In this document: positions 1 to 64,000 of the stretch, piece by piece
Position numbering within the stretch: position 1 is the stretch's first letter
How the letters are laid out: each line of letters begins with the position of its first letter
Assembly: GCA_963702095.1 (NCBI GenBank)
Contig: OY969706.1
Span: 832,001 to 896,000, forward strand
DNA length: 64,000 nucleotides
Direction of reading: 5' to 3'
DNA from: Candidatus Bathyarchaeota archaeon
GTDB lineage: Archaea; Thermoproteota; Bathyarchaeia; Bathyarchaeales; Bathycorpusculaceae
Notes under the pieces: model-generated
The model's database searches: none
What the model saw: the letters and a program-made list of their open reading frames with translations, nothing else
What the model was told of the DNA's origin: nothing
Made by a program: the position numbers and the translations under genes

Positions 1-1
1 C

Positions 2-505
2 CGCGTCTCTGAAACACTCAAAAGCTTAGGCTACAATTACCCCACAACAGACCCCATCGTGGCGGCTGCGACCGACGAGTTCTGCGAAGAATTCATGAAA
101 TATGTCCGCATCGACTCCGACGCAGAAGAAGCACTCAAGGGGCTGTATGGAAAATATAAGCTGGGTGTTGTCTCAAACTTTGCCATCCCTGAATGTGTGC
201 TTAAACTGCTCAAATCAGGGGGCATTGACCGATTTTTTGACTTGGTGGTGGTTTCCGGTGCCATCAACAAACGCAAGCCCGCAGCAGAAATCTTTGAAAG
301 AGCCCTCGCTATGCTTGGGGTTTCAGCGGCTGAGACAGTTTTTGTCGGCGACACTTTGGACGCTGATATTGAGGGGGCAAAAGCGGTTGGAATACACGCC
401 GTCTACATTGAGCGTCGGCTTCAACACTCAGTAAAAGTTTGTCCCGATCAAACAATTAAAAGCCTAAAAGAATTGCCCTCTGCACTACAACGCTGTAATC
501 TTTAG
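2..505 (+). CDS. HAD-superfamily hydrolase (5'-partial)
   Basis: Frame is open from the window edge. HAD motifs VVSN, KP..EIF and FVGDTLDADIEGA are present. Confidence 0.9.
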   Translation, partial: RVSETLKSLGYNYPTTDPIVAAATDEFCEEFMKYVRIDSDAEEALKGLYGKYKLGVVSNFAIPECVLKLLKSGGIDRFFDLVVVSGAINKRKPAAEIFERALAMLGVSAAETVFVGDTLDADIEGAKAVGIHAVYIERRLQHSVKVCPDQTIKSLKELPSALQRCNL

Positions 506-813
506 GTTAACTGTGGGTTTTTTCGTATGGGGTCGTTTGCGTCCAGCATCTTGGTTAATTCATTATGGCGTTTGAGGAAACCTAATCCTTTGCTTGTTAT
601 TACGTATCCTTCTTTGCCATCCACGTACGATTGGATGATTAACCCGTTATCAAGTAGAAAAGCAAGGTAATCGTTTAGTTGTGTGAAACTCAGGTTTGCT
701 TTATACATTATTTTGGTTTTAAGGCTGCCTTTACGCGCAATGTCAAGCATGTTAGCCACTATGCTTAGCTGGTCACGTCTTCTCTGTTTTGCTTCAAGCA
801 AAGCGTTGAACAC
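502..813 (-). CDS. Winged-helix transcriptional regulator (archaeal HTH_45-like)
   Basis: RRRDQLSIVANML...KTKIMYKANLSFTQLNDYL...YVITSKG is a typical archaeal wHTH. Start approximate. Confidence 0.85.
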   Translation of the reverse strand: MFNALLEAKQRRRDQLSIVANMLDIARKGSLKTKIMYKANLSFTQLNDYLAFLLDNGLIIQSYVDGKEGYVITSKGLGFLKRHNELTKMLDANDPIRKNPQLT

Positions 814-987
814 CAATACCTGTCTCTCTTCGTTTGTATGTTGCTTATAACGCTTTGTTATAGGCACAAGCCTACCACAAGTAACAACAAAGAAGAGTAA
901 ACATACAAGAATATGGAAACCATACGCCAACCAAAACTAAAGAAAACCTTTACTGCAACCGCGAGACACATCAACTGGGAAAAAACC

Positions 988-1485
988 ATGCTTATAGGCG
1001 CAATTTCAGACTCACATGACAACCTCCCTCTTATAGAAAAAGCCGTAAAAATCCTCAACGAACAAAAAGTAGAGTTAGTTTTGCATGCAGGCGACTACGT
1101 GGCAGGCTTTACGCTGGCTAAACTAAAAAAACTCAACTGCCCTCTCATCGGCGTCTTTGGCAACAACGACGGCGACCATGAACTGCTCAAAAAACGCTTC
1201 AGCGAAACAGAAAACTGCACCATCCACGACCGCTTTGCAGCCATAACCGTGGAAGGCTACAAAATCGCATTGTTGCATGGCGATGAGTTGGAACTGCTCT
1301 GCGCCATCATAGACAGCGGCTACTTCAACGCAGTCATCCACGGCCACAGCCACAACCGCAGCATCGAACAAAAAGGCAAAACTCTATCAGTGAACCCCGG
1401 CGAACTCTGCGGTTACCTCACAGGCAAACCCAGCATCGCCCTACTGGACACAGCCAAAAACGAAGCAACATTCGTTGATTTGTAG
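988..1485 (+). CDS. Metallophosphoesterase, MJ0936/YfcE family
   Basis: Motifs ISDSHDN, HAGD, GNNDG, LLHG, HGHSH and NPGE. Confidence 0.92.
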   Translation: MLIGAISDSHDNLPLIEKAVKILNEQKVELVLHAGDYVAGFTLAKLKKLNCPLIGVFGNNDGDHELLKKRFSETENCTIHDRFAAITVEGYKIALLHGDELELLCAIIDSGYFNAVIHGHSHNRSIEQKGKTLSVNPGELCGYLTGKPSIALLDTAKNEATFVDL

Positions 1486-1568
1486 ACGCCTATCACCAAT
1501 CACATAACTTTATTCTCTGCAGTTGGGCGCTAGAGCAGTGATTACTCTGCGTTGGAGGTGAACTGGTT

Positions 1569-1688
1569 TTGAGTAAAAATCGTGCAAACAAAAAGGACCT
1601 CACCGTTGAAGAAGCAGGCAAAATGGGCGGACAGAAAGTCAAGAAACTAGTTGCGGAAGGCAAAGAACACGAAGAAGAAAACTGGTAA
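1569..1688 (+). CDS. Small KGG/GsiB-like hydrophilic stress peptide (39 aa)
   Basis: My translation: MSKNRANKKDLTVEEAGKMGGQKVKKLVAEGKEHEEENW. TTG start 8 nt after GGAGGTG. TVEEAGxxGG motif. Not in the ORF track. Confidence 0.75.
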   Translation: MSKNRANKKDLTVEEAGKMGGQKVKKLVAEGKEHEEENW

Positions 1689-1916
1689 ACGCAGCCTTTG
1701 CGAAGGAAAAAAAATAAAAGGGCAAGTTTTTTGGGACTTGCTAATTTTCCTGTTTAGCTTTCAGATCAGCGTTTTCTTTTTTCAGCGTAAAAAGGTATTC
1801 AAAAAAGAGCTTTTAACTTATAGCAAACTGTGAGATCACAAGAAGTTAATGTTTCAACCAAAAGAGTAAGCGATTTACCGTAAGCCTTTTATCAAAATCG
1901 TGCTCCAATTTTAATT

Positions 1917-2639
1917 ATGGTAAAGTTGGGAAATTTAGCCGCATTTTTTGTTATTACCTTAACCATCTTAAGCATAGTTCTAGTGAACCCTGGGTGCGCA
2001 CAGGTAGGCGTAACCAACCCATCAACACCCAGCTTCGGGGTCAACTATGAAATAGTTCCCATTGATATTCCCCCTGTTTATGGCGTGGACCAATCAACTG
2101 GAAAAGCGGTGGTTACTAAGGCAGGCTACACTGCATACGACGAAACGGTCTTTATTACAATCCTTAATCAACCTTTTGTTCCTTATAAAGACTCAGACGA
2201 CAACAATATACAATTGTTCTATAGCATGAGATGGAAGGCGCCAAGAAATAATTCTTGGGTAGAACCGGTGAATACAACTCAATCAAATGAAGAGCGAACC
2301 ATTTGCACTTTTGATTTTATGGGAAATTACCACAAGGAGTTAGAAGGATTGGATATTCCACTTGGCAGCGAAACTGATTTTCAAGTTGAAGCATCCATAG
2401 GATATTACACAACTGATAATGTTTTCGTAGGTAAATCAAGCGGCTGGACTAATCCACAGGCAATACAGCATGCGGCCAATTACTCTGCGTCGCCATCTGG
2501 CTCGTCTGCAATTCCAAATTCATCTGTGTTGTTTGGTCTTGATTGGGTAGGTGTCGTTGTTATTGCGTTGTTGGCTGTGGTGGTGGCGTTGTTGTTGGTT
2601 GTTGTGGTTGTGTACCTGCGTAGAAAAAGCGTTTGGTAA
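1917..2639 (+). CDS. Secreted/surface protein with C-terminal TM anchor
   Basis: Signal peptide, PSTPSF...DFQVEASIG core, C-terminal hydrophobic helix followed by RRK. Confidence 0.8.
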   Translation: MVKLGNLAAFFVITLTILSIVLVNPGCAQVGVTNPSTPSFGVNYEIVPIDIPPVYGVDQSTGKAVVTKAGYTAYDETVFITILNQPFVPYKDSDDNNIQLFYSMRWKAPRNNSWVEPVNTTQSNEERTICTFDFMGNYHKELEGLDIPLGSETDFQVEASIGYYTTDNVFVGKSSGWTNPQAIQHAANYSASPSGSSAIPNSSVLFGLDWVGVVVIALLAVVVALLLVVVVVYLRRKSVW

Positions 2640-2674
2640 CCAGCTAGGAATTAGCGGCATTCCAAGCTCAGCGG

Positions 2675-2863
2675 CTATTTTTCCGATTTATTTCCGCTTC
2701 CCTTATGCAGTGCCTCTGACATCAAACTCAACTCTTTAACGTAATCCATAAGTGTCATCTGCATTGTTTCGCTTTCGCTTGTGCCCAGCCGTGTCGATAG
2801 CACTGTTAGTATTTCCTTTTGCTCTTTGCTGAGCACCACTTTTACTATAAGCTTTCTAGCCAA
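2675..2863 (-). CDS. Small ribbon-helix-helix (CopG-like) DNA-binding protein
   Basis: LIVKVVLSKEQKEILTVLSTRLGTSESETMQMTL fits a strand-helix-G-S-helix pattern. TTG start after TGAAGGT. Confidence 0.6.
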   Translation of the reverse strand: MARKLIVKVVLSKEQKEILTVLSTRLGTSESETMQMTLMDYVKELSLMSEALHKGSGNKSEK

Positions 2864-3037
2864 ACCTTCACGCTTCCCCCTTTTTCTTTCTAGCCGACCC
2901 CATCGCCCCCATCTCAGGCGACCCATAGGTGAACTGTACATTCTGCTTCTTCGGTTTGGATACTTATTAACGTAGTATTAGGGGTATGAAACGTAGTAGA
3001 AGTACTATGAGCGCACCATCTAAGCGAAACTCCGCCT

Positions 3038-3235
3038 GTGTGGTTGTGTTTTTGTGTAGGAGAAGCAGGGCGGCGGCGTTTTAGCGTGCTTGTTTCTGCT
3101 TGTTGCTTGCGCCACAACCAGCCAGCAACCCAAAGCAGACGCAGACACAAAAAAGCAGCCGCCGATACAGTCCGTTGGTAGTTGTTGTGTATAGGCGGTT
3201 TTCACCAACAACAACTAAAGAAAACACTGAAAAAC
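3038..3235 (+). repeat. Dispersed structured repeat, family A/B copy A1
   Basis: TTTCTGC-TTG-N12-CAA-CCAGCCAGCAAC, 60-nt spacer, then GTAGTTGTTG-N18-CAACAACAAC-TAAAG. Confidence 0.85.
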
Positions 3236-3266
3236 AACAGCACACACCTAAGTCCCGTTTTCAAAG

Positions 3267-3530
3267 TCACGGTTTCTCGTAGGCTTCAATTAAGGCGGCT
3301 GCGGCTTTGGCTTTATCTGAAGCTTCGTTGAAACGGTACATGTGCACCCGCCCATACACATACTCCACGATGAGACCGTCTGACATGAGAATTTTGAGGT
3401 GCTCAACAGTCGAGGAGTAGTTCATGTTTATCCTTCGCGCTATTTCTGAGGCGTTTAACGAACGCAAATTATAGATTAATTTCAGGATTTTCATGCGGGG
3501 CTTAGACGAGAAAACCTCTTCAAACTCCAC
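3267..3530 (-). CDS. ArsR-like winged-helix protein
   Basis: FSSKPRMKILKLI...LNASEIARRINMNYSSTVEHLKIL. Coupled to cdc6. Confidence 0.85.
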   Translation of the reverse strand: MEFEEVFSSKPRMKILKLIYNLRSLNASEIARRINMNYSSTVEHLKILMSDGLIVEYVYGRVHMYRFNEASDKAKAAAALIEAYEKP

Positions 3531-4717
3531 TAAACCCCCCTCCCTTCCACGGCTAAACTGCCACGCAACTGCTTCTCCAACTCCACCGCAGGAATCGTTG
3601 GCAGCGAAATCTGGGTGGTTCTACCCCGAATCGATGCCTGAGCAACCTGCGTTTTTAAAATCCCCAGTTGGGCGAAGCGTTGAGTGTAACTGTAGATTTG
3701 GGTATGGCTGTTTGGGGTTTCGCCATATTCTTCGCAGATGACCTGATAGGTTTGCTCTATCTCTGTGAGTGAGGTGTAGGCTTCTTTGTTTTCGATGAAC
3801 GTGCGTGCGACGGCAAGCAAAAAGAGGCGTTCATGCAACCCCAAAGATTCCAGTTCACTGCGCCGCAAACTCGGCACAATACTCGAAACTGCTTGGCGCA
3901 CATACTCTGGCTCCAACCTCTCTGCGTCCTGTGCATCAGCGTACTTGCCGGCGCGCCACAACAATTCAATGCCGAACCGTGCGTTCCCCGTCTCGGAATG
4001 CGCCAACTCCGCAACCAAATCCACCACATCCCCGCCTACCACGCCGGATTCAAATGCCAAGTCCACGCGGTCGCCTAAGATGTCGATGAGTTCTGCTTTG
4101 CCGTAGCGTTCCAGTCGAATGATGCTGCGTTGCAGGGTGCTTTTTGCGCTTTCATCGAGTTGTGTGGTGGCGTCGAGGTTGCGCATTATGAAAATGAAGG
4201 ATAGCCGCTGCGGTTTGTCATGCCGCATTTCTTGGAAGCGGGTAAGTTTGTACACGGCGTCGCTGCCTTCTTTTTCTATTAGGCTGTCAAATTCGTCCAG
4301 CGCAAGTATCATGGTGGCGTCTTCTTCGTCAAGCACTTGCATCAAGGCAGAGAGGATTTCTTCTGCACCGTAGCCGCGGCTGGGATAGTTGGGTTGAAAA
4401 GCAATGATGGCTTGGTACAGAATCGGCTGGAGGCTACCCCGGTATTCGCGACAGTTAACGTGGACATAGCGGAATTTTATGCCTCGGCGGTTCGCCTGTG
4501 AAGTGAGGTTTGCGCCGAAGTTCTGTGCCAACACGGTTTTACCCGTGCCCACATCGCCAGTTAAGATTACTCGTTGCGCCATTTTGCCGGGGCATTGGAG
4601 GATAAAATTGAAGAATTCGCCCAGTATCCGTTGCTGGGTTTCTCGGTGGCGGAGCTGCGGGGGGATGTAGTTTATGTCCAGTTTGGATTCATCTTTGAAG
4701 ATGCTTTGTCGCGGCAC
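3530..4717 (-). CDS. cdc6: Orc1/Cdc6 replication initiation protein
   Basis: Walker A GDVGTGKT, YVHVNC, Walker B LDEFD, GNARFGIELL, C-terminal wHTH with RGRT. Confidence 0.95.
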   Translation of the reverse strand: MPRQSIFKDESKLDINYIPPQLRHRETQQRILGEFFNFILQCPGKMAQRVILTGDVGTGKTVLAQNFGANLTSQANRRGIKFRYVHVNCREYRGSLQPILYQAIIAFQPNYPSRGYGAEEILSALMQVLDEEDATMILALDEFDSLIEKEGSDAVYKLTRFQEMRHDKPQRLSFIFIMRNLDATTQLDESAKSTLQRSIIRLERYGKAELIDILGDRVDLAFESGVVGGDVVDLVAELAHSETGNARFGIELLWRAGKYADAQDAERLEPEYVRQAVSSIVPSLRRSELESLGLHERLFLLAVARTFIENKEAYTSLTEIEQTYQVICEEYGETPNSHTQIYSYTQRFAQLGILKTQVAQASIRGRTTQISLPTIPAVELEKQLRGSLAVEGRGV

Positions 4718-4816
4718 ATCTGTTTCCTCAGGAGTTAACGTGGAGTAAAGGTAATACTACAAATTCAAACAAAACACTAATAAATGCATTCTGCAATCCA
4801 TATTTTCCGACAAACA

Positions 4817-5398
4817 ATGATTCCGAAATATTTCTTTCTCACAAAAGGCGTGGGCAAACATAAAGAACAACTCCAATCCTTCGAATTAGCCCTCCGAGAT
4901 GCAGGCATCCAAATGTGCAACCTTGTCAGCGTCTCCAGCATCGTCCCACCAGGCTGCGAACTTATCACCCGAGAAAAGGGACTCAAAATGATTTCCCCCG
5001 GAGAAATCACCTTTGTCGTCATCGCCCGCAACGCAACCAACGAACCCCACCGCCTCGTCGCCTCATCAGTCGGCGTCGCCATCCCCAGCGGCAAAAACCA
5101 GTACGGCTACCTTAGCGAACACCACAGTTTCGGACAAACAGACGAAACCGCAGGCGACTACGCAGAAGACCTCGCCGCAACCATGCTTGCAACCACCATG
5201 GGTATACAGTTTGACCCAGAAACCGCCTGGGACGAACGCAAAAAAATCTTCAAAACAACCGGTCTCATCATCAAAACCGCCAACACCACCCAAAGCGCAG
5301 CAGGCGACAAAAACGGACTCTGGACCACCACTGTGGCAGCAGCAGTCTTGGTGCCAGCGGAAAACGGCGAACTAGTGAAAGAAAAGAAAAGCAAGTAA
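4817..5398 (+). CDS. pdaD: Pyruvoyl-dependent arginine decarboxylase
   Basis: [23 protein letters not shown] (SS autocleavage site), [17 protein letters not shown]. Confidence 0.93.
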
Positions 5399-5462
5399 GT
5401 TACTTGCCTGATTTTTCGCGTAAGTTTCGTCTTTTCTTTTTTCAGTTTTTCTCTGCAACTAT

Positions 5463-7405
5463 TTGCCGATTATTTCATACCTGAGCGACTATAGTGATTC
5501 TTACAGTTATATCCTTTTTTTGCCCTTCTTCGCAGGATTCCTTTTTTACTTAAAAAAAGACCTTGTTAATGCCTCAGTATCGGTAAACCAAACACAAAAA
5601 AGACAACTGCCGCAGTATTTTGACAAGCTTCTAGGAGTCATCCTGATTTTAACCGCAGTTATTTTCTACTGGTATGGCTCAAACACTTTTTACCCACTTG
5701 AGTACCACCTAAGCTAGCTTCCAATCTTCTTAGCAGGTGTTGTTCTGCTTCTCCTAAATCGCTATGCCCTTCGTGCTCTGATTTTTCCGATTCTGTTCCT
5801 GTTCTTTTTGGTTCCCATACCCTCCACTGTTCTCTATGCTGCCGGAGGAGCCATGGCTAATTTTAACACGCAAGTGGCTTTCGGCGTTTTAAGCGGTGTA
5901 CATGTGCCTGTTACTTTATCGACTTCTAATGGACCCCCACTTTGGTTCTAACAACTGCTGCGGGTACTCCCACTTCGTTCTCTGTTGACCTGCCCTGTTC
6001 CGGAATTTATTCGTTAATAGCGTTTGTCATGTTTGGGGCTTTCTTTGCGTTTGTCGCTCAGAATTCAGTATTTAAGAAGCTGCTGCTGTTTGCTTCCGGC
6101 TTCTTCGTGTTTGCTTTGCTTAATCTTCTACGTATTATAGGTATAATTTCAGTAGGTTACTGGCTGGGGGAAGAAGCAGCAATGTTTCTCCACTCCATAG
6201 CCGGATTAATCTTGATAGTTTTCGGCGCATTCTTGGTTTTAATAATATCTGATAAGCTTTTGAAAATGAAGATTCAGACAAGACCTCAAGAAATTCTGCC
6301 CTGCCCAAAATGCTCATCGAAGCCGATTAAGTTGAAGGCGTTCTGTGAGGGCTGCGGCAGATTTTTAGGGAGGAGAAACTGGGCGTTTTCTAAAAAGACT
6401 TATGTGACGATGTTGCTTCTGCTCTTGGCCTGTTTAATCGTTGTTCAAACGATTCAGGCGCCGACTTTTGTAACTGCTAAGGGCGAGATTGAGTATTCAT
6501 CAAGCAATGTGAACCAGGAACCAGTGAATCTTTTTCCCCCAATAACTGATTACCAACTCAGTTACCTCTACAGGGACACTGCTTATGAGCAGCTTACGGG
6601 TCAGGATTTGTCTGCAATGTACTATTACGGCGCTAAAAACAATTCAAAATTCAGCATCTACGCAGACATCGGCGTCGCGGGCAGTCTTACTGCCCTTCAC
6701 AACTGGGAATCCTGCTTAATATCCTACCAGACGGCTCAGGGACACAATCCTTTGGTCACAACTTTAGATCAAAGAGCAGTTGAGCTTCTCTCAGGCTCCA
6801 ATTTGGTTGCGCAGTTTCTCGCGTTCGACAACACGGATGGCACCCGACAGATAACGCTGTACTGGTTTGAGAAAGCAACCGTTAAAACAGGCGTAAGCGT
6901 GGAACAGAAGTACGTGCGTATTAGCTTGATTGTTCTTACCAACCAAACCACTGGCATCGCTGAACCGGAAAAAGAACTCTTCGACGCCGGGCAAGTTATA
7001 GCTGCTAAGTGGGAACCGCTTAAGAGTCAAGCGTTAATCAGCTTGGGTATTCCGGCTCAACAGGGGTTGCTGGCAGCGTTGAGCATCTTATTCGTCGGCG
7101 CATTCGCGGTGCAGTATTTTGCTGAGCAAAGAAAAATCGGCATCGACACAAAAATCTTTAGCAGCTACGGATCGGCAAAAGAGCGAATTGTTTTGGAGGC
7201 TATGAAGAACTTGTCTGGGAAAAACAAGAACCTGACAGGCGCAGAGATCACAGAGGCAGTTGCGGAGGCAAGGGGCAAAAAAGTGAGCGCTAAAGTGGTT
7301 CAGGCGGTTTTGCTTCGACTGGAACAGCATGGCTTTGTTAAGCGCAAGCTCGTTTCCATCGGCAACTCACCTAAGATCGTGTGGACGTATAGAAGCACAG
7401 AATAA
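5463..7405 (+). CDS. Exosortase/archaeosortase-family protein fused to Zn ribbon, EpsI-like domain and C-terminal wHTH (interrupted in this sequence)
   Basis: Multi-TM protein with VDLPCSGIYS (Cys), NLLRII (Arg) and FLHSIAG (His). Also CPKC..CEGC and HNWESCL. In-frame TAG at 5715-5717 and a frameshift in a C run near 5935. Confidence 0.8.
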
Positions 7406-7435
7406 AGCTGCTTCCACCTCTGAGGGCAAGAATGC

Positions 7436-7695
7436 GTTTTTTCTCTTTATGTGGGTGTGGCGTTTTGCGGGGTGCCACAGGACTGGTTGTGGGCTGCGTT
7501 GTGTTTGGGGGGTGCAACAGTTTTTAGCGTCTGTTTCGGTGTGGATCTGCGTTTTCTTCCACACGCCTTGCATGGCGGCATGTTGAGTTGGGCCCATTTG
7601 GATGTGGAAGCATGTACCGTCGCTTTTTACTGTGCGCGAAATCAATGAGGAGCAAGGAACAGCACAGTACAATCGAGCACTAGCATAACCCAAAC
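7436..7695 (-). repeat. Dispersed structured repeat, family C copy C1
   Basis: TTCTCTTTATGTGGGTGTGG...TGCCAC-N60-GTGTGG...CATG...CATGTTG, shared with 25111, 25845 and 27757. Confidence 0.85.
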
Positions 7696-7806
7696 AAAAG
7701 CACACCGCTATCACACTCCGAACGCAATCCCCAATAAACATCCCCACAATCCAAAAAAAGCATTAACAGAATCAGCTAACCAAACGAACTAATTCTAATT
7801 GCTATT

Positions 7807-9357
7807 TTAACCTATTTCATCAGTGGGCTCGAACCTTTTTCTCTTTTTAAAAATCAAGGTTAACCCAACGGCAATAGCGGCTATGGGGGGTAATGCCAAG
7901 CCAGTAACGTATTTACCGTTAGAGCTTGGAGTGGGGTCGGCTGTTGAGGTTGTAGTGGGTAAGGGCGTAGGAGTTGATGTAGAGGGAGATGTTGTGGTAG
8001 ACCAAGGTGTCGGTGTTGGTGTCGGCGAAGTCGGCGTGGCTGTCGGGGTTGCTGTTGGATTTGGCGAAGAGGTTAGTTTTGGAGTAGTTGATGTCATCGG
8101 CGCCGGTATGGGGTTTGGCGTTGGCGAGACTGATGGATTAGGAGTTGATGAAGGGGTTAGAGTTGGACTTGGCGTTGGAGTTACCGACATGGTTGGTATA
8201 GGTGTAGGCGAGGGGGCAGGCGTTGTTATTTGGAGCCATTTTTGGTAAATCAAGCCTTGAGTATTGGGGCCCCCTGTTGAGTCAACAAACGCAAAGATAT
8301 TGATATCTCTAAACCACCAGACGCCCCAGCTCCATTTGTGATCAGAGAAAATATGCAAGATATTATCATACTGGGTCAGTTCAGACGGAGAACCCACCGT
8401 TATTCCCATTTCACCGAAGTAAATGGGATAAAGCTTGGAAGCATCTAACACTCCGCTGGCAGTGAAAGCATTCATTAAACCAGTGTAATCTGTCGGGTTC
8501 CCCCAAGCGCCAAGATGTCCAAAGTGGGTGTACAGATGGAATGAGAGCACAAAGTTGTTGTCAGGGATGCTTTGAACGTATGGCAAGTAATCACTTACAT
8601 TGATTCCTCCCCAGTTGCCGTCAATGACAAATGGTTGTTGGGCCCCAGAGTTTCGGGAATTAGCAATTATTGGGTTCACCACATTGGCAAAAAAGTCCGC
8701 TCTGGCTGCTTCACCCGCGTAAATGTCAGCGTGAGGTTCATTCCATACTTCGAAAAGTACGTTGGGGTAACCTTTGAGGTCATTAACCAGTTGCCCATAG
8801 AAATCGATGAATGCTTGCTTACTTGGTATCACTGTTTCGGTGGCGGTTAATGTTTGGTATGATTGGTCTCCTTGATAGGGGGGATAGGGCAAAGCATTTG
8901 ATTGCCACTCACCCGATGGGTCACCACTATATAGAACGGACCATGGCGCGACTGTAACATAGATCCCGCGTTGTTGAGCTTGAGCGATAACGTAGCGTAA
9001 GTTGGCTCGGTTGTCATCCATATTTTTTAGCCATAGCTCCACTGACATCGTTATTCTAAGACTGTTAAATCCCCAATTCTGCATCAAATCAAGCTGCTCG
9101 GCTGCGGCTGAAATATCAAATGTGAAACCGCTTTTTGTCATCCAGCCGCCCTGCCCGTTATTTACGAAGTCACCTGTTGTTCCCCTCAGGACAACTGGGT
9201 TTCCAAGACTGTTAACAAGCTGGGTTCCCTGCCTATGAAGGGTGTCAGTTGATGCGAGAGGTGTTGGTGTCGATGCATCCACACTATACATTAGAAAACT
9301 AACCACTAAAAGGGCTATCAAAAGTAGGGCTGTTGTGCATTGCTTACTTTTTAGCAT
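7807..9357 (-). CDS. Secreted GH5 (cellulase-family) glycoside hydrolase with P/T/S linker and C-terminal TM anchor
   Basis: GNPVVLRG, WGFNSLRI, FEVWNEP (acid/base), SFHLY, YFGEMG (nucleophile), PT repeats, TM followed by KKRKR. Confidence 0.92.
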   Translation of the reverse strand: MLKSKQCTTALLLIALLVVSFLMYSVDASTPTPLASTDTLHRQGTQLVNSLGNPVVLRGTTGDFVNNGQGGWMTKSGFTFDISAAAEQLDLMQNWGFNSLRITMSVELWLKNMDDNRANLRYVIAQAQQRGIYVTVAPWSVLYSGDPSGEWQSNALPYPPYQGDQSYQTLTATETVIPSKQAFIDFYGQLVNDLKGYPNVLFEVWNEPHADIYAGEAARADFFANVVNPIIANSRNSGAQQPFVIDGNWGGINVSDYLPYVQSIPDNNFVLSFHLYTHFGHLGAWGNPTDYTGLMNAFTASGVLDASKLYPIYFGEMGITVGSPSELTQYDNILHIFSDHKWSWGVWWFRDINIFAFVDSTGGPNTQGLIYQKWLQITTPAPSPTPIPTMSVTPTPSPTLTPSSTPNPSVSPTPNPIPAPMTSTTPKLTSSPNPTATPTATPTSPTPTPTPWSTTTSPSTSTPTPLPTTTSTADPTPSSNGKYVTGLALPPIAAIAVGLTLIFKKRKRFEPTDEIG

Positions 9358-9563
9358 TGGGATGCCAACTTTTTGCAGGCACTACGCTTCGATCAAATTT
9401 AAGCCTTTACGGTTTAAGGGCAATCGGGTGTATAACAGTCGATGTAGCAGTTTATTATACCGTTTCTGCAATAGGCAATCAACTTAGCTGGTGCCCTGAC
9501 TTGAAAAGAACTGCTTTATACTGGTGCTCTATACTTTCAAGGGTTCAAGGAGAGCAGTGATAG

Positions 9564-9893
9564 TTGCAGTTGGAAGAGATGAAAAAAGAAATCGAAGCCT
9601 TAGTCATCGCTAAAGGATTCTACAATAAACCTGAGGACATCCCCAAAAAGTTGCTTTTCGCGTTTATCGAGCTAGGCGAAGCCAGCGACGCATGGAAGAA
9701 GGGGCTGGGTGAAGAAAAGCTCGCTGAGGAACTCATCGACGTAATCTTCTACATCCTCGACGCCAGCCGCTTAGCGTGCCCCCGCATGAACATGGATGAA
9801 GTTTTCGCCAAGAAACTCGCCAAGAACTTGGGCAGACCCTACCAGTACGGCGAGGGACACCGCAGCAATCAGAGCGGGGAAACCCAAAAGTAA
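9564..9893 (+). CDS. MazG-like nucleotide pyrophosphohydrolase
   Basis: IELGEASDAWKK...LAEELIDVIFY...KKLAKNLGR. Confidence 0.88.
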   Translation: MQLEEMKKEIEALVIAKGFYNKPEDIPKKLLFAFIELGEASDAWKKGLGEEKLAEELIDVIFYILDASRLACPRMNMDEVFAKKLAKNLGRPYQYGEGHRSNQSGETQK

Positions 9894-9938
9894 CGCCAAG
9901 TTTTTATCCGCAAGCCGCGGATATGGTGTTGATTCACC

Positions 9939-10361
9939 GTGGACTTCACCTATCCCCCCAACGTCTCTTTCGCCTGCAATGGCTGCGGCTTGTGCTGTGG
10001 CGATACAGACCACAAACGGCGGCATATACTGCTGCTGGAAAGCGAAGCCGAAGAGATATCTGCGCAAACCGGGTTGCCCATCGAGGACTTTGCAGTTGAA
10101 TCAAACGGTACCCAACCATACATCTATGAAATGAAGAAGGTTGAGGGCGACTGTATCTTCCTAAAAAAAAACCGATGCAACATCTATGAGCATAGGGCGC
10201 TGATTTGCAGGTTCTACCCCTTTGAACTAAAGTTTGACGTGAACAGAAACATGCATGTTTTCACTTTTACCCTTGAGTGCCCAACCATTAATACGGGCAG
10301 GGCGCTTTCCAAAAAGGATTTTGAGGAACTTTTCGAGTTGGCTAAGCAGCGTTTGCTTTAA
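9939..10361 (+). CDS. YkgJ-family cysteine-cluster protein
   Basis: FACNGCGLCC...CIFL..NRCNIYEHRALICRFYPF. Confidence 0.9.
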   Translation: MDFTYPPNVSFACNGCGLCCGDTDHKRRHILLLESEAEEISAQTGLPIEDFAVESNGTQPYIYEMKKVEGDCIFLKKNRCNIYEHRALICRFYPFELKFDVNRNMHVFTFTLECPTINTGRALSKKDFEELFELAKQRLL

Positions 10362-10821
10362 GCTGCCCCAGCACATCAGCCTGCTCGAGGGTGACGCCGC
10401 AGTAGTGGCATTTCAGCACAAGCGGCTCCTCATGTTTGACCTCGAATCGGGTGTGGATGGGTTCTTCGCTGTTGCTTACGCATTGGGGATTGGCGCATTT
10501 GAGGATGCCCTCTATGGTGTGGGGGAGCTTAACTTCCAGTTTTTTGATGACCTCATAGTTCTGAATAATGTTAATCGAGGCGTGTGGTGCGACAAGGGCG
10601 ATGCGGTTTACTTCTTGGGGGCTAAGTGCTTTGCCTTCGATTTTTATGATGTCTTTGGCGCCGAAGCTTTTACTGGGTACATTAATCGCAATGGTCATCA
10701 CACGTCCTTCTTTGCCTGTTATCCCCAAAATTTTAATCACGTCAAGTGCGAAGCCGCCGCGGATGTGATCGATGACTGTGCCGTCTTTGATTTTTGAAAC
10801 CCGAAGTTCCCTCTCACTCAT
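10342..10821 (-). CDS. pyrI: Aspartate carbamoyltransferase regulatory chain
   Basis: LRVSKIKDGTVIDHI, KDIIKIE, CANPQCVS..EP, LKCHYC. Confidence 0.96.
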   Translation of the reverse strand: MSERELRVSKIKDGTVIDHIRGGFALDVIKILGITGKEGRVMTIAINVPSKSFGAKDIIKIEGKALSPQEVNRIALVAPHASINIIQNYEVIKKLEVKLPHTIEGILKCANPQCVSNSEEPIHTRFEVKHEEPLVLKCHYCGVTLEQADVLGQLKANAA

Positions 10822-10881
10822 AGCAGTCCCAAAAGAAGGCATTGCATACGCCAAGATAAGAGTTTACCGAAAAAAGGGCGG

Positions 10882-11595
10882 TTAAGAACGGAGGTTGATG
10901 ACGGTTGTTCCCGAGAACTTGTCAAAGTACCGCATGAACGCGTCGTTTTTGATGCGCCAACCAAACAGCAAATCAAACGGCAAAAGCGGCAGGACTTTGC
11001 CGAAGTTGCGGACGGCTGCGTGGTCGTAACTCATTTTTTTGCCGTCTGTGCGCACGACTTTGATGCCGATGATGCGTTTGCCTATGCTTTGGCCGTTGAA
11101 GCCTTCCAGAAGGGTGGAGTAGAGCCAGAGCAAGCCGATTGTGATGAAAAGTGCGGTGCCAACGGTGTTGGATAAGAACAGGGAGATGTCTGGTGAAATT
11201 AAGCCGGGGACAACGATGATGGTCATGGTTATTGCAAGGATTAATCCGAAGTCTATGAGGAAAGCGAACATGCGATTCCTGAAAGACGCCAGGGGAAGTG
11301 AACTCGCTCTGCCCTGTACGTCGGCGGCTTCTGCCCAGCCTTCGACATCGTGGATGATACGGACTGCGCTTTCTCCTGCTCGGCTAAGCTTGTATTTGCC
11401 ATTTGGGGTTTGCTCTATGAAAGGTGCGAGGGCGCGGAGGTGGAAGCTGAGTTTGCCTGTGTCGACTTTAAGCATGTTCAGCAAATCTGTGAAGGAGGAC
11501 TCACCGTTGTTACTAAGATCAAGTAGTATGTCCCTTCGCAATGGATGGGATAGGACTGAAAGTACCTTGGAAACATTTTCTTGGTTTACTGCCAT
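10882..11595 (-). CDS. ArsR-type HTH fused to RDD-family membrane domain
   Basis: LSHPLRRDIL..SFTDLL..KLSFHL, followed by RMFAFLID, GQSIGKRIIGIKVV and DKFSGTTV. Confidence 0.88.
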   Translation of the reverse strand: MAVNQENVSKVLSVLSHPLRRDILLDLSNNGESSFTDLLNMLKVDTGKLSFHLRALAPFIEQTPNGKYKLSRAGESAVRIIHDVEGWAEAADVQGRASSLPLASFRNRMFAFLIDFGLILAITMTIIVVPGLISPDISLFLSNTVGTALFITIGLLWLYSTLLEGFNGQSIGKRIIGIKVVRTDGKKMSYDHAAVRNFGKVLPLLPFDLLFGWRIKNDAFMRYFDKFSGTTVINLRS

Positions 11596-11760
11596 TTTAT
11601 AGACCAGGGAGTTTTACTAATCAATGATATCTATTTGGTGCACACGTTTGGCATATAGCCCATTTAATTCCGTTTCTCCCATATAAGCAACACCTAAAAA
11701 AAGGCAAAATACACCGTCGACTAGTTTAATAGTGAAAAACAACCTATTAAACGATTAGTT

Positions 11761-12660
11761 ATGTCAAGCGCCGACACAGCAGTCAAAATATTTCGGGAAC
11801 TGGAAAGCGAAGACTTCAGAATACTCCACATCATCGAAGCAGCCATGGCAAAAAGGGAATTCGTCCCCATAGAACAAATAGAAAAATACAGCAAAGTCCC
11901 CCTCGACCGCATCACCTACACCCTTGGCAAACTAGACAAACTAAACCTAATCTACCGAACCCGCACCGCCTACACAGGATACACCCTAAACTACGCCGGA
12001 TACGACTGCCTCGCCATAAACGCCCTTGTAAAAGCAGACATCATCAGCTCTTTTGGGCAAACCCTAGGAGTCGGCAAAGAAGCAGACGTTTACGACGCAC
12101 TCAGCCAAAGCGGCAAGCGCATAGCAGTCAAGTTCCACCGGTTAGGCAGAATCAGTTTTAGGCAAACCCGACGCAAACGCGGCTACATCCGGGAGCATTC
12201 AACATGGCTTTTCCAGTCGCATATAGCGGCGGAGAAAGAGTTTCAAGCCATGAAATTAGCCTACCAAAACGGAGTGGCAGTTCCAGAACCCCTCAGCCAA
12301 AACCGCCACGTCATCGCCATGGGCATGATTGAAGGTGGCGAATTAGGCAAATACAAAGACATAGGCAAACCCGAAAAAGTGCTGCGGGAAATCCTGCGCA
12401 ACGTCAAAAAAGCCTACACAAAAGCCCACCTTATACATGCAGACCTAAGTGAATACAACATTATTTTGCAGCCTGACGGGCACATTTTGATTATTGATTG
12501 GCCCCAAGCAGTAAAAACTGACCATGCCAACGCGGCGGAGTTGCTTGAGAGGGATTTGAGAAATGTGCTGACGTTTTTTTACCGTAAATTCAGCTTGGAA
12601 TTGGCTGTGGAAGAAGCTTGCCAATACGTGGTGGGGGAAGCAGGTCGCTTGCCCGTTTAG
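11761..12660 (+). CDS. rio2: RIO2 serine/threonine kinase
   Basis: N-terminal wHTH with GYTLNYAGYDCLA, GVGKEADVY, KFHRLGRISFR, IHADLSEYNI, IIDWPQ. Confidence 0.95.
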   Translation: MSSADTAVKIFRELESEDFRILHIIEAAMAKREFVPIEQIEKYSKVPLDRITYTLGKLDKLNLIYRTRTAYTGYTLNYAGYDCLAINALVKADIISSFGQTLGVGKEADVYDALSQSGKRIAVKFHRLGRISFRQTRRKRGYIREHSTWLFQSHIAAEKEFQAMKLAYQNGVAVPEPLSQNRHVIAMGMIEGGELGKYKDIGKPEKVLREILRNVKKAYTKAHLIHADLSEYNIILQPDGHILIIDWPQAVKTDHANAAELLERDLRNVLTFFYRKFSLELAVEEACQYVVGEAGRLPV

Positions 12661-12905
12661 TGTATGTTGGCGTTTAGAACAATGTAGAGGACGTTGTTTC
12701 CGCGGAGAAGCACGTTGCCGTAGTTGGTCATTAACTGGTCTTCTTTGACTTCGGTGGCGCCTTCCAAGAGAATGTTCATGTGGCCGTTGACCTTGATCAT
12801 TTTTCCCTTGTATTCATAGCCGTTTTTGAGAACAACCTCGATATTGCCATGTAACTGTTTAATGAGCACGTTTAATGGTTTTTTACTTGGTTCCATCATC
12901 GACAT
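12657..12905 (-). CDS. Sm-like archaeal protein (SmAP/Lsm)
   Basis: KPLNVL...VVLKNG.EYKG...HMNILL..A.E...YGNVLLRGNNVLYI. Confidence 0.93.
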   Translation of the reverse strand: MSMMEPSKKPLNVLIKQLHGNIEVVLKNGYEYKGKMIKVNGHMNILLEGATEVKEDQLMTNYGNVLLRGNNVLYIVLNANIH

Positions 12906-13241
12906 TACTGGTCACTGTCCAATGCTGTTTAATATGCAAGAACCTCCTACCAAATATAAAAGCCTTATGAATACGGGTACTGTCAACTCTACGTCTGTTG
13001 CCTTTCCATGTAAACTTTCGTCTGTTTATGGGTTAAATAAAAGAAAGAATTGCGGGGCTAACCTTGTGATTTCTGTCGAGCCGAGCATTTGAGTTCTGAG
13101 CGATAAGCGGGTTGGCTGTCTGAGTGCTGAGCAAATACGGCTAGGAAAACGGATAAAAAATAGTAGAGGGATAGCGGAGAACTCACGCCTTTAATCATGC
13201 CCTGCTTGCACCGAGACAAGTCGCAATATTGTCCGTGAGTC

Positions 13242-13510
13242 TTATCCGCTACCCTTTCTCTCTTTGCTAGCGTTTTGAATCAGAGTTAACCACTTATTTT
13301 TGCCTTCAACTTTAATTCCACATGCTTCGGCTGGGGTTCTGCCTTCAAGTGCCATGTGAGGGCGAACATAGTTATGGAAAATCTGGTAGCCTTGAAGAAT
13401 AGGGGTTTCGTTGATTTTTAAGCCCCGCATTGTCTTTTCTCGGTCACGGATTTCACCATTCAACCGTTCCATTTTGTTGTTGTTCTTGTCGCCTCGGATA
13501 GTGATGTGCG
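13242..13510 (-). mobile_element. IS6-like DDE transposase C-terminal remnant
   Basis: HITIRGDKNNNKMERLNGEIRDREKTMRGLK...HNYVRPHMALEGRTPAEACGI...WLTLIQNA. The N-terminal part is absent. Confidence 0.8.
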
Positions 13511-13606
13511 CCGAATATGCTGAGTTTGGGTTCTTTTTACTGTAAAACGCTTTTAAAAAATTCAGTTGCGTAATTTTACTCCAGAAAAGAGGGGAAGGTT
13601 GGGAGA

Positions 13607-13897
13607 CTACAGTTTCGCTATGATCGAGAGCGCCGCAACCACCAGGAATGCTATGCCTGTCCAGAACAAGTCGCCGCCAGTTAGGAAATACACTATCAAC
13701 GCAACGATAATCGCGGGGATAAGCACTATGAAGAGTTTGACGAGAACAATGATGACTAAACCGATGATTACCAATACGATAAGAAGAGTCAAATCCAACC
13801 CGCTGATTCCCAAACTGTCCAGTACTGAGTGAACAATCGCCATCATAAGAGGCACAAAATACATTGCTTTCTCCTCAAAAGAGGTTATAGCAAGCAA
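13607..13897 (-). CDS. Small hypothetical membrane protein
   Basis: Almost entirely hydrophobic, about 3 TM helices. Start uncertain. Confidence 0.7.
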   Translation of the reverse strand: MLAITSFEEKAMYFVPLMMAIVHSVLDSLGISGLDLTLLIVLVIIGLVIIVLVKLFIVLIPAIIVALIVYFLTGGDLFWTGIAFLVVAALSIIAKL

Positions 13898-13931
13898 GTA
13901 ATATGCTTTTTGGGAAATTAAGCGCTAACCC

Positions 13932-14402
13932 TTAAGCCATTTTGCCCCGAAGCTTACTTAGCACCTCGTCCTCTACCCACTTCTCACCCTGCAATGTCAA
14001 CTTGAAATCAGGCTTGTTAGGATCAGGCTTGAACACTTGGCCACGCTTGGTCATTTCGTTTAGGCGGGCGGGCACCATAACTTTGATTCCGCTGGACTCC
14101 AAAAGCTTCTGCACCCCCGCGGCAGTGTTACGCCGATCGTCCGAGGCATAAAGGATCAAGCCCACGGATTCATAGTGAGTCAAGTTTTCCCTTGTAACGA
14201 TTACTGGTCCTTCGGTGGTGGTTTCGACGATGCCTTTTAGCTGCGCTCCAGAGGGGGTCAGGCGGTTGGTGACGAAATCAGAGAGTTTTTCGGTAAAGTC
14301 TTCAGGTATGCTGCCCAGCATGTCGAGGATTTCCTGGGGGGTTTCGCCTTCGATTATGACTTCGCCGAAAGGGGTTTTGATGCGGGCTTCAATGTGTTTC
14401 AA
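13932..14402 (-). CDS. Hypothetical protein with probable C-terminal wHTH
   Basis: Long ORF. VPARLNEMTKRGQVFK...FKLTLQGEKWV resembles a wHTH. Confidence 0.75.
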   Translation of the reverse strand: MKHIEARIKTPFGEVIIEGETPQEILDMLGSIPEDFTEKLSDFVTNRLTPSGAQLKGIVETTTEGPVIVTRENLTHYESVGLILYASDDRRNTAAGVQKLLESSGIKVMVPARLNEMTKRGQVFKPDPNKPDFKLTLQGEKWVEDEVLSKLRGKMA

Positions 14403-14532
14403 CGGTTGTGCCTCATAGGGCTATATGGTGTACTATGCTTTTTAGGATTTGCGACAGGTTTACAGCAAAGCGCCTAAACAAATGCTTATCAAGCTATCAC
14501 CCACACAACCAAAAAAGGAATCAAATGCAGGT

Positions 14533-14596
14533 TGGTTTCCAAGCCAGACTTGAACCGGCGACCCTTGGTGCATAAAGCCAAACGTCCTAATGGCTC
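14533..14596 (-). pseudogene. Degenerate tRNA remnant (Val-like, 3' two-thirds)
   Basis: Reverse complement reads TAGGACG-TTTGGCTTTATGCACCAA-GGGTC-GCCGG TTCAAGT CTGGC-TTGGAAA-CCA. T-arm and CCA are intact, but no 5' acceptor strand is visible. Confidence 0.45.
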
Positions 14597-14800
14597 AGGT
14601 GGTTGTGTTTTTGCTTAAGGGGTTGAGTGTTTTAGGGGTTAAGTTCGGGTTGCTTTGGCGGATCTTAGAGAAGATTGGTGTTGATTGCACAACCAGCCAG
14701 CAACGTGGATTAAACGCCAAAACAGAAGCAGCGTCTCTTAAACAAGCCGTTGGTTGTTGTTGTGCATAGCAGGTTTCTGCCAACAACAACTATAATAAAA
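14597..14800 (+). repeat. Dispersed structured repeat, family A/B copy A2
   Basis: CACAACCAGCCAGCAAC, 60-nt spacer, GTTGTTGTTG-N18-CAACAACAAC. Shares upstream GTGGTTGTGTTTTTG with A1. Confidence 0.8.
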
Positions 14801-14834
14801 CAACCAAAACACAAAATGAACCCCTAAAAAAGGG

Positions 14835-16741
14835 CTATTTGAGACGTTCCCGCAAGAGTTTGCCAACAAGCTCAGGGTTTGCTTTTCCACGGACTTCTTT
14901 CATGGCGGCGCCCATCAGCATGCCAAACGCGTTCTTGCCCAACTTTTCGATTTGGGCTTTGTTGGCGGCGACGATGCGGTCGATGATTGGGCCAATTCTC
15001 CTTCTGTGAACATTTTCAGCCCCAAAGCAGCGGTTGCGTCCTGCAATGTTTTGTCTTCGTTTTGGGCTAGCCAGCTAAACACATCTGCGATGGCTTCTTT
15101 GGCAAGTTCGCCGGAGCCGACGGCTTTGAAGATGACGCTGATTTGTTCGTCTGAGACATGTTCGGTGTGGATGCCCTCCCTTTGCAGCGCCTTTACGGTT
15201 TCGGTAAGGAAAGCTGCGATTGTAGAGGCTGGAACACCGCTGGTTTTGGCTGTTTCCTCAAAGAGGGTGATGTATTCGGAGTCGATGAGTTGTTTGGCGA
15301 GTTTTTCGTTGAGGCTGTACTGTTTGGTGAGGCGGGCGAGTTTTTTGTCAGCTGGCTCAGGCAGATGCGAGCGCACATCCGTCACTAATTCGGCTGTGAT
15401 TGGTTGCGGGGGGATGTCGGTTTCAGGGTACATGCGTGCGGCGCCTGGGCGGGGTCGCATGTAACGGGTTGTGCCGTCGTCTTTGGCTGTTCTGGTCTCC
15501 TGCGGAATACAGGCGAGGGCTTCTCTGCAGCGTTCAACGACTGCTTTGAGGGCGTCATGGGTGTTTTCGGCTGTGTCGGCTACGAACACCACGGCGTCGC
15601 CTTCAGAGGCGCTAACTGCTTTTCTAAGTTCTGTGACTTCTTCGGGTGTGATGCCATAGTTGGCGAGCACCTCGTCGGTGTGGAATATGCCGCCGACTCT
15701 GCCCCAGAATTTAGCGTAATCAGATAATTCGCTGCCTAAGCGGAAGTTTGGCATTAATTCGCGCCCGGTTAAACCGTTGAATCCAGGTAGTTTTACGGCG
15801 AGGACTTTTTGGTTCTTGTCTACTGCTTTGCGGATGACTTTGCTTTTGGTGGCTTGGAAGAGTCCAGTGACGTCGATAAACTCTGCCTTTAACAAGGTTG
15901 ATGTTATGCCCCTTTTAGCGAGTTCTCCTTTGATGGCGATTAAGTTTAGTTGGCGCTGGACCTCATAATCGACGACGGTCGAGATTAATTCGAGTTCCTG
16001 AACACCTTTAATCTCAATTAAAGCCCCGTTTGGCAGTGAAACGTTTAGGTCCTGACGAATCGTGCCCAAGCCACGCATGACTTTGCCTGTGTCTCGCAGT
16101 ATTCTGCCGATGGCAAACGCGACTTCCTGCGCTTCCTGCGGCGAATAGATGACGGGTGCCGTTGCAACTTCGATAAGTGGGATGCCTAATCGGTCGATGC
16201 GGTAACGGATGGTTTTGCCCTCGTCCATAGTGCCTGTTTTGCGGGCGGCGTCTTCTTCGAGGCTGGAGGCTTGCATGGGGATGACTTTGTCGCCGACTTT
16301 TATCCAGCCGTCCAACGCGATGATGGCGGTGCGCTGGAAACCCGTGGTGTTGCTGCCGTCGATGACGGTTTTGCGCATGACGTGGACTTCGTCGACGGGC
16401 TGCATATTCATCATAAGCGAAGCCATCAACACGACTTCCACCGCGTCTATGTTTATGGGGTGCGGGGGCTCCTCATCCATTTCGACCAGGCAACTGCTTT
16501 TGCGATTGGCTTCATAGAGGATTTTAACGCCCTTCTGGAACTCAAAGTAGGCTGCAGGGTCAACTTGCCCCAGTTCACTCTGGGTGGGGCGCAATCGGCG
16601 CAAAAATGTGATTTCGGGGTCTTCCTTGAAGAGGAGGGGTGGGCAACTGCAGAACAGTTTGCTGTTGACGTTTAGTTGCTGGTGGATTTCTAAGCCGACT
16701 TTTAAACCGACTTTCGCGTAGTCAATGGTTGTTTTGGACAT
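14835..16741 (-). CDS. gatE: Glutamyl-tRNA(Gln) amidotransferase subunit E (frameshift near 14990)
   Basis: GLKVGLEIHQQL..KLFC, DGSNTTGFQRT, RPRPGAARMYPETD. The alternative frame gives the normal end MKEVRGKANPELVGKLLRERLK*. Confidence 0.96.
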
Positions 16742-18093
16742 TATTGTTGACCTCCTTCATAGTGCAGCGTGCCTTCCTGTGGCAACGTGCGCGACGAGTA
16801 TTCGCCTGCAATGTTGGTTTTAAGCAGTTTTATGGCTTCTTGCGGGTCATCGGTTTGCCCCAGAGCCCACATGAGCTTCACTAAGCCTGTTTCGGGGAAC
16901 AAGTCCTCCAAGGGCACGACGCCAAAACTCTGCAAGTCGCGCCCAGTATCGTAAACGTTCATGTCTACGCGTCCCCAGATGCACTGCGAAGCCAACGCAA
17001 CCACCACGCCCTTGGCGGTTGCATGTTTGATTGCTTCGAAGCAGAATTTGCTCACATGACCCAAGCCTGAGCCTTCGAGTAAGATGCCTTTGAAGCCTTT
17101 TTCGACATAAAAGTCGATTACCGAGGGGTCAAGTCCAGGGTAGAATTTGACCAATGCCACTTTGTCGCTGAAGTCTGGTTTGAGGATCAGTTTGCGTTTG
17201 GGGTCACGTTTCTGGTAGGTGTCACCGGTCATGGTGACTTTGAGGTCTTGGATTCTGGCGATGGGGAAGCCGTTGACGGATTTGAAAGTGTCCCTTCTGC
17301 TGGTGTGGCACTTGCGTACTTTGACGCCTCGGTGTACAACGATTGAGGTGTCCGAGACGGTTTCATGCATCGCTAACCCAACCTCTGCGAACGGACCCTC
17401 ACCCGCGGCTTTGACTGCGCCTATGAGGTTGGTTGCGGCGTCGCTGCTGGGTCGGTCAGAAGACCGTTGGGCGCCAACTAAGATAACTGGGACTGGGAGG
17501 TTCTGCAACGCGAAGCTCAGTGCCGCTGAAGTGTAAGCCATGGTGTCTGTGCCATGGGCGATTACAACTCCGTCCACTCCCTCCTTAATGCGTTGGGCAA
17601 TTTTTTTAGCGAGTTCCGTCCAGTCCTGCTGCCGAAGGTTCTCGCTGTAAATGCTAAACACAATTTCGGTGTCCACACGGGCTAAATCAGCAAGTTCAGG
17701 GACGACGCCGTAGAGGTCGCTTGCGGACATGGCTGAGCGGACGGCGCCTGTTCGGTAGTCCACGCGGCTGGCGATGGTGCCGCCTGTACTCATGATGACC
17801 ACGTGTGGAAGTGCAGGGTTCTGTTTGGGCAGCGGCGGCGCCTCGAATTTGGGCGGGGACCCTTTACCGATTTTCTCCACTTGCACGTCCGCTGCGGCGT
17901 CTATGCCGATGTTGTAGCCGCTTTTCATTTTGATGATGATGGCGGAGCCTTCGCCGAAACGTGGGATCAAGATGCCCTCGTAGGTTTTGCTTTTGCTGGT
18001 GATTTTTAGGATGTCGCCGATGTTGCAGTCGGCTGCTTTGAGGAGGCGCAGTGCCATGCCCCGGTAACCTGAATCGTCAGCTTTGTCGCTCAT
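16741..18093 (-). CDS. gatD: Glutamyl-tRNA(Gln) amidotransferase subunit D
   Basis: STGGTIASRVDYRTGAV, HGTDTMAY, GAQRSSDRPSSDA, KCHTSRRD. Confidence 0.97.
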   Translation of the reverse strand: MSDKADDSGYRGMALRLLKAADCNIGDILKITSKSKTYEGILIPRFGEGSAIIIKMKSGYNIGIDAAADVQVEKIGKGSPPKFEAPPLPKQNPALPHVVIMSTGGTIASRVDYRTGAVRSAMSASDLYGVVPELADLARVDTEIVFSIYSENLRQQDWTELAKKIAQRIKEGVDGVVIAHGTDTMAYTSAALSFALQNLPVPVILVGAQRSSDRPSSDAATNLIGAVKAAGEGPFAEVGLAMHETVSDTSIVVHRGVKVRKCHTSRRDTFKSVNGFPIARIQDLKVTMTGDTYQKRDPKRKLILKPDFSDKVALVKFYPGLDPSVIDFYVEKGFKGILLEGSGLGHVSKFCFEAIKHATAKGVVVALASQCIWGRVDMNVYDTGRDLQSFGVVPLEDLFPETGLVKLMWALGQTDDPQEAIKLLKTNIAGEYSSRTLPQEGTLHYEGGQQ

Positions 18094-18184
18094 CTAAAAG
18101 CCTCTGTTTCTGTGGAAAGATATGGGTCTTAGTCTTTAACCTTATCGTGAACAAACGTTAACTAAGTATCTTAGGTCAAATTTT

Positions 18185-18326
18185 TATTTGATGTTGTTGC
18201 TGAGAAGCCCCTATACACAACAACAACCTGTGGCGTTTGTGGTGCAATGCTTTTTGGGGGCAGCGTTTGGTTTAGTTTGCTGATTGGTTGTGAAGCAAAA
18301 CGCAAGCAGAACAGATTTTTGATCTA
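18185..18326 (-). repeat. Dispersed structured repeat, family A/B copy A3
   Basis: Reverse complement: TAGATCAAAAATCTGTTCTGC-TTG-N12-CAA-N60-GTTGTTGTTG-N18-CAACAACATC. Confidence 0.85.
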
Positions 18327-18369
18327 CTGGTAAAACCAAATAAGAGAATACCCCGTTGTAAATAGTTCG

Positions 18370-19752
18370 ATGCACATGAAGACTGCTATGGGGTTAGTTG
18401 TACTGTTGGTCGCTTTGCTGCTGGCTGCTCCATTCTTTGCCTCAGCGGCTCAATCCACACAGTTGGATTGGAGCAGAACTTACCCCCGAGCGTCCGAAAC
18501 AACAAGCGACAACATACCAATCACCCACACTGACGGAGGAGCAGCCTTTACCCAAACAGGCGACGGCGGATACCTAATCGTTGCAAGCCTCAGAGACTAC
18601 TTTTACCGTGGGGAACATACAGGCGGCGACGAATCATACAAAGGGAGTATGATAAAAACTAACTCATCTGGAGCGGTGGAGTGGCAAAGGGAGGTATCGC
18701 CCTCGATTTCGCTGAATGCACAGGAAGTTTATTGGGTTGCGGATACGGGTTATGTGGTTGTTGCCGGCTACTACATTTACCTATTTAATGAGCGAGGGCA
18801 ACTGGAGTCGAACGTAACGTTCGGCTGCCAAATCTTCGGAGTTCAGCAAACAAGCGACGGCTATGTGTTTGTCTGTAAAAGCCAAGATTTCAGCTTCATA
18901 GGAACCGACAGGGAATTCAATGTCCAATGGAACAAGTCACTCAGTTTTGTCCCACACGATGGCGACATGGCACTTGCAGAGGCCAGTGGCAGCGGTTACA
19001 TCTTAGTTGGTTACACATACAACTTCCCCACCACAGCTGGCGTCAACTCACCCAACATTTGGATTATCAAAACCGATGCAAACGGTGATATACGGTTCAC
19101 TAAAAGCTACAATTTCTACGACCAATTAGGCATAAAACAGACAAACCCCATCCTACTCGACAATGCATTTGTCGTTTCCACAGGCGACGGGTATTTCCTC
19201 GCTGGAACAGCCGAGTTCAGGGACAGCAACTTTAACTCGCCCTTCTTGGTCAAGTTGGCTTCGGACTGCAACTGGTTGTGGAGCCGAACCTACGCTTCGA
19301 GCCCCCGCGACAACAGCTTCGTCTATACAGCCGTCAAAACGCCCGACGATGGATTATTCATTGTTGGGTCTTATGCTTCTCAGCCCATCGGATGGCACTC
19401 TAACACCTACGACGTGTCACTGCTGTTCAAGATTAACGCCTTAGGCGACGTTACACTGAACCAAACGTTTAGCAGCGTGGAGGACTATCATCCAGGTGCT
19501 GCATCTGATGTGCTCGTTATGGGCGATGGGGCTTACGCAGTTTTGGGTTCACTAGACAATTCAATTTGGCTTGCCAAGTTTACACCAGACACCGCAAAAG
19601 CCTCGGGTTCTCCAGAGATAAACCCTTCTCAGTCGTCAATAATCTGGTCTGCAGCAGCCATTGTTGCGGCTGTAGTTGCCGCTGTTGTGGTAGCCCTGTT
19701 TTACGTCAAGAAACACAAGAAGACACCGAATCAACCATACAGCAGAGTTTGA
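18370..19752 (+). CDS. Secreted beta-propeller-like surface protein with C-terminal TM anchor
   Basis: Signal peptide. Repeats of QTxDGGY/IKTDxxG/W.RTY. TM followed by KKHKK. Confidence 0.82.
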   Translation: MHMKTAMGLVVLLVALLLAAPFFASAAQSTQLDWSRTYPRASETTSDNIPITHTDGGAAFTQTGDGGYLIVASLRDYFYRGEHTGGDESYKGSMIKTNSSGAVEWQREVSPSISLNAQEVYWVADTGYVVVAGYYIYLFNERGQLESNVTFGCQIFGVQQTSDGYVFVCKSQDFSFIGTDREFNVQWNKSLSFVPHDGDMALAEASGSGYILVGYTYNFPTTAGVNSPNIWIIKTDANGDIRFTKSYNFYDQLGIKQTNPILLDNAFVVSTGDGYFLAGTAEFRDSNFNSPFLVKLASDCNWLWSRTYASSPRDNSFVYTAVKTPDDGLFIVGSYASQPIGWHSNTYDVSLLFKINALGDVTLNQTFSSVEDYHPGAASDVLVMGDGAYAVLGSLDNSIWLAKFTPDTAKASGSPEINPSQSSIIWSAAAIVAAVVAAVVVALFYVKKHKKTPNQPYSRV

Positions 19753-21343
19753 TTACTGCAGGTTCTTCGAAACGTAAACGCCGTCCCGTAGGTAACCCAA
19801 ACGCATATAGTACCGCCTCGTCCCCAACGCGCTAATAACCAAAAGTTTTTTGACGCCAAACTCCTTCCACGCAATCCGTTCGGCTTCCGCCAGCAACTCT
19901 TTGCCGTAGCCGCGGTGCTGCCAAGCGCCGTCACTTCGTTTGCCCACTGGCACAAGAGGACCGTAAACATGGAGTTCGCGGACGATGGCGGATGGGACCT
20001 CGGTGATTTCTTGTCGGTGAGCTTTTGCTGAGGGAATGCGGAGTCGCAGGTAGCCCAGAAGCACGTTGTTTTGGGGGTCTTCGGCTGAGATGAAGAGTTC
20101 GGTGCCGCCGGATGCTTCATAGCGGGTGGTTAGGACCTTGACTTTTTCGAGGTCAGGTTTAACACCGTCAACCTGCAGACGGTGGCCTACTTCACGGCAA
20201 CGGATACATTGGCAATGCAGACCGCTCTCCGCCAACTTCTGCTGGGCAAGCTCACGCAGGTTGCTCTTTTTTACTCCCGCCAAAATCAGCTGCGCTGGAA
20301 TGTCCCGTTGTACACGCATTACACGGATCCATTTTGGGATGAACTGCTTGATTTGGGCGATAACTTCAGCCGCCTCCTCCGTAGTGTACGGTGTGTAGGT
20401 ACCCTGCTGGTACCATTGATAGGCTTTGGTGCCTGCGATGGCAAGGCACGGATAAATCTTAATCATATCAGGCATAAACGCTGGGTCGGTGAAGATGCGC
20501 CTGAAGGCTTCAACGTCTTTTTCTGGGTTGCTCCCAGGCATGCCAGGCATCATGTGGTAAACAATTTTTAGCCCCGCATCCTTGGCAACCTGCGTCGCCT
20601 CAGCCACATCTGCAACAGTGTGTGTTCTACCGACAAGCTGATAGATTGCATCGTCGGGGTTCTGCACGCCCAACTCGATGCGGGTTACGCCCATGGAGAG
20701 CATGGCGTCGATGTGAGGTTGCTTAGCCCAGTCGGGACGGGTTTCCACGGTTATGCCTACGTTGCGGGTTGCGCTGACTTCAGCATTTACCTTTGCCTCT
20801 TCAAGGCTACCCGAAGTTTTGCCTGTGATGGCGTCGAGGCAACGCTGAATAAACCACGTCTGGTACTCCGTTGGGGTGGCTGGGAAGGTGCCGCCCATGA
20901 CGATTAGCTCGATTTTATCGACTTTGTGCCCGATTTGGGTCAACTGCTCGATGCGGCTTATGACCTGACTGTAGGGGTCAAAATTGTTTTGTGCACCACG
21001 CATGGCGGCTGGCTCGTGTCCTGTGTAGCTCTGCGGCGACCCAGTTGAGGGGCCTTCCGGGGCAGTATGCGCAGGGTTCTGGCTGCGGGCAGAGGTAGGG
21101 TTTGGTCATGGTGGCAACGACTGTGACGCCGCTGATGGTGCGTGTGGTTTTGCGTTTGAGAAGCGGAAGAAGCACCTTGGATTCTTCTGGGGTTAGTTGG
21201 GCAATGATGTCTGCGCTGGAGGGGACTTTGGGCAGGTGGTATTTGCCTGCAGTCTTGATTTTGAGTTTGTTTACATCGTTACGTGTAGGTGATTGTGTAG
21301 AGAGAAGGGTTTCGATGATTTCACGAAGCGCAGTATCTGTCAA
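19753..21343 (-). CDS. elp3: Elp3 tRNA uridine(34) acetyltransferase (frameshift near 21055)
   Basis: RTISGVTVVA..CP..PCAYCPG(GP..PQSYTG.EPAAMRG) radical SAM motif, MGGTF, ETRPD, KIYP, VRELHVYG, QHRGYG (GNAT). Confidence 0.95.
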
Positions 21344-21427
21344 GAGTGAAAGCCGAATTAGAGTTTAATTTACAAATAGATAAAGTACACTAGCTAAAAA
21401 ACGCTGAATAAAAGAAAATAATTCCAC

Positions 21428-21592
21428 TTATTGCATCCAGTTTTGCCCGGCTTTCCGTTGCAGAATCGTACGTTTTTCGTAGTTGCGTCTGTTCCGGTTT
21501 TTGGGGCTTGGAGCTGTCCTTTCTTGAGCTGTGACTTTTGGGGTTTGAGACCTTACTTTTCCAGCTTTTGAGAGTGAACCGTGAGTTGGCAT
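21428..21592 (-). CDS. rps30e: 30S ribosomal protein S30e
   Basis: My translation: MPTHGSLSKAGKVRSQTPKVTAQERTAPSPKNRNRRNYEKRTILQRKAGQNWMQ. Not in the ORF track. Confidence 0.95.
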   Translation of the reverse strand: MPTHGSLSKAGKVRSQTPKVTAQERTAPSPKNRNRRNYEKRTILQRKAGQNWMQ

Positions 21593-22395
21593 ATTTTACA
21601 CCTTTTGCACAATAAGCAGAAACGGTACACTTAAACCTTTACCCATCAAAAGAGAAGACAGCCGCGCCAAAAAAAGTGGAATGTTGACGGCTAAACGCCG
21701 TATGTTTCCACCCTTGAAATTTTGTATAGGCCAGGTCTAAGCCTTACTGTTGACGCAGCCCACCAAACTATGTCTTGGCCGCAACAGATTCTTTGTGCTG
21801 CTTGGAATCTGCTGCTCATAGCAGGATGCTTCAACACTTAGCAATGTTCAGCCCAAAAAGGCAATGTTTTGGTCGCGTGCCAATCTTTCGCTGTTTGAAT
21901 CAGCACGCATCAATGCCTTAATGCACTGCTTCTAAAGCATGCTCCCTGACCTACACAAACGTTAGAGCCTGACTAAGTAATAAGTTTTGCGACAAATCTA
22001 CACCAAAAAATAGCAATTATGTATAATATGATACATTTAAGACTTCAAACACAATTTCGCCGTCACCACTTACAGAAGACATTGACCGTTTACTGAGTTA
22101 CAATCAAATGTTGGCGACGCAAGTCTTCCCGCTGCTTCTGTTCCCCTCGAACGCGTCGATCACGCTTATCAACCTCAGCGTTAAACCGCAAATCCTCATC
22201 CAAATGCCAACTAGCACGACGTTCCCGACGATGTATCTCTTTCGCGTCATAACGATTTTCAGCCATCCTCCAAACGCCCCTAAAGAAAAAGTCGCAAACA
22301 GAAATTTATCACTTTTTAGAACCACTTTCTGCTCAGTCAACCTTCTGCTTTTTTATAAAGTATAAGCGTTCATACATGGAAGAGGAAGTAACCGG

Positions 22396-22686
22396 ATGGA
22401 AACCGAATATGAGGGGGTCCCCAGAAACAAGATTTCATGGCACCCCATTATAGACTATCAGAAATGCGTCAGTTGCGGCAAATGCGTCGACTTTTGCCAC
22501 TCGAATGCCTTCGGAGTCAAAGAGGAGAAGGGTAAAAAGAGAGCTATTATTAGAGACATAGATGCATGTGTGGTTTTCTGTAGAGGTTGCGAAGACATTT
22601 GCCCCGCTGGAGCCATCAGTCATCCCTCAGTAGAGAAAACTCAAGAAAGCATTGACAAGTTTAAGGTAGAGTCAAAGGCTGATTAG
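22396..22686 (+). CDS. 2[4Fe-4S] ferredoxin-like protein
   Basis: CVSCGKCVDFC and CVVFCRGCEDICP. Confidence 0.9.
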   Translation: METEYEGVPRNKISWHPIIDYQKCVSCGKCVDFCHSNAFGVKEEKGKKRAIIRDIDACVVFCRGCEDICPAGAISHPSVEKTQESIDKFKVESKAD

Positions 22687-22865
22687 CGGAAAAAAGTTTT
22701 TTCCTTAAGTAAGAAGGAGTCAACTGGCCGCTAAAGCGCTTGAATCGAATTCAAACTTTCAACCGATCTAAAGATTAAGTATAAAAGTTGCCGCCATCAT
22801 ATTTTAATGTAGAGTGGTTTCATAGCTTATAATTTAGCGATTGATTCCGTTTTAAAGGTGGAAAA

Positions 22866-24002
22866 ATGGACTCTCAGATTTGTTCTAAATGTGTTTTAAC
22901 TAGCGCTTTTCCTAGAATAAACTTTGACAGCAAAGGCGTATGCTCCGTCTGCCATGCATACGATAAATGGTGGGGAAACTGGAACGCCGAGAAACAGAAA
23001 AAAAGCCTCATCCTACAGAAAATCTGCAAAACAGCCAAAAACAAGCACCGAGAGTTCGACGCCTTGGTTCCCCTATCCGGCGGCAAAGACAGCACTTACG
23101 TCTTGTATGTTGCACAGAAGAAGCTGGGGCTGAAATGTTTAGCTTACACATTAGACATAGGTTACCTCTCAGACCACGCCAAAAGAAATGTCGAGCAGAC
23201 CTGCAGGGCGCTGGGAGTGGAACACTTGTATTATCGCTTGGACCAAGAGCTCACTAACCAGTTGTTTAACGTTTTTATGAAAAAGACTGGTTGGTTCTGC
23301 TCGGTGTGCATGCGTGCCATCCAAATGTCCACTTTCCGGATAGCTGAGATGTTTCAGGTTCCTCTGATAATAAAGGGCAGTTCAATGAGGACGGAGTTGC
23401 CGCTTGCCCGTGAAATGTTCCAAGGTGGCGACCCAGCACACGTTCAGAGGGTCCTAAAAGATGAACCTATCGCCCATGAATGCCGACGTTTACTTGATAG
23501 GGGAGCGAGCTTTCAGAGAAGAATGGGTTACATGATGTTTTTGATGTCTGGACAGAAAAAGCTGCGCTCCTATGCATACTTTAACTTGGCAGACTATGCT
23601 GAATGGGATTACGACTTAATCCAAAAGACCATTCGCAGCGAATTATCTTGGACATCCCCCCAAGAAAGCGAACACATGGACTGCATCATTCACCCCATCC
23701 AAAAATACATTCACAACCGGCGATTCCCCAACCTGGAAATGCAAAGATTAACCTACGCCCGACTCGTCATGGCGGGGTTCATGAGCCGTGAAGAAGCCTT
23801 GCGTAGACTGGAACAGGAGCCAAGCTATAAGGTCCCAGAAGATACCATGAGCCTTTTTCTCAAAAACATCGGTATGAACCGTGAAGAATTCGACCGCTAT
23901 GTGGATATGGGTCCACGACACCTCCAGTACCACCCCAACCCCGGTGTAGCGTTGAGGTGGGCAAAGAAAATTTTTCCGATACCAGACGCAGGCACATACT
24001 AG
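22866..24002 (+). CDS. N-acetyl sugar amidotransferase-like PP-loop ATPase (WbuX/WbpG-like)
   Basis: ICSKCV...GVCSVC, PP-loop SGGKDS, HMDC, G.MSREEAL. Confidence 0.85.
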   Translation: MDSQICSKCVLTSAFPRINFDSKGVCSVCHAYDKWWGNWNAEKQKKSLILQKICKTAKNKHREFDALVPLSGGKDSTYVLYVAQKKLGLKCLAYTLDIGYLSDHAKRNVEQTCRALGVEHLYYRLDQELTNQLFNVFMKKTGWFCSVCMRAIQMSTFRIAEMFQVPLIIKGSSMRTELPLAREMFQGGDPAHVQRVLKDEPIAHECRRLLDRGASFQRRMGYMMFLMSGQKKLRSYAYFNLADYAEWDYDLIQKTIRSELSWTSPQESEHMDCIIHPIQKYIHNRRFPNLEMQRLTYARLVMAGFMSREEALRRLEQEPSYKVPEDTMSLFLKNIGMNREEFDRYVDMGPRHLQYHPNPGVALRWAKKIFPIPDAGTY

Positions 24003-24090
24003 TCGCGGCACTACGGTTTTCGGGTTGACTCTACAGGTGTATTTATCAGTAAGGGTTAATTTGAACATCTGCAACTATCGTAGATTACGC

Positions 24091-24175
24091 GCAGGGGTCG
24101 CCGAGCCAGGTCAAAGGCGTAGGCTTCAGGAGCCTATCCTGCAGAGGTTCGTGGGTTCGAATCCCACCCCCTGCA
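24091..24175 (+). tRNA. tRNA-Leu(CAG)
   Basis: Acceptor stem GCAGGGG/CCCCTGC-A, anticodon arm TAGGC-TTCAGGA-GCCTA, long variable arm, T-arm GTGGG-TTCGAAT-CCCAC. Confidence 0.96.
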
Positions 24176-24366
24176 CTTCAACGTGAACCCCTGTTGTGGA
24201 TTGATATGTTTCTGTTCTGTGTTCTGGTTCATAATTCTTAACCTTCTCAAACAACCGCTTTCTATGTCTGATTTCCTTTAAGATTTCTTCTAACAGGTTT
24301 ATTCAAAAAAAGGTTTTTTCCTGCTTGAAATTGTCAGTTCTCAATAAACGCTCGAAATTCAGCTCT

Positions 24367-24714
24367 TTAAAGAGGTTTGAAATCATCAAAATGAATCAAG
24401 AGTTCATTAATCATATCCACATATTTAGTAGCCATGCCTGTTTCGTTAGAAGAAACAAAACATAGATTGCCTTTGTCGCCACTATGGAAAGTGATAATTT
24501 CAGTTTGAAAACTACGCTTAATAACAAGTTGTGTTAGATCAGAATACCCTTGTGATTGAGGGTAAACTTCTAAAATATCGCTCAAGTGTATTTCTCGCTC
24601 AATCGTCTTTTTGTGGAGAAAAAGTAACCGCTTATTGGTTATGCAAAGGTTTCTATGCCTACCAATCACTCCTCCGTCAAAAATCACTTTCTCTTCAGAC
24701 TTAATATAATCCAT
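24367..24714 (-). CDS. Hypothetical protein, PH/GRAM-like domain
   Basis: EEKVIF...NLCITNKRLLFL...EIHLSDI matches a bacterial-PH-like pattern. Confidence 0.65.
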   Translation of the reverse strand: MDYIKSEEKVIFDGGVIGRHRNLCITNKRLLFLHKKTIEREIHLSDILEVYPQSQGYSDLTQLVIKRSFQTEIITFHSGDKGNLCFVSSNETGMATKYVDMINELLIHFDDFKPL

Positions 24715-24862
24715 AGCAAACCCCGATTTCCTTGTTGCCGATGAAACATTTAGATTTATACGCGTATTATTCAGCACAGACAGAGTGAGTTTTCGCTAAA
24801 GTAGGGGTTTTATTACTATGACAAGGTAGCAGCGCGCTAAATCGCTAAACCGATTGGAGAAA

Positions 24863-24988
24863 TTAGCTGTCTATTAGATGTGCAGTGCCGTCTGGGCAGT
24901 AGACTTTGTCCCAAACTTGGGCTTTTTTAAAGCGCTCCTTACATTGGGCTAATTGAAGTGCGCATCCTTCACAATTTTTACTTAACAG
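24863..24988 (-). CDS. Small CxxC...C...CPDGTAH metal-binding protein, paralog 1
   Basis: LLSKNCEGCALQLAQCKERFKKAQVWDKVYCPDGTAHLIDS. GAGGTG upstream. Start is CTG at 24988 or GTG at 24997. Paralog at 28146. Confidence 0.75.
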   Translation of the reverse strand: MLSKNCEGCALQLAQCKERFKKAQVWDKVYCPDGTAHLIDS

Positions 24989-25110
24989 ACAAAACACCTC
25001 TTTTAATTTAATTAGATAAATACTGGATGGTTCAAAGAAATAAATATTGTCTTATAAAGATACATTTTCTAAAGTAAGATTTCGTCCAAATTCGTAATCC
25101 CCTCCACCAC

Positions 25111-25314
25111 TTTTGGAAAAATGTGTTTGGTATGCACCGGCACACCCACATGCCGACCATTCCAACATGGACCCATGCAGAGCATGTGGAGAAAAACACA
25201 CTTCCCACACCAAAACAGACGCCAAAAAACAATGCTTCCCCAAAAAAACAATCACTCACACAACCTTTCTTGTGGTGCCCCGTAAACTGCCACACCCACA
25301 TAAAGAGAGAGAAC
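25111..25314 (+). repeat. Dispersed structured repeat, family C copy C2
   Basis: CAACATGGACCCATGCAGAGCATGTGGAGAAAA...CCCACAC-N61-GTGGTGCCCCGTAAACTGCCACACCCACATAAAGAG. Confidence 0.85.
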
Positions 25315-25490
25315 ACAAACTGTTAAAAAAGGGGATGAGGCGGGCGATATCTCACTGAGTTGCGGGTTCGAATCCCTTTTTGACCCTTCGTGTTAGATTA
25401 ATATGAATAAAAATAGCAAAATAAGATGAAAAAAGAGTCTTTTCGGTGGTTCGCCGAGTCTTTGTTACTTGAGCAGAAACGTTGCGTAAA

Positions 25491-25709
25491 CTATACTTCG
25501 TTGTAGAGGTTGCATTTTGGGCACTTTAACACGACATTCTTGAATTTTCCTTCGATGATAGTCTCGCCTATCTTTGCTCCGCAATTGCCACATAGATAAG
25601 TAGTGTTACCGCCCTTGTTTTTTATTACTGGCAACGTTTTAGATGCATAAACGGTTGTTCCCTTTTTTGATTCGGGTATAACATTTAATTTTCTGTCCAT
25701 TTTATCCAC
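25491..25709 (-). CDS. Small Zn-ribbon protein
   Basis: YLCGNCG...LKCPKCNLYNEV. Confidence 0.75.
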   Translation of the reverse strand: MDKMDRKLNVIPESKKGTTVYASKTLPVIKNKGGNTTYLCGNCGAKIGETIIEGKFKNVVLKCPKCNLYNEV

Positions 25710-25844
25710 TTACTCGGGTTTAGTTGGTTTGACTCAGATTAAAACTTTATTGCTTATCGATCCTTCAACGGGAAGGCCCCAAAACATTGAGGAAAACAAA
25801 ATGTTGACGATATAATAGGTTCGAATCCCACCCCCTGCACCTTG

Positions 25845-26045
25845 TTTTTGAAAATGCGTTCGGCATGCAACGCCACATCCACACGTCAACCAATCCAACA
25901 TGAACCCATGCTGGGCATGTGGAGAAAATCACTCTTCCCACACTGAAATAACAATAGGAATTCAGCCCAAACCCAAAAAGCAATCCAATTCTCAAGCAAT
26001 CTCGTGGTGCTCCGTAAACCGCCACCCACATAAAGTGAGAAAAAG
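25845..26045 (+). repeat. Dispersed structured repeat, family C copy C3
   Basis: CAACATGAACCCATGCTGGGCATGTGGAGAAAA...CCCACAC-N60-GTGGTGCTCCGTAAACCGCCACCCACATAAAGTG. Confidence 0.85.
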
Positions 26046-26143
26046 AGGGTTAGGTGATGTAGGGGGTCTTTTTTTGTTTTTTTGGTTCTCTGGGGGAGTC
26101 ACCCCAGGTTAGGAGCCACTGGTTAGGGTCCGAAGAGAGGGGG

Positions 26144-26239
26144 TTACGGGAACATGGTGACTTCGGTGAACTGCGCGCCCTTAGCATCCTTACAGGCGGC
26201 AAGCAAATTCTTAAGTAAGTCATCGCTCCAATCACACAT
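26144..26239 (-). CDS. Putative 31-aa peptide
   Basis: MCDWSDDLLKNLLAACKDAKGAQFTEVTMFP. ATG preceded by GGGGGAGGAGG. Confidence 0.45.
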   Translation of the reverse strand: MCDWSDDLLKNLLAACKDAKGAQFTEVTMFP

Positions 26240-26538
26240 AATCCAAGCCTCCTCCCCCAAAGAATCAGTAGCTACCCAACGCAAAAATAATCCCCAACCG
26301 CCAACCCCATCACCGGACAACTCTCATCAACCTCCGCATAACCCCAACCATATGCACCCTAAAAACACCCGCCCCCCAAATCACCAAAACGAACCCCATC
26401 CACAAACACCCACAAAAACCCTCCAACAAAGCTGCTTCCCAAACCAAACACCAACAAAAAAACCACATCACCAAAACAAAAACTGTACACCCGTACAACA
26501 ACCCTGCAACATAAGACAGCACCACACAATACTTATAT

Positions 26539-26556
26539 TTAAGTCTTAAGACTTAA
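26539..26556. promoter_or_regulatory. Perfect 18-bp palindrome upstream of ftsZ (candidate operator)
   Basis: TTAAGTCTTAAGACTTAA equals its own reverse complement. It abuts a TATA-like CTTATATT. Confidence 0.55.
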
Positions 26557-26557
26557 G

Positions 26558-27664
26558 ATGTATATATCTAAGCGGGGGATTAATATCTTAAACGAACAGC
26601 AAGAAAATGTGTATCAAGAAACTCCATTTGTTGAGACTCAAGAGGAAAAGATTGAGAAATATGCCAGGATGGCGGTGCCGACTGTTGCTGCCGTTGGTTT
26701 AGGTGGCGGTGGTTGTAACGTTATTAGCTGGTGTAAGGAAAAAGGGATTTCTGGTGGTAAGTTGGTTGCGGTGAATACTGATGCTACGCATCTTCGGATT
26801 GTTAAGGCGGACAAGAGGATTCTGATCGGCGAGAAGATTACTCGCGGGTTGGGTGCTGGTGGTTACCCTGAGGTGGGTGAGCGTGCTCTGTATGAATCAG
26901 CGAACGAGGTTATTCATGAGTTGACTAAGTCGAACATTATATTCTTGGTTGCTGGACTCGGCGGAGGCACAGGCACTGGTTCAATCGTTGGTTTAGCTGA
27001 TGTTTTGCGTAAGAGATTCGCAGACGCTCCAATGGCGCCTTTGATCGTCGGCGTCGTCACCTTGCCGTTTGAAGTTGAAACTGCAAGAATGGCCGCAGCT
27101 AAAAAAGGGTTGAGCCGCCTCAAATCAGTATGCGACTCAGTTGTGGTCATCGACAACAACCGACTGGTCAAAGTAGCAGGCAACCTGCCCTTCAGAGAAG
27201 CCTTAGGCGTCGCCAACACAACTGTGGGCAAATTCGTTAAAGGCGTAACAGAAACCATCACCACAGCGAGCTTAATCAACCTCGACTATGCAGACCTCAA
27301 AGCAATCATGAGCGGCTCCGGCTTGGCATCCATCGGCATCGGCGAAGGCAGCGGCGAAAGCCGCGTTGAAGGCGCAGTTGACAAAGCCCTAAACGGACGA
27401 CTCTTAGACATCGAAGACGTAACCAAAGCCAAAGGACTCCTAATCCACGTCTCAGGCGGCGAAGACCTAACACTGAGCGAAGTCAACCGAGCAGCAGAAA
27501 TCATGAAACGCAGCCTGCCACCAAACGTAAAAATCATTTGGGGCGCACGCGTTGACCCAGAACTCAAAGGCGCAGTCTCAGTCATGGCAGTCGTCACCGG
27601 CGTCGAAAGCGCATTCCTCAAAAAGAGCGAAAAACACATCGGCAGACTAAAATTCAACCTCTAA
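26558..27664 (+). CDS. ftsZ: Cell division protein FtsZ
   Basis: VGLGGGGCN, AVNTD, GLGAGG.PEVGE, AGLGGGTGTG, IDNN, INLDYADLKAIM, IIWGARVD. True start may be slightly downstream. Confidence 0.96.
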   Translation: MYISKRGINILNEQQENVYQETPFVETQEEKIEKYARMAVPTVAAVGLGGGGCNVISWCKEKGISGGKLVAVNTDATHLRIVKADKRILIGEKITRGLGAGGYPEVGERALYESANEVIHELTKSNIIFLVAGLGGGTGTGSIVGLADVLRKRFADAPMAPLIVGVVTLPFEVETARMAAAKKGLSRLKSVCDSVVVIDNNRLVKVAGNLPFREALGVANTTVGKFVKGVTETITTASLINLDYADLKAIMSGSGLASIGIGEGSGESRVEGAVDKALNGRLLDIEDVTKAKGLLIHVSGGEDLTLSEVNRAAEIMKRSLPPNVKIIWGARVDPELKGAVSVMAVVTGVESAFLKKSEKHIGRLKFNL

Positions 27665-27685
27665 ACCCAAGTTTAGAGCTCAACA

Positions 27686-27706
27686 ACTTTTTCTTTTCTT
27701 TTTTGT
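27686..27706 (+). terminator. T-rich archaeal terminator after ftsZ
   Basis: CTTTTTTCTTTTCTTTTTTGT, about 20 nt after the stop codon. Confidence 0.5.
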
Positions 27707-27756
27707 CTATAATTCTATCACCAGTTCTCAAACCAACATATCACAGAACACAACCT

Positions 27757-28010
27757 GTTCTTTCTCTTTATGTGGGTGTGGTGGCTTATGGGATGCCACA
27801 AGAAGGCAGCAGAGAGCGGTTGCTTTTTGCGGAAGCATTGTGTTTCGGCTTCTGTTTCGGTGTGGGATAATCGATTTCTTGCACACATGGTGCATGGTTC
27901 TATGTTGAAGCGGTCGGGATGTGTGTGAATGCATGTATCTTTTGTCTTTTTAGCGTGGCAGTGAATGGTAATGGTCAGCGCATTGCAAGCGGACACTAGC
28001 ATAGCCCAAG
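27757..28010 (-). repeat. Dispersed structured repeat, family C copy C4
   Basis: TTCTCTTTATGTGGGTGTGG...TGCCAC-N60-GTGTGGGA. Shares a distal CACTAGCATA.CCCAA with C1. Confidence 0.85.
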
Positions 28011-28145
28011 TCATGGCAACTTCTGCCAGCTCTCACTTCCAACCCAACCGAACCAAAAAACCTCAGGATATCCCTCTTCTATGGGTCACTTAAACAAAAA
28101 AAGCGTATGAAAGAATACTTAGGCTATTCTTCCTTGTTTGGGTAC

Positions 28146-28280
28146 TTATGCTAGGCTTGCTTCGTCAACCAGGTGCGCTGTGCCGTCTGGGCAATAAACT
28201 TTTTCGCCCAAGTTGACTCTGCGGTATCTTTGCATGCAGACCCGTATTAGTCCGCATCCGTCGCAATCTCGCGAAATCAC
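28146..28280 (-). CDS. Small CxxC...C...CPDGTAH metal-binding protein, paralog 2
   Basis: MISRDCDGCGLIRVCMQRYRRVNLGEKVYCPDGTAHLVDEASLA. GGAGTGA RBS upstream. Confidence 0.8.
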   Translation of the reverse strand: MISRDCDGCGLIRVCMQRYRRVNLGEKVYCPDGTAHLVDEASLA

Positions 28281-28418
28281 TTATGTTTCACTCCTCTCCC
28301 TTCGCGGATTGGATAGACAGGGTCATGAATGGATTTAAGTTATTTTACATCTTAGTGCTGGGTGCTGCGGTAACCTTAAGTGGGGGCAAACTGTTTTGGC
28401 TCTTGGAAATCGGTTGAA

Positions 28419-28922
28419 ATGGATACCCTAGCCTTTGCAAACCTGGTCTTAGACGTAGCCAGCATAGTAAACTTTATTGCTCTTCTTTGGATGCTGCGGG
28501 CAATACTTAAAAACCGAAATTACCTAAGAGGCTTCAGCGCGATAGGGTCTTTTTTAACTTTCATATCATTGGTGGGGTTTGAATTGGCTTATCACCTGTT
28601 GGGAAACGTGGTGGGTTTCGCTTTTGGCTTAGGAACCGTGTCTTTCTGGTTCATCGTATTTGTTTACACTCTCAGACAGGAACTAAGAGATCGAAAAAAA
28701 ACCAGTCACAGGCGCTCAACTGATTGGAAACTGAATCTTGAATTGTGTACCTTTGCCTTCGGTGCTTTCAAAACCTATGGAGCCGCCATGCGCCTCGATG
28801 ACGCGTTTGCACACGGCCAGACCGAACCCTTGTCCCCGTGGTTTAGTCGTGAACAATGGGGTAAAAATCTGGTTTCTTATTTTTTCAGCTATGCCGACAC
28901 CGGTGTCTTGTACAGTGACTGA
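28419..28922 (+). CDS. Hypothetical 3-TM membrane protein
   Basis: First ~95 aa are hydrophobic. The 3' tail overlaps the kinase gene, so the real end may be near 28720. Confidence 0.6.
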   Translation: MDTLAFANLVLDVASIVNFIALLWMLRAILKNRNYLRGFSAIGSFLTFISLVGFELAYHLLGNVVGFAFGLGTVSFWFIVFVYTLRQELRDRKKTSHRRSTDWKLNLELCTFAFGAFKTYGAAMRLDDAFAHGQTEPLSPWFSREQWGKNLVSYFFSYADTGVLYSD

Positions 28923-30746
28923 TATTTGACCTTGGGGTTTTACTTGTGCGGTGATGTTTAGGTTGCCGCCGTTTGGCATCGCCTGCACAGCGTTAGTGAC
29001 CAGGTTGATTAGGACACGTTTTAGGAGTTGGGGGTCCGCTTTTATCTGGGGAAAATGACCCATAACTTGGGTTTCTACCATTATGTTGCTGGGTACGGCG
29101 ACGGTTTCTAAAACGTTGGTTATGAGGTCTTTTAGGTTGACGGGTTCTTTGTCTATTTTTACAGGCACCACAAACGCTTGCAGGTCTGAAACGATCTTGT
29201 CCATGTAGCCGATTTGTTCTTCAATAACGCGTATGCTTTCCTGCAGGTTGCTCTTTGCTTCGCCCGATGCCAGAGAATCCACGTCGCCCTTCGCCAGGTA
29301 CAGTTCGCCGGTTAAGGTTTGAAGGGGGTTGCGTAGGTCATGTCCAACCATGCCTGCGGTTTGTCCAATAGCGACTAAACGTTCCGTATCTTTAAGCTGC
29401 TTTGTGCGGTCTTGAATAATTTGTTCCAGTACCCCTGCTTGCCTCTCCAAGCTTTTCTGAAGTGCTTTTTGCTCGCTGATATCTCGGACAATGGACCATA
29501 TGCCTATGACTTTTCCTTTTCCATCAGTTAACCGCCAGGTTCTAACTGAAGCAGGAAAAACTGAACCATCCTCTCGTATGTATTCTCGCTCAAAAACAAA
29601 TGATCTGCCAGTCTGGATTACTTTGCTCGTAATTTTTTCCCTTTGCTCATGCCACTTTTCAGGCAGCAACTGCTTAACCGTTAACTGTTTTAGCTCTTTC
29701 TTGGTGTACCCCAACATTTTAGCGTAGGCTTGGTTGCAGTCAATCATTTTTCCCTCGAGGTCACGAGCCATAATTCCATCACGGGTTGTCTCATACAACC
29801 GCCTGTACCTTTTCTCCGCGGAAATCAGCGCCTGTTCTGCTTTTTTGCTTTCGGTTACATTGTGAGCAACTACTAGTGCGCCCCGTGGTTTTCCGTTCGC
29901 CCACATTAGCCTGACCTCAAAAACCCCCCAAAGGTCGCTTCCATCTTTAGTTTTTATGCGGTACTCAACCGTGGGGTTTACTTTTTTTCCCTCGGAGAGT
30001 CTTTGGAGTCGTTGTTCGAAGAGTCGCCTGCTTTCGGGATATAGCAGGTCCAAGGGGTTCATGTTTAATAGTTCTTGTTCGCTGTACCCCAAAAAATGGC
30101 ATACGGCATCGTTTACGTTTTTGAATTTTGAAGCCTGATAATCTATCTCGTAGATTCCTGTGGGCGCATGTTTTAGGAGGTAACGATATTTCTGTAGGCT
30201 CTCTTTTAAGTCCGCTTCAATTTGCCTACGTTCAGAGAGCTTCCGTTGATTTGCAAGTTTCTGATCAGTAATATCCATCAACGATGATATGCAATAACCC
30301 TTTTTTGGGCAATGAACGGTGGAGAAGTAGTAGCTCTTGCTGTTAGGATAGTGGACCTCAAATCCTTGAGGTATTCCCGTCGTCGCCACCCTGCCACAAA
30401 CAGAGACCCAGTTTACTGGACCATTTTCAATTCGCGGGTAAGCTTCGGCGAAGGTTCTATTGATCAATTGTTCTCTTTTTATTCCAAGGGCTTTTGAGAA
30501 TTCAGGGTTAACGTCAAGCGTTATGAAATCTACTGGAACGCCGTTTCTATCGTAAATAATTTTCTTTAACGCTATTCCCACAGATAAATTGTTAAAGAAA
30601 AACTCGAAGTGCCTGCGATTAACTGCTAACTCTTCAAAATAATCCTCTGCTGCTTTATCCTGGTCTATGATTTTTCTGGATACCTTTACGGTAGGAATCT
30701 GTTTTTTCGCTGTTTTCTGGGAAGTTTCGATAGTTGGCGACTTCAC
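28716..30746 (-). CDS. PAS-domain sensor histidine kinase (cytoplasmic)
   Basis: Three PAS domains, H-box HDLRNPL, N-box NLVTNAVQA, DTGVG, FTTK, GFGLAVC. Confidence 0.95.
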   Translation of the reverse strand: MKSPTIETSQKTAKKQIPTVKVSRKIIDQDKAAEDYFEELAVNRRHFEFFFNNLSVGIALKKIIYDRNGVPVDFITLDVNPEFSKALGIKREQLINRTFAEAYPRIENGPVNWVSVCGRVATTGIPQGFEVHYPNSKSYYFSTVHCPKKGYCISSLMDITDQKLANQRKLSERRQIEADLKESLQKYRYLLKHAPTGIYEIDYQASKFKNVNDAVCHFLGYSEQELLNMNPLDLLYPESRRLFEQRLQRLSEGKKVNPTVEYRIKTKDGSDLWGVFEVRLMWANGKPRGALVVAHNVTESKKAEQALISAEKRYRRLYETTRDGIMARDLEGKMIDCNQAYAKMLGYTKKELKQLTVKQLLPEKWHEQREKITSKVIQTGRSFVFEREYIREDGSVFPASVRTWRLTDGKGKVIGIWSIVRDISEQKALQKSLERQAGVLEQIIQDRTKQLKDTERLVAIGQTAGMVGHDLRNPLQTLTGELYLAKGDVDSLASGEAKSNLQESIRVIEEQIGYMDKIVSDLQAFVVPVKIDKEPVNLKDLITNVLETVAVPSNIMVETQVMGHFPQIKADPQLLKRVLINLVTNAVQAMPNGGNLNITAQVKPQGQISVTVQDTGVGIAEKIRNQIFTPLFTTKPRGQGFGLAVCKRVIEAHGGSIGFESTEGKGTQFKIQFPIS

Positions 30747-30854
30747 CTATCAGAGAACCCCATTCATAGTTGGGGGTTGTTTGAATAAAAAACTTTCCAA
30801 TATTTCCTTTTTCAACAGTCATTTTATAACTATATTTAATGAAAATTAGACAAA

Positions 30855-31736
30855 TCATTCTCTGTTGCCATTTAAAACGATTGAATATCTAAAGACACCG
30901 TTAGTCGGCGCCAACGAATAACTTAAACCAGCCCAAGAAAACCGCCGCATAGTACGCTCCCAACCCCGAAAAAGCCGCGCATCCACCCTTTTTTTTAGTG
31001 TAAAAGAAAGCAATCCATTACTGGTCTGCAGAGACGCCGCAGAAGCAGACACAGGGTCCCATGCGCCAATCTGTTTGCCTACCAAAGCGTTGCCGCTGCT
31101 GTCAACGTATTTTTGGAAGATACCCGAACCCTGCTCATTTAAAACTAGGATTTCTTGGCAATTGTTGAGGGTAACCTTGGAAAAGTCTGCTTCAACCTCG
31201 ATGCCGAAAGGTTGACAGTGGTACCGCACCGTGATTGTTCCCCTCGGCTTAACGGTTTGGAACTCGGTTTTTATTTTGAATAATTGGCGGGTTTCCATTA
31301 TTTTGTTGAAGAGAAAGTTAAGGTTTTTGTGTTTTAAATATAGACGCTGAAAGATTTTTCTAAGCGTTGAGTAAACATTATCGTTGATAGGGGTTGATTC
31401 ACCCAAAGTCTTGACTGACACAGTATTGAGGTTAAAGACTTTGGTGAGGATACAACCGCCGGATTCGCTCTCCTCAAAACTGACTTCCGCAGCATTGGAA
31501 AAAAAGGTTTTATCAGCGTACTTCACTATCGGAAGACCCAACCCTACGCCTTCCTCAATCAACTCTCTGTCCCCCCACAGCAGCACCAGCCCTTTTTGCA
31601 GCGACGCTGTTTCAAGGCAGCTGGGACGGCAATCCCTGTAGAGACGCACAGACAACCGACTCGAGAAGGGCACGGTGTATTGTTCTAGAAGACTGGTTGA
31701 AGCAAGGTTTGTTGGCAAAACAGCACCAAAAAACAA
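30855..31736 (-). CDS. Hypothetical protein
   Basis: 293-aa ORF, co-oriented with its neighbours. No motif recognised. Confidence 0.7.
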   Translation of the reverse strand: MFFGAVLPTNLASTSLLEQYTVPFSSRLSVRLYRDCRPSCLETASLQKGLVLLWGDRELIEEGVGLGLPIVKYADKTFFSNAAEVSFEESESGGCILTKVFNLNTVSVKTLGESTPINDNVYSTLRKIFQRLYLKHKNLNFLFNKIMETRQLFKIKTEFQTVKPRGTITVRYHCQPFGIEVEADFSKVTLNNCQEILVLNEQGSGIFQKYVDSSGNALVGKQIGAWDPVSASAASLQTSNGLLSFTLKKRVDARLFRGWERTMRRFSWAGLSYSLAPTNGVFRYSIVLNGNRE

Positions 31737-31773
31737 TTTGGCTATCCATCAACACATATAGGTGCATTGGCAA

Positions 31774-33030
31774 TTAAGACTGTTTCCTTTTAGCCGCGGC
31801 AGGCTGGTTCGAACCAACCTTAAAAAGTATGCCTAACGCGACGATGTACCAGACCACAGTGATTGCGAACCGAACCGCAAGCCGAACCGTGCCAAAATCA
31901 ACGTCAAAAGCCTCCTTAAGCGGTATAACAGGCGGATACACCAGAAAAAACAGTTGCGGCAAAGAGGCATTGAGAACAAGAAAGGCCAGTGGAACAATCC
32001 ATGCCCAGTGGAACCTTCTCACGCTCAGTATGCCCGCGCCTACCAGCATCAGCAGGAACGGAAACAGCAAATTGATGTTTTGCTCAGAAAGCCACGACCG
32101 GGACAGGAAGAAAATCAAAAGCAAAACCACAGCGCACTCCGCCAAATCCACCATTGAACGGGGTTTTCTGCGGTAAACCCAAATGAAACCAACTGCCAAC
32201 AGGGGAATCCAGAGGTAACCCAGAAACCACAAACCCGAGGACGTATCCGATTTACTAGCAAAAACGTCGCCAAGGTTAAAAATTGTCATGCCGCCGGCCA
32301 ATCGAAAATACGAACCCACTTCATTCGACGACGCGGGAGCAGCCCAATCAAGTAGGTAAAACGGCAAAAACCACAGTGCCAACACCACTGCCACGGTGAC
32401 TGTGGCTGCAACTGCCTTTTTTAGGGTGGCTTTGGAGGCGTAGAGCAGCGGCAGCCCAAGCAGGGGAAAAGATATGGGTTTTAAAACTAAACTCAGAGAA
32501 AGCAGCAGAGCAGACTCCGCGATTTTGCCTTGGCTTAAAAAGTAGACTCCGACGACACAGAGTAGCGCAACCAGTGTGTCGAATTGACCCCAAGCCACCG
32601 TAGTCAGCAAAGTGAAGGGGTTAAACAGCATAAAAAGCCATGCGAACCGCACGGTTTTTTGGGGCATATGCTGCTTCTGCATCAGGGTTTTGGTGGCGTA
32701 AGCGAGGGCGATGTTGGCGGCGATGATGGGGATTTTTGTGGCAAAATTGTAGAGAAAAATGTTACCCGTCAAATTGTAGGTTAAGCGGTAGATGAAGCCC
32801 AAGAGCAGCGTCCATAGAGGCGGATAACCAATGACGGGGTTTACTCCGTTGAGGTAGCTGCTGGAAGAAAAAACCGCTACAGTATATTGCTGGTAAGGGT
32901 TTAAGCCTACGCTTGCCAAGTAGCCAGCATCGAGGAAAACCCGCTGGTCAAAGTAGTGCCCCAGAAAAACCGCTAAAGGAACCTGTAAGCAGACACTTGC
33001 AAAAACAAGCCAAACGTCTCGGCTTAACAA
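31774..33030 (-). CDS. GT-C fold membrane glycosyltransferase (GT87/PIG-M-like)
   Basis: GHYFD, GYPPL, KIPII.A, LFNPFT..T..WGQFD, LKP, about 10 TM helices. Confidence 0.8.
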   Translation of the reverse strand: MLSRDVWLVFASVCLQVPLAVFLGHYFDQRVFLDAGYLASVGLNPYQQYTVAVFSSSSYLNGVNPVIGYPPLWTLLLGFIYRLTYNLTGNIFLYNFATKIPIIAANIALAYATKTLMQKQHMPQKTVRFAWLFMLFNPFTLLTTVAWGQFDTLVALLCVVGVYFLSQGKIAESALLLSLSLVLKPISFPLLGLPLLYASKATLKKAVAATVTVAVVLALWFLPFYLLDWAAPASSNEVGSYFRLAGGMTIFNLGDVFASKSDTSSGLWFLGYLWIPLLAVGFIWVYRRKPRSMVDLAECAVVLLLIFFLSRSWLSEQNINLLFPFLLMLVGAGILSVRRFHWAWIVPLAFLVLNASLPQLFFLVYPPVIPLKEAFDVDFGTVRLAVRFAITVVWYIVALGILFKVGSNQPAAAKRKQS

Positions 33031-33088
33031 AAAAACACCAATTTAGTTGACACTAAAAAACGTGGAGATAAGAAGAAAAAAGGATGAT

Positions 33089-34243
33089 TTATTTAGCAAT
33101 GACTGCGACTGGTCTTTTGAAAAGCTTAAGTTTACCCAGCAAAGCCGCGATCAACACTATGCCCAGCAAAACTGGGATTGCAAGTATAGGTAGTTCAGGG
33201 ACCCAGTTGGTTCCGTTGAACGCTAAGATTTTGCCGCTGTCGCCTACTGTCCACGCCTGAGTTGAACCGCCGTCGTTGTGAACTATGGACACGCCGTTGA
33301 GGTCAACATCTGCAACCTGTGAATCGCATTCCCAAACGTTGCCGCTCCAGTACATGACCATGCCGTTACTGCCGACTGCCCATCCTGCTGATTCATTAGT
33401 GAAAGCCATTGAATAAATGATTGAGTTAAGGCTACTTGTTGTGTTGCCAGTTCCGAATTGGAAGTTAGTGAACTGTGACCATGTTGTACCATTTAACATT
33501 AGGACTGTTCCTTGATCGCCTGTTCCGCCGGCTGCAAACGCTGATCCATCTGCAAATGCTTGAATCGCATAGAGGGGTGCAATTGTGTTACTTGTCATAG
33601 GTGACCAACTCTGTCCATCATAGTGTATTATGGTTCCGCCGTCGCCTACTGCCCAAGCGTCCATTGAAGCATCAACCACCGATACTGCTCGAAGTGTATT
33701 TTGGGAAACATCCGTCATTCCGTACCATGTGCCATCTCCCCAGACCAGTGCGATGCCATTAGCACCAACTATCCAACCAGTTGTGCCATCATGTGTCATC
33801 GTTACTGCGTAGAGGGTTGCGTTGATTGCATCACTACCGCTGCCGGCGGTGCTGAAGCTAACTACATTCCATTCACTCCATGTTCCGTTGTAGTGGAGTA
33901 TGACACCAGTGTTTCCGCTGCCACCGACTGCCCAGCCGTTAGTGGGGTTGGTGAAGGCTACGGAGTAAAGGTTCGCTGAAGTTGGACTCGTAACGGTAGT
34001 CCATGACATCCCATCCCAAAAGACGATGGTTCCGCCGTCGCCTACTGCCCAAGCGTTAAGTAGGGTCAAATCGTTGGTGCCATCACTGCCGGTTGCGTTG
34101 TTGACTATACATACTGCATTTAGGTTGGTTGATGTGGGGCTAGTGACGCTGGTAAGATTATTGTTCTGTGCTGCTGCTAAGCCGATTGAACCGCATAGAA
34201 GAACAGCTACAAGTGATATTGCTATTGTATTTGATAATTTCAT
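33089..34243 (-). CDS. Secreted beta-propeller repeat protein with VPE(L)P-CTERM sorting signal
   Basis: Signal peptide. Repeats of AWAVGDGGTI..(W/Y)DG.SW. C-terminus WVPELP, then TM, then KLKLFKR. Confidence 0.85.
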   Translation of the reverse strand: MKLSNTIAISLVAVLLCGSIGLAAAQNNNLTSVTSPTSTNLNAVCIVNNATGSDGTNDLTLLNAWAVGDGGTIVFWDGMSWTTVTSPTSANLYSVAFTNPTNGWAVGGSGNTGVILHYNGTWSEWNVVSFSTAGSGSDAINATLYAVTMTHDGTTGWIVGANGIALVWGDGTWYGMTDVSQNTLRAVSVVDASMDAWAVGDGGTIIHYDGQSWSPMTSNTIAPLYAIQAFADGSAFAAGGTGDQGTVLMLNGTTWSQFTNFQFGTGNTTSSLNSIIYSMAFTNESAGWAVGSNGMVMYWSGNVWECDSQVADVDLNGVSIVHNDGGSTQAWTVGDSGKILAFNGTNWVPELPILAIPVLLGIVLIAALLGKLKLFKRPVAVIAK

Positions 34244-34418
34244 TTCTCTATTTCACCTACCTAAAAATCTAGAAGTTAATGGGCTCCTCCGCGGTAATAT
34301 AAGTTTGTGACTGTACCTCAATAGCTACTTACAGACACCGAAGCATCGCTGTGACTGCGAAGGCACATCAACCATTGTTTTTGTAATAAAGTAGGTTACG
34401 GGTATTCTGGTGTAGGTT

Positions 34419-35376
34419 TTGGTTAAAGTTAAACAAGTAGGGGTTGACAGCGGCGCATTTGAACTCGGTTATAGTTTAATGTCTGAGGAACATCGACCGC
34501 TAGAGCTGGTACGCTACGCGCAGTTAGCGGAGGATGCGGGTTTCACGTTTGCGACAATTTCAGATCATTTCCACCCTTGGACCGATGCAACAGCTAACAG
34601 CCCCTTTGTCTGGGCAACAATCGGCGGAATCGTGGTTTCAACCAAGACACTGCGGCTCGGCACCGCAGTTACCTGTCCCACCATCCGTATCCACCCCGCG
34701 ATTATTGCACAGGCGGCGACGGCGGCTTCTATGATGCCTAACCGCTTCTTTTTAGGCGTAGGAACAGGCGAGAACCTCAACGAACACATTTTGGGTTCAG
34801 TTTGGCCGCCGCATGAAGTCCGTAGCGACATGCTTGAAGAAGCCGTCGAAGTCATCCGGCAATTGTGGAGTGGAAAAAACATCAGTTACTACGGAAACTA
34901 CTACGTTATTGAGAACGCAGAGATTTACACGCTTCCCAAAAGCCCCGTCCCCGTCATCGTAGCTGCGGAGGGACCAAAAATGGCTCATACCGCGGGGAAG
35001 ATCGGCGACGGCTTGATGAGCACCACACCTGACAAATCTTTTATAGCGGCGTTTAAAGAGGAATCGGCGGATGAGGATTTGCCGCTTTACTGCCAAGCCA
35101 CCGCCTGCTACGCAAAAGATGAGGCGGAAGCCAGGAAAATCGCCCATAAACAGTGGCCTATCACGGGGCTTCCCGGAGAATTAACCCGCGAGTTGCCCAC
35201 GCCCACATTTTTTGAACACGCCGCATCGTTAGTCACAGAAGAAACGGCGACCAAAACGGTAGCTTTCCTCGACGCGGGCTTCAAAAAGTGTCCATCCACA
35301 ACATTGGAGACCTAACCAAGAAGAATTCTTCAAGTTCTACAAAGAAAAAATAATACCTCAACTAAAAAACCTCTAA
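34419..35376 (+). CDS. F420-dependent LLM-class oxidoreductase (G6PDH-like family), 3' end disrupted
   Basis: ISDHFHPW, LGTAVTCP, GVGTGENLNEH. Frameshifts near 35285-35310. The alternative frames give HNIG.NQEEFFKFYKEKIIPQLKNL*. Confidence 0.85.
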
Positions 35377-35450
35377 GCGGTCCCGAGGGCTCTTTCGTAC
35401 CAATCACGGACCTACGCTTTAACAAGTTCTATAGAGCCCAAAAAGAACAG

Positions 35451-36152
35451 CTATACCGACTTAGGCTTTTCTGAGTTGGCTTTCTTTTGGAAAAACTGTT
35501 TTTTGTAGCCGAATAACCCAGCCAAAGTGAGAAGCACAGCTATGCTGAAGAGAACAAGGTAGAACAGGTGCGCCAGCCCCAACGCCACCGTCAACGAAGA
35601 TAGAAGCAACGATTCAGTGAAGGGATAGCCGATGGTGCTGGGCAACAACACTGTAGCTATGGGGATAATGAGCACCAAATTGGTTTTTTTGTAAGTGAAG
35701 AAAACCCGCCAGTCATTGGTTTTAAATAAGACCACCGTTGCAAAGAGGAACAGGAGTACCTCTAAGGTTATGTTGATAGGACTAAAGATGTCAAAGTAGG
35801 GACCGCCTAATTCGTGTAGTCCAAACTGTTGGTTGGTTAGGGGCCAGAACAGTTGAAGTTTGCCTCCGACGATGAAGTCGCCGATTAAGGGATGCGAGAT
35901 TAGGGCGAGGAAGTAGGGGATGGCTGTTTTGCGGTACTTGATAAAGATCGGGATGAAGACAAGCGCCGCTACAACAACGGAGTGGAAGGGTCCCCTGTGA
36001 ATGTGGGCACCGGTTAAGAAGTCAAATACTATGTCCGCGTCGGGCAGTATGGCAAGAACGAGAATTAACGGTATGATGATTTTTGTCTTTAGCGCCTTTG
36101 ACGAGCCTTTGCCTATAAGGTAGGCTAGAGCCATGTGTCCGACAGCAAACAA
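35451..36152 (-). CDS. Membrane-bound metal-dependent hydrolase (YdjM-like)
   Basis: GH, LPDAD, HRGPFHS, SHPLIGD, LFWPL. Confidence 0.88.
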   Translation of the reverse strand: MFAVGHMALAYLIGKGSSKALKTKIIIPLILVLAILPDADIVFDFLTGAHIHRGPFHSVVVAALVFIPIFIKYRKTAIPYFLALISHPLIGDFIVGGKLQLFWPLTNQQFGLHELGGPYFDIFSPINITLEVLLFLFATVVLFKTNDWRVFFTYKKTNLVLIIPIATVLLPSTIGYPFTESLLLSSLTVALGLAHLFYLVLFSIAVLLTLAGLFGYKKQFFQKKANSEKPKSV

Positions 36153-36310
36153 ACCGCTTCTTCTCCGACTTTAACTCTCACATTTCAGGTTTGGTTGGCT
36201 TTAAGGGTTTAGGGTCAAGTTTAGGTGAACGTTAGCTGCAACCAGAGGGTTGACAGAAAAACTAACGGACACAAATGGAAATCAAAAAGGCACTAATGGA
36301 ACAAGAATTT

Positions 36311-36446
36311 GCCTGTTCTGCTTGCGGAAAGCTCCACAACCAGCCTGCAACCCTTTGGCGTTGCAGAATAAAAAAACACAGTTGCCCCTTTGCCCACTGG
36401 AAGATGATGAGTAAGGGCGGCTCTGCCTTCATCTAACAATAGAAAA
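36311..36446 (+). repeat. Dispersed structured repeat, family A/B copy B1
   Basis: CTGTTCTGC-TTG-N12-CAA-N60-GAAGATGATG-N17-CTTCATCT. Confidence 0.85.
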
Positions 36447-36470
36447 AAAAATCAGGCACACAAAAAGGGT

Positions 36471-36686
36471 CTATGGGAAACCGACGACACGCATAAGAAC
36501 CGTTGCCAAAAAAGCCAGTCCACATCCAACCCCCGTGTACCTGAGCAACTGCTTATCAAGCACGATTCTCGAGGAGTAATAAGACGAAGAATACAGCAGT
36601 TCCGAAGTGGTAAGCAAAATAATCGCTGCCACTGCAAGCCAAAGACCAATATCGGGGATTGATAGAGGAAAAATCATAGTTTTCAC
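36471..36686 (-). CDS. Small 2-TM membrane protein
   Basis: FPLSIPDIGLWLAVAAIILLTTSELL... Coupled to the upstream gene. Confidence 0.75.
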   Translation of the reverse strand: MKTMIFPLSIPDIGLWLAVAAIILLTTSELLYSSSYYSSRIVLDKQLLRYTGVGCGLAFLATVLMRVVGFP

Positions 36687-37493
36687 CTAAACAAAAGTAT
36701 ACGTTACTAAAACACTGTTTCCGCCTGAAGGTATTTGTTCTTGGATAATCACGGTTTTGCCCGAGGTCTTAGCCAGTGCACTTGCTACTGCACTTACAAC
36801 TGGGCAGCCTAGCAGGTCAACGCTTCTGGGTTTACTCTCAGGATCATAGAGGCTGTCATAGATGATGCCTGAAGCTTTGAACTGGGCACCATTATGTGTC
36901 AGCGTCATGTCGGCGCTTCGGGCAAGATTAAGATTCTCAGTTAAACACTTGGGCAATATTGCTGAGAGGTCAGTTAGACCAATTTTGCTTAAATCCAATC
37001 GCAGTTGCCGCTCAACCTGAGCCATTATACCTGAACCCGGCGAAGTCACAAATACCCCGCGGCTTTGCGCAGAGATAAATTTGCCCTGCGCCAACTCGTC
37101 AACAGAGGGTTTCCCATCGAAGCTTTCTGAAATGAAAACCACGGGTTCACGTAGGTTCTTTAAGTAATCAGGCAAAGCCACGTCTCTTGGGTACGCGGGA
37201 ATGTAGTAGCCTCGTCCACTGTATTTTAAATCGTTAATCATGCGGTCAATGGTGGAATAGCTCGAGCGTGCACTGCTGTCGAGTATGCTGCCTTCAACGT
37301 ATTTCCCTGTTCGGGTTAACGCGAATACAGCACCCCAGAAAGTTAAGCCTAACCCGATGAAAGCGGCGATTTGCTGGTTGAAAAGCATGGAGAAGGCAAG
37401 CAATAAAAACCCAAGGGCTAAAAATCCGCCTGCAATACCCATTGCAGAGGTACTTTTCTTTTGAACTGGCTTCAAATTAAAAATCAACTCCAA
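36687..37493 (-). CDS. Hypothetical membrane-anchored protein
   Basis: Two N-terminal TM helices plus a soluble domain ending LGCPVVSAVASALAK. Confidence 0.8.
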   Translation of the reverse strand: MELIFNLKPVQKKSTSAMGIAGGFLALGFLLLAFSMLFNQQIAAFIGLGLTFWGAVFALTRTGKYVEGSILDSSARSSYSTIDRMINDLKYSGRGYYIPAYPRDVALPDYLKNLREPVVFISESFDGKPSVDELAQGKFISAQSRGVFVTSPGSGIMAQVERQLRLDLSKIGLTDLSAILPKCLTENLNLARSADMTLTHNGAQFKASGIIYDSLYDPESKPRSVDLLGCPVVSAVASALAKTSGKTVIIQEQIPSGGNSVLVTYTFV

Positions 37494-37558
37494 AAATTAT
37501 TACTAAAAAAACAGCTATGACGCTTCTAATATAACTACACAACCGTTATGTTTAAATT

Positions 37559-39293
37559 TTATCTATTTATTTCTGCGGGTTCAGCCGGAAGTTTCTTATC
37601 AAATTTGCTTCGGCACAACTTCTGCATGTAGGAAAGAGGCAGATGGAGGAATTTGGAGACTAATCCTGAACCTGAAAACATCGCGCGGAAATTCTCGATA
37701 TCCATACTGTTGATTGCACCCAACAGAGGCGCCGTAGCCAAATAAACCAGCAAAAACACGCTCAGACCAGCAAAAAGGGTCACAATGTAGGGCCAACGTA
37801 CCACGCTGATAAGCAAATACGCGACGCCCGAAGCAATGAGGGATGCGCCCAAAATTTTAGCTGAAATCACAAAATCAGCTTTTACCTTGTAGTGTTTCCA
37901 ACTCCAGACTAAACCCCAAATCATGCCTGGCAGGCTTGCGACGAGGGCCCCCAATAACCCGGCGATTATCGCATAGGTCGCTGCTACTTGACCGTTACCA
38001 CCCAAGTTATAGGCGAACGCCACCAGAAAATACGCAAGCGGCAACCCCACAGCTAAAGACAGGGCACTTTGCTTCATAATTTGTTTTGTTCTGGCCAATT
38101 CCTGTTTGGAAGGTGCCTATGCTGATGTTTCCCAATAGGACAAAGAGGTTTACGGTTGCGGAGAGCGCCAGAAATATGGGTGCCAAAGGAAACTTGGGGG
38201 TGGCGTCGGGGGTAAACAGGGAGTGGATTATGCCGTCCTGTGGAAACAAGGTGTTAACTAAAGGCGTCGCCAGGGTGATTAGCATCATTGTTGCGGGAAC
38301 CAGCAGCAGAGCCGTGTACTTAACTGAGGACGAAAAAACGGTTCTTATGAGTTCAGGTTCTTTTTCAGGGTTAATTTTTGAGAAAACGGGGAACAGGGCG
38401 GTGGCAACTGGAAAAGAAACGAAGGTCAAGATGACGGTGAAGTTGGTGGCAGTAAAATAGTTGCCCATTGTCCAGCCATAGGGGTTGCCTGCGGCGACGT
38501 CGCCTGCGCCAGCGTAGATGCCCATGGTGAGCGCGAAAACCAGCGGCAACACTCCGATGACGATGGTGGATACGGTGAGGGGTAAACCGAATTTTAACAT
38601 GGGTTTTAGGGTTTGTTTGACGTCGCATCTGCCCACTCTGCATTTCCGCAGGGGTCTGTAGAGGGCGTAGTAAACTATGACTATGCTGATGATGCCGCCA
38701 GCGAGAATTGAAACCATCGCTGCGTAGACCGCGCCCAATACGCCAAAACCAAGCACGATCAAGAGGGGACCCAGAGCGGTTTTGATGACAGCGGCGAAGA
38801 TTTGGGTGAAACTGTTAAGTTTCATGCGTTCATAACCGACGAATATGCCGCCTGCAGCAGCGGCGATGGCGCCTGCGAACACGGAGAGAGACATAACGGA
38901 GATGTAGAGGGATAACTGTGAGGCATCCTGTGGACTCATTATCCACGCGATGGGTTGAGCTACTGCGAAGCAGACCACTGACAGGAGGATTCCGCTGACG
39001 AGTTCGAAGATGACGCCTGAAACGATAACGTCATGGATTTCCGAGTCTTTACCCGCAACTCGTAAGCCAGCAATCTGCTTGGTCATCGCCGAGTTGATGC
39101 CCCAGTCCCGGAAGAAATTGATGATTGAGGAGGGAATCAAAGCCATGCCGTAGAGTCCGACGCCTTCGGCGGGCAGAAGCATCCCTAAAAGTATGGTGCC
39201 GACAGCCATGATGATGGTGGAGCCGGCGACGCCGAGTAGCAGGTGGAAGCTGCCGGTGGCGGAGGATTTGCCCATCTCTAAAGCTTTATCCAT
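37559..39293 (-). CDS. Oligosaccharide flippase (Wzx/MOP family), frameshift near 38095
   Basis: 12 or more TM helices, DWGINSAMTK, GVLGA, LKFGLPL, LFPVFSK. Split across ORFs 38007-39311 and 37559-38098. Confidence 0.9.
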
Positions 39294-39709
39294 TCCAGCA
39301 CCCCAAAACAAGATAAAAAATTAATTTTAGAAAATAATTTTATAGTCTTTCAAAAATAACTCAAAGCCCGGAGCCCATCCAACCCCTTGATAAGGACGCT
39401 TGGCAGTTCCGGATACAGTTTATGGAATATTGCAGCCCATCGAAACGCGGCTGGTCGAACGTGTCTATTCTGTTTTGTTAGCATTCGGTAGCTTTAGCCG
39501 TGGTGAGGGGTTGTGTTGTGGAGGGAAACGCTTCTGACATTTTTCTGCTGTCGTCCAAGGGGTCAATCTAGTGACAAGCGGCGTTCTCTAAGCTTGTTAA
39601 GTCCACTTTGCAATCCAACCGCTCGATTTGGCAAGATAGCGCATTGGACTTTTCAAAAAGGAATAAAATTGATTCAATCGTAGAGAGGTCAAATTCAGGA
39701 AGAGAGAAA

Positions 39710-40783
39710 ATGAATAAAGAGACTTTCGGAAAAAAACTTCATTCGCGGCCCATAAAAAAAATCTCTAAACCCCTTGCAATAGCCATCAGCGTACTATTCA
39801 TCGTTGGCATGGTGTCAGTTTTTGCAACACAATCAGCAGACGCTGCAACTTCTGTTCTCAACATCTCAAGTGGCCAATGGATATGTCAAGCGCATACAAA
39901 TGTTGAACCAATTACAACGTATAATATTCCTCACACAGAAGGCACTCGCAGTGCAAGCGGCGTGTCCAATGTAGAAAACTGCTACCTTCCACAGGCAATC
40001 TTTAGAGGTTATTGCCGCTGGGATGCAAACGGCGGATCCTTCAACCTGCAAAGCTACCCAATGCTAAGCTTCGATATATGGTGTGATAGAGTAATGGAAA
40101 TCAACGTCGGCGTGGTAGATACCACAAACGGTGGATGGAACGCAGCCGGTGTTAATATTGCAGACACCTATCATAACGGACAAGCCAACACTCCACCATA
40201 CAACAATTTGTATGGTTCAGGAACAGTAAAGTCCTCAGACGGTTATTGGCTATTAATGGTAGGTCCAAGCGACGGAAGCACCCAACACTACACACTCGAC
40301 TTAAGAACCATGGGCGTCAGTCTTTCGCATATTGGGCAAATCGTCTTTGACGTAACCTGCAATCACCAAGCCAACATCAACTGGAAAATCGAGAACATAG
40401 TGGTTTCCACCGACGGAGTCGTTCCAGCAAACCCGCAACCCACAGCTTCACCAACAGCAGCCCCAACCGCAGCACCTACACCGACTGCAACGCCCTCACC
40501 AACTCCAGCGCCCACAACAGAACCCACAACGACCCCCTCACCAACTACCGCGCCTACAACAACCCCAACACAGACTCCAGAACCAGCAACGCCTTCACAT
40601 CCAACTCACGTCACCCCATCACCGACCCCAGTAGCAACACCTTCACCGGAGCCAACTATTGCACCAACACCCACATCACTGACAAACCCAACAGTTACGC
40701 CAAACCAGCCTTTTACTATTCATCATAGCTGGTGGTGGAACTGGTTCAGTTGGTTCCGCGGTTGCATGTGGTTCCACTTCTAA
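39710..40783 (+). CDS. Secreted protein: CBM-like beta domain, P/T linker, aromatic C-terminal tail
   Basis: Signal peptide, beta-rich domain (LSFDIW...YTLDL...IVFDV..WKIENI), PT repeats, ending HHSWWWNWFSWFRGCMWFHF. Confidence 0.8.
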   Translation: MNKETFGKKLHSRPIKKISKPLAIAISVLFIVGMVSVFATQSADAATSVLNISSGQWICQAHTNVEPITTYNIPHTEGTRSASGVSNVENCYLPQAIFRGYCRWDANGGSFNLQSYPMLSFDIWCDRVMEINVGVVDTTNGGWNAAGVNIADTYHNGQANTPPYNNLYGSGTVKSSDGYWLLMVGPSDGSTQHYTLDLRTMGVSLSHIGQIVFDVTCNHQANINWKIENIVVSTDGVVPANPQPTASPTAAPTAAPTPTATPSPTPAPTTEPTTTPSPTTAPTTTPTQTPEPATPSHPTHVTPSPTPVATPSPEPTIAPTPTSLTNPTVTPNQPFTIHHSWWWNWFSWFRGCMWFHF

Positions 40784-40831
40784 ACCCCTTCCTTTTTTAT
40801 TGTTTTTGTTGGGTCTGTTTTTGCCTTCGAG

Positions 40832-41647
40832 TTACATCCATTTTGACTTGTTAAAATAACCCAGTTTGCTGGCAACCGTATAGACTAGAAACTTGTCGAG
40901 CGGATAATATTTTTTGCAGTAGTGACATAACTCAAGACTAGACTGCCTATCGCGGAACCGCTTAACCACCGTGGCATAATTATCCTCCAACAAGTTCCCT
41001 ATCGTATGTTCTAGCTTAAAGTCCATGTCACAGGTTTGTACTCTGCCATCTGGCATCACGACAAGTTGAGGTGTTGCAGTTTTTCGGCAGAAACCGACCT
41101 TCCGTGGTTTCGGTAGAATGCCCCTGCACAGGTTCTCTCTTTCGTTGCTAATGAACAGGTCATTCATGGTGATGTACTGCACGTTGGGGATTCCCTGCAT
41201 GATGCAGAAAATGTTTTCCTTATACTCGCTGGTTAACTGGAAGTTTGTGTTTTTGCCATCGGGTAAATGCAGCACAAACCCTTCGTACCTTAAATCAAGC
41301 AGGTCCTTGACGGTTTTGTTGGATGCACCCTGCAGTGTCGTTGCAACATGAATTCGGTAGCCTTCCTGCTGAGCATATTTCGCCATCTCAGTAAAAGATG
41401 GATTAACACAGGGTTCGCAGAAACCTGAGAAATCAATCATTACACTCTTTGGAATATGGCTCAGCATCATTTTGAAGTTATGTAGACTCATCAGGCGCTC
41501 GTTTCTGCCGTAGTTTCTAAGTAACACTTCTTGGGGACAATACTTTTGGCAGTTTACCGGGCACCCTATAGCCAATGTGAACTCCACATATTCGTTTGAA
41601 TAAAAATTAGTCGCGCGGTCAACAGCGCTTAATTGTTTAATACCCAT
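40832..41647 (-). CDS. Radical SAM/SPASM-domain protein
   Basis: CPVNCQKYC (variant spacing), SGFCEP, C-terminal PDGRVQTC..D..IGNL..CHYC. Confidence 0.85.
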   Translation of the reverse strand: MGIKQLSAVDRATNFYSNEYVEFTLAIGCPVNCQKYCPQEVLLRNYGRNERLMSLHNFKMMLSHIPKSVMIDFSGFCEPCVNPSFTEMAKYAQQEGYRIHVATTLQGASNKTVKDLLDLRYEGFVLHLPDGKNTNFQLTSEYKENIFCIMQGIPNVQYITMNDLFISNERENLCRGILPKPRKVGFCRKTATPQLVVMPDGRVQTCDMDFKLEHTIGNLLEDNYATVVKRFRDRQSSLELCHYCKKYYPLDKFLVYTVASKLGYFNKSKWM

Positions 41648-41859
41648 AAAATCGCCTCTTTGTTTGCTATACTAAAAAGCCGCCAATTAACAGAATCCAG
41701 CGGCAGCTTATAAATTTTTAGCTAGACATAGCAAACAATTCTTCGGAGAGCGATTCTTCGATAACCGGTTTATGCTCCAGATTCTAAAAATGATGAAGGG
41801 GACACTGCCTTTTCCGTAAAGGCGACGCTTTGAGACGCCTATTCTGACGCAACAAGAAA

Positions 41860-42843
41860 TTAAAGATTGATTTTGTTTTTATAGGCTTCTGAAATAGCCT
41901 CCAAATCCCTCAGCCCATCTAAACCAGTGGGTTGGGGGGGTTGGTCATTTTGCAGGCAATCCACGAAGTACTGCAACTCGTCAAAATGTGGCTGGTTGAA
42001 AGTGTTTATGCCTCTGGTCAACATCTGATAGGCATTGGCGACTGTAGGCGGGGTTGCATGCTGCACAGAAACATTTCGAACACTGCCCAAAACGTTGAGC
42101 CGCAGCAAGTATTCTTGGGAGTACCAGCCCACGTTGACAACTGCTAAGGTTCCTGAGTTGAAGCGGGCCAGCACCATGGCTGAATCCTCGAAATCCATGT
42201 TGTATCGGTAGCCGAATTGCCCCTTGATGGCGGTGATTTCGCCGAAGAGCATGCGTAACAAGTTGATTATGTGGCAGCCTAAGTCAACTAGTACTCCGCC
42301 GCCGGATCTGGCTGGGTCAAACCACCAGTCAGGCACAGGAGCAGGCGAGTGGCCGTCGGCTCGGTGCACAAAAGGCCCTGCACATACATAGGTTGCGAGG
42401 GCGTTTTCGACGTCTCCGACTAAGCCGTCTGCCATGTCCTGCTTGATCTTTTGGAAATGCCGATTAAACCTCATTGGATAACCCAGCATAAGCTTAACTT
42501 GGTTGCGCTGGGCAGAGGCGATTACTTTTCTTGCGTCTTCAACGGTGACGGCGATGGGTTTTTCGAGGAAAATGTCTTTATGGGCTTCAGCGGCCTGCTG
42601 GGCGCAGTCGAGGTGCAGATGAGTCGGCAGTGCAATTAGAACCGCGTCGATTTGGGGGTCCTTGAGCATTTCGCTGTAATTGGTGAAAGTTTTCTTTACC
42701 CCCCGTGCCTTGGCGCTCTCCAATGCCGACTTAGATGTGTCTGCAACAGCCGCAACTTCAGCGTTCTTAAGCATTAAGGCGTGTTTGAGGTGAAGTTGGC
42801 CGATGCCGCCGATTCCGACTATACCTAACTTTTCAGTATGCAC
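41860..42843 (-). CDS. Gfo/Idh/MocA oxidoreductase
   Basis: GIVGIGGIG, FLEKP, GGGVLVDLGCH. Confidence 0.92.
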   Translation of the reverse strand: MHTEKLGIVGIGGIGQLHLKHALMLKNAEVAAVADTSKSALESAKARGVKKTFTNYSEMLKDPQIDAVLIALPTHLHLDCAQQAAEAHKDIFLEKPIAVTVEDARKVIASAQRNQVKLMLGYPMRFNRHFQKIKQDMADGLVGDVENALATYVCAGPFVHRADGHSPAPVPDWWFDPARSGGGVLVDLGCHIINLLRMLFGEITAIKGQFGYRYNMDFEDSAMVLARFNSGTLAVVNVGWYSQEYLLRLNVLGSVRNVSVQHATPPTVANAYQMLTRGINTFNQPHFDELQYFVDCLQNDQPPQPTGLDGLRDLEAISEAYKNKINL

Positions 42844-42856
42844 AAATAATCCTCCC

Positions 42857-43760
42857 TTACTCCAGTCCCATTCGCCTGCCAAGCCCAACGGTCCGCAGGG
42901 TCTTCTTAAGTCTGGCCTTTGGCTTTCATTTTGGAGGTTACTTTGGGGTATATTGCCCTGAAAGCTTCGAGTGGCTCACCCTTTGCTACATAAGCGCGTT
43001 TGCCTACGCCTTCGCGTTCAGCAACTTCAAAATAGGGGATTTTAGCGGGGTTCAACCAGGCGATTTTTGCGGCGGCAACATCTACGGCGACAGGGTCAGT
43101 GGACGCCATTACTAAACCCATTTTTCGGGGTTGCACGCCTGCGCCGATGTTGTTGTCGATTAAGCAGAGGTCAAAAGGCATGGCTTTGTTCAATGCGACG
43201 ATAACGTTGCCTAGGTCGCTATGGTACACGAATTTTTTTTGGATTGGGTTGCAGCCAAAGATGTTTTTAAGTGCACAAGTAAGTTTGACGGGGTCTACAG
43301 TGTATTTTATGTGGGCTATGTTGATTTTTAAGTCGGCGTCGCCGATAGTGTTTGGCACATTAAAATCGTAGTTTTTGCCGTTGCATGTAACGCATACGTT
43401 GCGTGCTGGATCTTCGGTGAGGTTTATTAGTCGCACGTTTTTTTCTTGCGCGAGCTTCTCGTAACCTAACATTCTAAAAGCGTATTTGCATCGCATAGCC
43501 GAAGCATCCGACTCCACAACCGCAATGTCGATGTCAGGCGAGATTTCCATCCGCAGCAAATCAATCAGCGCCGCCACAAACTGGGGCTCAGTGGTTTGCC
43601 CAGTGGTGCAGTCCCAGTAATAGCACAGGTTAGGTTTAATCACAACCCTCTGTGCATCTGCGGGGAAGCTATAGCCGATTAGGTTTAGCGATTGCGTAAT
43701 CGCATCCTTAAACGGGGAATCGGTTAGGCTGGATATTTTAACTAAGCTTACAAGACTCAT
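42857..43760 (-). CDS. DUF362 domain protein (frameshift near 42915)
   Basis: VVIKPN, TTEP, INIAHIK..T.ALKNIFG, ASTDPVAVD. Confidence 0.85.
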
Positions 43761-43797
43761 AACCCAAACTTTCCTGGTTTGATAGAAGCAACTGAAA

Positions 43798-45435
43798 TTA
43801 ACTGAAGGCAGAAGCAACGGATTCTTTGAAGTTACCTATAAACTGCCTGCCTCTTCTAAGACTATCTATTTTCGTGAAGGCAGACATAAGGTTTTTGGCT
43901 TGAGCTCCAATCGCCTCAGTCCTAGGCAGGTACTTGCCATAAACGCGGATTAAACGCGCAAGAGTATACTCTGGCAACTCGTTTGACAGCATCTGGGAAC
44001 TAAGGTATTCCCAGTAAACATCAGTGTAATCGGTTTGCTCCAAAGGAATCATGGGCGAATGCAGTGCATGCTGAGAAGGCAAAGACTGCAACACTGCGTT
44101 AAGGTAAGTGTTCCAGCCTGGTGGGCAATGCTCATGTTCAATGTTTTCCCTGACTAAACCCGCTATGGCTCTCTCCCGTTCCAAGTGACTGTAGTCGGCT
44201 GCCCACTCAAGAGTTTCAGTGAAGCCCTCAAGCGAAGACTTATGCACCTTAAAATTCGCAAATCCAACGTCGTCTTCGAGGCTTAGATGCGGCAACTCTT
44301 TGAGGTGCAATCCCACGATGGGTAAATTATGCATTGCAGCTTCCAACATCGAGGTTCCGCTGCCACAGGGAAAACTCACCACATACACATCTGCTGCGGC
44401 ATAAAAGTTCTCCAGCATATCCCGGTCCACAACACCCAACGCTTGGATTCTGCCCTCTACCTGCTGGGAAGCCTCTTGCCAGCGGCCTTCAGACGAGGGT
44501 CCAGCCGCCACTAACCGCACGTTAGAATGTGACTTAAGAAAATCAACCATAACATTAAGGAAATCGTAATTGCCAAAAGGGTAAAACTTCTCTGCCCGCC
44601 CCACTGTCAGCATAATTACGTCTTTGTCGCCGAAACCCAGTTGTTGGCGAACGCTGGACCTTATGGGGGCAGAGTCGTTTCTTATTAAGGGAATGGGTAG
44701 CAGCCGTGAGTCGATGATGCCTCTGCGTTTGGCGTTTAGTAATCCTGCGCTGGAGTGGTAATCCACGGTGATGTCGGCGACGCTGCTGCCCAGCCAAAAA
44801 GCATGGTCAGCGTGGTTGCAGAAGATGACGGGTGGTCCCCCGTCTACTCCGAAAGCCACAGAGGGCACGGGGTCAAAGGGGTGAACCAGCAAGACAATTA
44901 TGTCTGCCCAGTTCTGGGCAAGCAAACGCAGCAGAAGAGACTGCTCCACTAGACTGTCTGAGAGTTCACTTAGGGAGCATGTCCAGCCACCGCATGAACC
45001 GACGGCATCCCAAAGCAGAGGCGGAAGCTCACCGTTTTGGGCAGTGGTTATTATGCTGTGAACCGAGTTTTCCAAGGTGTTACTTATCCATCTAGCCACG
45101 AAGGGAGTGTGGCCGCCTGACCCGTAGCTTTCAGTTAAAACATGCAGTAAACGCATTTTGCCAAAGTTTTTAGGTTTGGTTTTAAGGAAAAAAGCACCTG
45201 TGACTTCAGGCGGATCCGCTTCTACCCGCTGTGCCACTTCAAGGAGGAGGCTCTCCAGTTTCGGACTCATGTAAACGCCTGGATGCCGAACAAAGGCGAA
45301 GTGCGCTGCGATCTTGGACCAAGCCATAACCGCTTCTAAATGGTTTTTTGTAAGGGCTTCGCTTGCTTTTTCCACTGTCTTCTGGAATATCCTTCGATTT
45401 TCCTGTATTTGCGGATTTAGAAGTTGCTGAGACAA
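43798..45435 (-). CDS. Glycosyltransferase, GT4-like
   Basis: LHVLTE.Y.SGGHT, NHADH.FWLG, ADVYV.SFP.GSGTSMLEAA. Confidence 0.85.
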   Translation of the reverse strand: MSQQLLNPQIQENRRIFQKTVEKASEALTKNHLEAVMAWSKIAAHFAFVRHPGVYMSPKLESLLLEVAQRVEADPPEVTGAFFLKTKPKNFGKMRLLHVLTESYGSGGHTPFVARWISNTLENSVHSIITTAQNGELPPLLWDAVGSCGGWTCSLSELSDSLVEQSLLLRLLAQNWADIIVLLVHPFDPVPSVAFGVDGGPPVIFCNHADHAFWLGSSVADITVDYHSSAGLLNAKRRGIIDSRLLPIPLIRNDSAPIRSSVRQQLGFGDKDVIMLTVGRAEKFYPFGNYDFLNVMVDFLKSHSNVRLVAAGPSSEGRWQEASQQVEGRIQALGVVDRDMLENFYAAADVYVVSFPCGSGTSMLEAAMHNLPIVGLHLKELPHLSLEDDVGFANFKVHKSSLEGFTETLEWAADYSHLERERAIAGLVRENIEHEHCPPGWNTYLNAVLQSLPSQHALHSPMIPLEQTDYTDVYWEYLSSQMLSNELPEYTLARLIRVYGKYLPRTEAIGAQAKNLMSAFTKIDSLRRGRQFIGNFKESVASAFS

Positions 45436-45467
45436 AAAGACACTTCGCTACAGACACAATGATTGTG

Positions 45468-46415
45468 TTATTCGGAGCTAAAACGCATAAGGACAGAGGA
45501 CATTTTCTGGTAGCAGTCTCCTAGAAACGCTCCAAAACAGCCGTCTCCGCCCGTTAACGCCAACGACAAGAAAAGGAAGCTGTTTGCTCGGGGAGGGTTT
45601 ATGCGGAGGGCTTTTAGGTAGTAGTGTTTAGCCAACGATTTTTGATGGAGACCCGCATAGGCGTGGCCAATCTTGTAGTGTATGTCAGCTAGAGAGCGCT
45701 GACTGATTTGTCCCCCATATTCTTCAAGGAAGTGGTTTCTTAGCAGAATCCTTTCTTTAAACCATACCTGCTCATTTTTGGAGGTGATGTTCTGTCCGTG
45801 AACGCGGTAATAGGCTAAGGGTGCATTCAAAAAAACAAATTCGTGTTCTTTAGCTAAATCGACAAAGAACTGGTGGTCAGCGACCAACTGTAGATTCTCA
45901 TTAAAAGCCACTTCCCTAGCAAACTCTGTTTTAAGCAGTGCGCTCTGTCCAAACACGAAATCTTCCCGCAAAAGCTCCTGAAAAAGGTTTCCGCTTTTTC
46001 TTTTGGGGCTTAACTGATGCTCCGTAACATTTTGCTCCATGAAAACGCCTTGGCTGTCGATTATTTTTCCTTCAGACCAAACAATGCAGTCTTCATAGCG
46101 TTCGATTACGCCAAGTTGCTTCTCGAGTTTATCTGGGAACCAGCCGTCGTCTGACCCCACGAAAGAAACGTATTTGCCATGTGCTTGCCTTAAACAGTCG
46201 TTTAGGGTTTTTGAGATGCCCATGTTTTTTTTATGAAAAAACGCTTTGACACGCGGGTCTTTGGCTTGGTATGTTTCAATTATTGTTTTTGAGTTATCGG
46301 TTGAGGCATCATCAACTACGATTAATTCGAGGTCGCTAAATGTTTGGTCAAGGACGCTTTGCATGGCTTGTGCAAGGTATTTTTCGTGGTTGTAGGAGCC
46401 CATTAACACGCTCAC
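45468..46415 (-). CDS. Glycosyltransferase GT2 with C-terminal TPR-like helix
   Basis: SVLMGSYNHE, VVDDASTD, GSDD, YYRVH. Confidence 0.92.
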   Translation of the reverse strand: MSVLMGSYNHEKYLAQAMQSVLDQTFSDLELIVVDDASTDNSKTIIETYQAKDPRVKAFFHKKNMGISKTLNDCLRQAHGKYVSFVGSDDGWFPDKLEKQLGVIERYEDCIVWSEGKIIDSQGVFMEQNVTEHQLSPKRKSGNLFQELLREDFVFGQSALLKTEFAREVAFNENLQLVADHQFFVDLAKEHEFVFLNAPLAYYRVHGQNITSKNEQVWFKERILLRNHFLEEYGGQISQRSLADIHYKIGHAYAGLHQKSLAKHYYLKALRINPPRANSFLFLSLALTGGDGCFGAFLGDCYQKMSSVLMRFSSE

Positions 46416-46526
46416 TAAAACCAGTCTAATTCACCAGTTAACATAGAATCGATTCAATATATGAATGGTTATGGAAGACAGATACGGTGCGCCTCTAATC
46501 GTGAATCAAGTTTTGGTCGGTTCGCT

Positions 46527-46674
46527 TTTTTCTTTAGTTGTTGTTGCCGAGAACCGCTTATACACAACAACAACCAGCCGGCTGTGTAGGGCGTTGTATT
46601 TTGGTACAGGCTTCCACTTCAGGTTGCAGGCTGATTGTGCCGACTTCTGCAAGCAGAACAGCAATTTTGATCTA
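46527..46674 (-). repeat. Dispersed structured repeat, family A/B copy A4
   Basis: Reverse complement: TAGATCAAAA..CTGTTCTGC-TTG-N12-CAA-N60-GTTGTTGTTG-N18-CAACAACAAC-TAAAG. Confidence 0.88.
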
Positions 46675-46682
46675 TGTAGAGT

Positions 46683-47639
46683 TTAGAGGGTAATCTTGTA
46701 GGCATCGTACATGACTGCGCTTGCCCCAAAATTCTCTTTACGCTTAATCAACCCCACATTAAGCACTGCGCCCTGCTGCTCGGTTGAAATGCCGAAGTCA
46801 AAGTATTTTTTGCCTTGGTAGTGCTGGTTGATTAGGTAGTCTTCGATGAGGTCCTGTGCGCCGATGCTCCAGCCTTCTTTTGAGTTGGCGCCGTACTGCA
46901 TGTGAACCACGTTTTGACTTTCATACATGATAACGCCGGCAAGCATAGTGTCGTCTTTGAAGGAACCGAACAGCTTTATGTTGTCTGGAAACCTGTCCGC
47001 TAAAAGCTTAATCTCCTCGGCAGAGTGCACTGGTTTAACTCCATGCCGCTCAACCAGCACCTCCTCCTCAATCCGCATGAAAGTATCAAAATCCCTCGAT
47101 TCCTTCACGGTTAAGCCGTGTTTTTTGGCTTTTCTTAGGTTGTCCTTTCGGTTGTTGTCAAAGCCTCTTGCGTTGGGCAAATAGATTGCTGAGGATACGT
47201 TTCTTGCTTTGAGTTTGGCATTGAGTTTGAAGAGGGCGTAGAGGTCTTCGTCGGCGGGGCTTGAATGGTAGATGTGGGGGATTGGTTTGTAGGTTACAGT
47301 GGCGATGCCTATCTTGCGGCAATGTCCTGCGAGGGCGTCGAAGACACTTAGCATAAGCGGAGTCTTCATTTTGAAATCAGAGATTACGCCACCAAAAGTT
47401 AAGCCGCCATGGCAAAACAGCGCATCGCCATCCAAATTCGCAGGTAGTAGCGCAACGAGTTTGTCGCCATCATAAAATATTAGGGAATGGTCCTTGAAAC
47501 GGTCGGCATGATATTCCATGTAATCCCGATAAAAGAGGAAAACACCGTTTTTAGAGCCGGAAACAAACTTGTCCCACATTGCCTTGTGCTGAGGCTCATA
47601 TAGTGAAACATGCAAGGCGCAGCTGTCTGGGCTGGTCAA
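46683..47639 (-). CDS. GNAT/FemAB-like acyltransferase
   Basis: FLFYRDYMEYH.DRF.DHSL, HGGLTFGG, YFDFGISTE, KENFG. Confidence 0.88.
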   Translation of the reverse strand: MTSPDSCALHVSLYEPQHKAMWDKFVSGSKNGVFLFYRDYMEYHADRFKDHSLIFYDGDKLVALLPANLDGDALFCHGGLTFGGVISDFKMKTPLMLSVFDALAGHCRKIGIATVTYKPIPHIYHSSPADEDLYALFKLNAKLKARNVSSAIYLPNARGFDNNRKDNLRKAKKHGLTVKESRDFDTFMRIEEEVLVERHGVKPVHSAEEIKLLADRFPDNIKLFGSFKDDTMLAGVIMYESQNVVHMQYGANSKEGWSIGAQDLIEDYLINQHYQGKKYFDFGISTEQQGAVLNVGLIKRKENFGASAVMYDAYKITL

Positions 47640-48304
47640 ATGGTTTCTTCCCCCGAAATGAACCGCTCCATAGTTTTGCCCGGTAACGGCTTAGCAGGGT
47701 TCCCAACATAAACTTGGCCGCCGACCACATCCCCGAGTACCACCGCGCCTGCGCCGACAACGCAGTCCCTTCCGACGTGGACTTGGTCTCTGAGGCAACT
47801 GTTAACGCCCAGAAAAGAGCATTCTCCAATTTCGCAGAACCCTGAAACTGCCACATGAGATGCCAAAAAACAGTTGTCCCCGACGGTTGAGCGGTGGCAG
47901 ATTGAGCTGCCGCTCCAGACGGTGACGTTGTTACCGATTTTTGCGCCATGCTGCACGGTGACGTTTTCGAGGATGAAGCAGTTGTCGCCGATTTCCACAT
48001 TGTGTGCGATGGCGGCATGAGGGCTTATGTATGAGTGGAGGGTGTAGCCTTTGGCTTTGGCTAATCCGTAGAGTTTGCTTCGGAGCCTGTTTAGCTGGGT
48101 GTAGGAGACTGCGATGAAGGCGCGGCAGTCTTTGGGGTCAAAGTGCCGTTGGATGTCTTCGAAAGCCACAACTGGCAAACCAAACAGGGACTCGTTTTTG
48201 AGGAACGCTTTTTCGACGCTAAAACCAACCACGTTGTAGCTTGATTGTTCAGTGAAGTAGGCGTAGGCTAACGCTGCTGTTTCGCCGTCGCCAACGATAA
48301 CCAA
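47636..48304 (-). CDS. NeuD/PglD-like sugar acetyltransferase (left-handed beta-helix)
   Basis: LVIVGDG, hexapeptide repeats, VGAGAVV..D, VGNPA. Start uncertain. Confidence 0.9.
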   Translation of the reverse strand: MVIVGDGETAALAYAYFTEQSSYNVVGFSVEKAFLKNESLFGLPVVAFEDIQRHFDPKDCRAFIAVSYTQLNRLRSKLYGLAKAKGYTLHSYISPHAAIAHNVEIGDNCFILENVTVQHGAKIGNNVTVWSGSSICHRSTVGDNCFLASHVAVSGFCEIGECSFLGVNSCLRDQVHVGRDCVVGAGAVVLGDVVGGQVYVGNPAKPLPGKTMERFISGEETI

Positions 48305-48311
48305 TTTCTCT

Positions 48312-48746
48312 TTATTTCCAACCGTTTTGAACCCACCCTTTGAAGACGTCATAGTCACGCAGGTAATCAGATTCATCGTAGATTTGGCTGACCAAGGAGA
48401 GCGCAACCGAATTTGAGGAAAAGTTTTCGAGTTCCCGCCAAATCCTCGGAGGAATGTAGAGGCCATAGTGGGGGCGGTTGAGGAAAAACTTGGTTCGGCT
48501 AAAACCGTCGTCGAGGAGCACGTCGAAGCTGCCGCTTAATGCGATGACCATTTGGTGGAGTTCTTTGTGGGCATGTCCGCCGCGGGTGGCGCCGCTTGGC
48601 ACATCATAGAGGTAGTAGACGCGTTTGATTGGGAAAGGGATTTGCCTGTTTTCCTCTATGAAGGAGAGGTTGCCCCTGTAATCGGTGACCTTGGGGAAAT
48701 TGACGATTTTGCAGTCTTTTAGGTTGCCGCATTGTTCAACCTGCAA
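48312..48746 (-). CDS. fdtA: FdtA/QdtA-type dTDP-sugar 3,4-ketoisomerase (cupin)
   Basis: D.RGNL, RVYYLYDVP, RGGHAH, WREL.NFS, YDESDY.RDY. Confidence 0.9.
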   Translation of the reverse strand: MQVEQCGNLKDCKIVNFPKVTDYRGNLSFIEENRQIPFPIKRVYYLYDVPSGATRGGHAHKELHQMVIALSGSFDVLLDDGFSRTKFFLNRPHYGLYIPPRIWRELENFSSNSVALSLVSQIYDESDYLRDYDVFKGWVQNGWK

Positions 48747-48749
48747 ACT

Positions 48750-49862
48750 TTAACCTCCATTTTCAGTCGCTTTCCTATCAGCCGAAACTGCCTTCTCATA
48801 GTCGCCTACCGCAAACAGAAACGAGTTATCGCTTAGCTTGGACGGAAACAGGTAGAGAGCGGTGGGCAAGTGGATTCGGACGAATTTTTCTTTGAGTGCA
48901 TCTGGCGAAACCTTGGTTTTGCTCCAGTGGGCGACCCTGTTCCGCCACAGAAAACCCATGTTTCGCAGCGTCCAGGTGAAGCTGTGGATGTTGGCGCGGA
49001 TTACACCTAAATTCCGTTTTCTAAGCGCGTAGACGGTGTGGATCAGCGAATAGATAAAGTTGACGAAGGAGGCTTTGGCTAATTCTCCTAAGTGGTAGTA
49101 CACGTCGAATAAGAGGCAGGTTTTGGCTCTCTGCAAATTAAACGTGGTGTTCTCAACGTTCCAGGCGGCGGATGCACCCAGAATATGGCGTATCTTTGAG
49201 TTCTCCACGGTTACGACGCGGCGGTTTGCCAGCCACACCTTAAACGAGAGCAATGTGTCGTCGTAGAAGAAGGGGATTCGCTCATCGAACAAACCAATCT
49301 CATCGATTAATGCTCGGGGTGCGATCATGCTGGCGCCTGAAGCCACCGAAACTTCAAAGACCGATTGGAATTTGAGGCTGCTGGTCTTGTTTTGCCCCAG
49401 CGGATGCTTACGGACCAAGTAGTTGCTAAAAACCCAGCCGCCGATCTGGATTTTCTCGGTGTCCATATTTAAAATTTTGCTCTGCGCCAAACCGATGGTG
49501 GGGTCGTTCTGCAGGGCGTTGACCAGCTCCAAGAGCCAGTTCTCGTCGACCACGGTGTCGTTGTTTAGGAAAACCAGGTATTCGCCCTTGGATTGCTGGT
49601 AACCTATGTTGTTGCCGCCGCTAAAACCCAAGTTCAGGGCGTTTCGGATTACTCTTAGGTGGGGGTCGCCGCCGAAAACACGTTCTGCCTCAGCCATGCT
49701 GGCGTCGGTTGAGGCGTTGTCGACTAAGACTACTTCATAGTTCGTGTACCTGTTCTTTAAAACTGAGTTTAAGCAGTTGGAGAGGTATTTTTCGCCGTTG
49801 TAGTTGAGGATGATTACTGAAACAAATGGTGTATCGGTCAAAAAGACAGACTCTACCTCCAA
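48750..49862 (-). CDS. Glycosyltransferase GT2
   Basis: VSVIILNYNG, VDNASTD, NLGFSGGNN, FLNND. Confidence 0.92.
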   Translation of the reverse strand: MEVESVFLTDTPFVSVIILNYNGEKYLSNCLNSVLKNRYTNYEVVLVDNASTDASMAEAERVFGGDPHLRVIRNALNLGFSGGNNIGYQQSKGEYLVFLNNDTVVDENWLLELVNALQNDPTIGLAQSKILNMDTEKIQIGGWVFSNYLVRKHPLGQNKTSSLKFQSVFEVSVASGASMIAPRALIDEIGLFDERIPFFYDDTLLSFKVWLANRRVVTVENSKIRHILGASAAWNVENTTFNLQRAKTCLLFDVYYHLGELAKASFVNFIYSLIHTVYALRKRNLGVIRANIHSFTWTLRNMGFLWRNRVAHWSKTKVSPDALKEKFVRIHLPTALYLFPSKLSDNSFLFAVGDYEKAVSADRKATENGG

Positions 49863-50944
49863 AAGTCGGGTTTCTCCGTGGGGGACTGCGGCTTGTTTTT
49901 CTTGAGTTTAGCGAGGTCAGTTAGCGGCGAATAGGGGGCGCCCATCTTTTTGTAGAGCATCCATTTCGCGCCGATTACGTTGCCAAGCAGTATCCCCTCC
50001 ACTTTACGCAGACTATAGGGCAAGTCCGAACGCAAATTCTTCAAACTGAGAATAATACGAAGCAAGTCGGATTCGATTTTGCTGACTAAGGAGAGTTTGG
50101 GTTCGTCGCCGTATAAACGGTAGAAAAGCAGTTCCGCTTCAACAGCCCACAACAGATCAGTGCGGGGTTTTAGGTAGTCTCGGCTCGACGTTCTTCCATG
50201 GACGATATGGTAAACTTTCACGTTGGGACTATAAATCAGACGTAGACCCTGCCGCCACAACTGCCACCCCAAAACCATCTCCCAAGCGCAACCCAAAATC
50301 CACTCGCCCGGCAAATCAATGGCTCGTAACACGTCGCCTTCAATGGCCATTGAAGGTCCACGTAGCAAGGCTTTGGTTGCGCCGTGTTTGCGCCAGTATG
50401 CGTTGTTGCCGCGTTCATAGACAAAGCCTGAGTCGGCAATGCTGTTCTTGTAGTCTTCTAATCCTTGCAATGGGCGTCCGAAGAGCGCAAATTCGCGGTT
50501 GGAGTAGGCGGTGGGAGCTTCGGTTTCCTCTACGATTTGCATTCCATCATTTTTGAGGAGCACAGGGTACGAGTCGCCGGTGACTGCGGAGACGTTGGAT
50601 ACGCGGAAGGTTTTGACGGTTTCTTCTAGCCAGTTGTCGGCGGGGATGGCGTCGTCGTCGAGGAACGCTACGATGTCGCCGGTGGTGTGTTTGACTCCTA
50701 AAAAGTATGCATCGACGATGTGGCCTGTGGTTTGATTGACCACGGTGAGTTTGAGGCGGCTCGACGCTTCTCTGAGTAGGTCGTCGGTGCCGTCGCCTGA
50801 AGGTTTAACAACGAATACAACGTCGAAGTCCCGGTAGGTTTGGCGGTTCAGCGCTGCAATCATGTGTGGAAGGAGGTCAGCCCTCTTGTGGGTGGGAATA
50901 ACCACAGTCACCCAGATTTTTCGAGAGGAGACAGCTCCATTCAT
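49853..50944 (-). CDS. Glycosyltransferase GT2
   Basis: VTVVIPT, GDIVAFLDDDA. Confidence 0.88.
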   Translation of the reverse strand: MNGAVSSRKIWVTVVIPTHKRADLLPHMIAALNRQTYRDFDVVFVVKPSGDGTDDLLREASSRLKLTVVNQTTGHIVDAYFLGVKHTTGDIVAFLDDDAIPADNWLEETVKTFRVSNVSAVTGDSYPVLLKNDGMQIVEETEAPTAYSNREFALFGRPLQGLEDYKNSIADSGFVYERGNNAYWRKHGATKALLRGPSMAIEGDVLRAIDLPGEWILGCAWEMVLGWQLWRQGLRLIYSPNVKVYHIVHGRTSSRDYLKPRTDLLWAVEAELLFYRLYGDEPKLSLVSKIESDLLRIILSLKNLRSDLPYSLRKVEGILLGNVIGAKWMLYKKMGAPYSPLTDLAKLKKNKPQSPTEKPDFWR

Positions 50945-50949
50945 TCGTT

Positions 50950-51663
50950 TTACCTGTTGGGATGTTTCAAAAACACTTCTTCCTTGTTGAGCCACTTGAC
51001 TAAGTCAAGGTACTTCTCGTATCTGCGGTTACGCGTCGAATCGTAAACGTGGACTTCTTTAGCGTAGTCTTCGACGTAAACGTTGCCTGAGACTTCATTG
51101 TAGGGTTTACAGGAAAAGAAAATTTTGTGGAAGTAGGGCAATTTTTGGTATCTCTCCAGCAGTTCTTCGCTGAATTCTTCGCCGTCAGAGAACACAACAA
51201 ACAAGTTGTCTCTGTTAAGCCGTTTTAGTCGTCTGTTCCATTTTTCAGCTGCTTCCGCTTCGGTTTTGTAATGCATAAAGTGGATTTCAACGTCGCTGCC
51301 TAAGACTCCGATGGGGTAGCGGCGATGGGTCATCTGAAAATGCTTCTTTGCCATGGTATGGTTGGTTTCAGTTTTAAACGTCAACGGCTGTTTTAGGTAG
51401 TAGTCGAGGTTTTCGAGCAGTCTGAGGTAGTCTTCGGGGTAAATGTAGGTCCAAATCGTCGGTGTATTGTAGGGTAAACCGAATTTGTGGTACATGCCGC
51501 CGGCGAAGCAGTTGTTGCCTATGATTGAGAAATCTTTGCTTTTGAGTTTTGACCGGGGAATCGCCGAAAAAAACTTGTCGACAATACGCCATTTGATGGT
51601 GGATTCGATTGTGTCTCGGTTTAATGCCGCTTTTAAGAAGCCTTTGATAGTCAATAAGTTCAC
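50950..51663 (-). CDS. DUF1919 exopolysaccharide-associated protein
   Basis: FSIIGNNCFAG..YH, YPIG.L.DVEIHFMHY, KWNRR. Confidence 0.85.
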   Translation of the reverse strand: MNLLTIKGFLKAALNRDTIESTIKWRIVDKFFSAIPRSKLKSKDFSIIGNNCFAGGMYHKFGLPYNTPTIWTYIYPEDYLRLLENLDYYLKQPLTFKTETNHTMAKKHFQMTHRRYPIGVLGSDVEIHFMHYKTEAEAAEKWNRRLKRLNRDNLFVVFSDGEEFSEELLERYQKLPYFHKIFFSCKPYNEVSGNVYVEDYAKEVHVYDSTRNRRYEKYLDLVKWLNKEEVFLKHPNR

Positions 51664-51686
51664 CCCAAGCGGTGATTTAAACGTTT

Positions 51687-53804
51687 TTAGGGGTAGGGTA
51701 TGTAGTAGGCTTCGCTGTCGCCGTTCGAGTACACGACGTCGGTTTGGTTGAGTAGGCGCGGGAGGGTTCCGTTGGATGTTAGGGGTTCATAGTTTATGCT
51801 GATGTAGCTTAGAAACGCGAATTCGCCGCCCCTAAAAACAGTGGTATTGGTCAACTCTGCTACGTAGCCGCGGTAGACTAGACCATAGGCTGTTAGTGAC
51901 GTATAAAGCGCGTTGTCGGCTAACAAGTTGTATTCATAGGGAGTGTAAGCGGATATCCAGTCCGCGGCTTTGACACTGTAACCGTCGATGAAACCGTAGT
52001 ACCCATATAGTTGTATGGGATCCATTCGGTAACCAGACAGCGGTACAGACCAACTCTGTGACCCTGTTACTTCATAGGCGAAGTTTGTTTGAAACAGGAA
52101 ATAGGGAACCAGCACCAACACAATGATTGCTGAAGCCACCACTGCTGTCCTGTGTTTCGAGAGGGTTTTTGCAAGCAGCCATATGCCTACTATGCAGAAG
52201 GGCGCCAGAAGCATAAGCAGTATGTGGTAGAAACGGGTCATCGACAAGGCATTCGCCAAGCCGGGGATTAGAGTTAGAAGCACCAGAAAAGCAAAAGCTA
52301 AGACACTAAAGACTATGTAGTCGCGTTCAAATTTGAAGGGTATCTTTTTGAGAAGCAATGCGAAGACGCCGATGAGAATGAAGATTTCGGTGAGGTAAGC
52401 GAATCCTCGGCTAACCGTGTTTATGAGGGCGGGTGAAGCTGTTAAGCCTAAACCGGTCAGCACTGCTTGGCCTCGTGAGGCGGGGTTGAAGAAGTCGCCT
52501 AATTGAGCGGCGATGCTACCTGTGAAATACATGAAACTGTTGAAGACTACGGCGCCTGAGGTATAGATGTACCAGAGGAACATGGCTACAAAGAAGAAAA
52601 TGATGAGGGTCAATTGCAAATTGAAGCTGGGGCGTCTGAGATAGAAAACGGAAACAGCCCAAGCAGCAAAAATAAGAAACAGAAAGATTTCCGCTAAAGC
52701 GTAGTGGGAGAAGATTAAGCCGAAACTTAGAATTGCAAACCCAACAAATTTGCCTCCGGTAGGAACCTTCTTGTTTAACAGCAATAGTAGCAGAAGAACG
52801 AAGAAGAGTTCGCCTATCATCTGCCGGTTTAGTGCAAGCATTTCAGTGAAGAAAGTTGATTGCGCTATGAAGAGAAAGGCAGCGGCGAAGGCGAATTTTT
52901 TGCCTATGTAGGGTTGCCAAAGCAAGTATAAGCCTACGGGGACTAAAGCGAAAATTAAGGGGTAAATGATTTTGAATACCCATGTGGGGTCTAGGTTTAG
53001 CATGTTTGAGTAAACGGTTGGGAGAACGGTGATGCTTAGCATCGCGTTATATCTGCCGTAGCCTTCGTCGGTGGGAACCATGAAAGTGGGGTTCCAGTGC
53101 CCGCTTAGCTGAGTGGTCTGGAAAACATAGAGTTCAACTGGGGAGTCGCCGCCGTATGGGAGGATGTAGTTGGATGCGAGTGAAACATGCATCAGCAGCG
53201 CCAAAGCAATCATGGCTATGGCGAAAGTGTAGAAGGAGCCTGATCTGGGGGCTTTTTCTGCAAAGACACTGACGGCGAAGACGCCTGCGATGGCAAGAAT
53301 CATCACCAGCAGAATGTAATTGTTGCCTGTGGCATCAACAAAGAATGCACCGACTATACCCAGAAGTGGGATTAAAGTCAAAAGCAGCATGGAAGCTCTG
53401 AAGCCGCTTTTAGGAGCATTGATTGTGGTTTGGGGTTTGTTTTGCCGCAAGTAGGCAGCGGCTGCTCCGATGAGGACGGCGGTGTTTATGAAAAGCGAGA
53501 GAGGCAGTGTAGCGAGGGGGAAGTTTAAGCCGAAGAGGTATCCGAACTGGTTTATGGCTAACCCTGCAACCATCAAAAAAGCGATGCTAAAGCCTATCGA
53601 GTAAAGAATTGACTCGGCAGTGCCCAAGTTGTCGAGTTTTAAGAGTTTAAGCACAACAAAGCCTGGGATGAAACTGAGGTAAGCGATGCCGATGACTATT
53701 CTGGCAAGTGAGAAATCGAGAAAAAGCGTAAGGTACATTGCCACTTGCAATGCTACAACTATGACTAAGAAGTATTGAGAAGAAAGTTGCCTGTTAAAAG
53801 TCAT
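51687..53804 (-). CDS. DUF2206-like polytopic membrane protein (putative polymerase/GT-C)
   Basis: About 17 TM helices, GGDSPVE, RQMIGELF, SHY, RFYH, VYSNG. Confidence 0.8.
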   Translation of the reverse strand: MTFNRQLSSQYFLVIVVALQVAMYLTLFLDFSLARIVIGIAYLSFIPGFVVLKLLKLDNLGTAESILYSIGFSIAFLMVAGLAINQFGYLFGLNFPLATLPLSLFINTAVLIGAAAAYLRQNKPQTTINAPKSGFRASMLLLTLIPLLGIVGAFFVDATGNNYILLVMILAIAGVFAVSVFAEKAPRSGSFYTFAIAMIALALLMHVSLASNYILPYGGDSPVELYVFQTTQLSGHWNPTFMVPTDEGYGRYNAMLSITVLPTVYSNMLNLDPTWVFKIIYPLIFALVPVGLYLLWQPYIGKKFAFAAAFLFIAQSTFFTEMLALNRQMIGELFFVLLLLLLLNKKVPTGGKFVGFAILSFGLIFSHYALAEIFLFLIFAAWAVSVFYLRRPSFNLQLTLIIFFFVAMFLWYIYTSGAVVFNSFMYFTGSIAAQLGDFFNPASRGQAVLTGLGLTASPALINTVSRGFAYLTEIFILIGVFALLLKKIPFKFERDYIVFSVLAFAFLVLLTLIPGLANALSMTRFYHILLMLLAPFCIVGIWLLAKTLSKHRTAVVASAIIVLVLVPYFLFQTNFAYEVTGSQSWSVPLSGYRMDPIQLYGYYGFIDGYSVKAADWISAYTPYEYNLLADNALYTSLTAYGLVYRGYVAELTNTTVFRGGEFAFLSYISINYEPLTSNGTLPRLLNQTDVVYSNGDSEAYYIPYP

Positions 53805-53820
53805 GTTTTCGCCAACAAAA

Positions 53821-54996
53821 CTAGTGTTTGATTACTGACTGATAGATTTGCGACATCTGAGGTGCCACAGCACGAATATCGTAATTTTGCACTGTTTGGG
53901 CACCGCTTAACGCAAGGCTATCCCGCAATTGTTTATCTTTTATCAGCCTTATTAGGGCAGCGGCAAGGTCGTCGATGTTGTCGGGTTCAAAGAGCAAACC
54001 ATTCTGTTCATGGCTAACGGTTTCTTTTAGGATGCCGAATTTGGGGGCAACCACCGCCAAACCTGCAGACCACGCCTCCAAAGTGGCAATGTAGCCAAAG
54101 TTCGTCGCCACAAACACATCGCTGTCCCAGAGGAACTTGCGGACATCGGTCTGTTTCCCCGCCATATTCACGGAGTCTTCAAGTTTAAGGTCCCTCACCA
54201 ACTGCTTGAGAGGCTCAAAAAGTCGCCCATACCCCACGATAACTAATTTTGCGTTGGACAATTCAGTGCTGACTTTTTTGAAGGCTTTAATGACCAACTC
54301 GGGGGTCTGCACGGGCTCGAGTCTGCCAACGTAGATTACGGTGATTTCATGCGGCGACGCCGTGCTTGGGTTCTTGAAGTGCGGGGGGTCAACGAAGTTG
54401 GTGACGAAGTAGCTTTTCTCCCCTAAACCCATGTCTTGGAGGGTTCCCAGGATTTCTTTGGAGTAAGTGGTTATCGCTGCCACATCGTTTTCCAATATGT
54501 TCCGCACGGTTGGGGATTTGAGGGGCATACCGCCGTGTTGGGGGTCGCCGACAAAGCCACCGTGCAACGTAACCACCAGCGGCTTGGCATAGTGTCTGCT
54601 GAGGTAGATGCCCAAGTTGATGTATTCGAGGTCTTTCCAGATGCCGTGAATGTGGAAGACATCGGCTGAGCGTGCGCCACTCGATTTGATGGCTTCTTGG
54701 TAGAGCCCTGCAAACCTCATTTTTTCAACGATTCTCGGGGTAGAGCCGAAAGTGTACATGAAGGCGCCGTTTAAGAGGTCTACTGGGCTGGGGCGAAGCC
54801 GATAGACTTTGAGGAACCCTGCATCCTCGTATTTTTTGATGTTCTTTGTAACCAAAAGAATCTTTGTACGCCCAGTTATGAGAGAGAAATCTATTTCGTG
54901 TTTTCTCCCCAAATAACTTGATAGCCACAGGATATAGCGTTCTAAGCCGCCTATGTCTATTGGCCAGAAGCGGTCCCAAACATGACAAACATGCAT
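53821..54996 (-). CDS. Glycosyltransferase GT4
   Basis: GGLERY, TLHG, YVGRL, LEAWSAG, NGLLF. Confidence 0.92.
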   Translation of the reverse strand: MHVCHVWDRFWPIDIGGLERYILWLSSYLGRKHEIDFSLITGRTKILLVTKNIKKYEDAGFLKVYRLRPSPVDLLNGAFMYTFGSTPRIVEKMRFAGLYQEAIKSSGARSADVFHIHGIWKDLEYINLGIYLSRHYAKPLVVTLHGGFVGDPQHGGMPLKSPTVRNILENDVAAITTYSKEILGTLQDMGLGEKSYFVTNFVDPPHFKNPSTASPHEITVIYVGRLEPVQTPELVIKAFKKVSTELSNAKLVIVGYGRLFEPLKQLVRDLKLEDSVNMAGKQTDVRKFLWDSDVFVATNFGYIATLEAWSAGLAVVAPKFGILKETVSHEQNGLLFEPDNIDDLAAALIRLIKDKQLRDSLALSGAQTVQNYDIRAVAPQMSQIYQSVIKH

Positions 54997-55019
54997 AAAA
55001 ACAGATCCTATAACAGTAA

Positions 55020-55158
55020 ATCGTTGGTTCTGCTTGAGGATTTGCCCTCAACCAGCCAGCAACCCAACTCCATTGCAGAACACAAAATACAGCTATCTGC
55101 CAAGCCCCCAGAAGAAGATGAGTAAGGGGCGCTCTGCCATCACCTTAAACTAGAAAAA
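55020..55158 (+). repeat. Dispersed structured repeat, family A/B copy B2
   Basis: GTTCTGC-TTGAGGATTTGCCCTCAA-N59-GAAGAAGATG-N17-CATCACCTT-AAACTAGAAAAA. Confidence 0.85.
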
Positions 55159-55201
55159 CAAAAAAACGAATCAGCATTTTTGGCCGCAGCAAAATCAGAT
55201 G

Positions 55202-55864
55202 CTAATATTCCCAGTTAACGTCCTTTTTTATCACGTGCGCCGGCACTCCAGCGGCTAAACATTTTTCAGGAATGTCTTTGGTGACAACTGCGCCCGCACC
55301 AATAACTGAGCCATCCCCAATTTTAACGCCTTTTAGTACCAGCACCCGGCGACCTATGAATACGTGTCGTCCTATTTCTATTGGCGCTGCCACAACTGCC
55401 CCCTCTCTTGCTATCCCATGAAAGTCTGTATCAAGGAGTTCGACATCCCAGGAAATAAGGCTGTTCGACCCGACCTTGATACTCTTTGATGCGATAATAA
55501 CCGTGTTCGAGTTAACGACAACATTATCTCCCAGTTCAATACATGCGTTTTTCTGTGCGCCAATAACTACCCCTTTGCCTATTCGAGCGCTCCCGTTAAT
55601 TACTAGTTTGCTGCCCTCATCCATCCTCAGTTGGCAGGGTGCAGTCGACGGAAAAAAGTCAGTGTATCCTATTCCCAGTGTAAAGTAGCCGTTGTTTATG
55701 ATTTGAGCCTTTTTATGTATGGCTAACAATGTTTTTCCATCAATCAGAAATGAATCAAACAAAGACTTGTCTGAGGCGGTCACTCCGTTCTTGGAGACTT
55801 GATAGCTCTTATAGATGGTTCTGGGACCTATGCCGTTTTTCCTTATCATAGCCCAATTAACCAT
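55202..55864 (-). CDS. Hexapeptide-repeat O-acetyltransferase
   Basis: DTDFH, LKGVKIGDGSVIGAGAVVTKD, AGVPA. Confidence 0.9.
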   Translation of the reverse strand: MVNWAMIRKNGIGPRTIYKSYQVSKNGVTASDKSLFDSFLIDGKTLLAIHKKAQIINNGYFTLGIGYTDFFPSTAPCQLRMDEGSKLVINGSARIGKGVVIGAQKNACIELGDNVVVNSNTVIIASKSIKVGSNSLISWDVELLDTDFHGIAREGAVVAAPIEIGRHVFIGRRVLVLKGVKIGDGSVIGAGAVVTKDIPEKCLAAGVPAHVIKKDVNWEY

Positions 55865-55867
55865 TTT

Positions 55868-56989
55868 TCAAGCGCTCCCATAAAAGGAGTCAAAAAGGGT
55901 GAGGAATCGCTCTGAGAATTTTTGGGTTGAAAACTTGGATGCAATTCCCTTCATGGCTTCAGCATCATCTTGTGACCAGTTGGAAAGCTCATGGGTTATT
56001 CTTTCAGCAGCTTGCTCGATGCTTTCATAGCGGTACTTGGCAGGAACAAACTCTGTCATGCCGCCCGAGTTATGCACAATCGGCACGCAGCCCAACGCCA
56101 TGGCTTCCACGATGGAGATACCGAAGTGCTCCCCAACCATAGTGTGCAAGTAAATCTTGGCTTTCTTTAACAAACTAATTTTCTGTTCAGCGGAGGCGTT
56201 GGGGTAGAATTTGACGCGGTCAGCCACTCCAATCTTTTTGACTAATGCGTTGAGTTGGTCGAGGATGGTTTGGCTGCATAAACGCCCAACTACCGCAAAC
56301 TGTGTGTCCCCGTCTGTTTGCGCAGCAATGTAGGGTATTCTTTCCAAAAGTTTGTTTGAGTCTAGGCGTGAAACAGTCACGACCAAGTTGTCCAGTGCGT
56401 TTTTGGTGGTGGTTTTGCCGATTTCTTGGATGCACGAGGAGAAGGGGGGATAGAGGACTTCGGCGGTTTTAGCGGAGTACTTCTTGATTTCCCCTGCGGT
56501 GTATTGGCTGTTGGCTAATACAAGGTGTTTGTTGTAGTCAACGAGGTTCTTCTCTAAGATGACGTGGGGAAGGGTTCCGGCTTGGTTTAAGCGTGGACTG
56601 TTGAGGTAGGGGAAGGTTTTGCTAAACACGTACTGGTTGAGGTAGGGAAAATGTATGTAGCTAACTTGTGTCCAGGGAAAAACACAGTTGGAAAACGCGT
56701 CAATGAAGCGGGAGCATTTGGATTTTGCTATGTAAGAGTGGAGGATGGTTTGGTAGAAGTCGATGAGTCCCCGTGGAGTGAAGTTGGTGGGTTGTCTTAG
56801 TGTCTGGATTTTGGGGTGGAGTGTTTCTCCGAAGTAGTTTTTGATGGCTTGGGGGTTGATTTTGTCACTTGAGAACAGGACGACTTCGCGGTTGTTTGTG
56901 GCGAGGGTGTTGGCTATGGCGATTGCGACGTATTCTCCGCCGCCGTAGACGTTTAGGGTGGGGCAGAAGACGCCGATTTTGCCGTTCAC
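55868..56989 (-). CDS. Glycosyltransferase GT4, ALG11-like
   Basis: GGGEYV, YIHFP, ANSQYT, VLYPP, LHTMVGEHFGISIVEAMA.G..PIVHNSGG. Confidence 0.88.
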   Translation of the reverse strand: MNGKIGVFCPTLNVYGGGEYVAIAIANTLATNNREVVLFSSDKINPQAIKNYFGETLHPKIQTLRQPTNFTPRGLIDFYQTILHSYIAKSKCSRFIDAFSNCVFPWTQVSYIHFPYLNQYVFSKTFPYLNSPRLNQAGTLPHVILEKNLVDYNKHLVLANSQYTAGEIKKYSAKTAEVLYPPFSSCIQEIGKTTTKNALDNLVVTVSRLDSNKLLERIPYIAAQTDGDTQFAVVGRLCSQTILDQLNALVKKIGVADRVKFYPNASAEQKISLLKKAKIYLHTMVGEHFGISIVEAMALGCVPIVHNSGGMTEFVPAKYRYESIEQAAERITHELSNWSQDDAEAMKGIASKFSTQKFSERFLTLFDSFYGSA

Positions 56990-57171
56990 GCTTACTCGCC
57001 TGCAGAGGTGAAAAATAATCGCTTTTATGTTGAAAAAGACTTTTTTGCCTGAATTTGTATTGTTTTTCTTTGCGAAGTATACTTGACAATACGGTCTAAT
57101 TTGTTTTTCAAAATAATATTTAAATGATCTAGCCTAAAGAGGGTTCTAAATTCAGGAAGAGAGAGAATATA

Positions 57172-58743
57172 ATGAATACAAAACTATTAGCGAACACAGC
57201 ACACGCCCTAAACCACCGAAAACTCGCAAAGCCACTCGCCCTCTGTATCGCCGCACTCTTTGTCATCAGCGCAGTTTCAATACTCGCAATGTATCCAGTA
57301 AAGGCACAGACAACCACTACCCCTGCACTCCAAACCTCAGGCTCATCCATCGTGGATGCCAACGGAAACGTTGTGTACCTCCGCGGCATTGGACTCGCAG
57401 GAATGGCACCAGACATTATCCTCTGGGGTCAAGGAGCAACAGACAACTGGGGCACACAGTGGAGCACAGACCCCGCTGTAATGGACCAGACATTCTCAAC
57501 CATGCAAAGCCAATGGCACATAAACATGATACGCGTCTTCGTGTACCCAAGCTGGTACTACCGAGACAACATTGTTCCTGCACAAGAAGACCCCGCAGGC
57601 CAAGCAGCAAAAACAACTCCAATCAGCACCAAAGCCTACCTCCAAACCATATGCAACGAAGCAGCCAAATACGGAATCTACGTCGACATAGTCCCCTACA
57701 TGCTAACTCCATCCACAAGCTCCTTTGGCTCAGACCCATACGCCACACCCAACTTCGGTTGGCAAGGTCTACCAATGAGCGGCTGGGATGATGCAGGAAA
57801 CAGATTCCTTCAAGCCGCAGGATACGGCAACAACGAATTGGGCTTCTGGAACTGGTTCTGGACAGACATGGCAAACAACCTAAAGAACTGTCCAAACGCA
57901 ATCTTTGAAGCGTGGAACGAACCCAACTTGGGCTCTGACACCGATGCTATTCCAGCAGGCTACATGACTTACCTAACAACTATGTACAGTGCAATTAGAG
58001 CAACAGGCGCAACCAACCTAGTCATGATGCAGTGGCACATGGGCTGGTTCCCCAACGGCTACGGCAACGACCTCAGCTGGTGCAAACAAATCGCAACAGC
58101 CATACCAAGCGCAACCAACCTAGTCTACACCACACACCTCTACTACTATGCACCCACCGACTTGACTTCATACTGGGCAAATGACTACAACGGATTGAAA
58201 ACTCAACTGCAAACAGGCATCAACAGCATGGGCGTCACAGCACCATTGGTCATCAACGAAGAAGGCTCATGCCTCGCATACACATCGAACAGACAAAACG
58301 ACTGCACCTGGTGGAGCAACCTTCTGTTGGCACAACGTGACTTAGGCATAGGCGCAGGTGCATACTACTGGCTAAGCGAATCTGGTTTAGGCCCAATCTA
58401 CGCGGGCGAAACAATGCTAAGCAATGGCTATGCAGCAAACGATATGGGACAAGCATTCATCAACGCCTACCAAGCATCAAAGGCAACAGTGGCATCAACA
58501 GCAACAGCAACACCCGAACCGACAGCTACTCCAACATCAACCCCGACTGCAACACCCGAGCCAACTCAGACCCCGCAACCAACTGAGGATCCAACACTGG
58601 CACCAACAACCCAACCAGCAGAACCCACCCAACCATCAGCAGCATCGCACAACATTCAAGTCGTACACGGATTCTTCTATCATCACTGGTTCATCTTCTA
58701 CTGGCCACAGTACAACTCGTGGTTCGCGTTCCACCTCTGGTAA
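57172..58743 (+). CDS. Secreted GH5 glycoside hydrolase with P/T linker and aromatic C-terminal tail
   Basis: DANGNVVYLRG, INMIRV, FEAWNEP, TTHLY, VINEEG. Ends HGFFYHHWFIFYWPQYNSWFAFHLW. Confidence 0.9.
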   Translation: MNTKLLANTAHALNHRKLAKPLALCIAALFVISAVSILAMYPVKAQTTTTPALQTSGSSIVDANGNVVYLRGIGLAGMAPDIILWGQGATDNWGTQWSTDPAVMDQTFSTMQSQWHINMIRVFVYPSWYYRDNIVPAQEDPAGQAAKTTPISTKAYLQTICNEAAKYGIYVDIVPYMLTPSTSSFGSDPYATPNFGWQGLPMSGWDDAGNRFLQAAGYGNNELGFWNWFWTDMANNLKNCPNAIFEAWNEPNLGSDTDAIPAGYMTYLTTMYSAIRATGATNLVMMQWHMGWFPNGYGNDLSWCKQIATAIPSATNLVYTTHLYYYAPTDLTSYWANDYNGLKTQLQTGINSMGVTAPLVINEEGSCLAYTSNRQNDCTWWSNLLLAQRDLGIGAGAYYWLSESGLGPIYAGETMLSNGYAANDMGQAFINAYQASKATVASTATATPEPTATPTSTPTATPEPTQTPQPTEDPTLAPTTQPAEPTQPSAASHNIQVVHGFFYHHWFIFYWPQYNSWFAFHLW

Positions 58744-58777
58744 TTAGAAAAAACAATCTTCCCCTTCCTTTTTGTCT

Positions 58778-59677
58778 TCAAGTTTCTATTTGAGCTTTCA
58801 TGAAACCCAAAGTCCACGCCGCATGTTTAAACCCATAATGCAGTGGCAGAAGAAACACTTGTTTTTGACGCAGAAACCTATACGCTGGAAACGAAAAAAG
58901 AATCCCTGTTACCAAACCTGCAAGCGGAGTCATACGAGGCAATGAGAAGGCGCCTCGGGTTTTCTGGAAGCTTTTTTGGCAGCCGTAGCCATACCAGTAA
59001 TATTTCATCCACAGATCCTTGGGTTTTGATAAACCGCTGTGCAGTTCGTAGAGTTCCCCGTCGTTTGGTTTTAGCAACCAACCTGCACTTTTGATTCTCA
59101 AGACTAAGTCGGAGTCTTCGCCTGCGCCCTTAATGGTTTCGTCGAAGCCATTAGCCTGCCGCACAGCCGAGGTTCGGAAGGTGGTTCCGCCTGTGCCGAT
59201 TAGTTTTTCGGTTTTCCAAATAAAATTTTTGGGTTTGCCAAAGCGCTCATGGATTACAATGTAGGGGGTAACTTCTAAACTCAAGATGACGTTGCCTGGG
59301 ACAGTTCTAAAGACCCCTGCAGTTATGCCTACTTTGGGGTTCTTCTCTAAGGCTTCAACTTGGGCTGCCACGTATCCGGGGGTGAGGATTTCGTCGGCGT
59401 CCACAAAGAGGAGGTATTCGCCGTCAGCCATATCCACAACTTTGTTGCGGGCGTGCCCCAGTCCCATCCATTGGGACTTGAATGTTTTTACGCGGTCGCC
59501 AAGTAGCTGAGTGTAATGGCTGATTATTTGGGGCGTGTGGTCTTGGCTGCCGTCGTCTACAAAGATGATTTGGATTCGGTCTTGGGGGTAGTTTTGGTGT
59601 AGGATGCTGTCAACGGCGTCCGCAAGTAGGGCTTCGCCGTTTCTGACGCAGATGCCGACGGTAACAAGCGGCTTCAC
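58778..59677 (-). CDS. Glycosyltransferase GT2
   Basis: VTVGICVRNG, VDDGS.D, FVDAD, GFD..I.GAGED. Confidence 0.92.
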   Translation of the reverse strand: MKPLVTVGICVRNGEALLADAVDSILHQNYPQDRIQIIFVDDGSQDHTPQIISHYTQLLGDRVKTFKSQWMGLGHARNKVVDMADGEYLLFVDADEILTPGYVAAQVEALEKNPKVGITAGVFRTVPGNVILSLEVTPYIVIHERFGKPKNFIWKTEKLIGTGGTTFRTSAVRQANGFDETIKGAGEDSDLVLRIKSAGWLLKPNDGELYELHSGLSKPKDLWMKYYWYGYGCQKSFQKTRGAFSLPRMTPLAGLVTGILFSFPAYRFLRQKQVFLLPLHYGFKHAAWTLGFMKAQIET

Positions 59678-59680
59678 AAC

Positions 59681-60613
59681 TCATCCCCTCTGCAATTTTT
59701 TGTGCCCATAGCCATTGCGGTGAGCACCATAGAACCCAAAAAGCCACGCAAAACGCTTGTAAGTGTAATGTATAGGCAACAGAAAAGTTGCTGCGCGGTG
59801 GGTTAACAGGTAGGCATCGGGTGTACGTAGAACGCCTGCTATAAAGCCTCCGAGTGGAGTCAATTTCCAGATGTTAATTGAATCAGGGTCCTTGTGATGT
59901 ATGTAGTGTGCGCCGCGTCCATACCAGATGTATTGGCGCCAAAGTGACAGCCAAGATGCCCGCGTGGATTCCGTGAATCTCTCTTTCGTTGTTTTTAATT
60001 CCCAACCCTTTACCTTGACACGGTAAGCCATCTCGGTGTCTTCTGCAGCGCCGTTAATGCTGGTGTCAAAGCCTCCGACTTCGCGAACTGCCTCCACACG
60101 GTAGATTGCGCCTTCAGCCCCGGGAAGCCACCCGAATTTAGATGCTTTCGCACGCTGCTCAAAAACTGAGTCAACCGCGTAAACGACGTTTTCTAAATCC
60201 GCGGCTAAACCATGTCCATAGTGTACGTTGTATTTTCCAGCGGCAATCCCCACTTCGGGATGCTGCTCCATAAACGCCACTTGATTCTGCAGGTAATCGC
60301 CGGCGAGAGTCATGTCTGCGTCCAGCCAAACGATGTATTTGCCACTGGCTTTCTGCACAACCATCTGCCGAGCAATGCCCAAGCCGCTGCCTTCCTGAAA
60401 AATCTGGAGTTTGCCGAAGTCTGCTGTTAGGTTGCTTTTGATTATCTGTAGTGTGCCGTCTCTGCTGTTGCCGTCAACCACTATTAACTCGGTTTTTTCG
60501 GCTGGGAATGTTTGGTAGCATAGGCTATCGACGGCTTTTTTGATTGTTTCTGCGCCATTTTTTACACATAAACCAACTGTAACTATGAGTGATTGGGAAG
60601 TCAAATTTTTCAA
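59681..60613 (-). CDS. Glycosyltransferase GT2 (tandem paralog of the 58778 gene)
   Basis: VTVGLCVKNG, VDGNS.D, WLDAD, GGFD..I.GAAED. Confidence 0.92.
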   Translation of the reverse strand: MKNLTSQSLIVTVGLCVKNGAETIKKAVDSLCYQTFPAEKTELIVVDGNSRDGTLQIIKSNLTADFGKLQIFQEGSGLGIARQMVVQKASGKYIVWLDADMTLAGDYLQNQVAFMEQHPEVGIAAGKYNVHYGHGLAADLENVVYAVDSVFEQRAKASKFGWLPGAEGAIYRVEAVREVGGFDTSINGAAEDTEMAYRVKVKGWELKTTKERFTESTRASWLSLWRQYIWYGRGAHYIHHKDPDSINIWKLTPLGGFIAGVLRTPDAYLLTHRAATFLLPIHYTYKRFAWLFGFYGAHRNGYGHKKLQRG

Positions 60614-60645
60614 CTCAATCGCCCGCTAACGGTAGGTCAAAATTT

Positions 60646-60795
60646 TTATTTTTCTAGTTTAAGACGAAGAGAGAGTCTGCCTTGCTCATCATCTTCTTAG
60701 GGGCTTTGCAGACGGTTCTGTTTTGGCATGTGCAACGCCAATGGGTTGCAGGCGGGTTGAGGGCAAATCCTCAAGCAGAACAGCGGATTTTTGAT
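60646..60795 (-). repeat. Dispersed structured repeat, family A/B copy B3
   Basis: Reverse complement: ATCAAAAA..CTGTTCTGC-TTGAGGATTTGCCCTCAA-N60-GAAGATGATG-N17-CTTCGTCTT-AAACTAGAAAAA. Confidence 0.88.
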
Positions 60796-60818
60796 TAACT
60801 GATAAAGAGCTGCTGCGT

Positions 60819-61991
60819 TTAGATGAGTTGTTTTTCCCTCAGCACTTTCTCGCTTAGCACCATACGTGACTCCTGAATGGGTTTCCAAAGCTTGAACTTT
60901 CGGTTAGTCAAAAAATCCGACAATGCTGTCAACAGAATCAGGTTGTTCTGTATCAACTCAAGCGCCATCATACGTGTCCTCTTAACAGCGAAAACCCCGC
61001 AAAGCATCAGTACCAAAACTAATCCCAACAATGGATACTCAACCACAACAGCCACCGACAAAACAGCCAACACAACCAGCAGCAAGGGATTGAAAAGATG
61101 CAGAAAAATCTCAGGAAGCGCAATCCGCTTGGGGATAGCTAACTTGCCCCTGACTAAAAGGTTGAGGCAGCGTGCCCAAAGATGCTGCAACTGGCTTGCC
61201 CGCCGAATTTTCACGGAGACCTTGTTGCGCCAAACCGTTGGGCTGACGGTGAAGAAACCGATTTCGGGAATCAACAGGGCTCTTTTCTTGTTTTGTATGA
61301 TGTCAAGGGCGGTTCCTGAGTCGTCGGTTGCATGGTTAAACTCCATAATGGCACTGCGTTTGTAGGCTGCAAAGCCGCCTTGGAAAAAAATGGTTGAATG
61401 CAGCTTTGATTCGCCGATGCGTATTGATTGGATGGTGCTGTCGTAGAATTGCTCCCCCATCGTCACCCACGTGTCTGAGGGGTTAAGCAGTAATTCTCTG
61501 GCGGTTATGGCGCCCACGGTTGGGTCAGAGAGGTAGGACAGAGCTTTTGCGAGGATGTCGCTGGGCCAGAAGCAGTCTGCATCCGAGATTATGACGACGT
61601 CAGCTTGGATGTTTTTGAGGGCGTTGTTTAGGCAGCCTGTTTTGCCGAGGTGTTCTTTGCTGTCAAACACGCTGATTTTAGGCATCGGATGGGACGCAAT
61701 GTATTGGTTGACGATTGAGAGCGTGTTGTCTGTGGAGCAATCATTAACCAAAACAACCTCCATCTTGTCAAGCGGATAAACCACTTTAGAGAGGTTCTCA
61801 AGTTTCAACCGAATAACTTTCTCTTCATTATACACAGGGATCAATATGGCTGCTGAGGGAGAATAGCCACTATCAATATCTAGCCCCCATTTCCCCGACG
61901 AACGACGCTTCATATACAAGAAATAAAAGCCGGGAACGCAGAAAAATAAGCCTCCGACAGCAACCCAAGCCACCAAAAGGTAATCAATCAA
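60819..61991 (-). CDS. Membrane-anchored GT2 (PgaC/IcaA-like)
   Basis: N-terminal TM, IPVYNEE, NDCSTD, SDAD, TDD, RR..QLQ.LW, C-terminal TMs. Confidence 0.88.
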   Translation of the reverse strand: MIDYLLVAWVAVGGLFFCVPGFYFLYMKRRSSGKWGLDIDSGYSPSAAILIPVYNEEKVIRLKLENLSKVVYPLDKMEVVLVNDCSTDNTLSIVNQYIASHPMPKISVFDSKEHLGKTGCLNNALKNIQADVVIISDADCFWPSDILAKALSYLSDPTVGAITARELLLNPSDTWVTMGEQFYDSTIQSIRIGESKLHSTIFFQGGFAAYKRSAIMEFNHATDDSGTALDIIQNKKRALLIPEIGFFTVSPTVWRNKVSVKIRRASQLQHLWARCLNLLVRGKLAIPKRIALPEIFLHLFNPLLLVVLAVLSVAVVVEYPLLGLVLVLMLCGVFAVKRTRMMALELIQNNLILLTALSDFLTNRKFKLWKPIQESRMVLSEKVLREKQLI

Positions 61992-62013
61992 AAAATAACC
62001 CCGAAAACGGTAT

Positions 62014-62940
62014 CTAAGAAGAGAGTTTAGCGGTAACAATACCCCGTTCAAAAACACGAAAAGTCTCCAGTGCCTGCCGCTCTTTAGAGACGCCGATAAC
62101 CAATCCACTTACGCCCTCAAGATTCGCCAAGTAGCCTATGGCATCCTCAGGTTTTAGGTACCCTGCGGCTAGGACACTCATAGCTATGACCTCTGCGTCT
62201 TTGGCTTGTTCGAGGGCTTCTTCGCAGTCCTGTTTAGTGGGGCACATTTGGAAACCCACCTTGTTAAAAGATGACACTAAAGTGAGCTTGCTAAAGTCGA
62301 TTTGCCATTCATTGAACTTCGTTACTAAATGGGGAAAGTTACGTGTTTCCAGTCCTGGCCGAACATGGTAGCCTTCGACGAATTTTATGTAGGATTTGAA
62401 GAGGCCCTCCATATTCAACGCCAAAGCCATATCAGTGACTATTTCATGGAGCATAAACGATTTCAACGGCATCTTTCCGCCGCTGGCTGACTTAATCCTT
62501 GAGAGCTCATAAGCCACATAGGTTTTGAGAAGCGCTGAGAGATTAAACCGCAAGAGGCCTCCCAAGTTTGATGCCAACACTTTGGCGTTTGAGGAAAACA
62601 CCATTTCCTTCGCTAAACTTTTAGCCAGCCCCCCGACGCCGCCGGTCTGCGTGGATTTCCGCACGTATTCATAAGCGTAAGGTGCAATCGCGTAGAGGCT
62701 AGCGTTTCCTATTGCCGGGTTGTGGTTGAGGTTTCTAATTATCGAAAGTGTAACGTCGTCGACGCTGAATAAGAAGCCGTCTGCGCCATTCTGCAGGCTT
62801 AACTCGACGAGGCGTGTGGCTTGTTGGGTGCAGTCGGTGTTTTCTTCGCTGGAGCGTACACGTGCCCTTTGCTGCGAAAGGTGGCTGATACCGTGAAAGG
62901 GATTATCCCCCACCAATAAATGCAATGCTCGTTTGGTCAT
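62014..62940 (-). CDS. Hypothetical protein, aldo/keto-reductase-like TIM barrel
   Basis: LLVGDNPFHGISH, FNKVGFQM, IAMSVLAAGYL, VIGVS. Confidence 0.7.
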   Translation of the reverse strand: MTKRALHLLVGDNPFHGISHLSQQRARVRSSEENTDCTQQATRLVELSLQNGADGFLFSVDDVTLSIIRNLNHNPAIGNASLYAIAPYAYEYVRKSTQTGGVGGLAKSLAKEMVFSSNAKVLASNLGGLLRFNLSALLKTYVAYELSRIKSASGGKMPLKSFMLHEIVTDMALALNMEGLFKSYIKFVEGYHVRPGLETRNFPHLVTKFNEWQIDFSKLTLVSSFNKVGFQMCPTKQDCEEALEQAKDAEVIAMSVLAAGYLKPEDAIGYLANLEGVSGLVIGVSKERQALETFRVFERGIVTAKLSS

Positions 62941-63935
62941 TTGATTTGTTCCCTCACTTGCTCCAGAAGAAAGTCGACGCTAAGAGTGCCTTTGAAATTA
63001 GATAGGGCCTTTTGCTCTGCAACTATTGAATCGACGAAGTGTTTGTCTTCACGCCAGTATTCTGAGCCACCCAAAAAATAGCCGACGTTATCGTTCATGT
63101 CATGGCGGTACCAACGGATTGATTGCCCGTCGTTTAGTTTCAGATGGACTTCGTCGTCGTTGGCGGTTAAGGTGCCTTTCTCTCCGCGGATGGTTAAGCC
63201 GAATTCGGGCATTCGGTAGCCCATTTTTCGCCAAGAAACCTCAAATTGTCCCTGCAAACCGTCTGCGCCGGAAACGCCGAAGGTGACGTCATCTAAAGAG
63301 TCCACAGTGATTCTTGAGTTAACTTTGGCGTATGTAACCTTCAAATCGCTAAAAAGCCAAAAAGCCAAATCAACTACATGTGAACCGAGGTCTTCGATGA
63401 CTCCCCCTCTGGCTTTCGATATCGTTGAGCCCTCGGGAGCATAGGCAAAGTCAGAGGAGAAAGCGTATGCATCAAAGCTGTCAATTTCGCCTATACTCTG
63501 CTGTTCGAGGAGAGCCTTTACTTTGATGAAGGTTACTCCGAAGCGTTTCATGTAGCCGACCATGTTTACTCCGTCGCCTTCTTCAGATAACTTGGCAAGT
63601 TCTTCGGAGTGACTGTATTTTGAGGTGAGTGTTTTTTCCACAAAGACGTGTCTGGCAAGGTTTTTGCTATAGATTTCTTTGATGATTGGGTAATGTGAGG
63701 GTATAGGTGTTAAAACGTAGACGGCGTCAAGGTTTAAACGGGAAAACTTATCTATGCTATCAGTGACTGTAGCGCCTCTAAACGCATGTTTAGCAAGGGT
63801 CCTCATCAGGCGGCTTTTATCACAGAGCGCTGCCACCTCCACATTTGGAAGAACCTTTAGGAGGCAAGCGTGCATTATGCCCATTTTGCCTAAGCCTACA
63901 ACGCCTATCCTGATTTTGGAATTACTATTTGCCAT
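62937..63935 (-). CDS. Gfo/Idh/MocA oxidoreductase
   Basis: GVVGLGKMG, FVEK, VGYMKRF, GGVIEDLGSH. The frame is also open upstream to the window edge. Confidence 0.92.
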   Translation of the reverse strand: MANSNSKIRIGVVGLGKMGIMHACLLKVLPNVEVAALCDKSRLMRTLAKHAFRGATVTDSIDKFSRLNLDAVYVLTPIPSHYPIIKEIYSKNLARHVFVEKTLTSKYSHSEELAKLSEEGDGVNMVGYMKRFGVTFIKVKALLEQQSIGEIDSFDAYAFSSDFAYAPEGSTISKARGGVIEDLGSHVVDLAFWLFSDLKVTYAKVNSRITVDSLDDVTFGVSGADGLQGQFEVSWRKMGYRMPEFGLTIRGEKGTLTANDDEVHLKLNDGQSIRWYRHDMNDNVGYFLGGSEYWREDKHFVDSIVAEQKALSNFKGTLSVDFLLEQVREQIK

Positions 63936-64000
63936 GGAATACCTGCGCTCCGAAAAACTGTTATTCTGTAATGCTTCCGCTATTGCAAGGGACTTGTAGG

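Follow-up and report, generated by a model that had tools for sequence, protein, structure and literature searches.

A dispersed non-coding repeat of one Bathyarchaeia genus that is probably a family of MITEs

The window analysed here is a 64,000-nt stretch of a bathyarchaeal genome (G000), which is complete as a single contig of 2,937,366 bp (2.94 Mb). It contains seven dispersed copies of a repeat (Table 1), correctly located by an earlier sequence-only reading and each matched by covariance model R2 with E-values of 1.9e-26 to 2.9e-33. The count of seven is right for the window and far too low for the genome: a profile built from these copies returns 182 hits in G000 at E < 0.01, which places the seven far beyond chance, and 170 of the hits are near full length (at least 110 model positions covered). 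The family takes up 24,318 nt (0.83% of the genome), and each 200 kb holds 6-20 copies.

Table 1 Repeat copies and inverted repeats in the window.
Feature	Position	Strand	Description	R2 score (bits)
c3085	3085..3235	+	A-type stem; core only	142.7
c14680	14660..14810	+	A-type, left end degenerate	115.3
c18185	18170..18320	-	A-type core	129.4
c18185 left terminal inverted repeat	18317..18333	-	TTACCAGTAGATCAAAA; 1 mismatch to consensus (G000:C1:850317-850333)	
c36311	36307..36459	+	B-type stem	129.5
c46527	46517..46667	-	A-type	138.3
c46527 weak left inverted repeat	about 46665-46681	-	5 mismatches	
c55020	55019..55170	+	B-type	136
c60646	60637..60789	-	B-type core	136.3
c60646 left terminal inverted repeat	60789..60805	-	TTATCAGTTAATCAAAA; 2 mismatches	
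c60646 right terminal inverted repeat	60626..60642	-	TTTTGACCTACCGTTAG; 4 mismatches	

All copies had been taken to be intergenic. As judged with a crude custom ORF finder, this holds for the midpoints of 151 of the 170 copies, while the other 19 fall inside short ORF calls. The element is non-coding: its best frame lacks stops in only 70/170 copies, and lengths vary by single nucleotides. Most copies lie singly between housekeeping genes such as gatD/gatE, with only 5 pairs of neighbours less than 300 nt apart and no arrays. Orientation is random with respect to flanking ORFs (45/43/33/30), the tail side has no bias towards either gene end (75 to 76), and the chromosome shows no polarity (84 runs, 85.4 ± 6.5 expected). 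The upstream flank is not conserved and carries no conserved promoter-like signal.

The fixed geometry noticed in the window is borne out genome-wide. The gap from TTG to CAA is 12 nt in 130 of 136 anchorable copies, 124 of 142 copies place the 5′ stem arm at a distance of 63 nt from CAACCAGCC, and a variable stretch measures 48 nt in 124 of 142. This stretch is composed of 35.2% A, 35.0% C, 17.8% G and 11.9% T, and the A+C-rich strand bias is present in every copy, independent of its orientation. Between random pairs of copies in G000, core blocks are 89% identical, compared with 40% for variable columns. Nine pairs of copies are near-identical (94-99%), most of them similar from about (G)TCTGCTTG into an A-run and set in unrelated flanks; in one pair the flanking right repeats are homologous yet diverged, a sign that the core was converted from one existing copy to another and not newly inserted. 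As a separate observation, a two-gene cassette of 2.9 kb is duplicated, with a half copy and a full copy at its boundaries.

Terminal inverted repeats, which the sequence-only reading had thought absent, lie just beyond the boundaries it had drawn, as the 17-bp repeat TTAWCAGTAGATCAAAA. Of the 170 copies in G000, 24 have it recognisably at the left end, 28 at the right and 9 at both, with 2 and 4 matches in wrong-orientation controls; the distance from repeat to repeat is 171-214 nt, mostly 180-190 nt (180 nt in c60646). No outer repeat was recognisable at c3085 within 6 mismatches. The full element consists of an inverted repeat of at least 17 nt (TTAWCAGTAGATCAAAA), about 10 nt, the head block GTTCTGCTTG, the hairpin-like block TTG-N12-CAA, the block CAACCAGCCWGCAAC, the 48-nt A+C-rich variable stretch, a 9-14-bp stem-loop of G-W-W triplets of type A or B, CTAGAAAAA, the A-run and the right inverted repeat. 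The inverted repeat often continues outward into C/T-rich sequence at one end of the element and G/A-rich sequence at the other. The two repeats of one copy match at 11.56/17 positions, compared with 11.89 ± 0.33 for shuffled partners; as this is no better than shuffling, the repeat is conserved as sequence, in the manner of a protein site, and not as a helix.

The same repeat occurs elsewhere in the genus. At no more than one mismatch it was found in 15/61 genomes of the genus, against 0-2 hits per genome for a reversed-pattern control. In G050 there are 43 repeat hits, many perfect and paired 185-190 nt apart, and six of those inspected lie 131-221 nt from a contig end, a signature of a recent, high-identity repeat at which contigs break. 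The repeat pair in this congener also flanks unrelated interiors of 187, 264, 286, 427 and 432 nt, in which the core model has no match at E ≤ 0.1, and likewise the core-bearing elements L195, L200 and L203. Beside CAG...CTG, some young copies carry identical 4-mers (TTAA/TTAA, ATAA/ATAA) and others carry different ones, and TTAA is palindromic; no clean empty site of high identity was found from which a target-site duplication could be read. The seven repeats of the window are the inner part of this small, non-coding mobile element.

The core was detected in 13 of 24 congeners, in numbers from 1 to at least 75, and in none of 16 genomes from 15 other genera of the order; several close species in the genus lack it altogether. 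A further core search returned 87 hits in G050 and 15 in G076. Among the 80 matches listed from a scan of species genomes, 78 belong to archaeal MAGs, almost all of which carry the label Bathyarchaeia or Bathyarchaeota; the other 2 are bacterial, a number that chance predicts. The element occurs only in one Bathyarchaeia (Bathy-6-type) genus, patchily, with copy numbers that range between species from 0 to at least 75.

Comparison of the same sites in relatives provided empty sites at c14680, c55020 and c46527. The first is occupied in G000 and G007 and empty in four of five relatives (G014, G005, G003 and G016); with 28/31 variable columns identical, it is apparently inherited vertically with G007. 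The intergenic region with c55020 measures 206 nt in G000, and 22 nt in G005 and 38 nt in G014, both of which have no copy. Similarly, c46527 is common to G000 and G007 (28/32 variable columns identical) and absent in G014, where the site is about 187 nt shorter. Occupied sites exceed empty ones by about 170-190 nt, more than the length of the core, and this extra DNA takes in the left inverted repeat. The sites of c3085 and c60646 are also occupied in G007, and G014 has a weak copy in reverse orientation within the intergenic region of c60646. In three cases, differences in gene content between G000 and relatives are indels that adjoin element ends. A 1.4-kb segment found only in G000 (window 1680-3094) adjoins the head of c3085, a 1.68-kb segment holding c18185 (about 18075-19752) is missing in G007, G014, G003 and G016, and G007 lacks 643 nt immediately past the tail of c55020.

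In six same-site comparisons between G000 and G007, four interiors have only 11-22 of about 31 variable columns identical (11/31 at c55020; 15/32 at c36311, where the G007 stem is chimeric) within flanks that are 86-88% identical. Interiors so much more divergent than their flanks require an added process. In the pairs that appear vertically inherited, 171/187 conserved columns and 101/120 variable columns are identical; the corresponding changes, 16/187 and 19/120, give a hint of constraint, and their near equality means that constraint in situ is weak at most.

Taken together, the dispersal in many copies, the terminal inverted repeats, a copy number that differs by lineage and the empty sites, along with the young burst of perfect repeats in one congener and the presence of the same repeats around unrelated interiors, make it likely that the element is a family of miniature transposons (MITEs), a non-coding, non-autonomous DNA transposon specific to this genus. 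A transposase acting in trans, possibly lost from G000, would bind the inverted repeats and move the element into A/T-rich intergenic sites; an invariant TA beside the repeat suggests a TA or (T/A)TAA target. The inverted repeats would decay once inserted, and gene conversion, or gap repair following excision, may overwrite interiors with those of other copies. Such replacement would account for near-identical cores with unrelated flanks and for differing interiors at sister-species sites. The conserved interior blocks and stem may serve as cis-sites, selected much more for propagation of the element than for the host. Several observations count against this reading: no transposase with matching inverted repeats was found and no target-site duplication was established; most copies in G000 have no recognisable inverted repeats though their core blocks are 89% identical; a fixed 48-nt length without indels is not predicted by simple neutral decay of dead copies; and the divergent interiors at sites shared with G007 and the hint of constraint in vertically inherited pairs count on the same side. 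Three features are real and incompletely explained: the fixed geometry, the bias of one strand towards A+C, and the replacement of interiors where sites are shared.

It is unlikely that the core is instead a structured non-coding RNA module or small RNA gene family, carried by a transposon or exapted by the host, in which the head block, the CAACCAGCC block and the stem-loop would form a protein-binding scaffold joined to an unstructured, fixed 48-nt A+C-rich segment. The fixed geometry, the strand-asymmetric composition in every copy and the better conservation of the core than of the inverted repeats would suit such an RNA. Folding is also stronger for the A+C-rich strand than for its complement (mean z -2.08 vs -1.32 against mononucleotide shuffles, first 60 of 170 copies), and only on this strand does the stem contain G-U pairs (UG:40 and UG:19 at two pairs). 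Over 104 sequences, pairing in the terminal helix reaches 81%, with changes on both sides at 7/9 pairs. However, all of these two-sided changes are UA/AU flips bound to the subfamily split, and sliding the partners by -3 still leaves 64% pairing because of the triplet periodicity of the stem. The A-type and the B-type stem are both real and both form pairs (60 A, 106 B and 4 unassigned among the 170 copies), but the four compensatory changes seen in the window are not independent: all diagnostic columns co-vary, unpaired ones included, as a single split. Among the 22 strongest mutual-information pairs listed for each subfamily there is no Watson-Crick covariation; none in B is more than 5 columns apart, and the four more distant ones in A (8, 11, 15 and 87 columns) are poorly Watson-Crick (0.05-0.48). 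Covariation in hairpin 1 likewise fell away, its fourth pair being standard in 53/136 copies against 59.9 expected from shuffling, and unpaired in 68/104 sequences from several genomes. RNAalifold gave no consensus structure on the 170 copies, with mean pair probabilities of at most 0.31, and no Rfam family matched at its gathering score, nor at E ≤ 10. Chimeric A/B stems occur, and those with inner pairing lost persist. The genome offers the variable stretches no clear target (their best hits average 30.3 bits, compared with 27.8 when shuffled). With an unconserved upstream flank, random orientation and close species at 0 copies besides, the structured RNA proposed earlier found no positive support. 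Of the selection on fold and geometry proposed with it, half holds: the geometry is strikingly fixed, and the evidence for the fold comes down to the one A/B switch and the strong conservation of the stem arms as sequence.

The earlier proposal of a mobile element stands as regards non-autonomous mobile DNA and is not supported as regards a single-stranded hairpin mechanism. We consider it very unlikely that the core alone is a REP/BIME, IS200/IS605-derived PATE or IS91-like element moved by a HUH enzyme, with incidental outer repeats, even though it has asymmetric ends, a subterminal stem-loop close to the 3′ end, an intrinsic strand asymmetry and near-identical pairs that share just the segment from about (G)TCTGCTTG to the A-run. 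Besides the terminal repeats, gained DNA that exceeds the core, unbiased chromosomal orientation and the pair indicating core conversion, the enzymes argue against it. The Y1 transposase domain PF01797, a family that includes RAYTs, and TnpB (PF07282) have no match in single-contig G000. Among the 24 congeners, Y1 is limited to species with 0-4 copies (G002, G004, G011, G013, G016, G018, G020, G021 and G023) and absent from the high-copy G005, G007, G014, G024, G015 and G008; Y2 (IS91 type) occurs in two zero-copy congeners and not in G000.

For the MITE reading, too, no transposase with TTAWCAGTAGATCAAAA-type inverted repeats was found in G000 or the relatives searched. G000 has no multicopy IS and no match to IS110 (PF01548), IS4/5 (PF01609) or RT (PF00078) domains, and the IS630 domain PF13358 was not found in G000, G050, G046, G024 or G007. 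The sole DDE family in G000, SWIM + DDE_Tnp_IS240, is not distributed in step with the element: G014, which has at least 75 copies, gives no match, and G053 gives 7 transposase matches and no core or repeat hit. Copies of this family have no conserved flanks in common.

It is highly improbable that the element is a recombination site of mobile gene cassettes, akin to integron attC, with which accessory genes travel. The three gene-content differences adjoining a copy, the duplicated cassette between a half and a full copy and the exchange of interiors would fit, but copies are single, randomly oriented with respect to adjacent genes and mostly between housekeeping genes, and transposon-mediated adjacent deletions or repeat-repeat recombination would produce such indels equally well. 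We give almost no credence to host protein-binding sites (nucleoid or chromosome organisation, insulators, terminators) under locus-by-locus selection: spacing along the genome is even, copies are intergenic with conserved blocks at fixed spacing, and the reverse strand displays a T-run, which could stop archaeal transcription, but the lack of polarity and of preference for gene ends, the close species with 0 copies, the empty sites and the near-neutral evolution of vertically inherited copies count against this, and the chromosome-organising array once suggested is not supported.

Among known systems, REP/BIME with RAYT and PATE share with the bathyarchaeal element the dispersed intergenic location, conserved stem-loop, both orientations and strand-specific features; it differs in that their defining Y1 HUH enzyme was not found in G000 or high-copy relatives, and from REP in being much longer and having outer inverted repeats. 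Integron attC sites resemble it in favouring geometry and pairing over sequence and in their association with accessory genes, whereas it lacks arrays and a cassette orientation rule and its stem arms are conserved as sequence. Neisseria Correia and ERIC-type MITEs would be similar as repeats of about 100-150 bp with inverted-repeat ends, inserted at TA-containing sites, and may be co-transcribed and carry regulatory signals. As a MITE family, the element would be a well-known kind of selfish DNA; literature searches found no MITE described for Bathyarchaeia. Its interior, in which strongly conserved blocks keep a fixed spacing around a hypervariable stretch of 48 nt, sets it apart from prokaryotic MITEs, as do its two stem subfamilies and the lack of a detected parent IS, same-repeat transposase or target-site duplication. 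Like prokaryotic MITEs in general, among them Coxiella QMITE2 and the Sulfolobus SM MITEs, which a review cites as archaeal examples (PMC10969869), it is small (about 190 nt), non-coding, multicopy and intergenic, with terminal inverted repeats, size and interior variants under the same repeats, lineage-specific bursts and mostly truncated or degenerate copies that are REP-like after repeat loss. In Coxiella QMITE2, according to that review, just 10 of 78 copies are full length, and the truncated ones are repeat-less and REP-like (PMC10969869).

We consider it probable that the repeat is a family of MITEs, that is, of non-autonomous transposons with terminal inverted repeats. All seven copies in the window lie where the sequence-only reading had placed them, and a covariance model built from them recovers each one (E 1.9e-26 to 2.9e-33). 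A profile HMM from the same seven copies returned 182 matches at E<0.01 across the genome under study (G000; a single contig of 2,937,366 bp, 46.8% G+C, with the window at G000:C1:832001-896000), which sum to 24,318 nt or 0.83% of the genome. Near-full-length matches, defined as covering at least 110 model positions, number 170 and have a median pairwise identity of 74%. They are spread evenly (6-20 per 200 kb) over both strands (92 on +, 78 on -), and only 5 neighbouring pairs are less than 300 nt apart. The copies are otherwise dispersed, with no tandem cassette arrays of the integron attC type in G000. Flanking ORFs of at least 100 aa are convergent in 45 cases, co-directional in 43 and 30 and divergent in 33, so copy orientation is random with respect to genes; 19 copy midpoints fall inside short ORF calls. 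The order of orientations down the chromosome is likewise random (84 runs vs 85.4 +/- 6.5 expected), which rules out a link to replication or polarity. The elements are short (below ~500 bp), have no coding capacity and occur in many copies that differ in presence between related genomes: of the defining features of a MITE, the family lacks only a demonstrated duplication of the target and a parent IS.

The sequence-only reading had described the inner ~150 bp (the core: head block, hairpin 1, variable stretch, terminal stem-loop and A-run) as lacking terminal inverted repeats, but directly beyond those boundaries many copies have TTAWCAGTAGATCAAAA, in forward form at the left end and reverse-complemented at the right end. 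Allowing 5 mismatches at most, we found this 17-nt inverted repeat (IR) at 24 of the 170 left ends and 28 of the 170 right ends, and at both ends in 9 copies; wrong-orientation controls gave 2 and 4. Within the window it is clear at copies c18185 and c60646. IR-to-IR length in G000 is 171-214 nt, mostly 180-190. Loss of recognisable IRs from most copies has a parallel in Coxiella QMITE2, according to a review of MITEs in prokaryotes (PMC10969869). Left and right IRs of one copy match each other no better than shuffled partners do (11.56 vs 11.89 +/- 0.33), so we read them as conserved sequence and not as a helix.

Other genomes of the genus preserve the IR better. With at most 1 mismatch it occurs in 15 of 61 genomes, with 0-2 matches per genome for a reversed-pattern control. 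One congener, G050, has 43 matches, many of them perfect and paired 185-190 nt apart; six of the IRs retrieved from it lie 131-221 nt from a contig end, as would be the case for a young, high-identity repeat. The same IR pair also surrounds interiors of 187, 264, 286, 427 and 432 nt in which the core model gives no match at E<=0.1, and the IR is invariant in six elements with differing interiors. At three further loci (L195, L200 and L203) a diverged core lies between or beside such IRs, and diverged core copies number 15 in G076 and at least 87 in G050. A single IR pair around several unrelated interiors is typical of classic MITE families served by one transposase. We rejected the idea that the outer IR is a target palindrome or an independent motif found throughout the genome: its exact 9-10-mers occur 7 and 6 times vs 4.1 expected, uninterrupted palindromes were not found, and the left IR is missing from the empty sites that correspond to c55020. 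A C/T-rich stretch on the left and a G/A-rich stretch on the right often prolong the IR outward. At L195, L196, L199 and L203 in G050, a C-rich CCTCCCCTCCC-like motif or its G-rich complement adjoins one IR of several young elements; this motif may be an outward extension of the IR or a preferred target.

Within the 17-mer, positions 2-3 are TA almost without exception, followed by A or T at position 4. Young copies have TTAA/TTAA or ATAA/ATAA beside CAG...CTG (ATAA/ATAA in G050:C98, G024:C33 and e173549p), while other copies differ. TTAA is palindromic, and the identical 4-mers fit a 2-bp TA duplication and a 4-bp duplication equally. A search of G000 with flanking sequence of 107 loci in other genomes returned shared or rearranged sites only, and no clean, high-identity empty site.

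At orthologous sites, copies are present in some relatives and absent from others. The closest relative, G007, with flanks at 84-88% nucleotide identity, shares 6 of the 7 window sites and has one extra copy. Copy c14680 is present in G000 and G007, and its site is empty in G014, G005, G003 and G016; the spacer that holds c55020 measures 206 nt in G000, and its counterparts in G005 and G014 measure 22 and 38 nt; the c46527 site is ~187 nt shorter in G014, which at the c60646 site has a weak, oppositely oriented copy. DNA gained at filled sites amounts to ~170-190 nt, longer than the core, with the left IR included. The core was detected in 13 of 24 congeners, at 1 to at least 75 copies each, and in none of 16 genomes from 15 other genera of the order. 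A pattern scan with one genome per species found at least 96 stretches; among the matches listed, 78 of 80 were from archaeal MAGs, which in nearly every case bear the label Bathyarchaeia or Bathyarchaeota, and the other 2 were bacterial. Viral contigs gave 0 matches to the head pattern.

Two small observations concern differences from G007. Directly left of c14680, a 151-nt segment (window 14483-14633) is present in G000 and not in G007; by eye its minus strand resembles the 3' half of a tRNA (T-arm and acceptor), such as an integration might leave behind, and ARAGORN called no tRNA gene in window 14380-14700. Elsewhere, 82 nt at window 2523-2604 are 100% identical to G007:C57:12456-12537 in genomes that are otherwise ~86-88% identical, and the G007 counterpart lies ~70 nt from a MITE copy.

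In six same-site pairs from G000 and G007, conserved columns are identical at 267 of 280 positions and variable columns at 121 of 188. Two of the pairs look vertically inherited: their variable columns are identical at 28/31 and 28/32 positions, a flank-like level, with 42/47 and 43/47 for conserved columns. The other four have only 11-22 of ~31 variable positions identical, with conserved columns at 44-46 of 46-47, and approach the level of random same-subfamily pairs (0.40 of variable columns identical). When the vertical-looking pairs are taken together with two more from other genomes, identity is 171/187 in conserved vs 101/120 in variable columns, so constraint in situ is weak at most. 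Near-identical cores (94-99%) mostly belong to copies that are 5-60 kb from each other and have unrelated flanks; in one such pair the flanking right IRs are homologous yet diverged. Interiors may therefore be replaced from other copies, through gene conversion or post-excision gap repair, and the contrast between conserved and variable columns would mainly reflect what propagating lineages must retain.

The conserved blocks of the interior are GTTCTGCTTG, CAACCAGCCWGCAAC, CAAAA, the stem arms and CTAGAAAA, separated by near-random stretches. The fixed geometry noted from the window holds genome-wide: the N12 between TTG and CAA is 12 nt in 130 of 136 copies, and block 2 and the stem are 63 nt apart in 124 of 142. 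The variable stretch is 48 nt long in 124 of 142 copies, with a composition of 35.2% A, 35.0% C, 17.8% G and 11.9% T. The terminal stem has two forms, A with GTT/AAC triplets and B with GAA or GAT paired to TTC or ATC, and the 170 copies comprise 106 B, 60 A and 4 unassigned.

These two stem forms are what had been taken for four compensatory changes. The forms are real, but all diagnostic columns co-vary mutually, unpaired ones included, which is the signature of a subfamily split. Within B, all 22 of the top mutual-information pairs listed span 5 columns or fewer, and within A the 4 of the 22 listed that lie further apart (8, 11, 15 and 87 columns) are all poorly Watson-Crick (0.05-0.48). 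Arm types in G000 combine as BB in 84 copies, AA in 51 and BA in 5, the remainder being unclear; other genomes contain chimeras that join an inner 5' arm of type A to a 3' arm of type B and lose the inner pairing. In an alignment of 104 distinct sequences from several genomes, which was fitted to the structure and is hence biased in its favour, the terminal helix shows 81% pairing, and two-sided changes affect 7 of its 9 pairs, all of them UA/AU flips. The covariation score from this structure-fitted alignment is 0.212 vs 0.095 +/- 0.007 for shuffles, with changes that track the A/B split, and owing to the triplet periodicity partners slid by -3 are still 64% paired. Covariation in hairpin 1 did not hold up: its fourth pair is standard in 53 of 136 copies vs 59.9 expected, and is unpaired in 68 of 104 sequences. 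The terminal hairpin itself is genuine and is maintained, chiefly at the level of sequence, and these data argue weakly for a selected RNA fold.

In an unlikely alternative, the interior would be a functional single-stranded module, RNA or ssDNA, for which the transposon is just the vehicle: a conserved protein-binding scaffold with a swapped, A+C-rich 48-nt segment. The indel-free, strand-biased 48-nt stretch, an interior better conserved than the IRs, and the apparent replacement of interiors at shared sites together give this reading a slim chance. If it were true, Bathyarchaeia would have a dispersed family of ~170 ‘programmable’ small RNAs, or of recombination substrates, that work with a partner enzyme of an unrecognised kind, and a segment of fixed length, 48 nt, would be swapped between copies by a dedicated replacement process. 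The A+C-rich strand does fold somewhat better than its complement (z -2.08 vs -1.32 for the first 60 copies). RNAalifold returned no consensus structure for the 170 copies, with mean pair probabilities of at most 0.31. Rfam at gathering score gave no match to the element in the window, where the sole hit is a tRNA at 24091-24175, and permissive scans of two copies had best E values of 1.7 and 4.3. Guide-like pairing of the variable stretch with the rest of the genome is barely above that of shuffles. A protein-coding reading, suggested by a reverse strand that in some copies resembles a lipobox signal peptide, is ruled out: the best of six frames is without stops in only 70 of 170 copies, and copy lengths differ by single nucleotides (modal lengths 136, 134 and 135 nt).

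For the MITE reading, we searched for a transposase that could serve the family. G000 has no multicopy IS, and profile searches of it found no Y1_Tnp (PF01797), TnpB, IS110 DEDD (PF01548), DDE_Tnp_1 or RVT_1 (PF00078). Reverse transcriptase had been included because of the A-rich tail; IS630-type DDE_3 was included because the IR is TA-flanked, and none of five genomes (G000, G050, G046, G024, G007) gave a match. A REP/RAYT element or an IS200/IS605-derived PATE is improbable, as PF01797 finds no Y1 HUH enzyme in repeat-carrying G000 or in six relatives (G005, G007, G014, G024, G015 and G008); Y1 is limited to congeners with 0-4 copies, and Y2 to two congeners with none. An IS110 or bridge-RNA end is likewise unsupported, PF01548 having found no DEDD transposase in G000.

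The one DDE transposase family seen in G000 combines SWIM zinc-finger and DDE_Tnp_IS240 domains, with two full genes that are 53% identical, plus fragments, and it is multicopy in congeners G053 and G069. We rejected it as the parent: its distribution does not follow the element, there are no common flanks, and its ends have no element-like sequence. In the window, a fragment of it lies in an unrelated 633-nt segment (12975-13606) of G000 at the place where G007 has its extra MITE copy, with no element remnant beside the fragment. Nor is there an autonomous copy among the 12 partial hits to the element, which are heterogeneous and, with one exception, not beside a transposase; the exception is a left-half copy ~500 nt from a SWIM-DDE gene fragment. 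Across the handful of Pfam families and few genomes covered, no parent IS or transposase with the same IRs was found. The transposase may have been lost from G000, be unassembled in the species where the element is bursting, or belong to an unrecognised family.

Three gene-content differences adjoin element ends, near c18185, c3085 and c55020 (see table). A 2.9-kb duplicate found elsewhere in G000 is bordered at one end by the left half of a MITE core and at the other by a full copy. It encodes proteins of 381 and 520 aa, both secreted or anchored and of no Pfam family, and its second copy is broken by frameshifts; as these ORFs are not transposases, the two-gene repeat is not an autonomous element.

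SWIM-DDE transposase genes, gene-content differences at element ends, and the 2.9-kb duplicate (window positions unless a contig is given)
Feature	Position	Strand	Remarks
Full SWIM + DDE_Tnp_IS240 genes	G000:C1:1161795-1162949 and 1962826-1963932		
SWIM-DDE transposase fragment	13162-13553 (protein match 13257-13529)	-	C-terminal, residues ~281-372, 70% identity
1.68-kb segment with c18185 and secreted 460-aa protein			Absent from G007, G014, G003, G016
460-aa ORF	18370-19752	+	Signal peptide, C-terminal membrane anchor, no Pfam family, several distant paralogs in genome
1.4 kb in G000, not in G007	1680-3094		Starts exactly at c3085 head; ORFs 1917-2639 (+), 2675-2941 (-)
643 nt lost in G007	55166-55808		Beyond c55020 tail, starting exactly at the element end; most of ORF 55202-55864; retained in G005, G014
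2.9-kb duplicate (L023, L024)	G000:C1:197822-200718 and 988056-990947		87% identity

Bathyarchaeia are abundant uncultured archaea of sediment and soil, and to our knowledge their mobile DNA has barely been described. A literature search for Bathyarchaeia or Bathyarchaeota with ‘miniature inverted(-repeat)’ found no paper. The text of a 2026 survey of archaeal IS does not mention Bathyarchaeia, and as archaeal sources of MITEs the MITE review names only Sulfolobus, Halobacterium, Haloquadratum, Desulfurococcus and a few others (PMC10969869). For a MITE, the family is unusual in three respects: its internal geometry is fixed, its hypervariable segment is strand-biased, and interiors are apparently replaced at shared sites. 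With the transposase missing as well, these features provide a defined target in the search for a possibly unrecognised archaeal transposase. The element can serve as a lineage marker for one genus, explains why contigs break in at least one MAG, flags hot spots where genes are gained and lost, and should be masked in screens for ncRNAs and regulatory motifs.

Other repeats and modules were noticed in the same genome. A second, unrelated dispersed repeat (families D2, D15-D17, I2, I4 and I5) occurs in the window at 7433-7693, 25099-25317, 25832-25948 and 27756-28009, as units of ~100-250 nt with 70-83% identity, in both orientations and near the tRNA at 24091-24175. A three-copy repeat of 1.1-1.8 kb with 83-85% identity (G000:C1:650439-652146, 1112601-1114273 and 231533-233136) encodes proteins of 332 and 185 aa with no Pfam families, and could represent a plasmid- or virus-like module that has integrated. 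At G000:C1:2735002-2736447 (L047), a gene for a large terminase subunit (Terminase_6N) lies beside a partial MITE copy, in a region that is probably a provirus.
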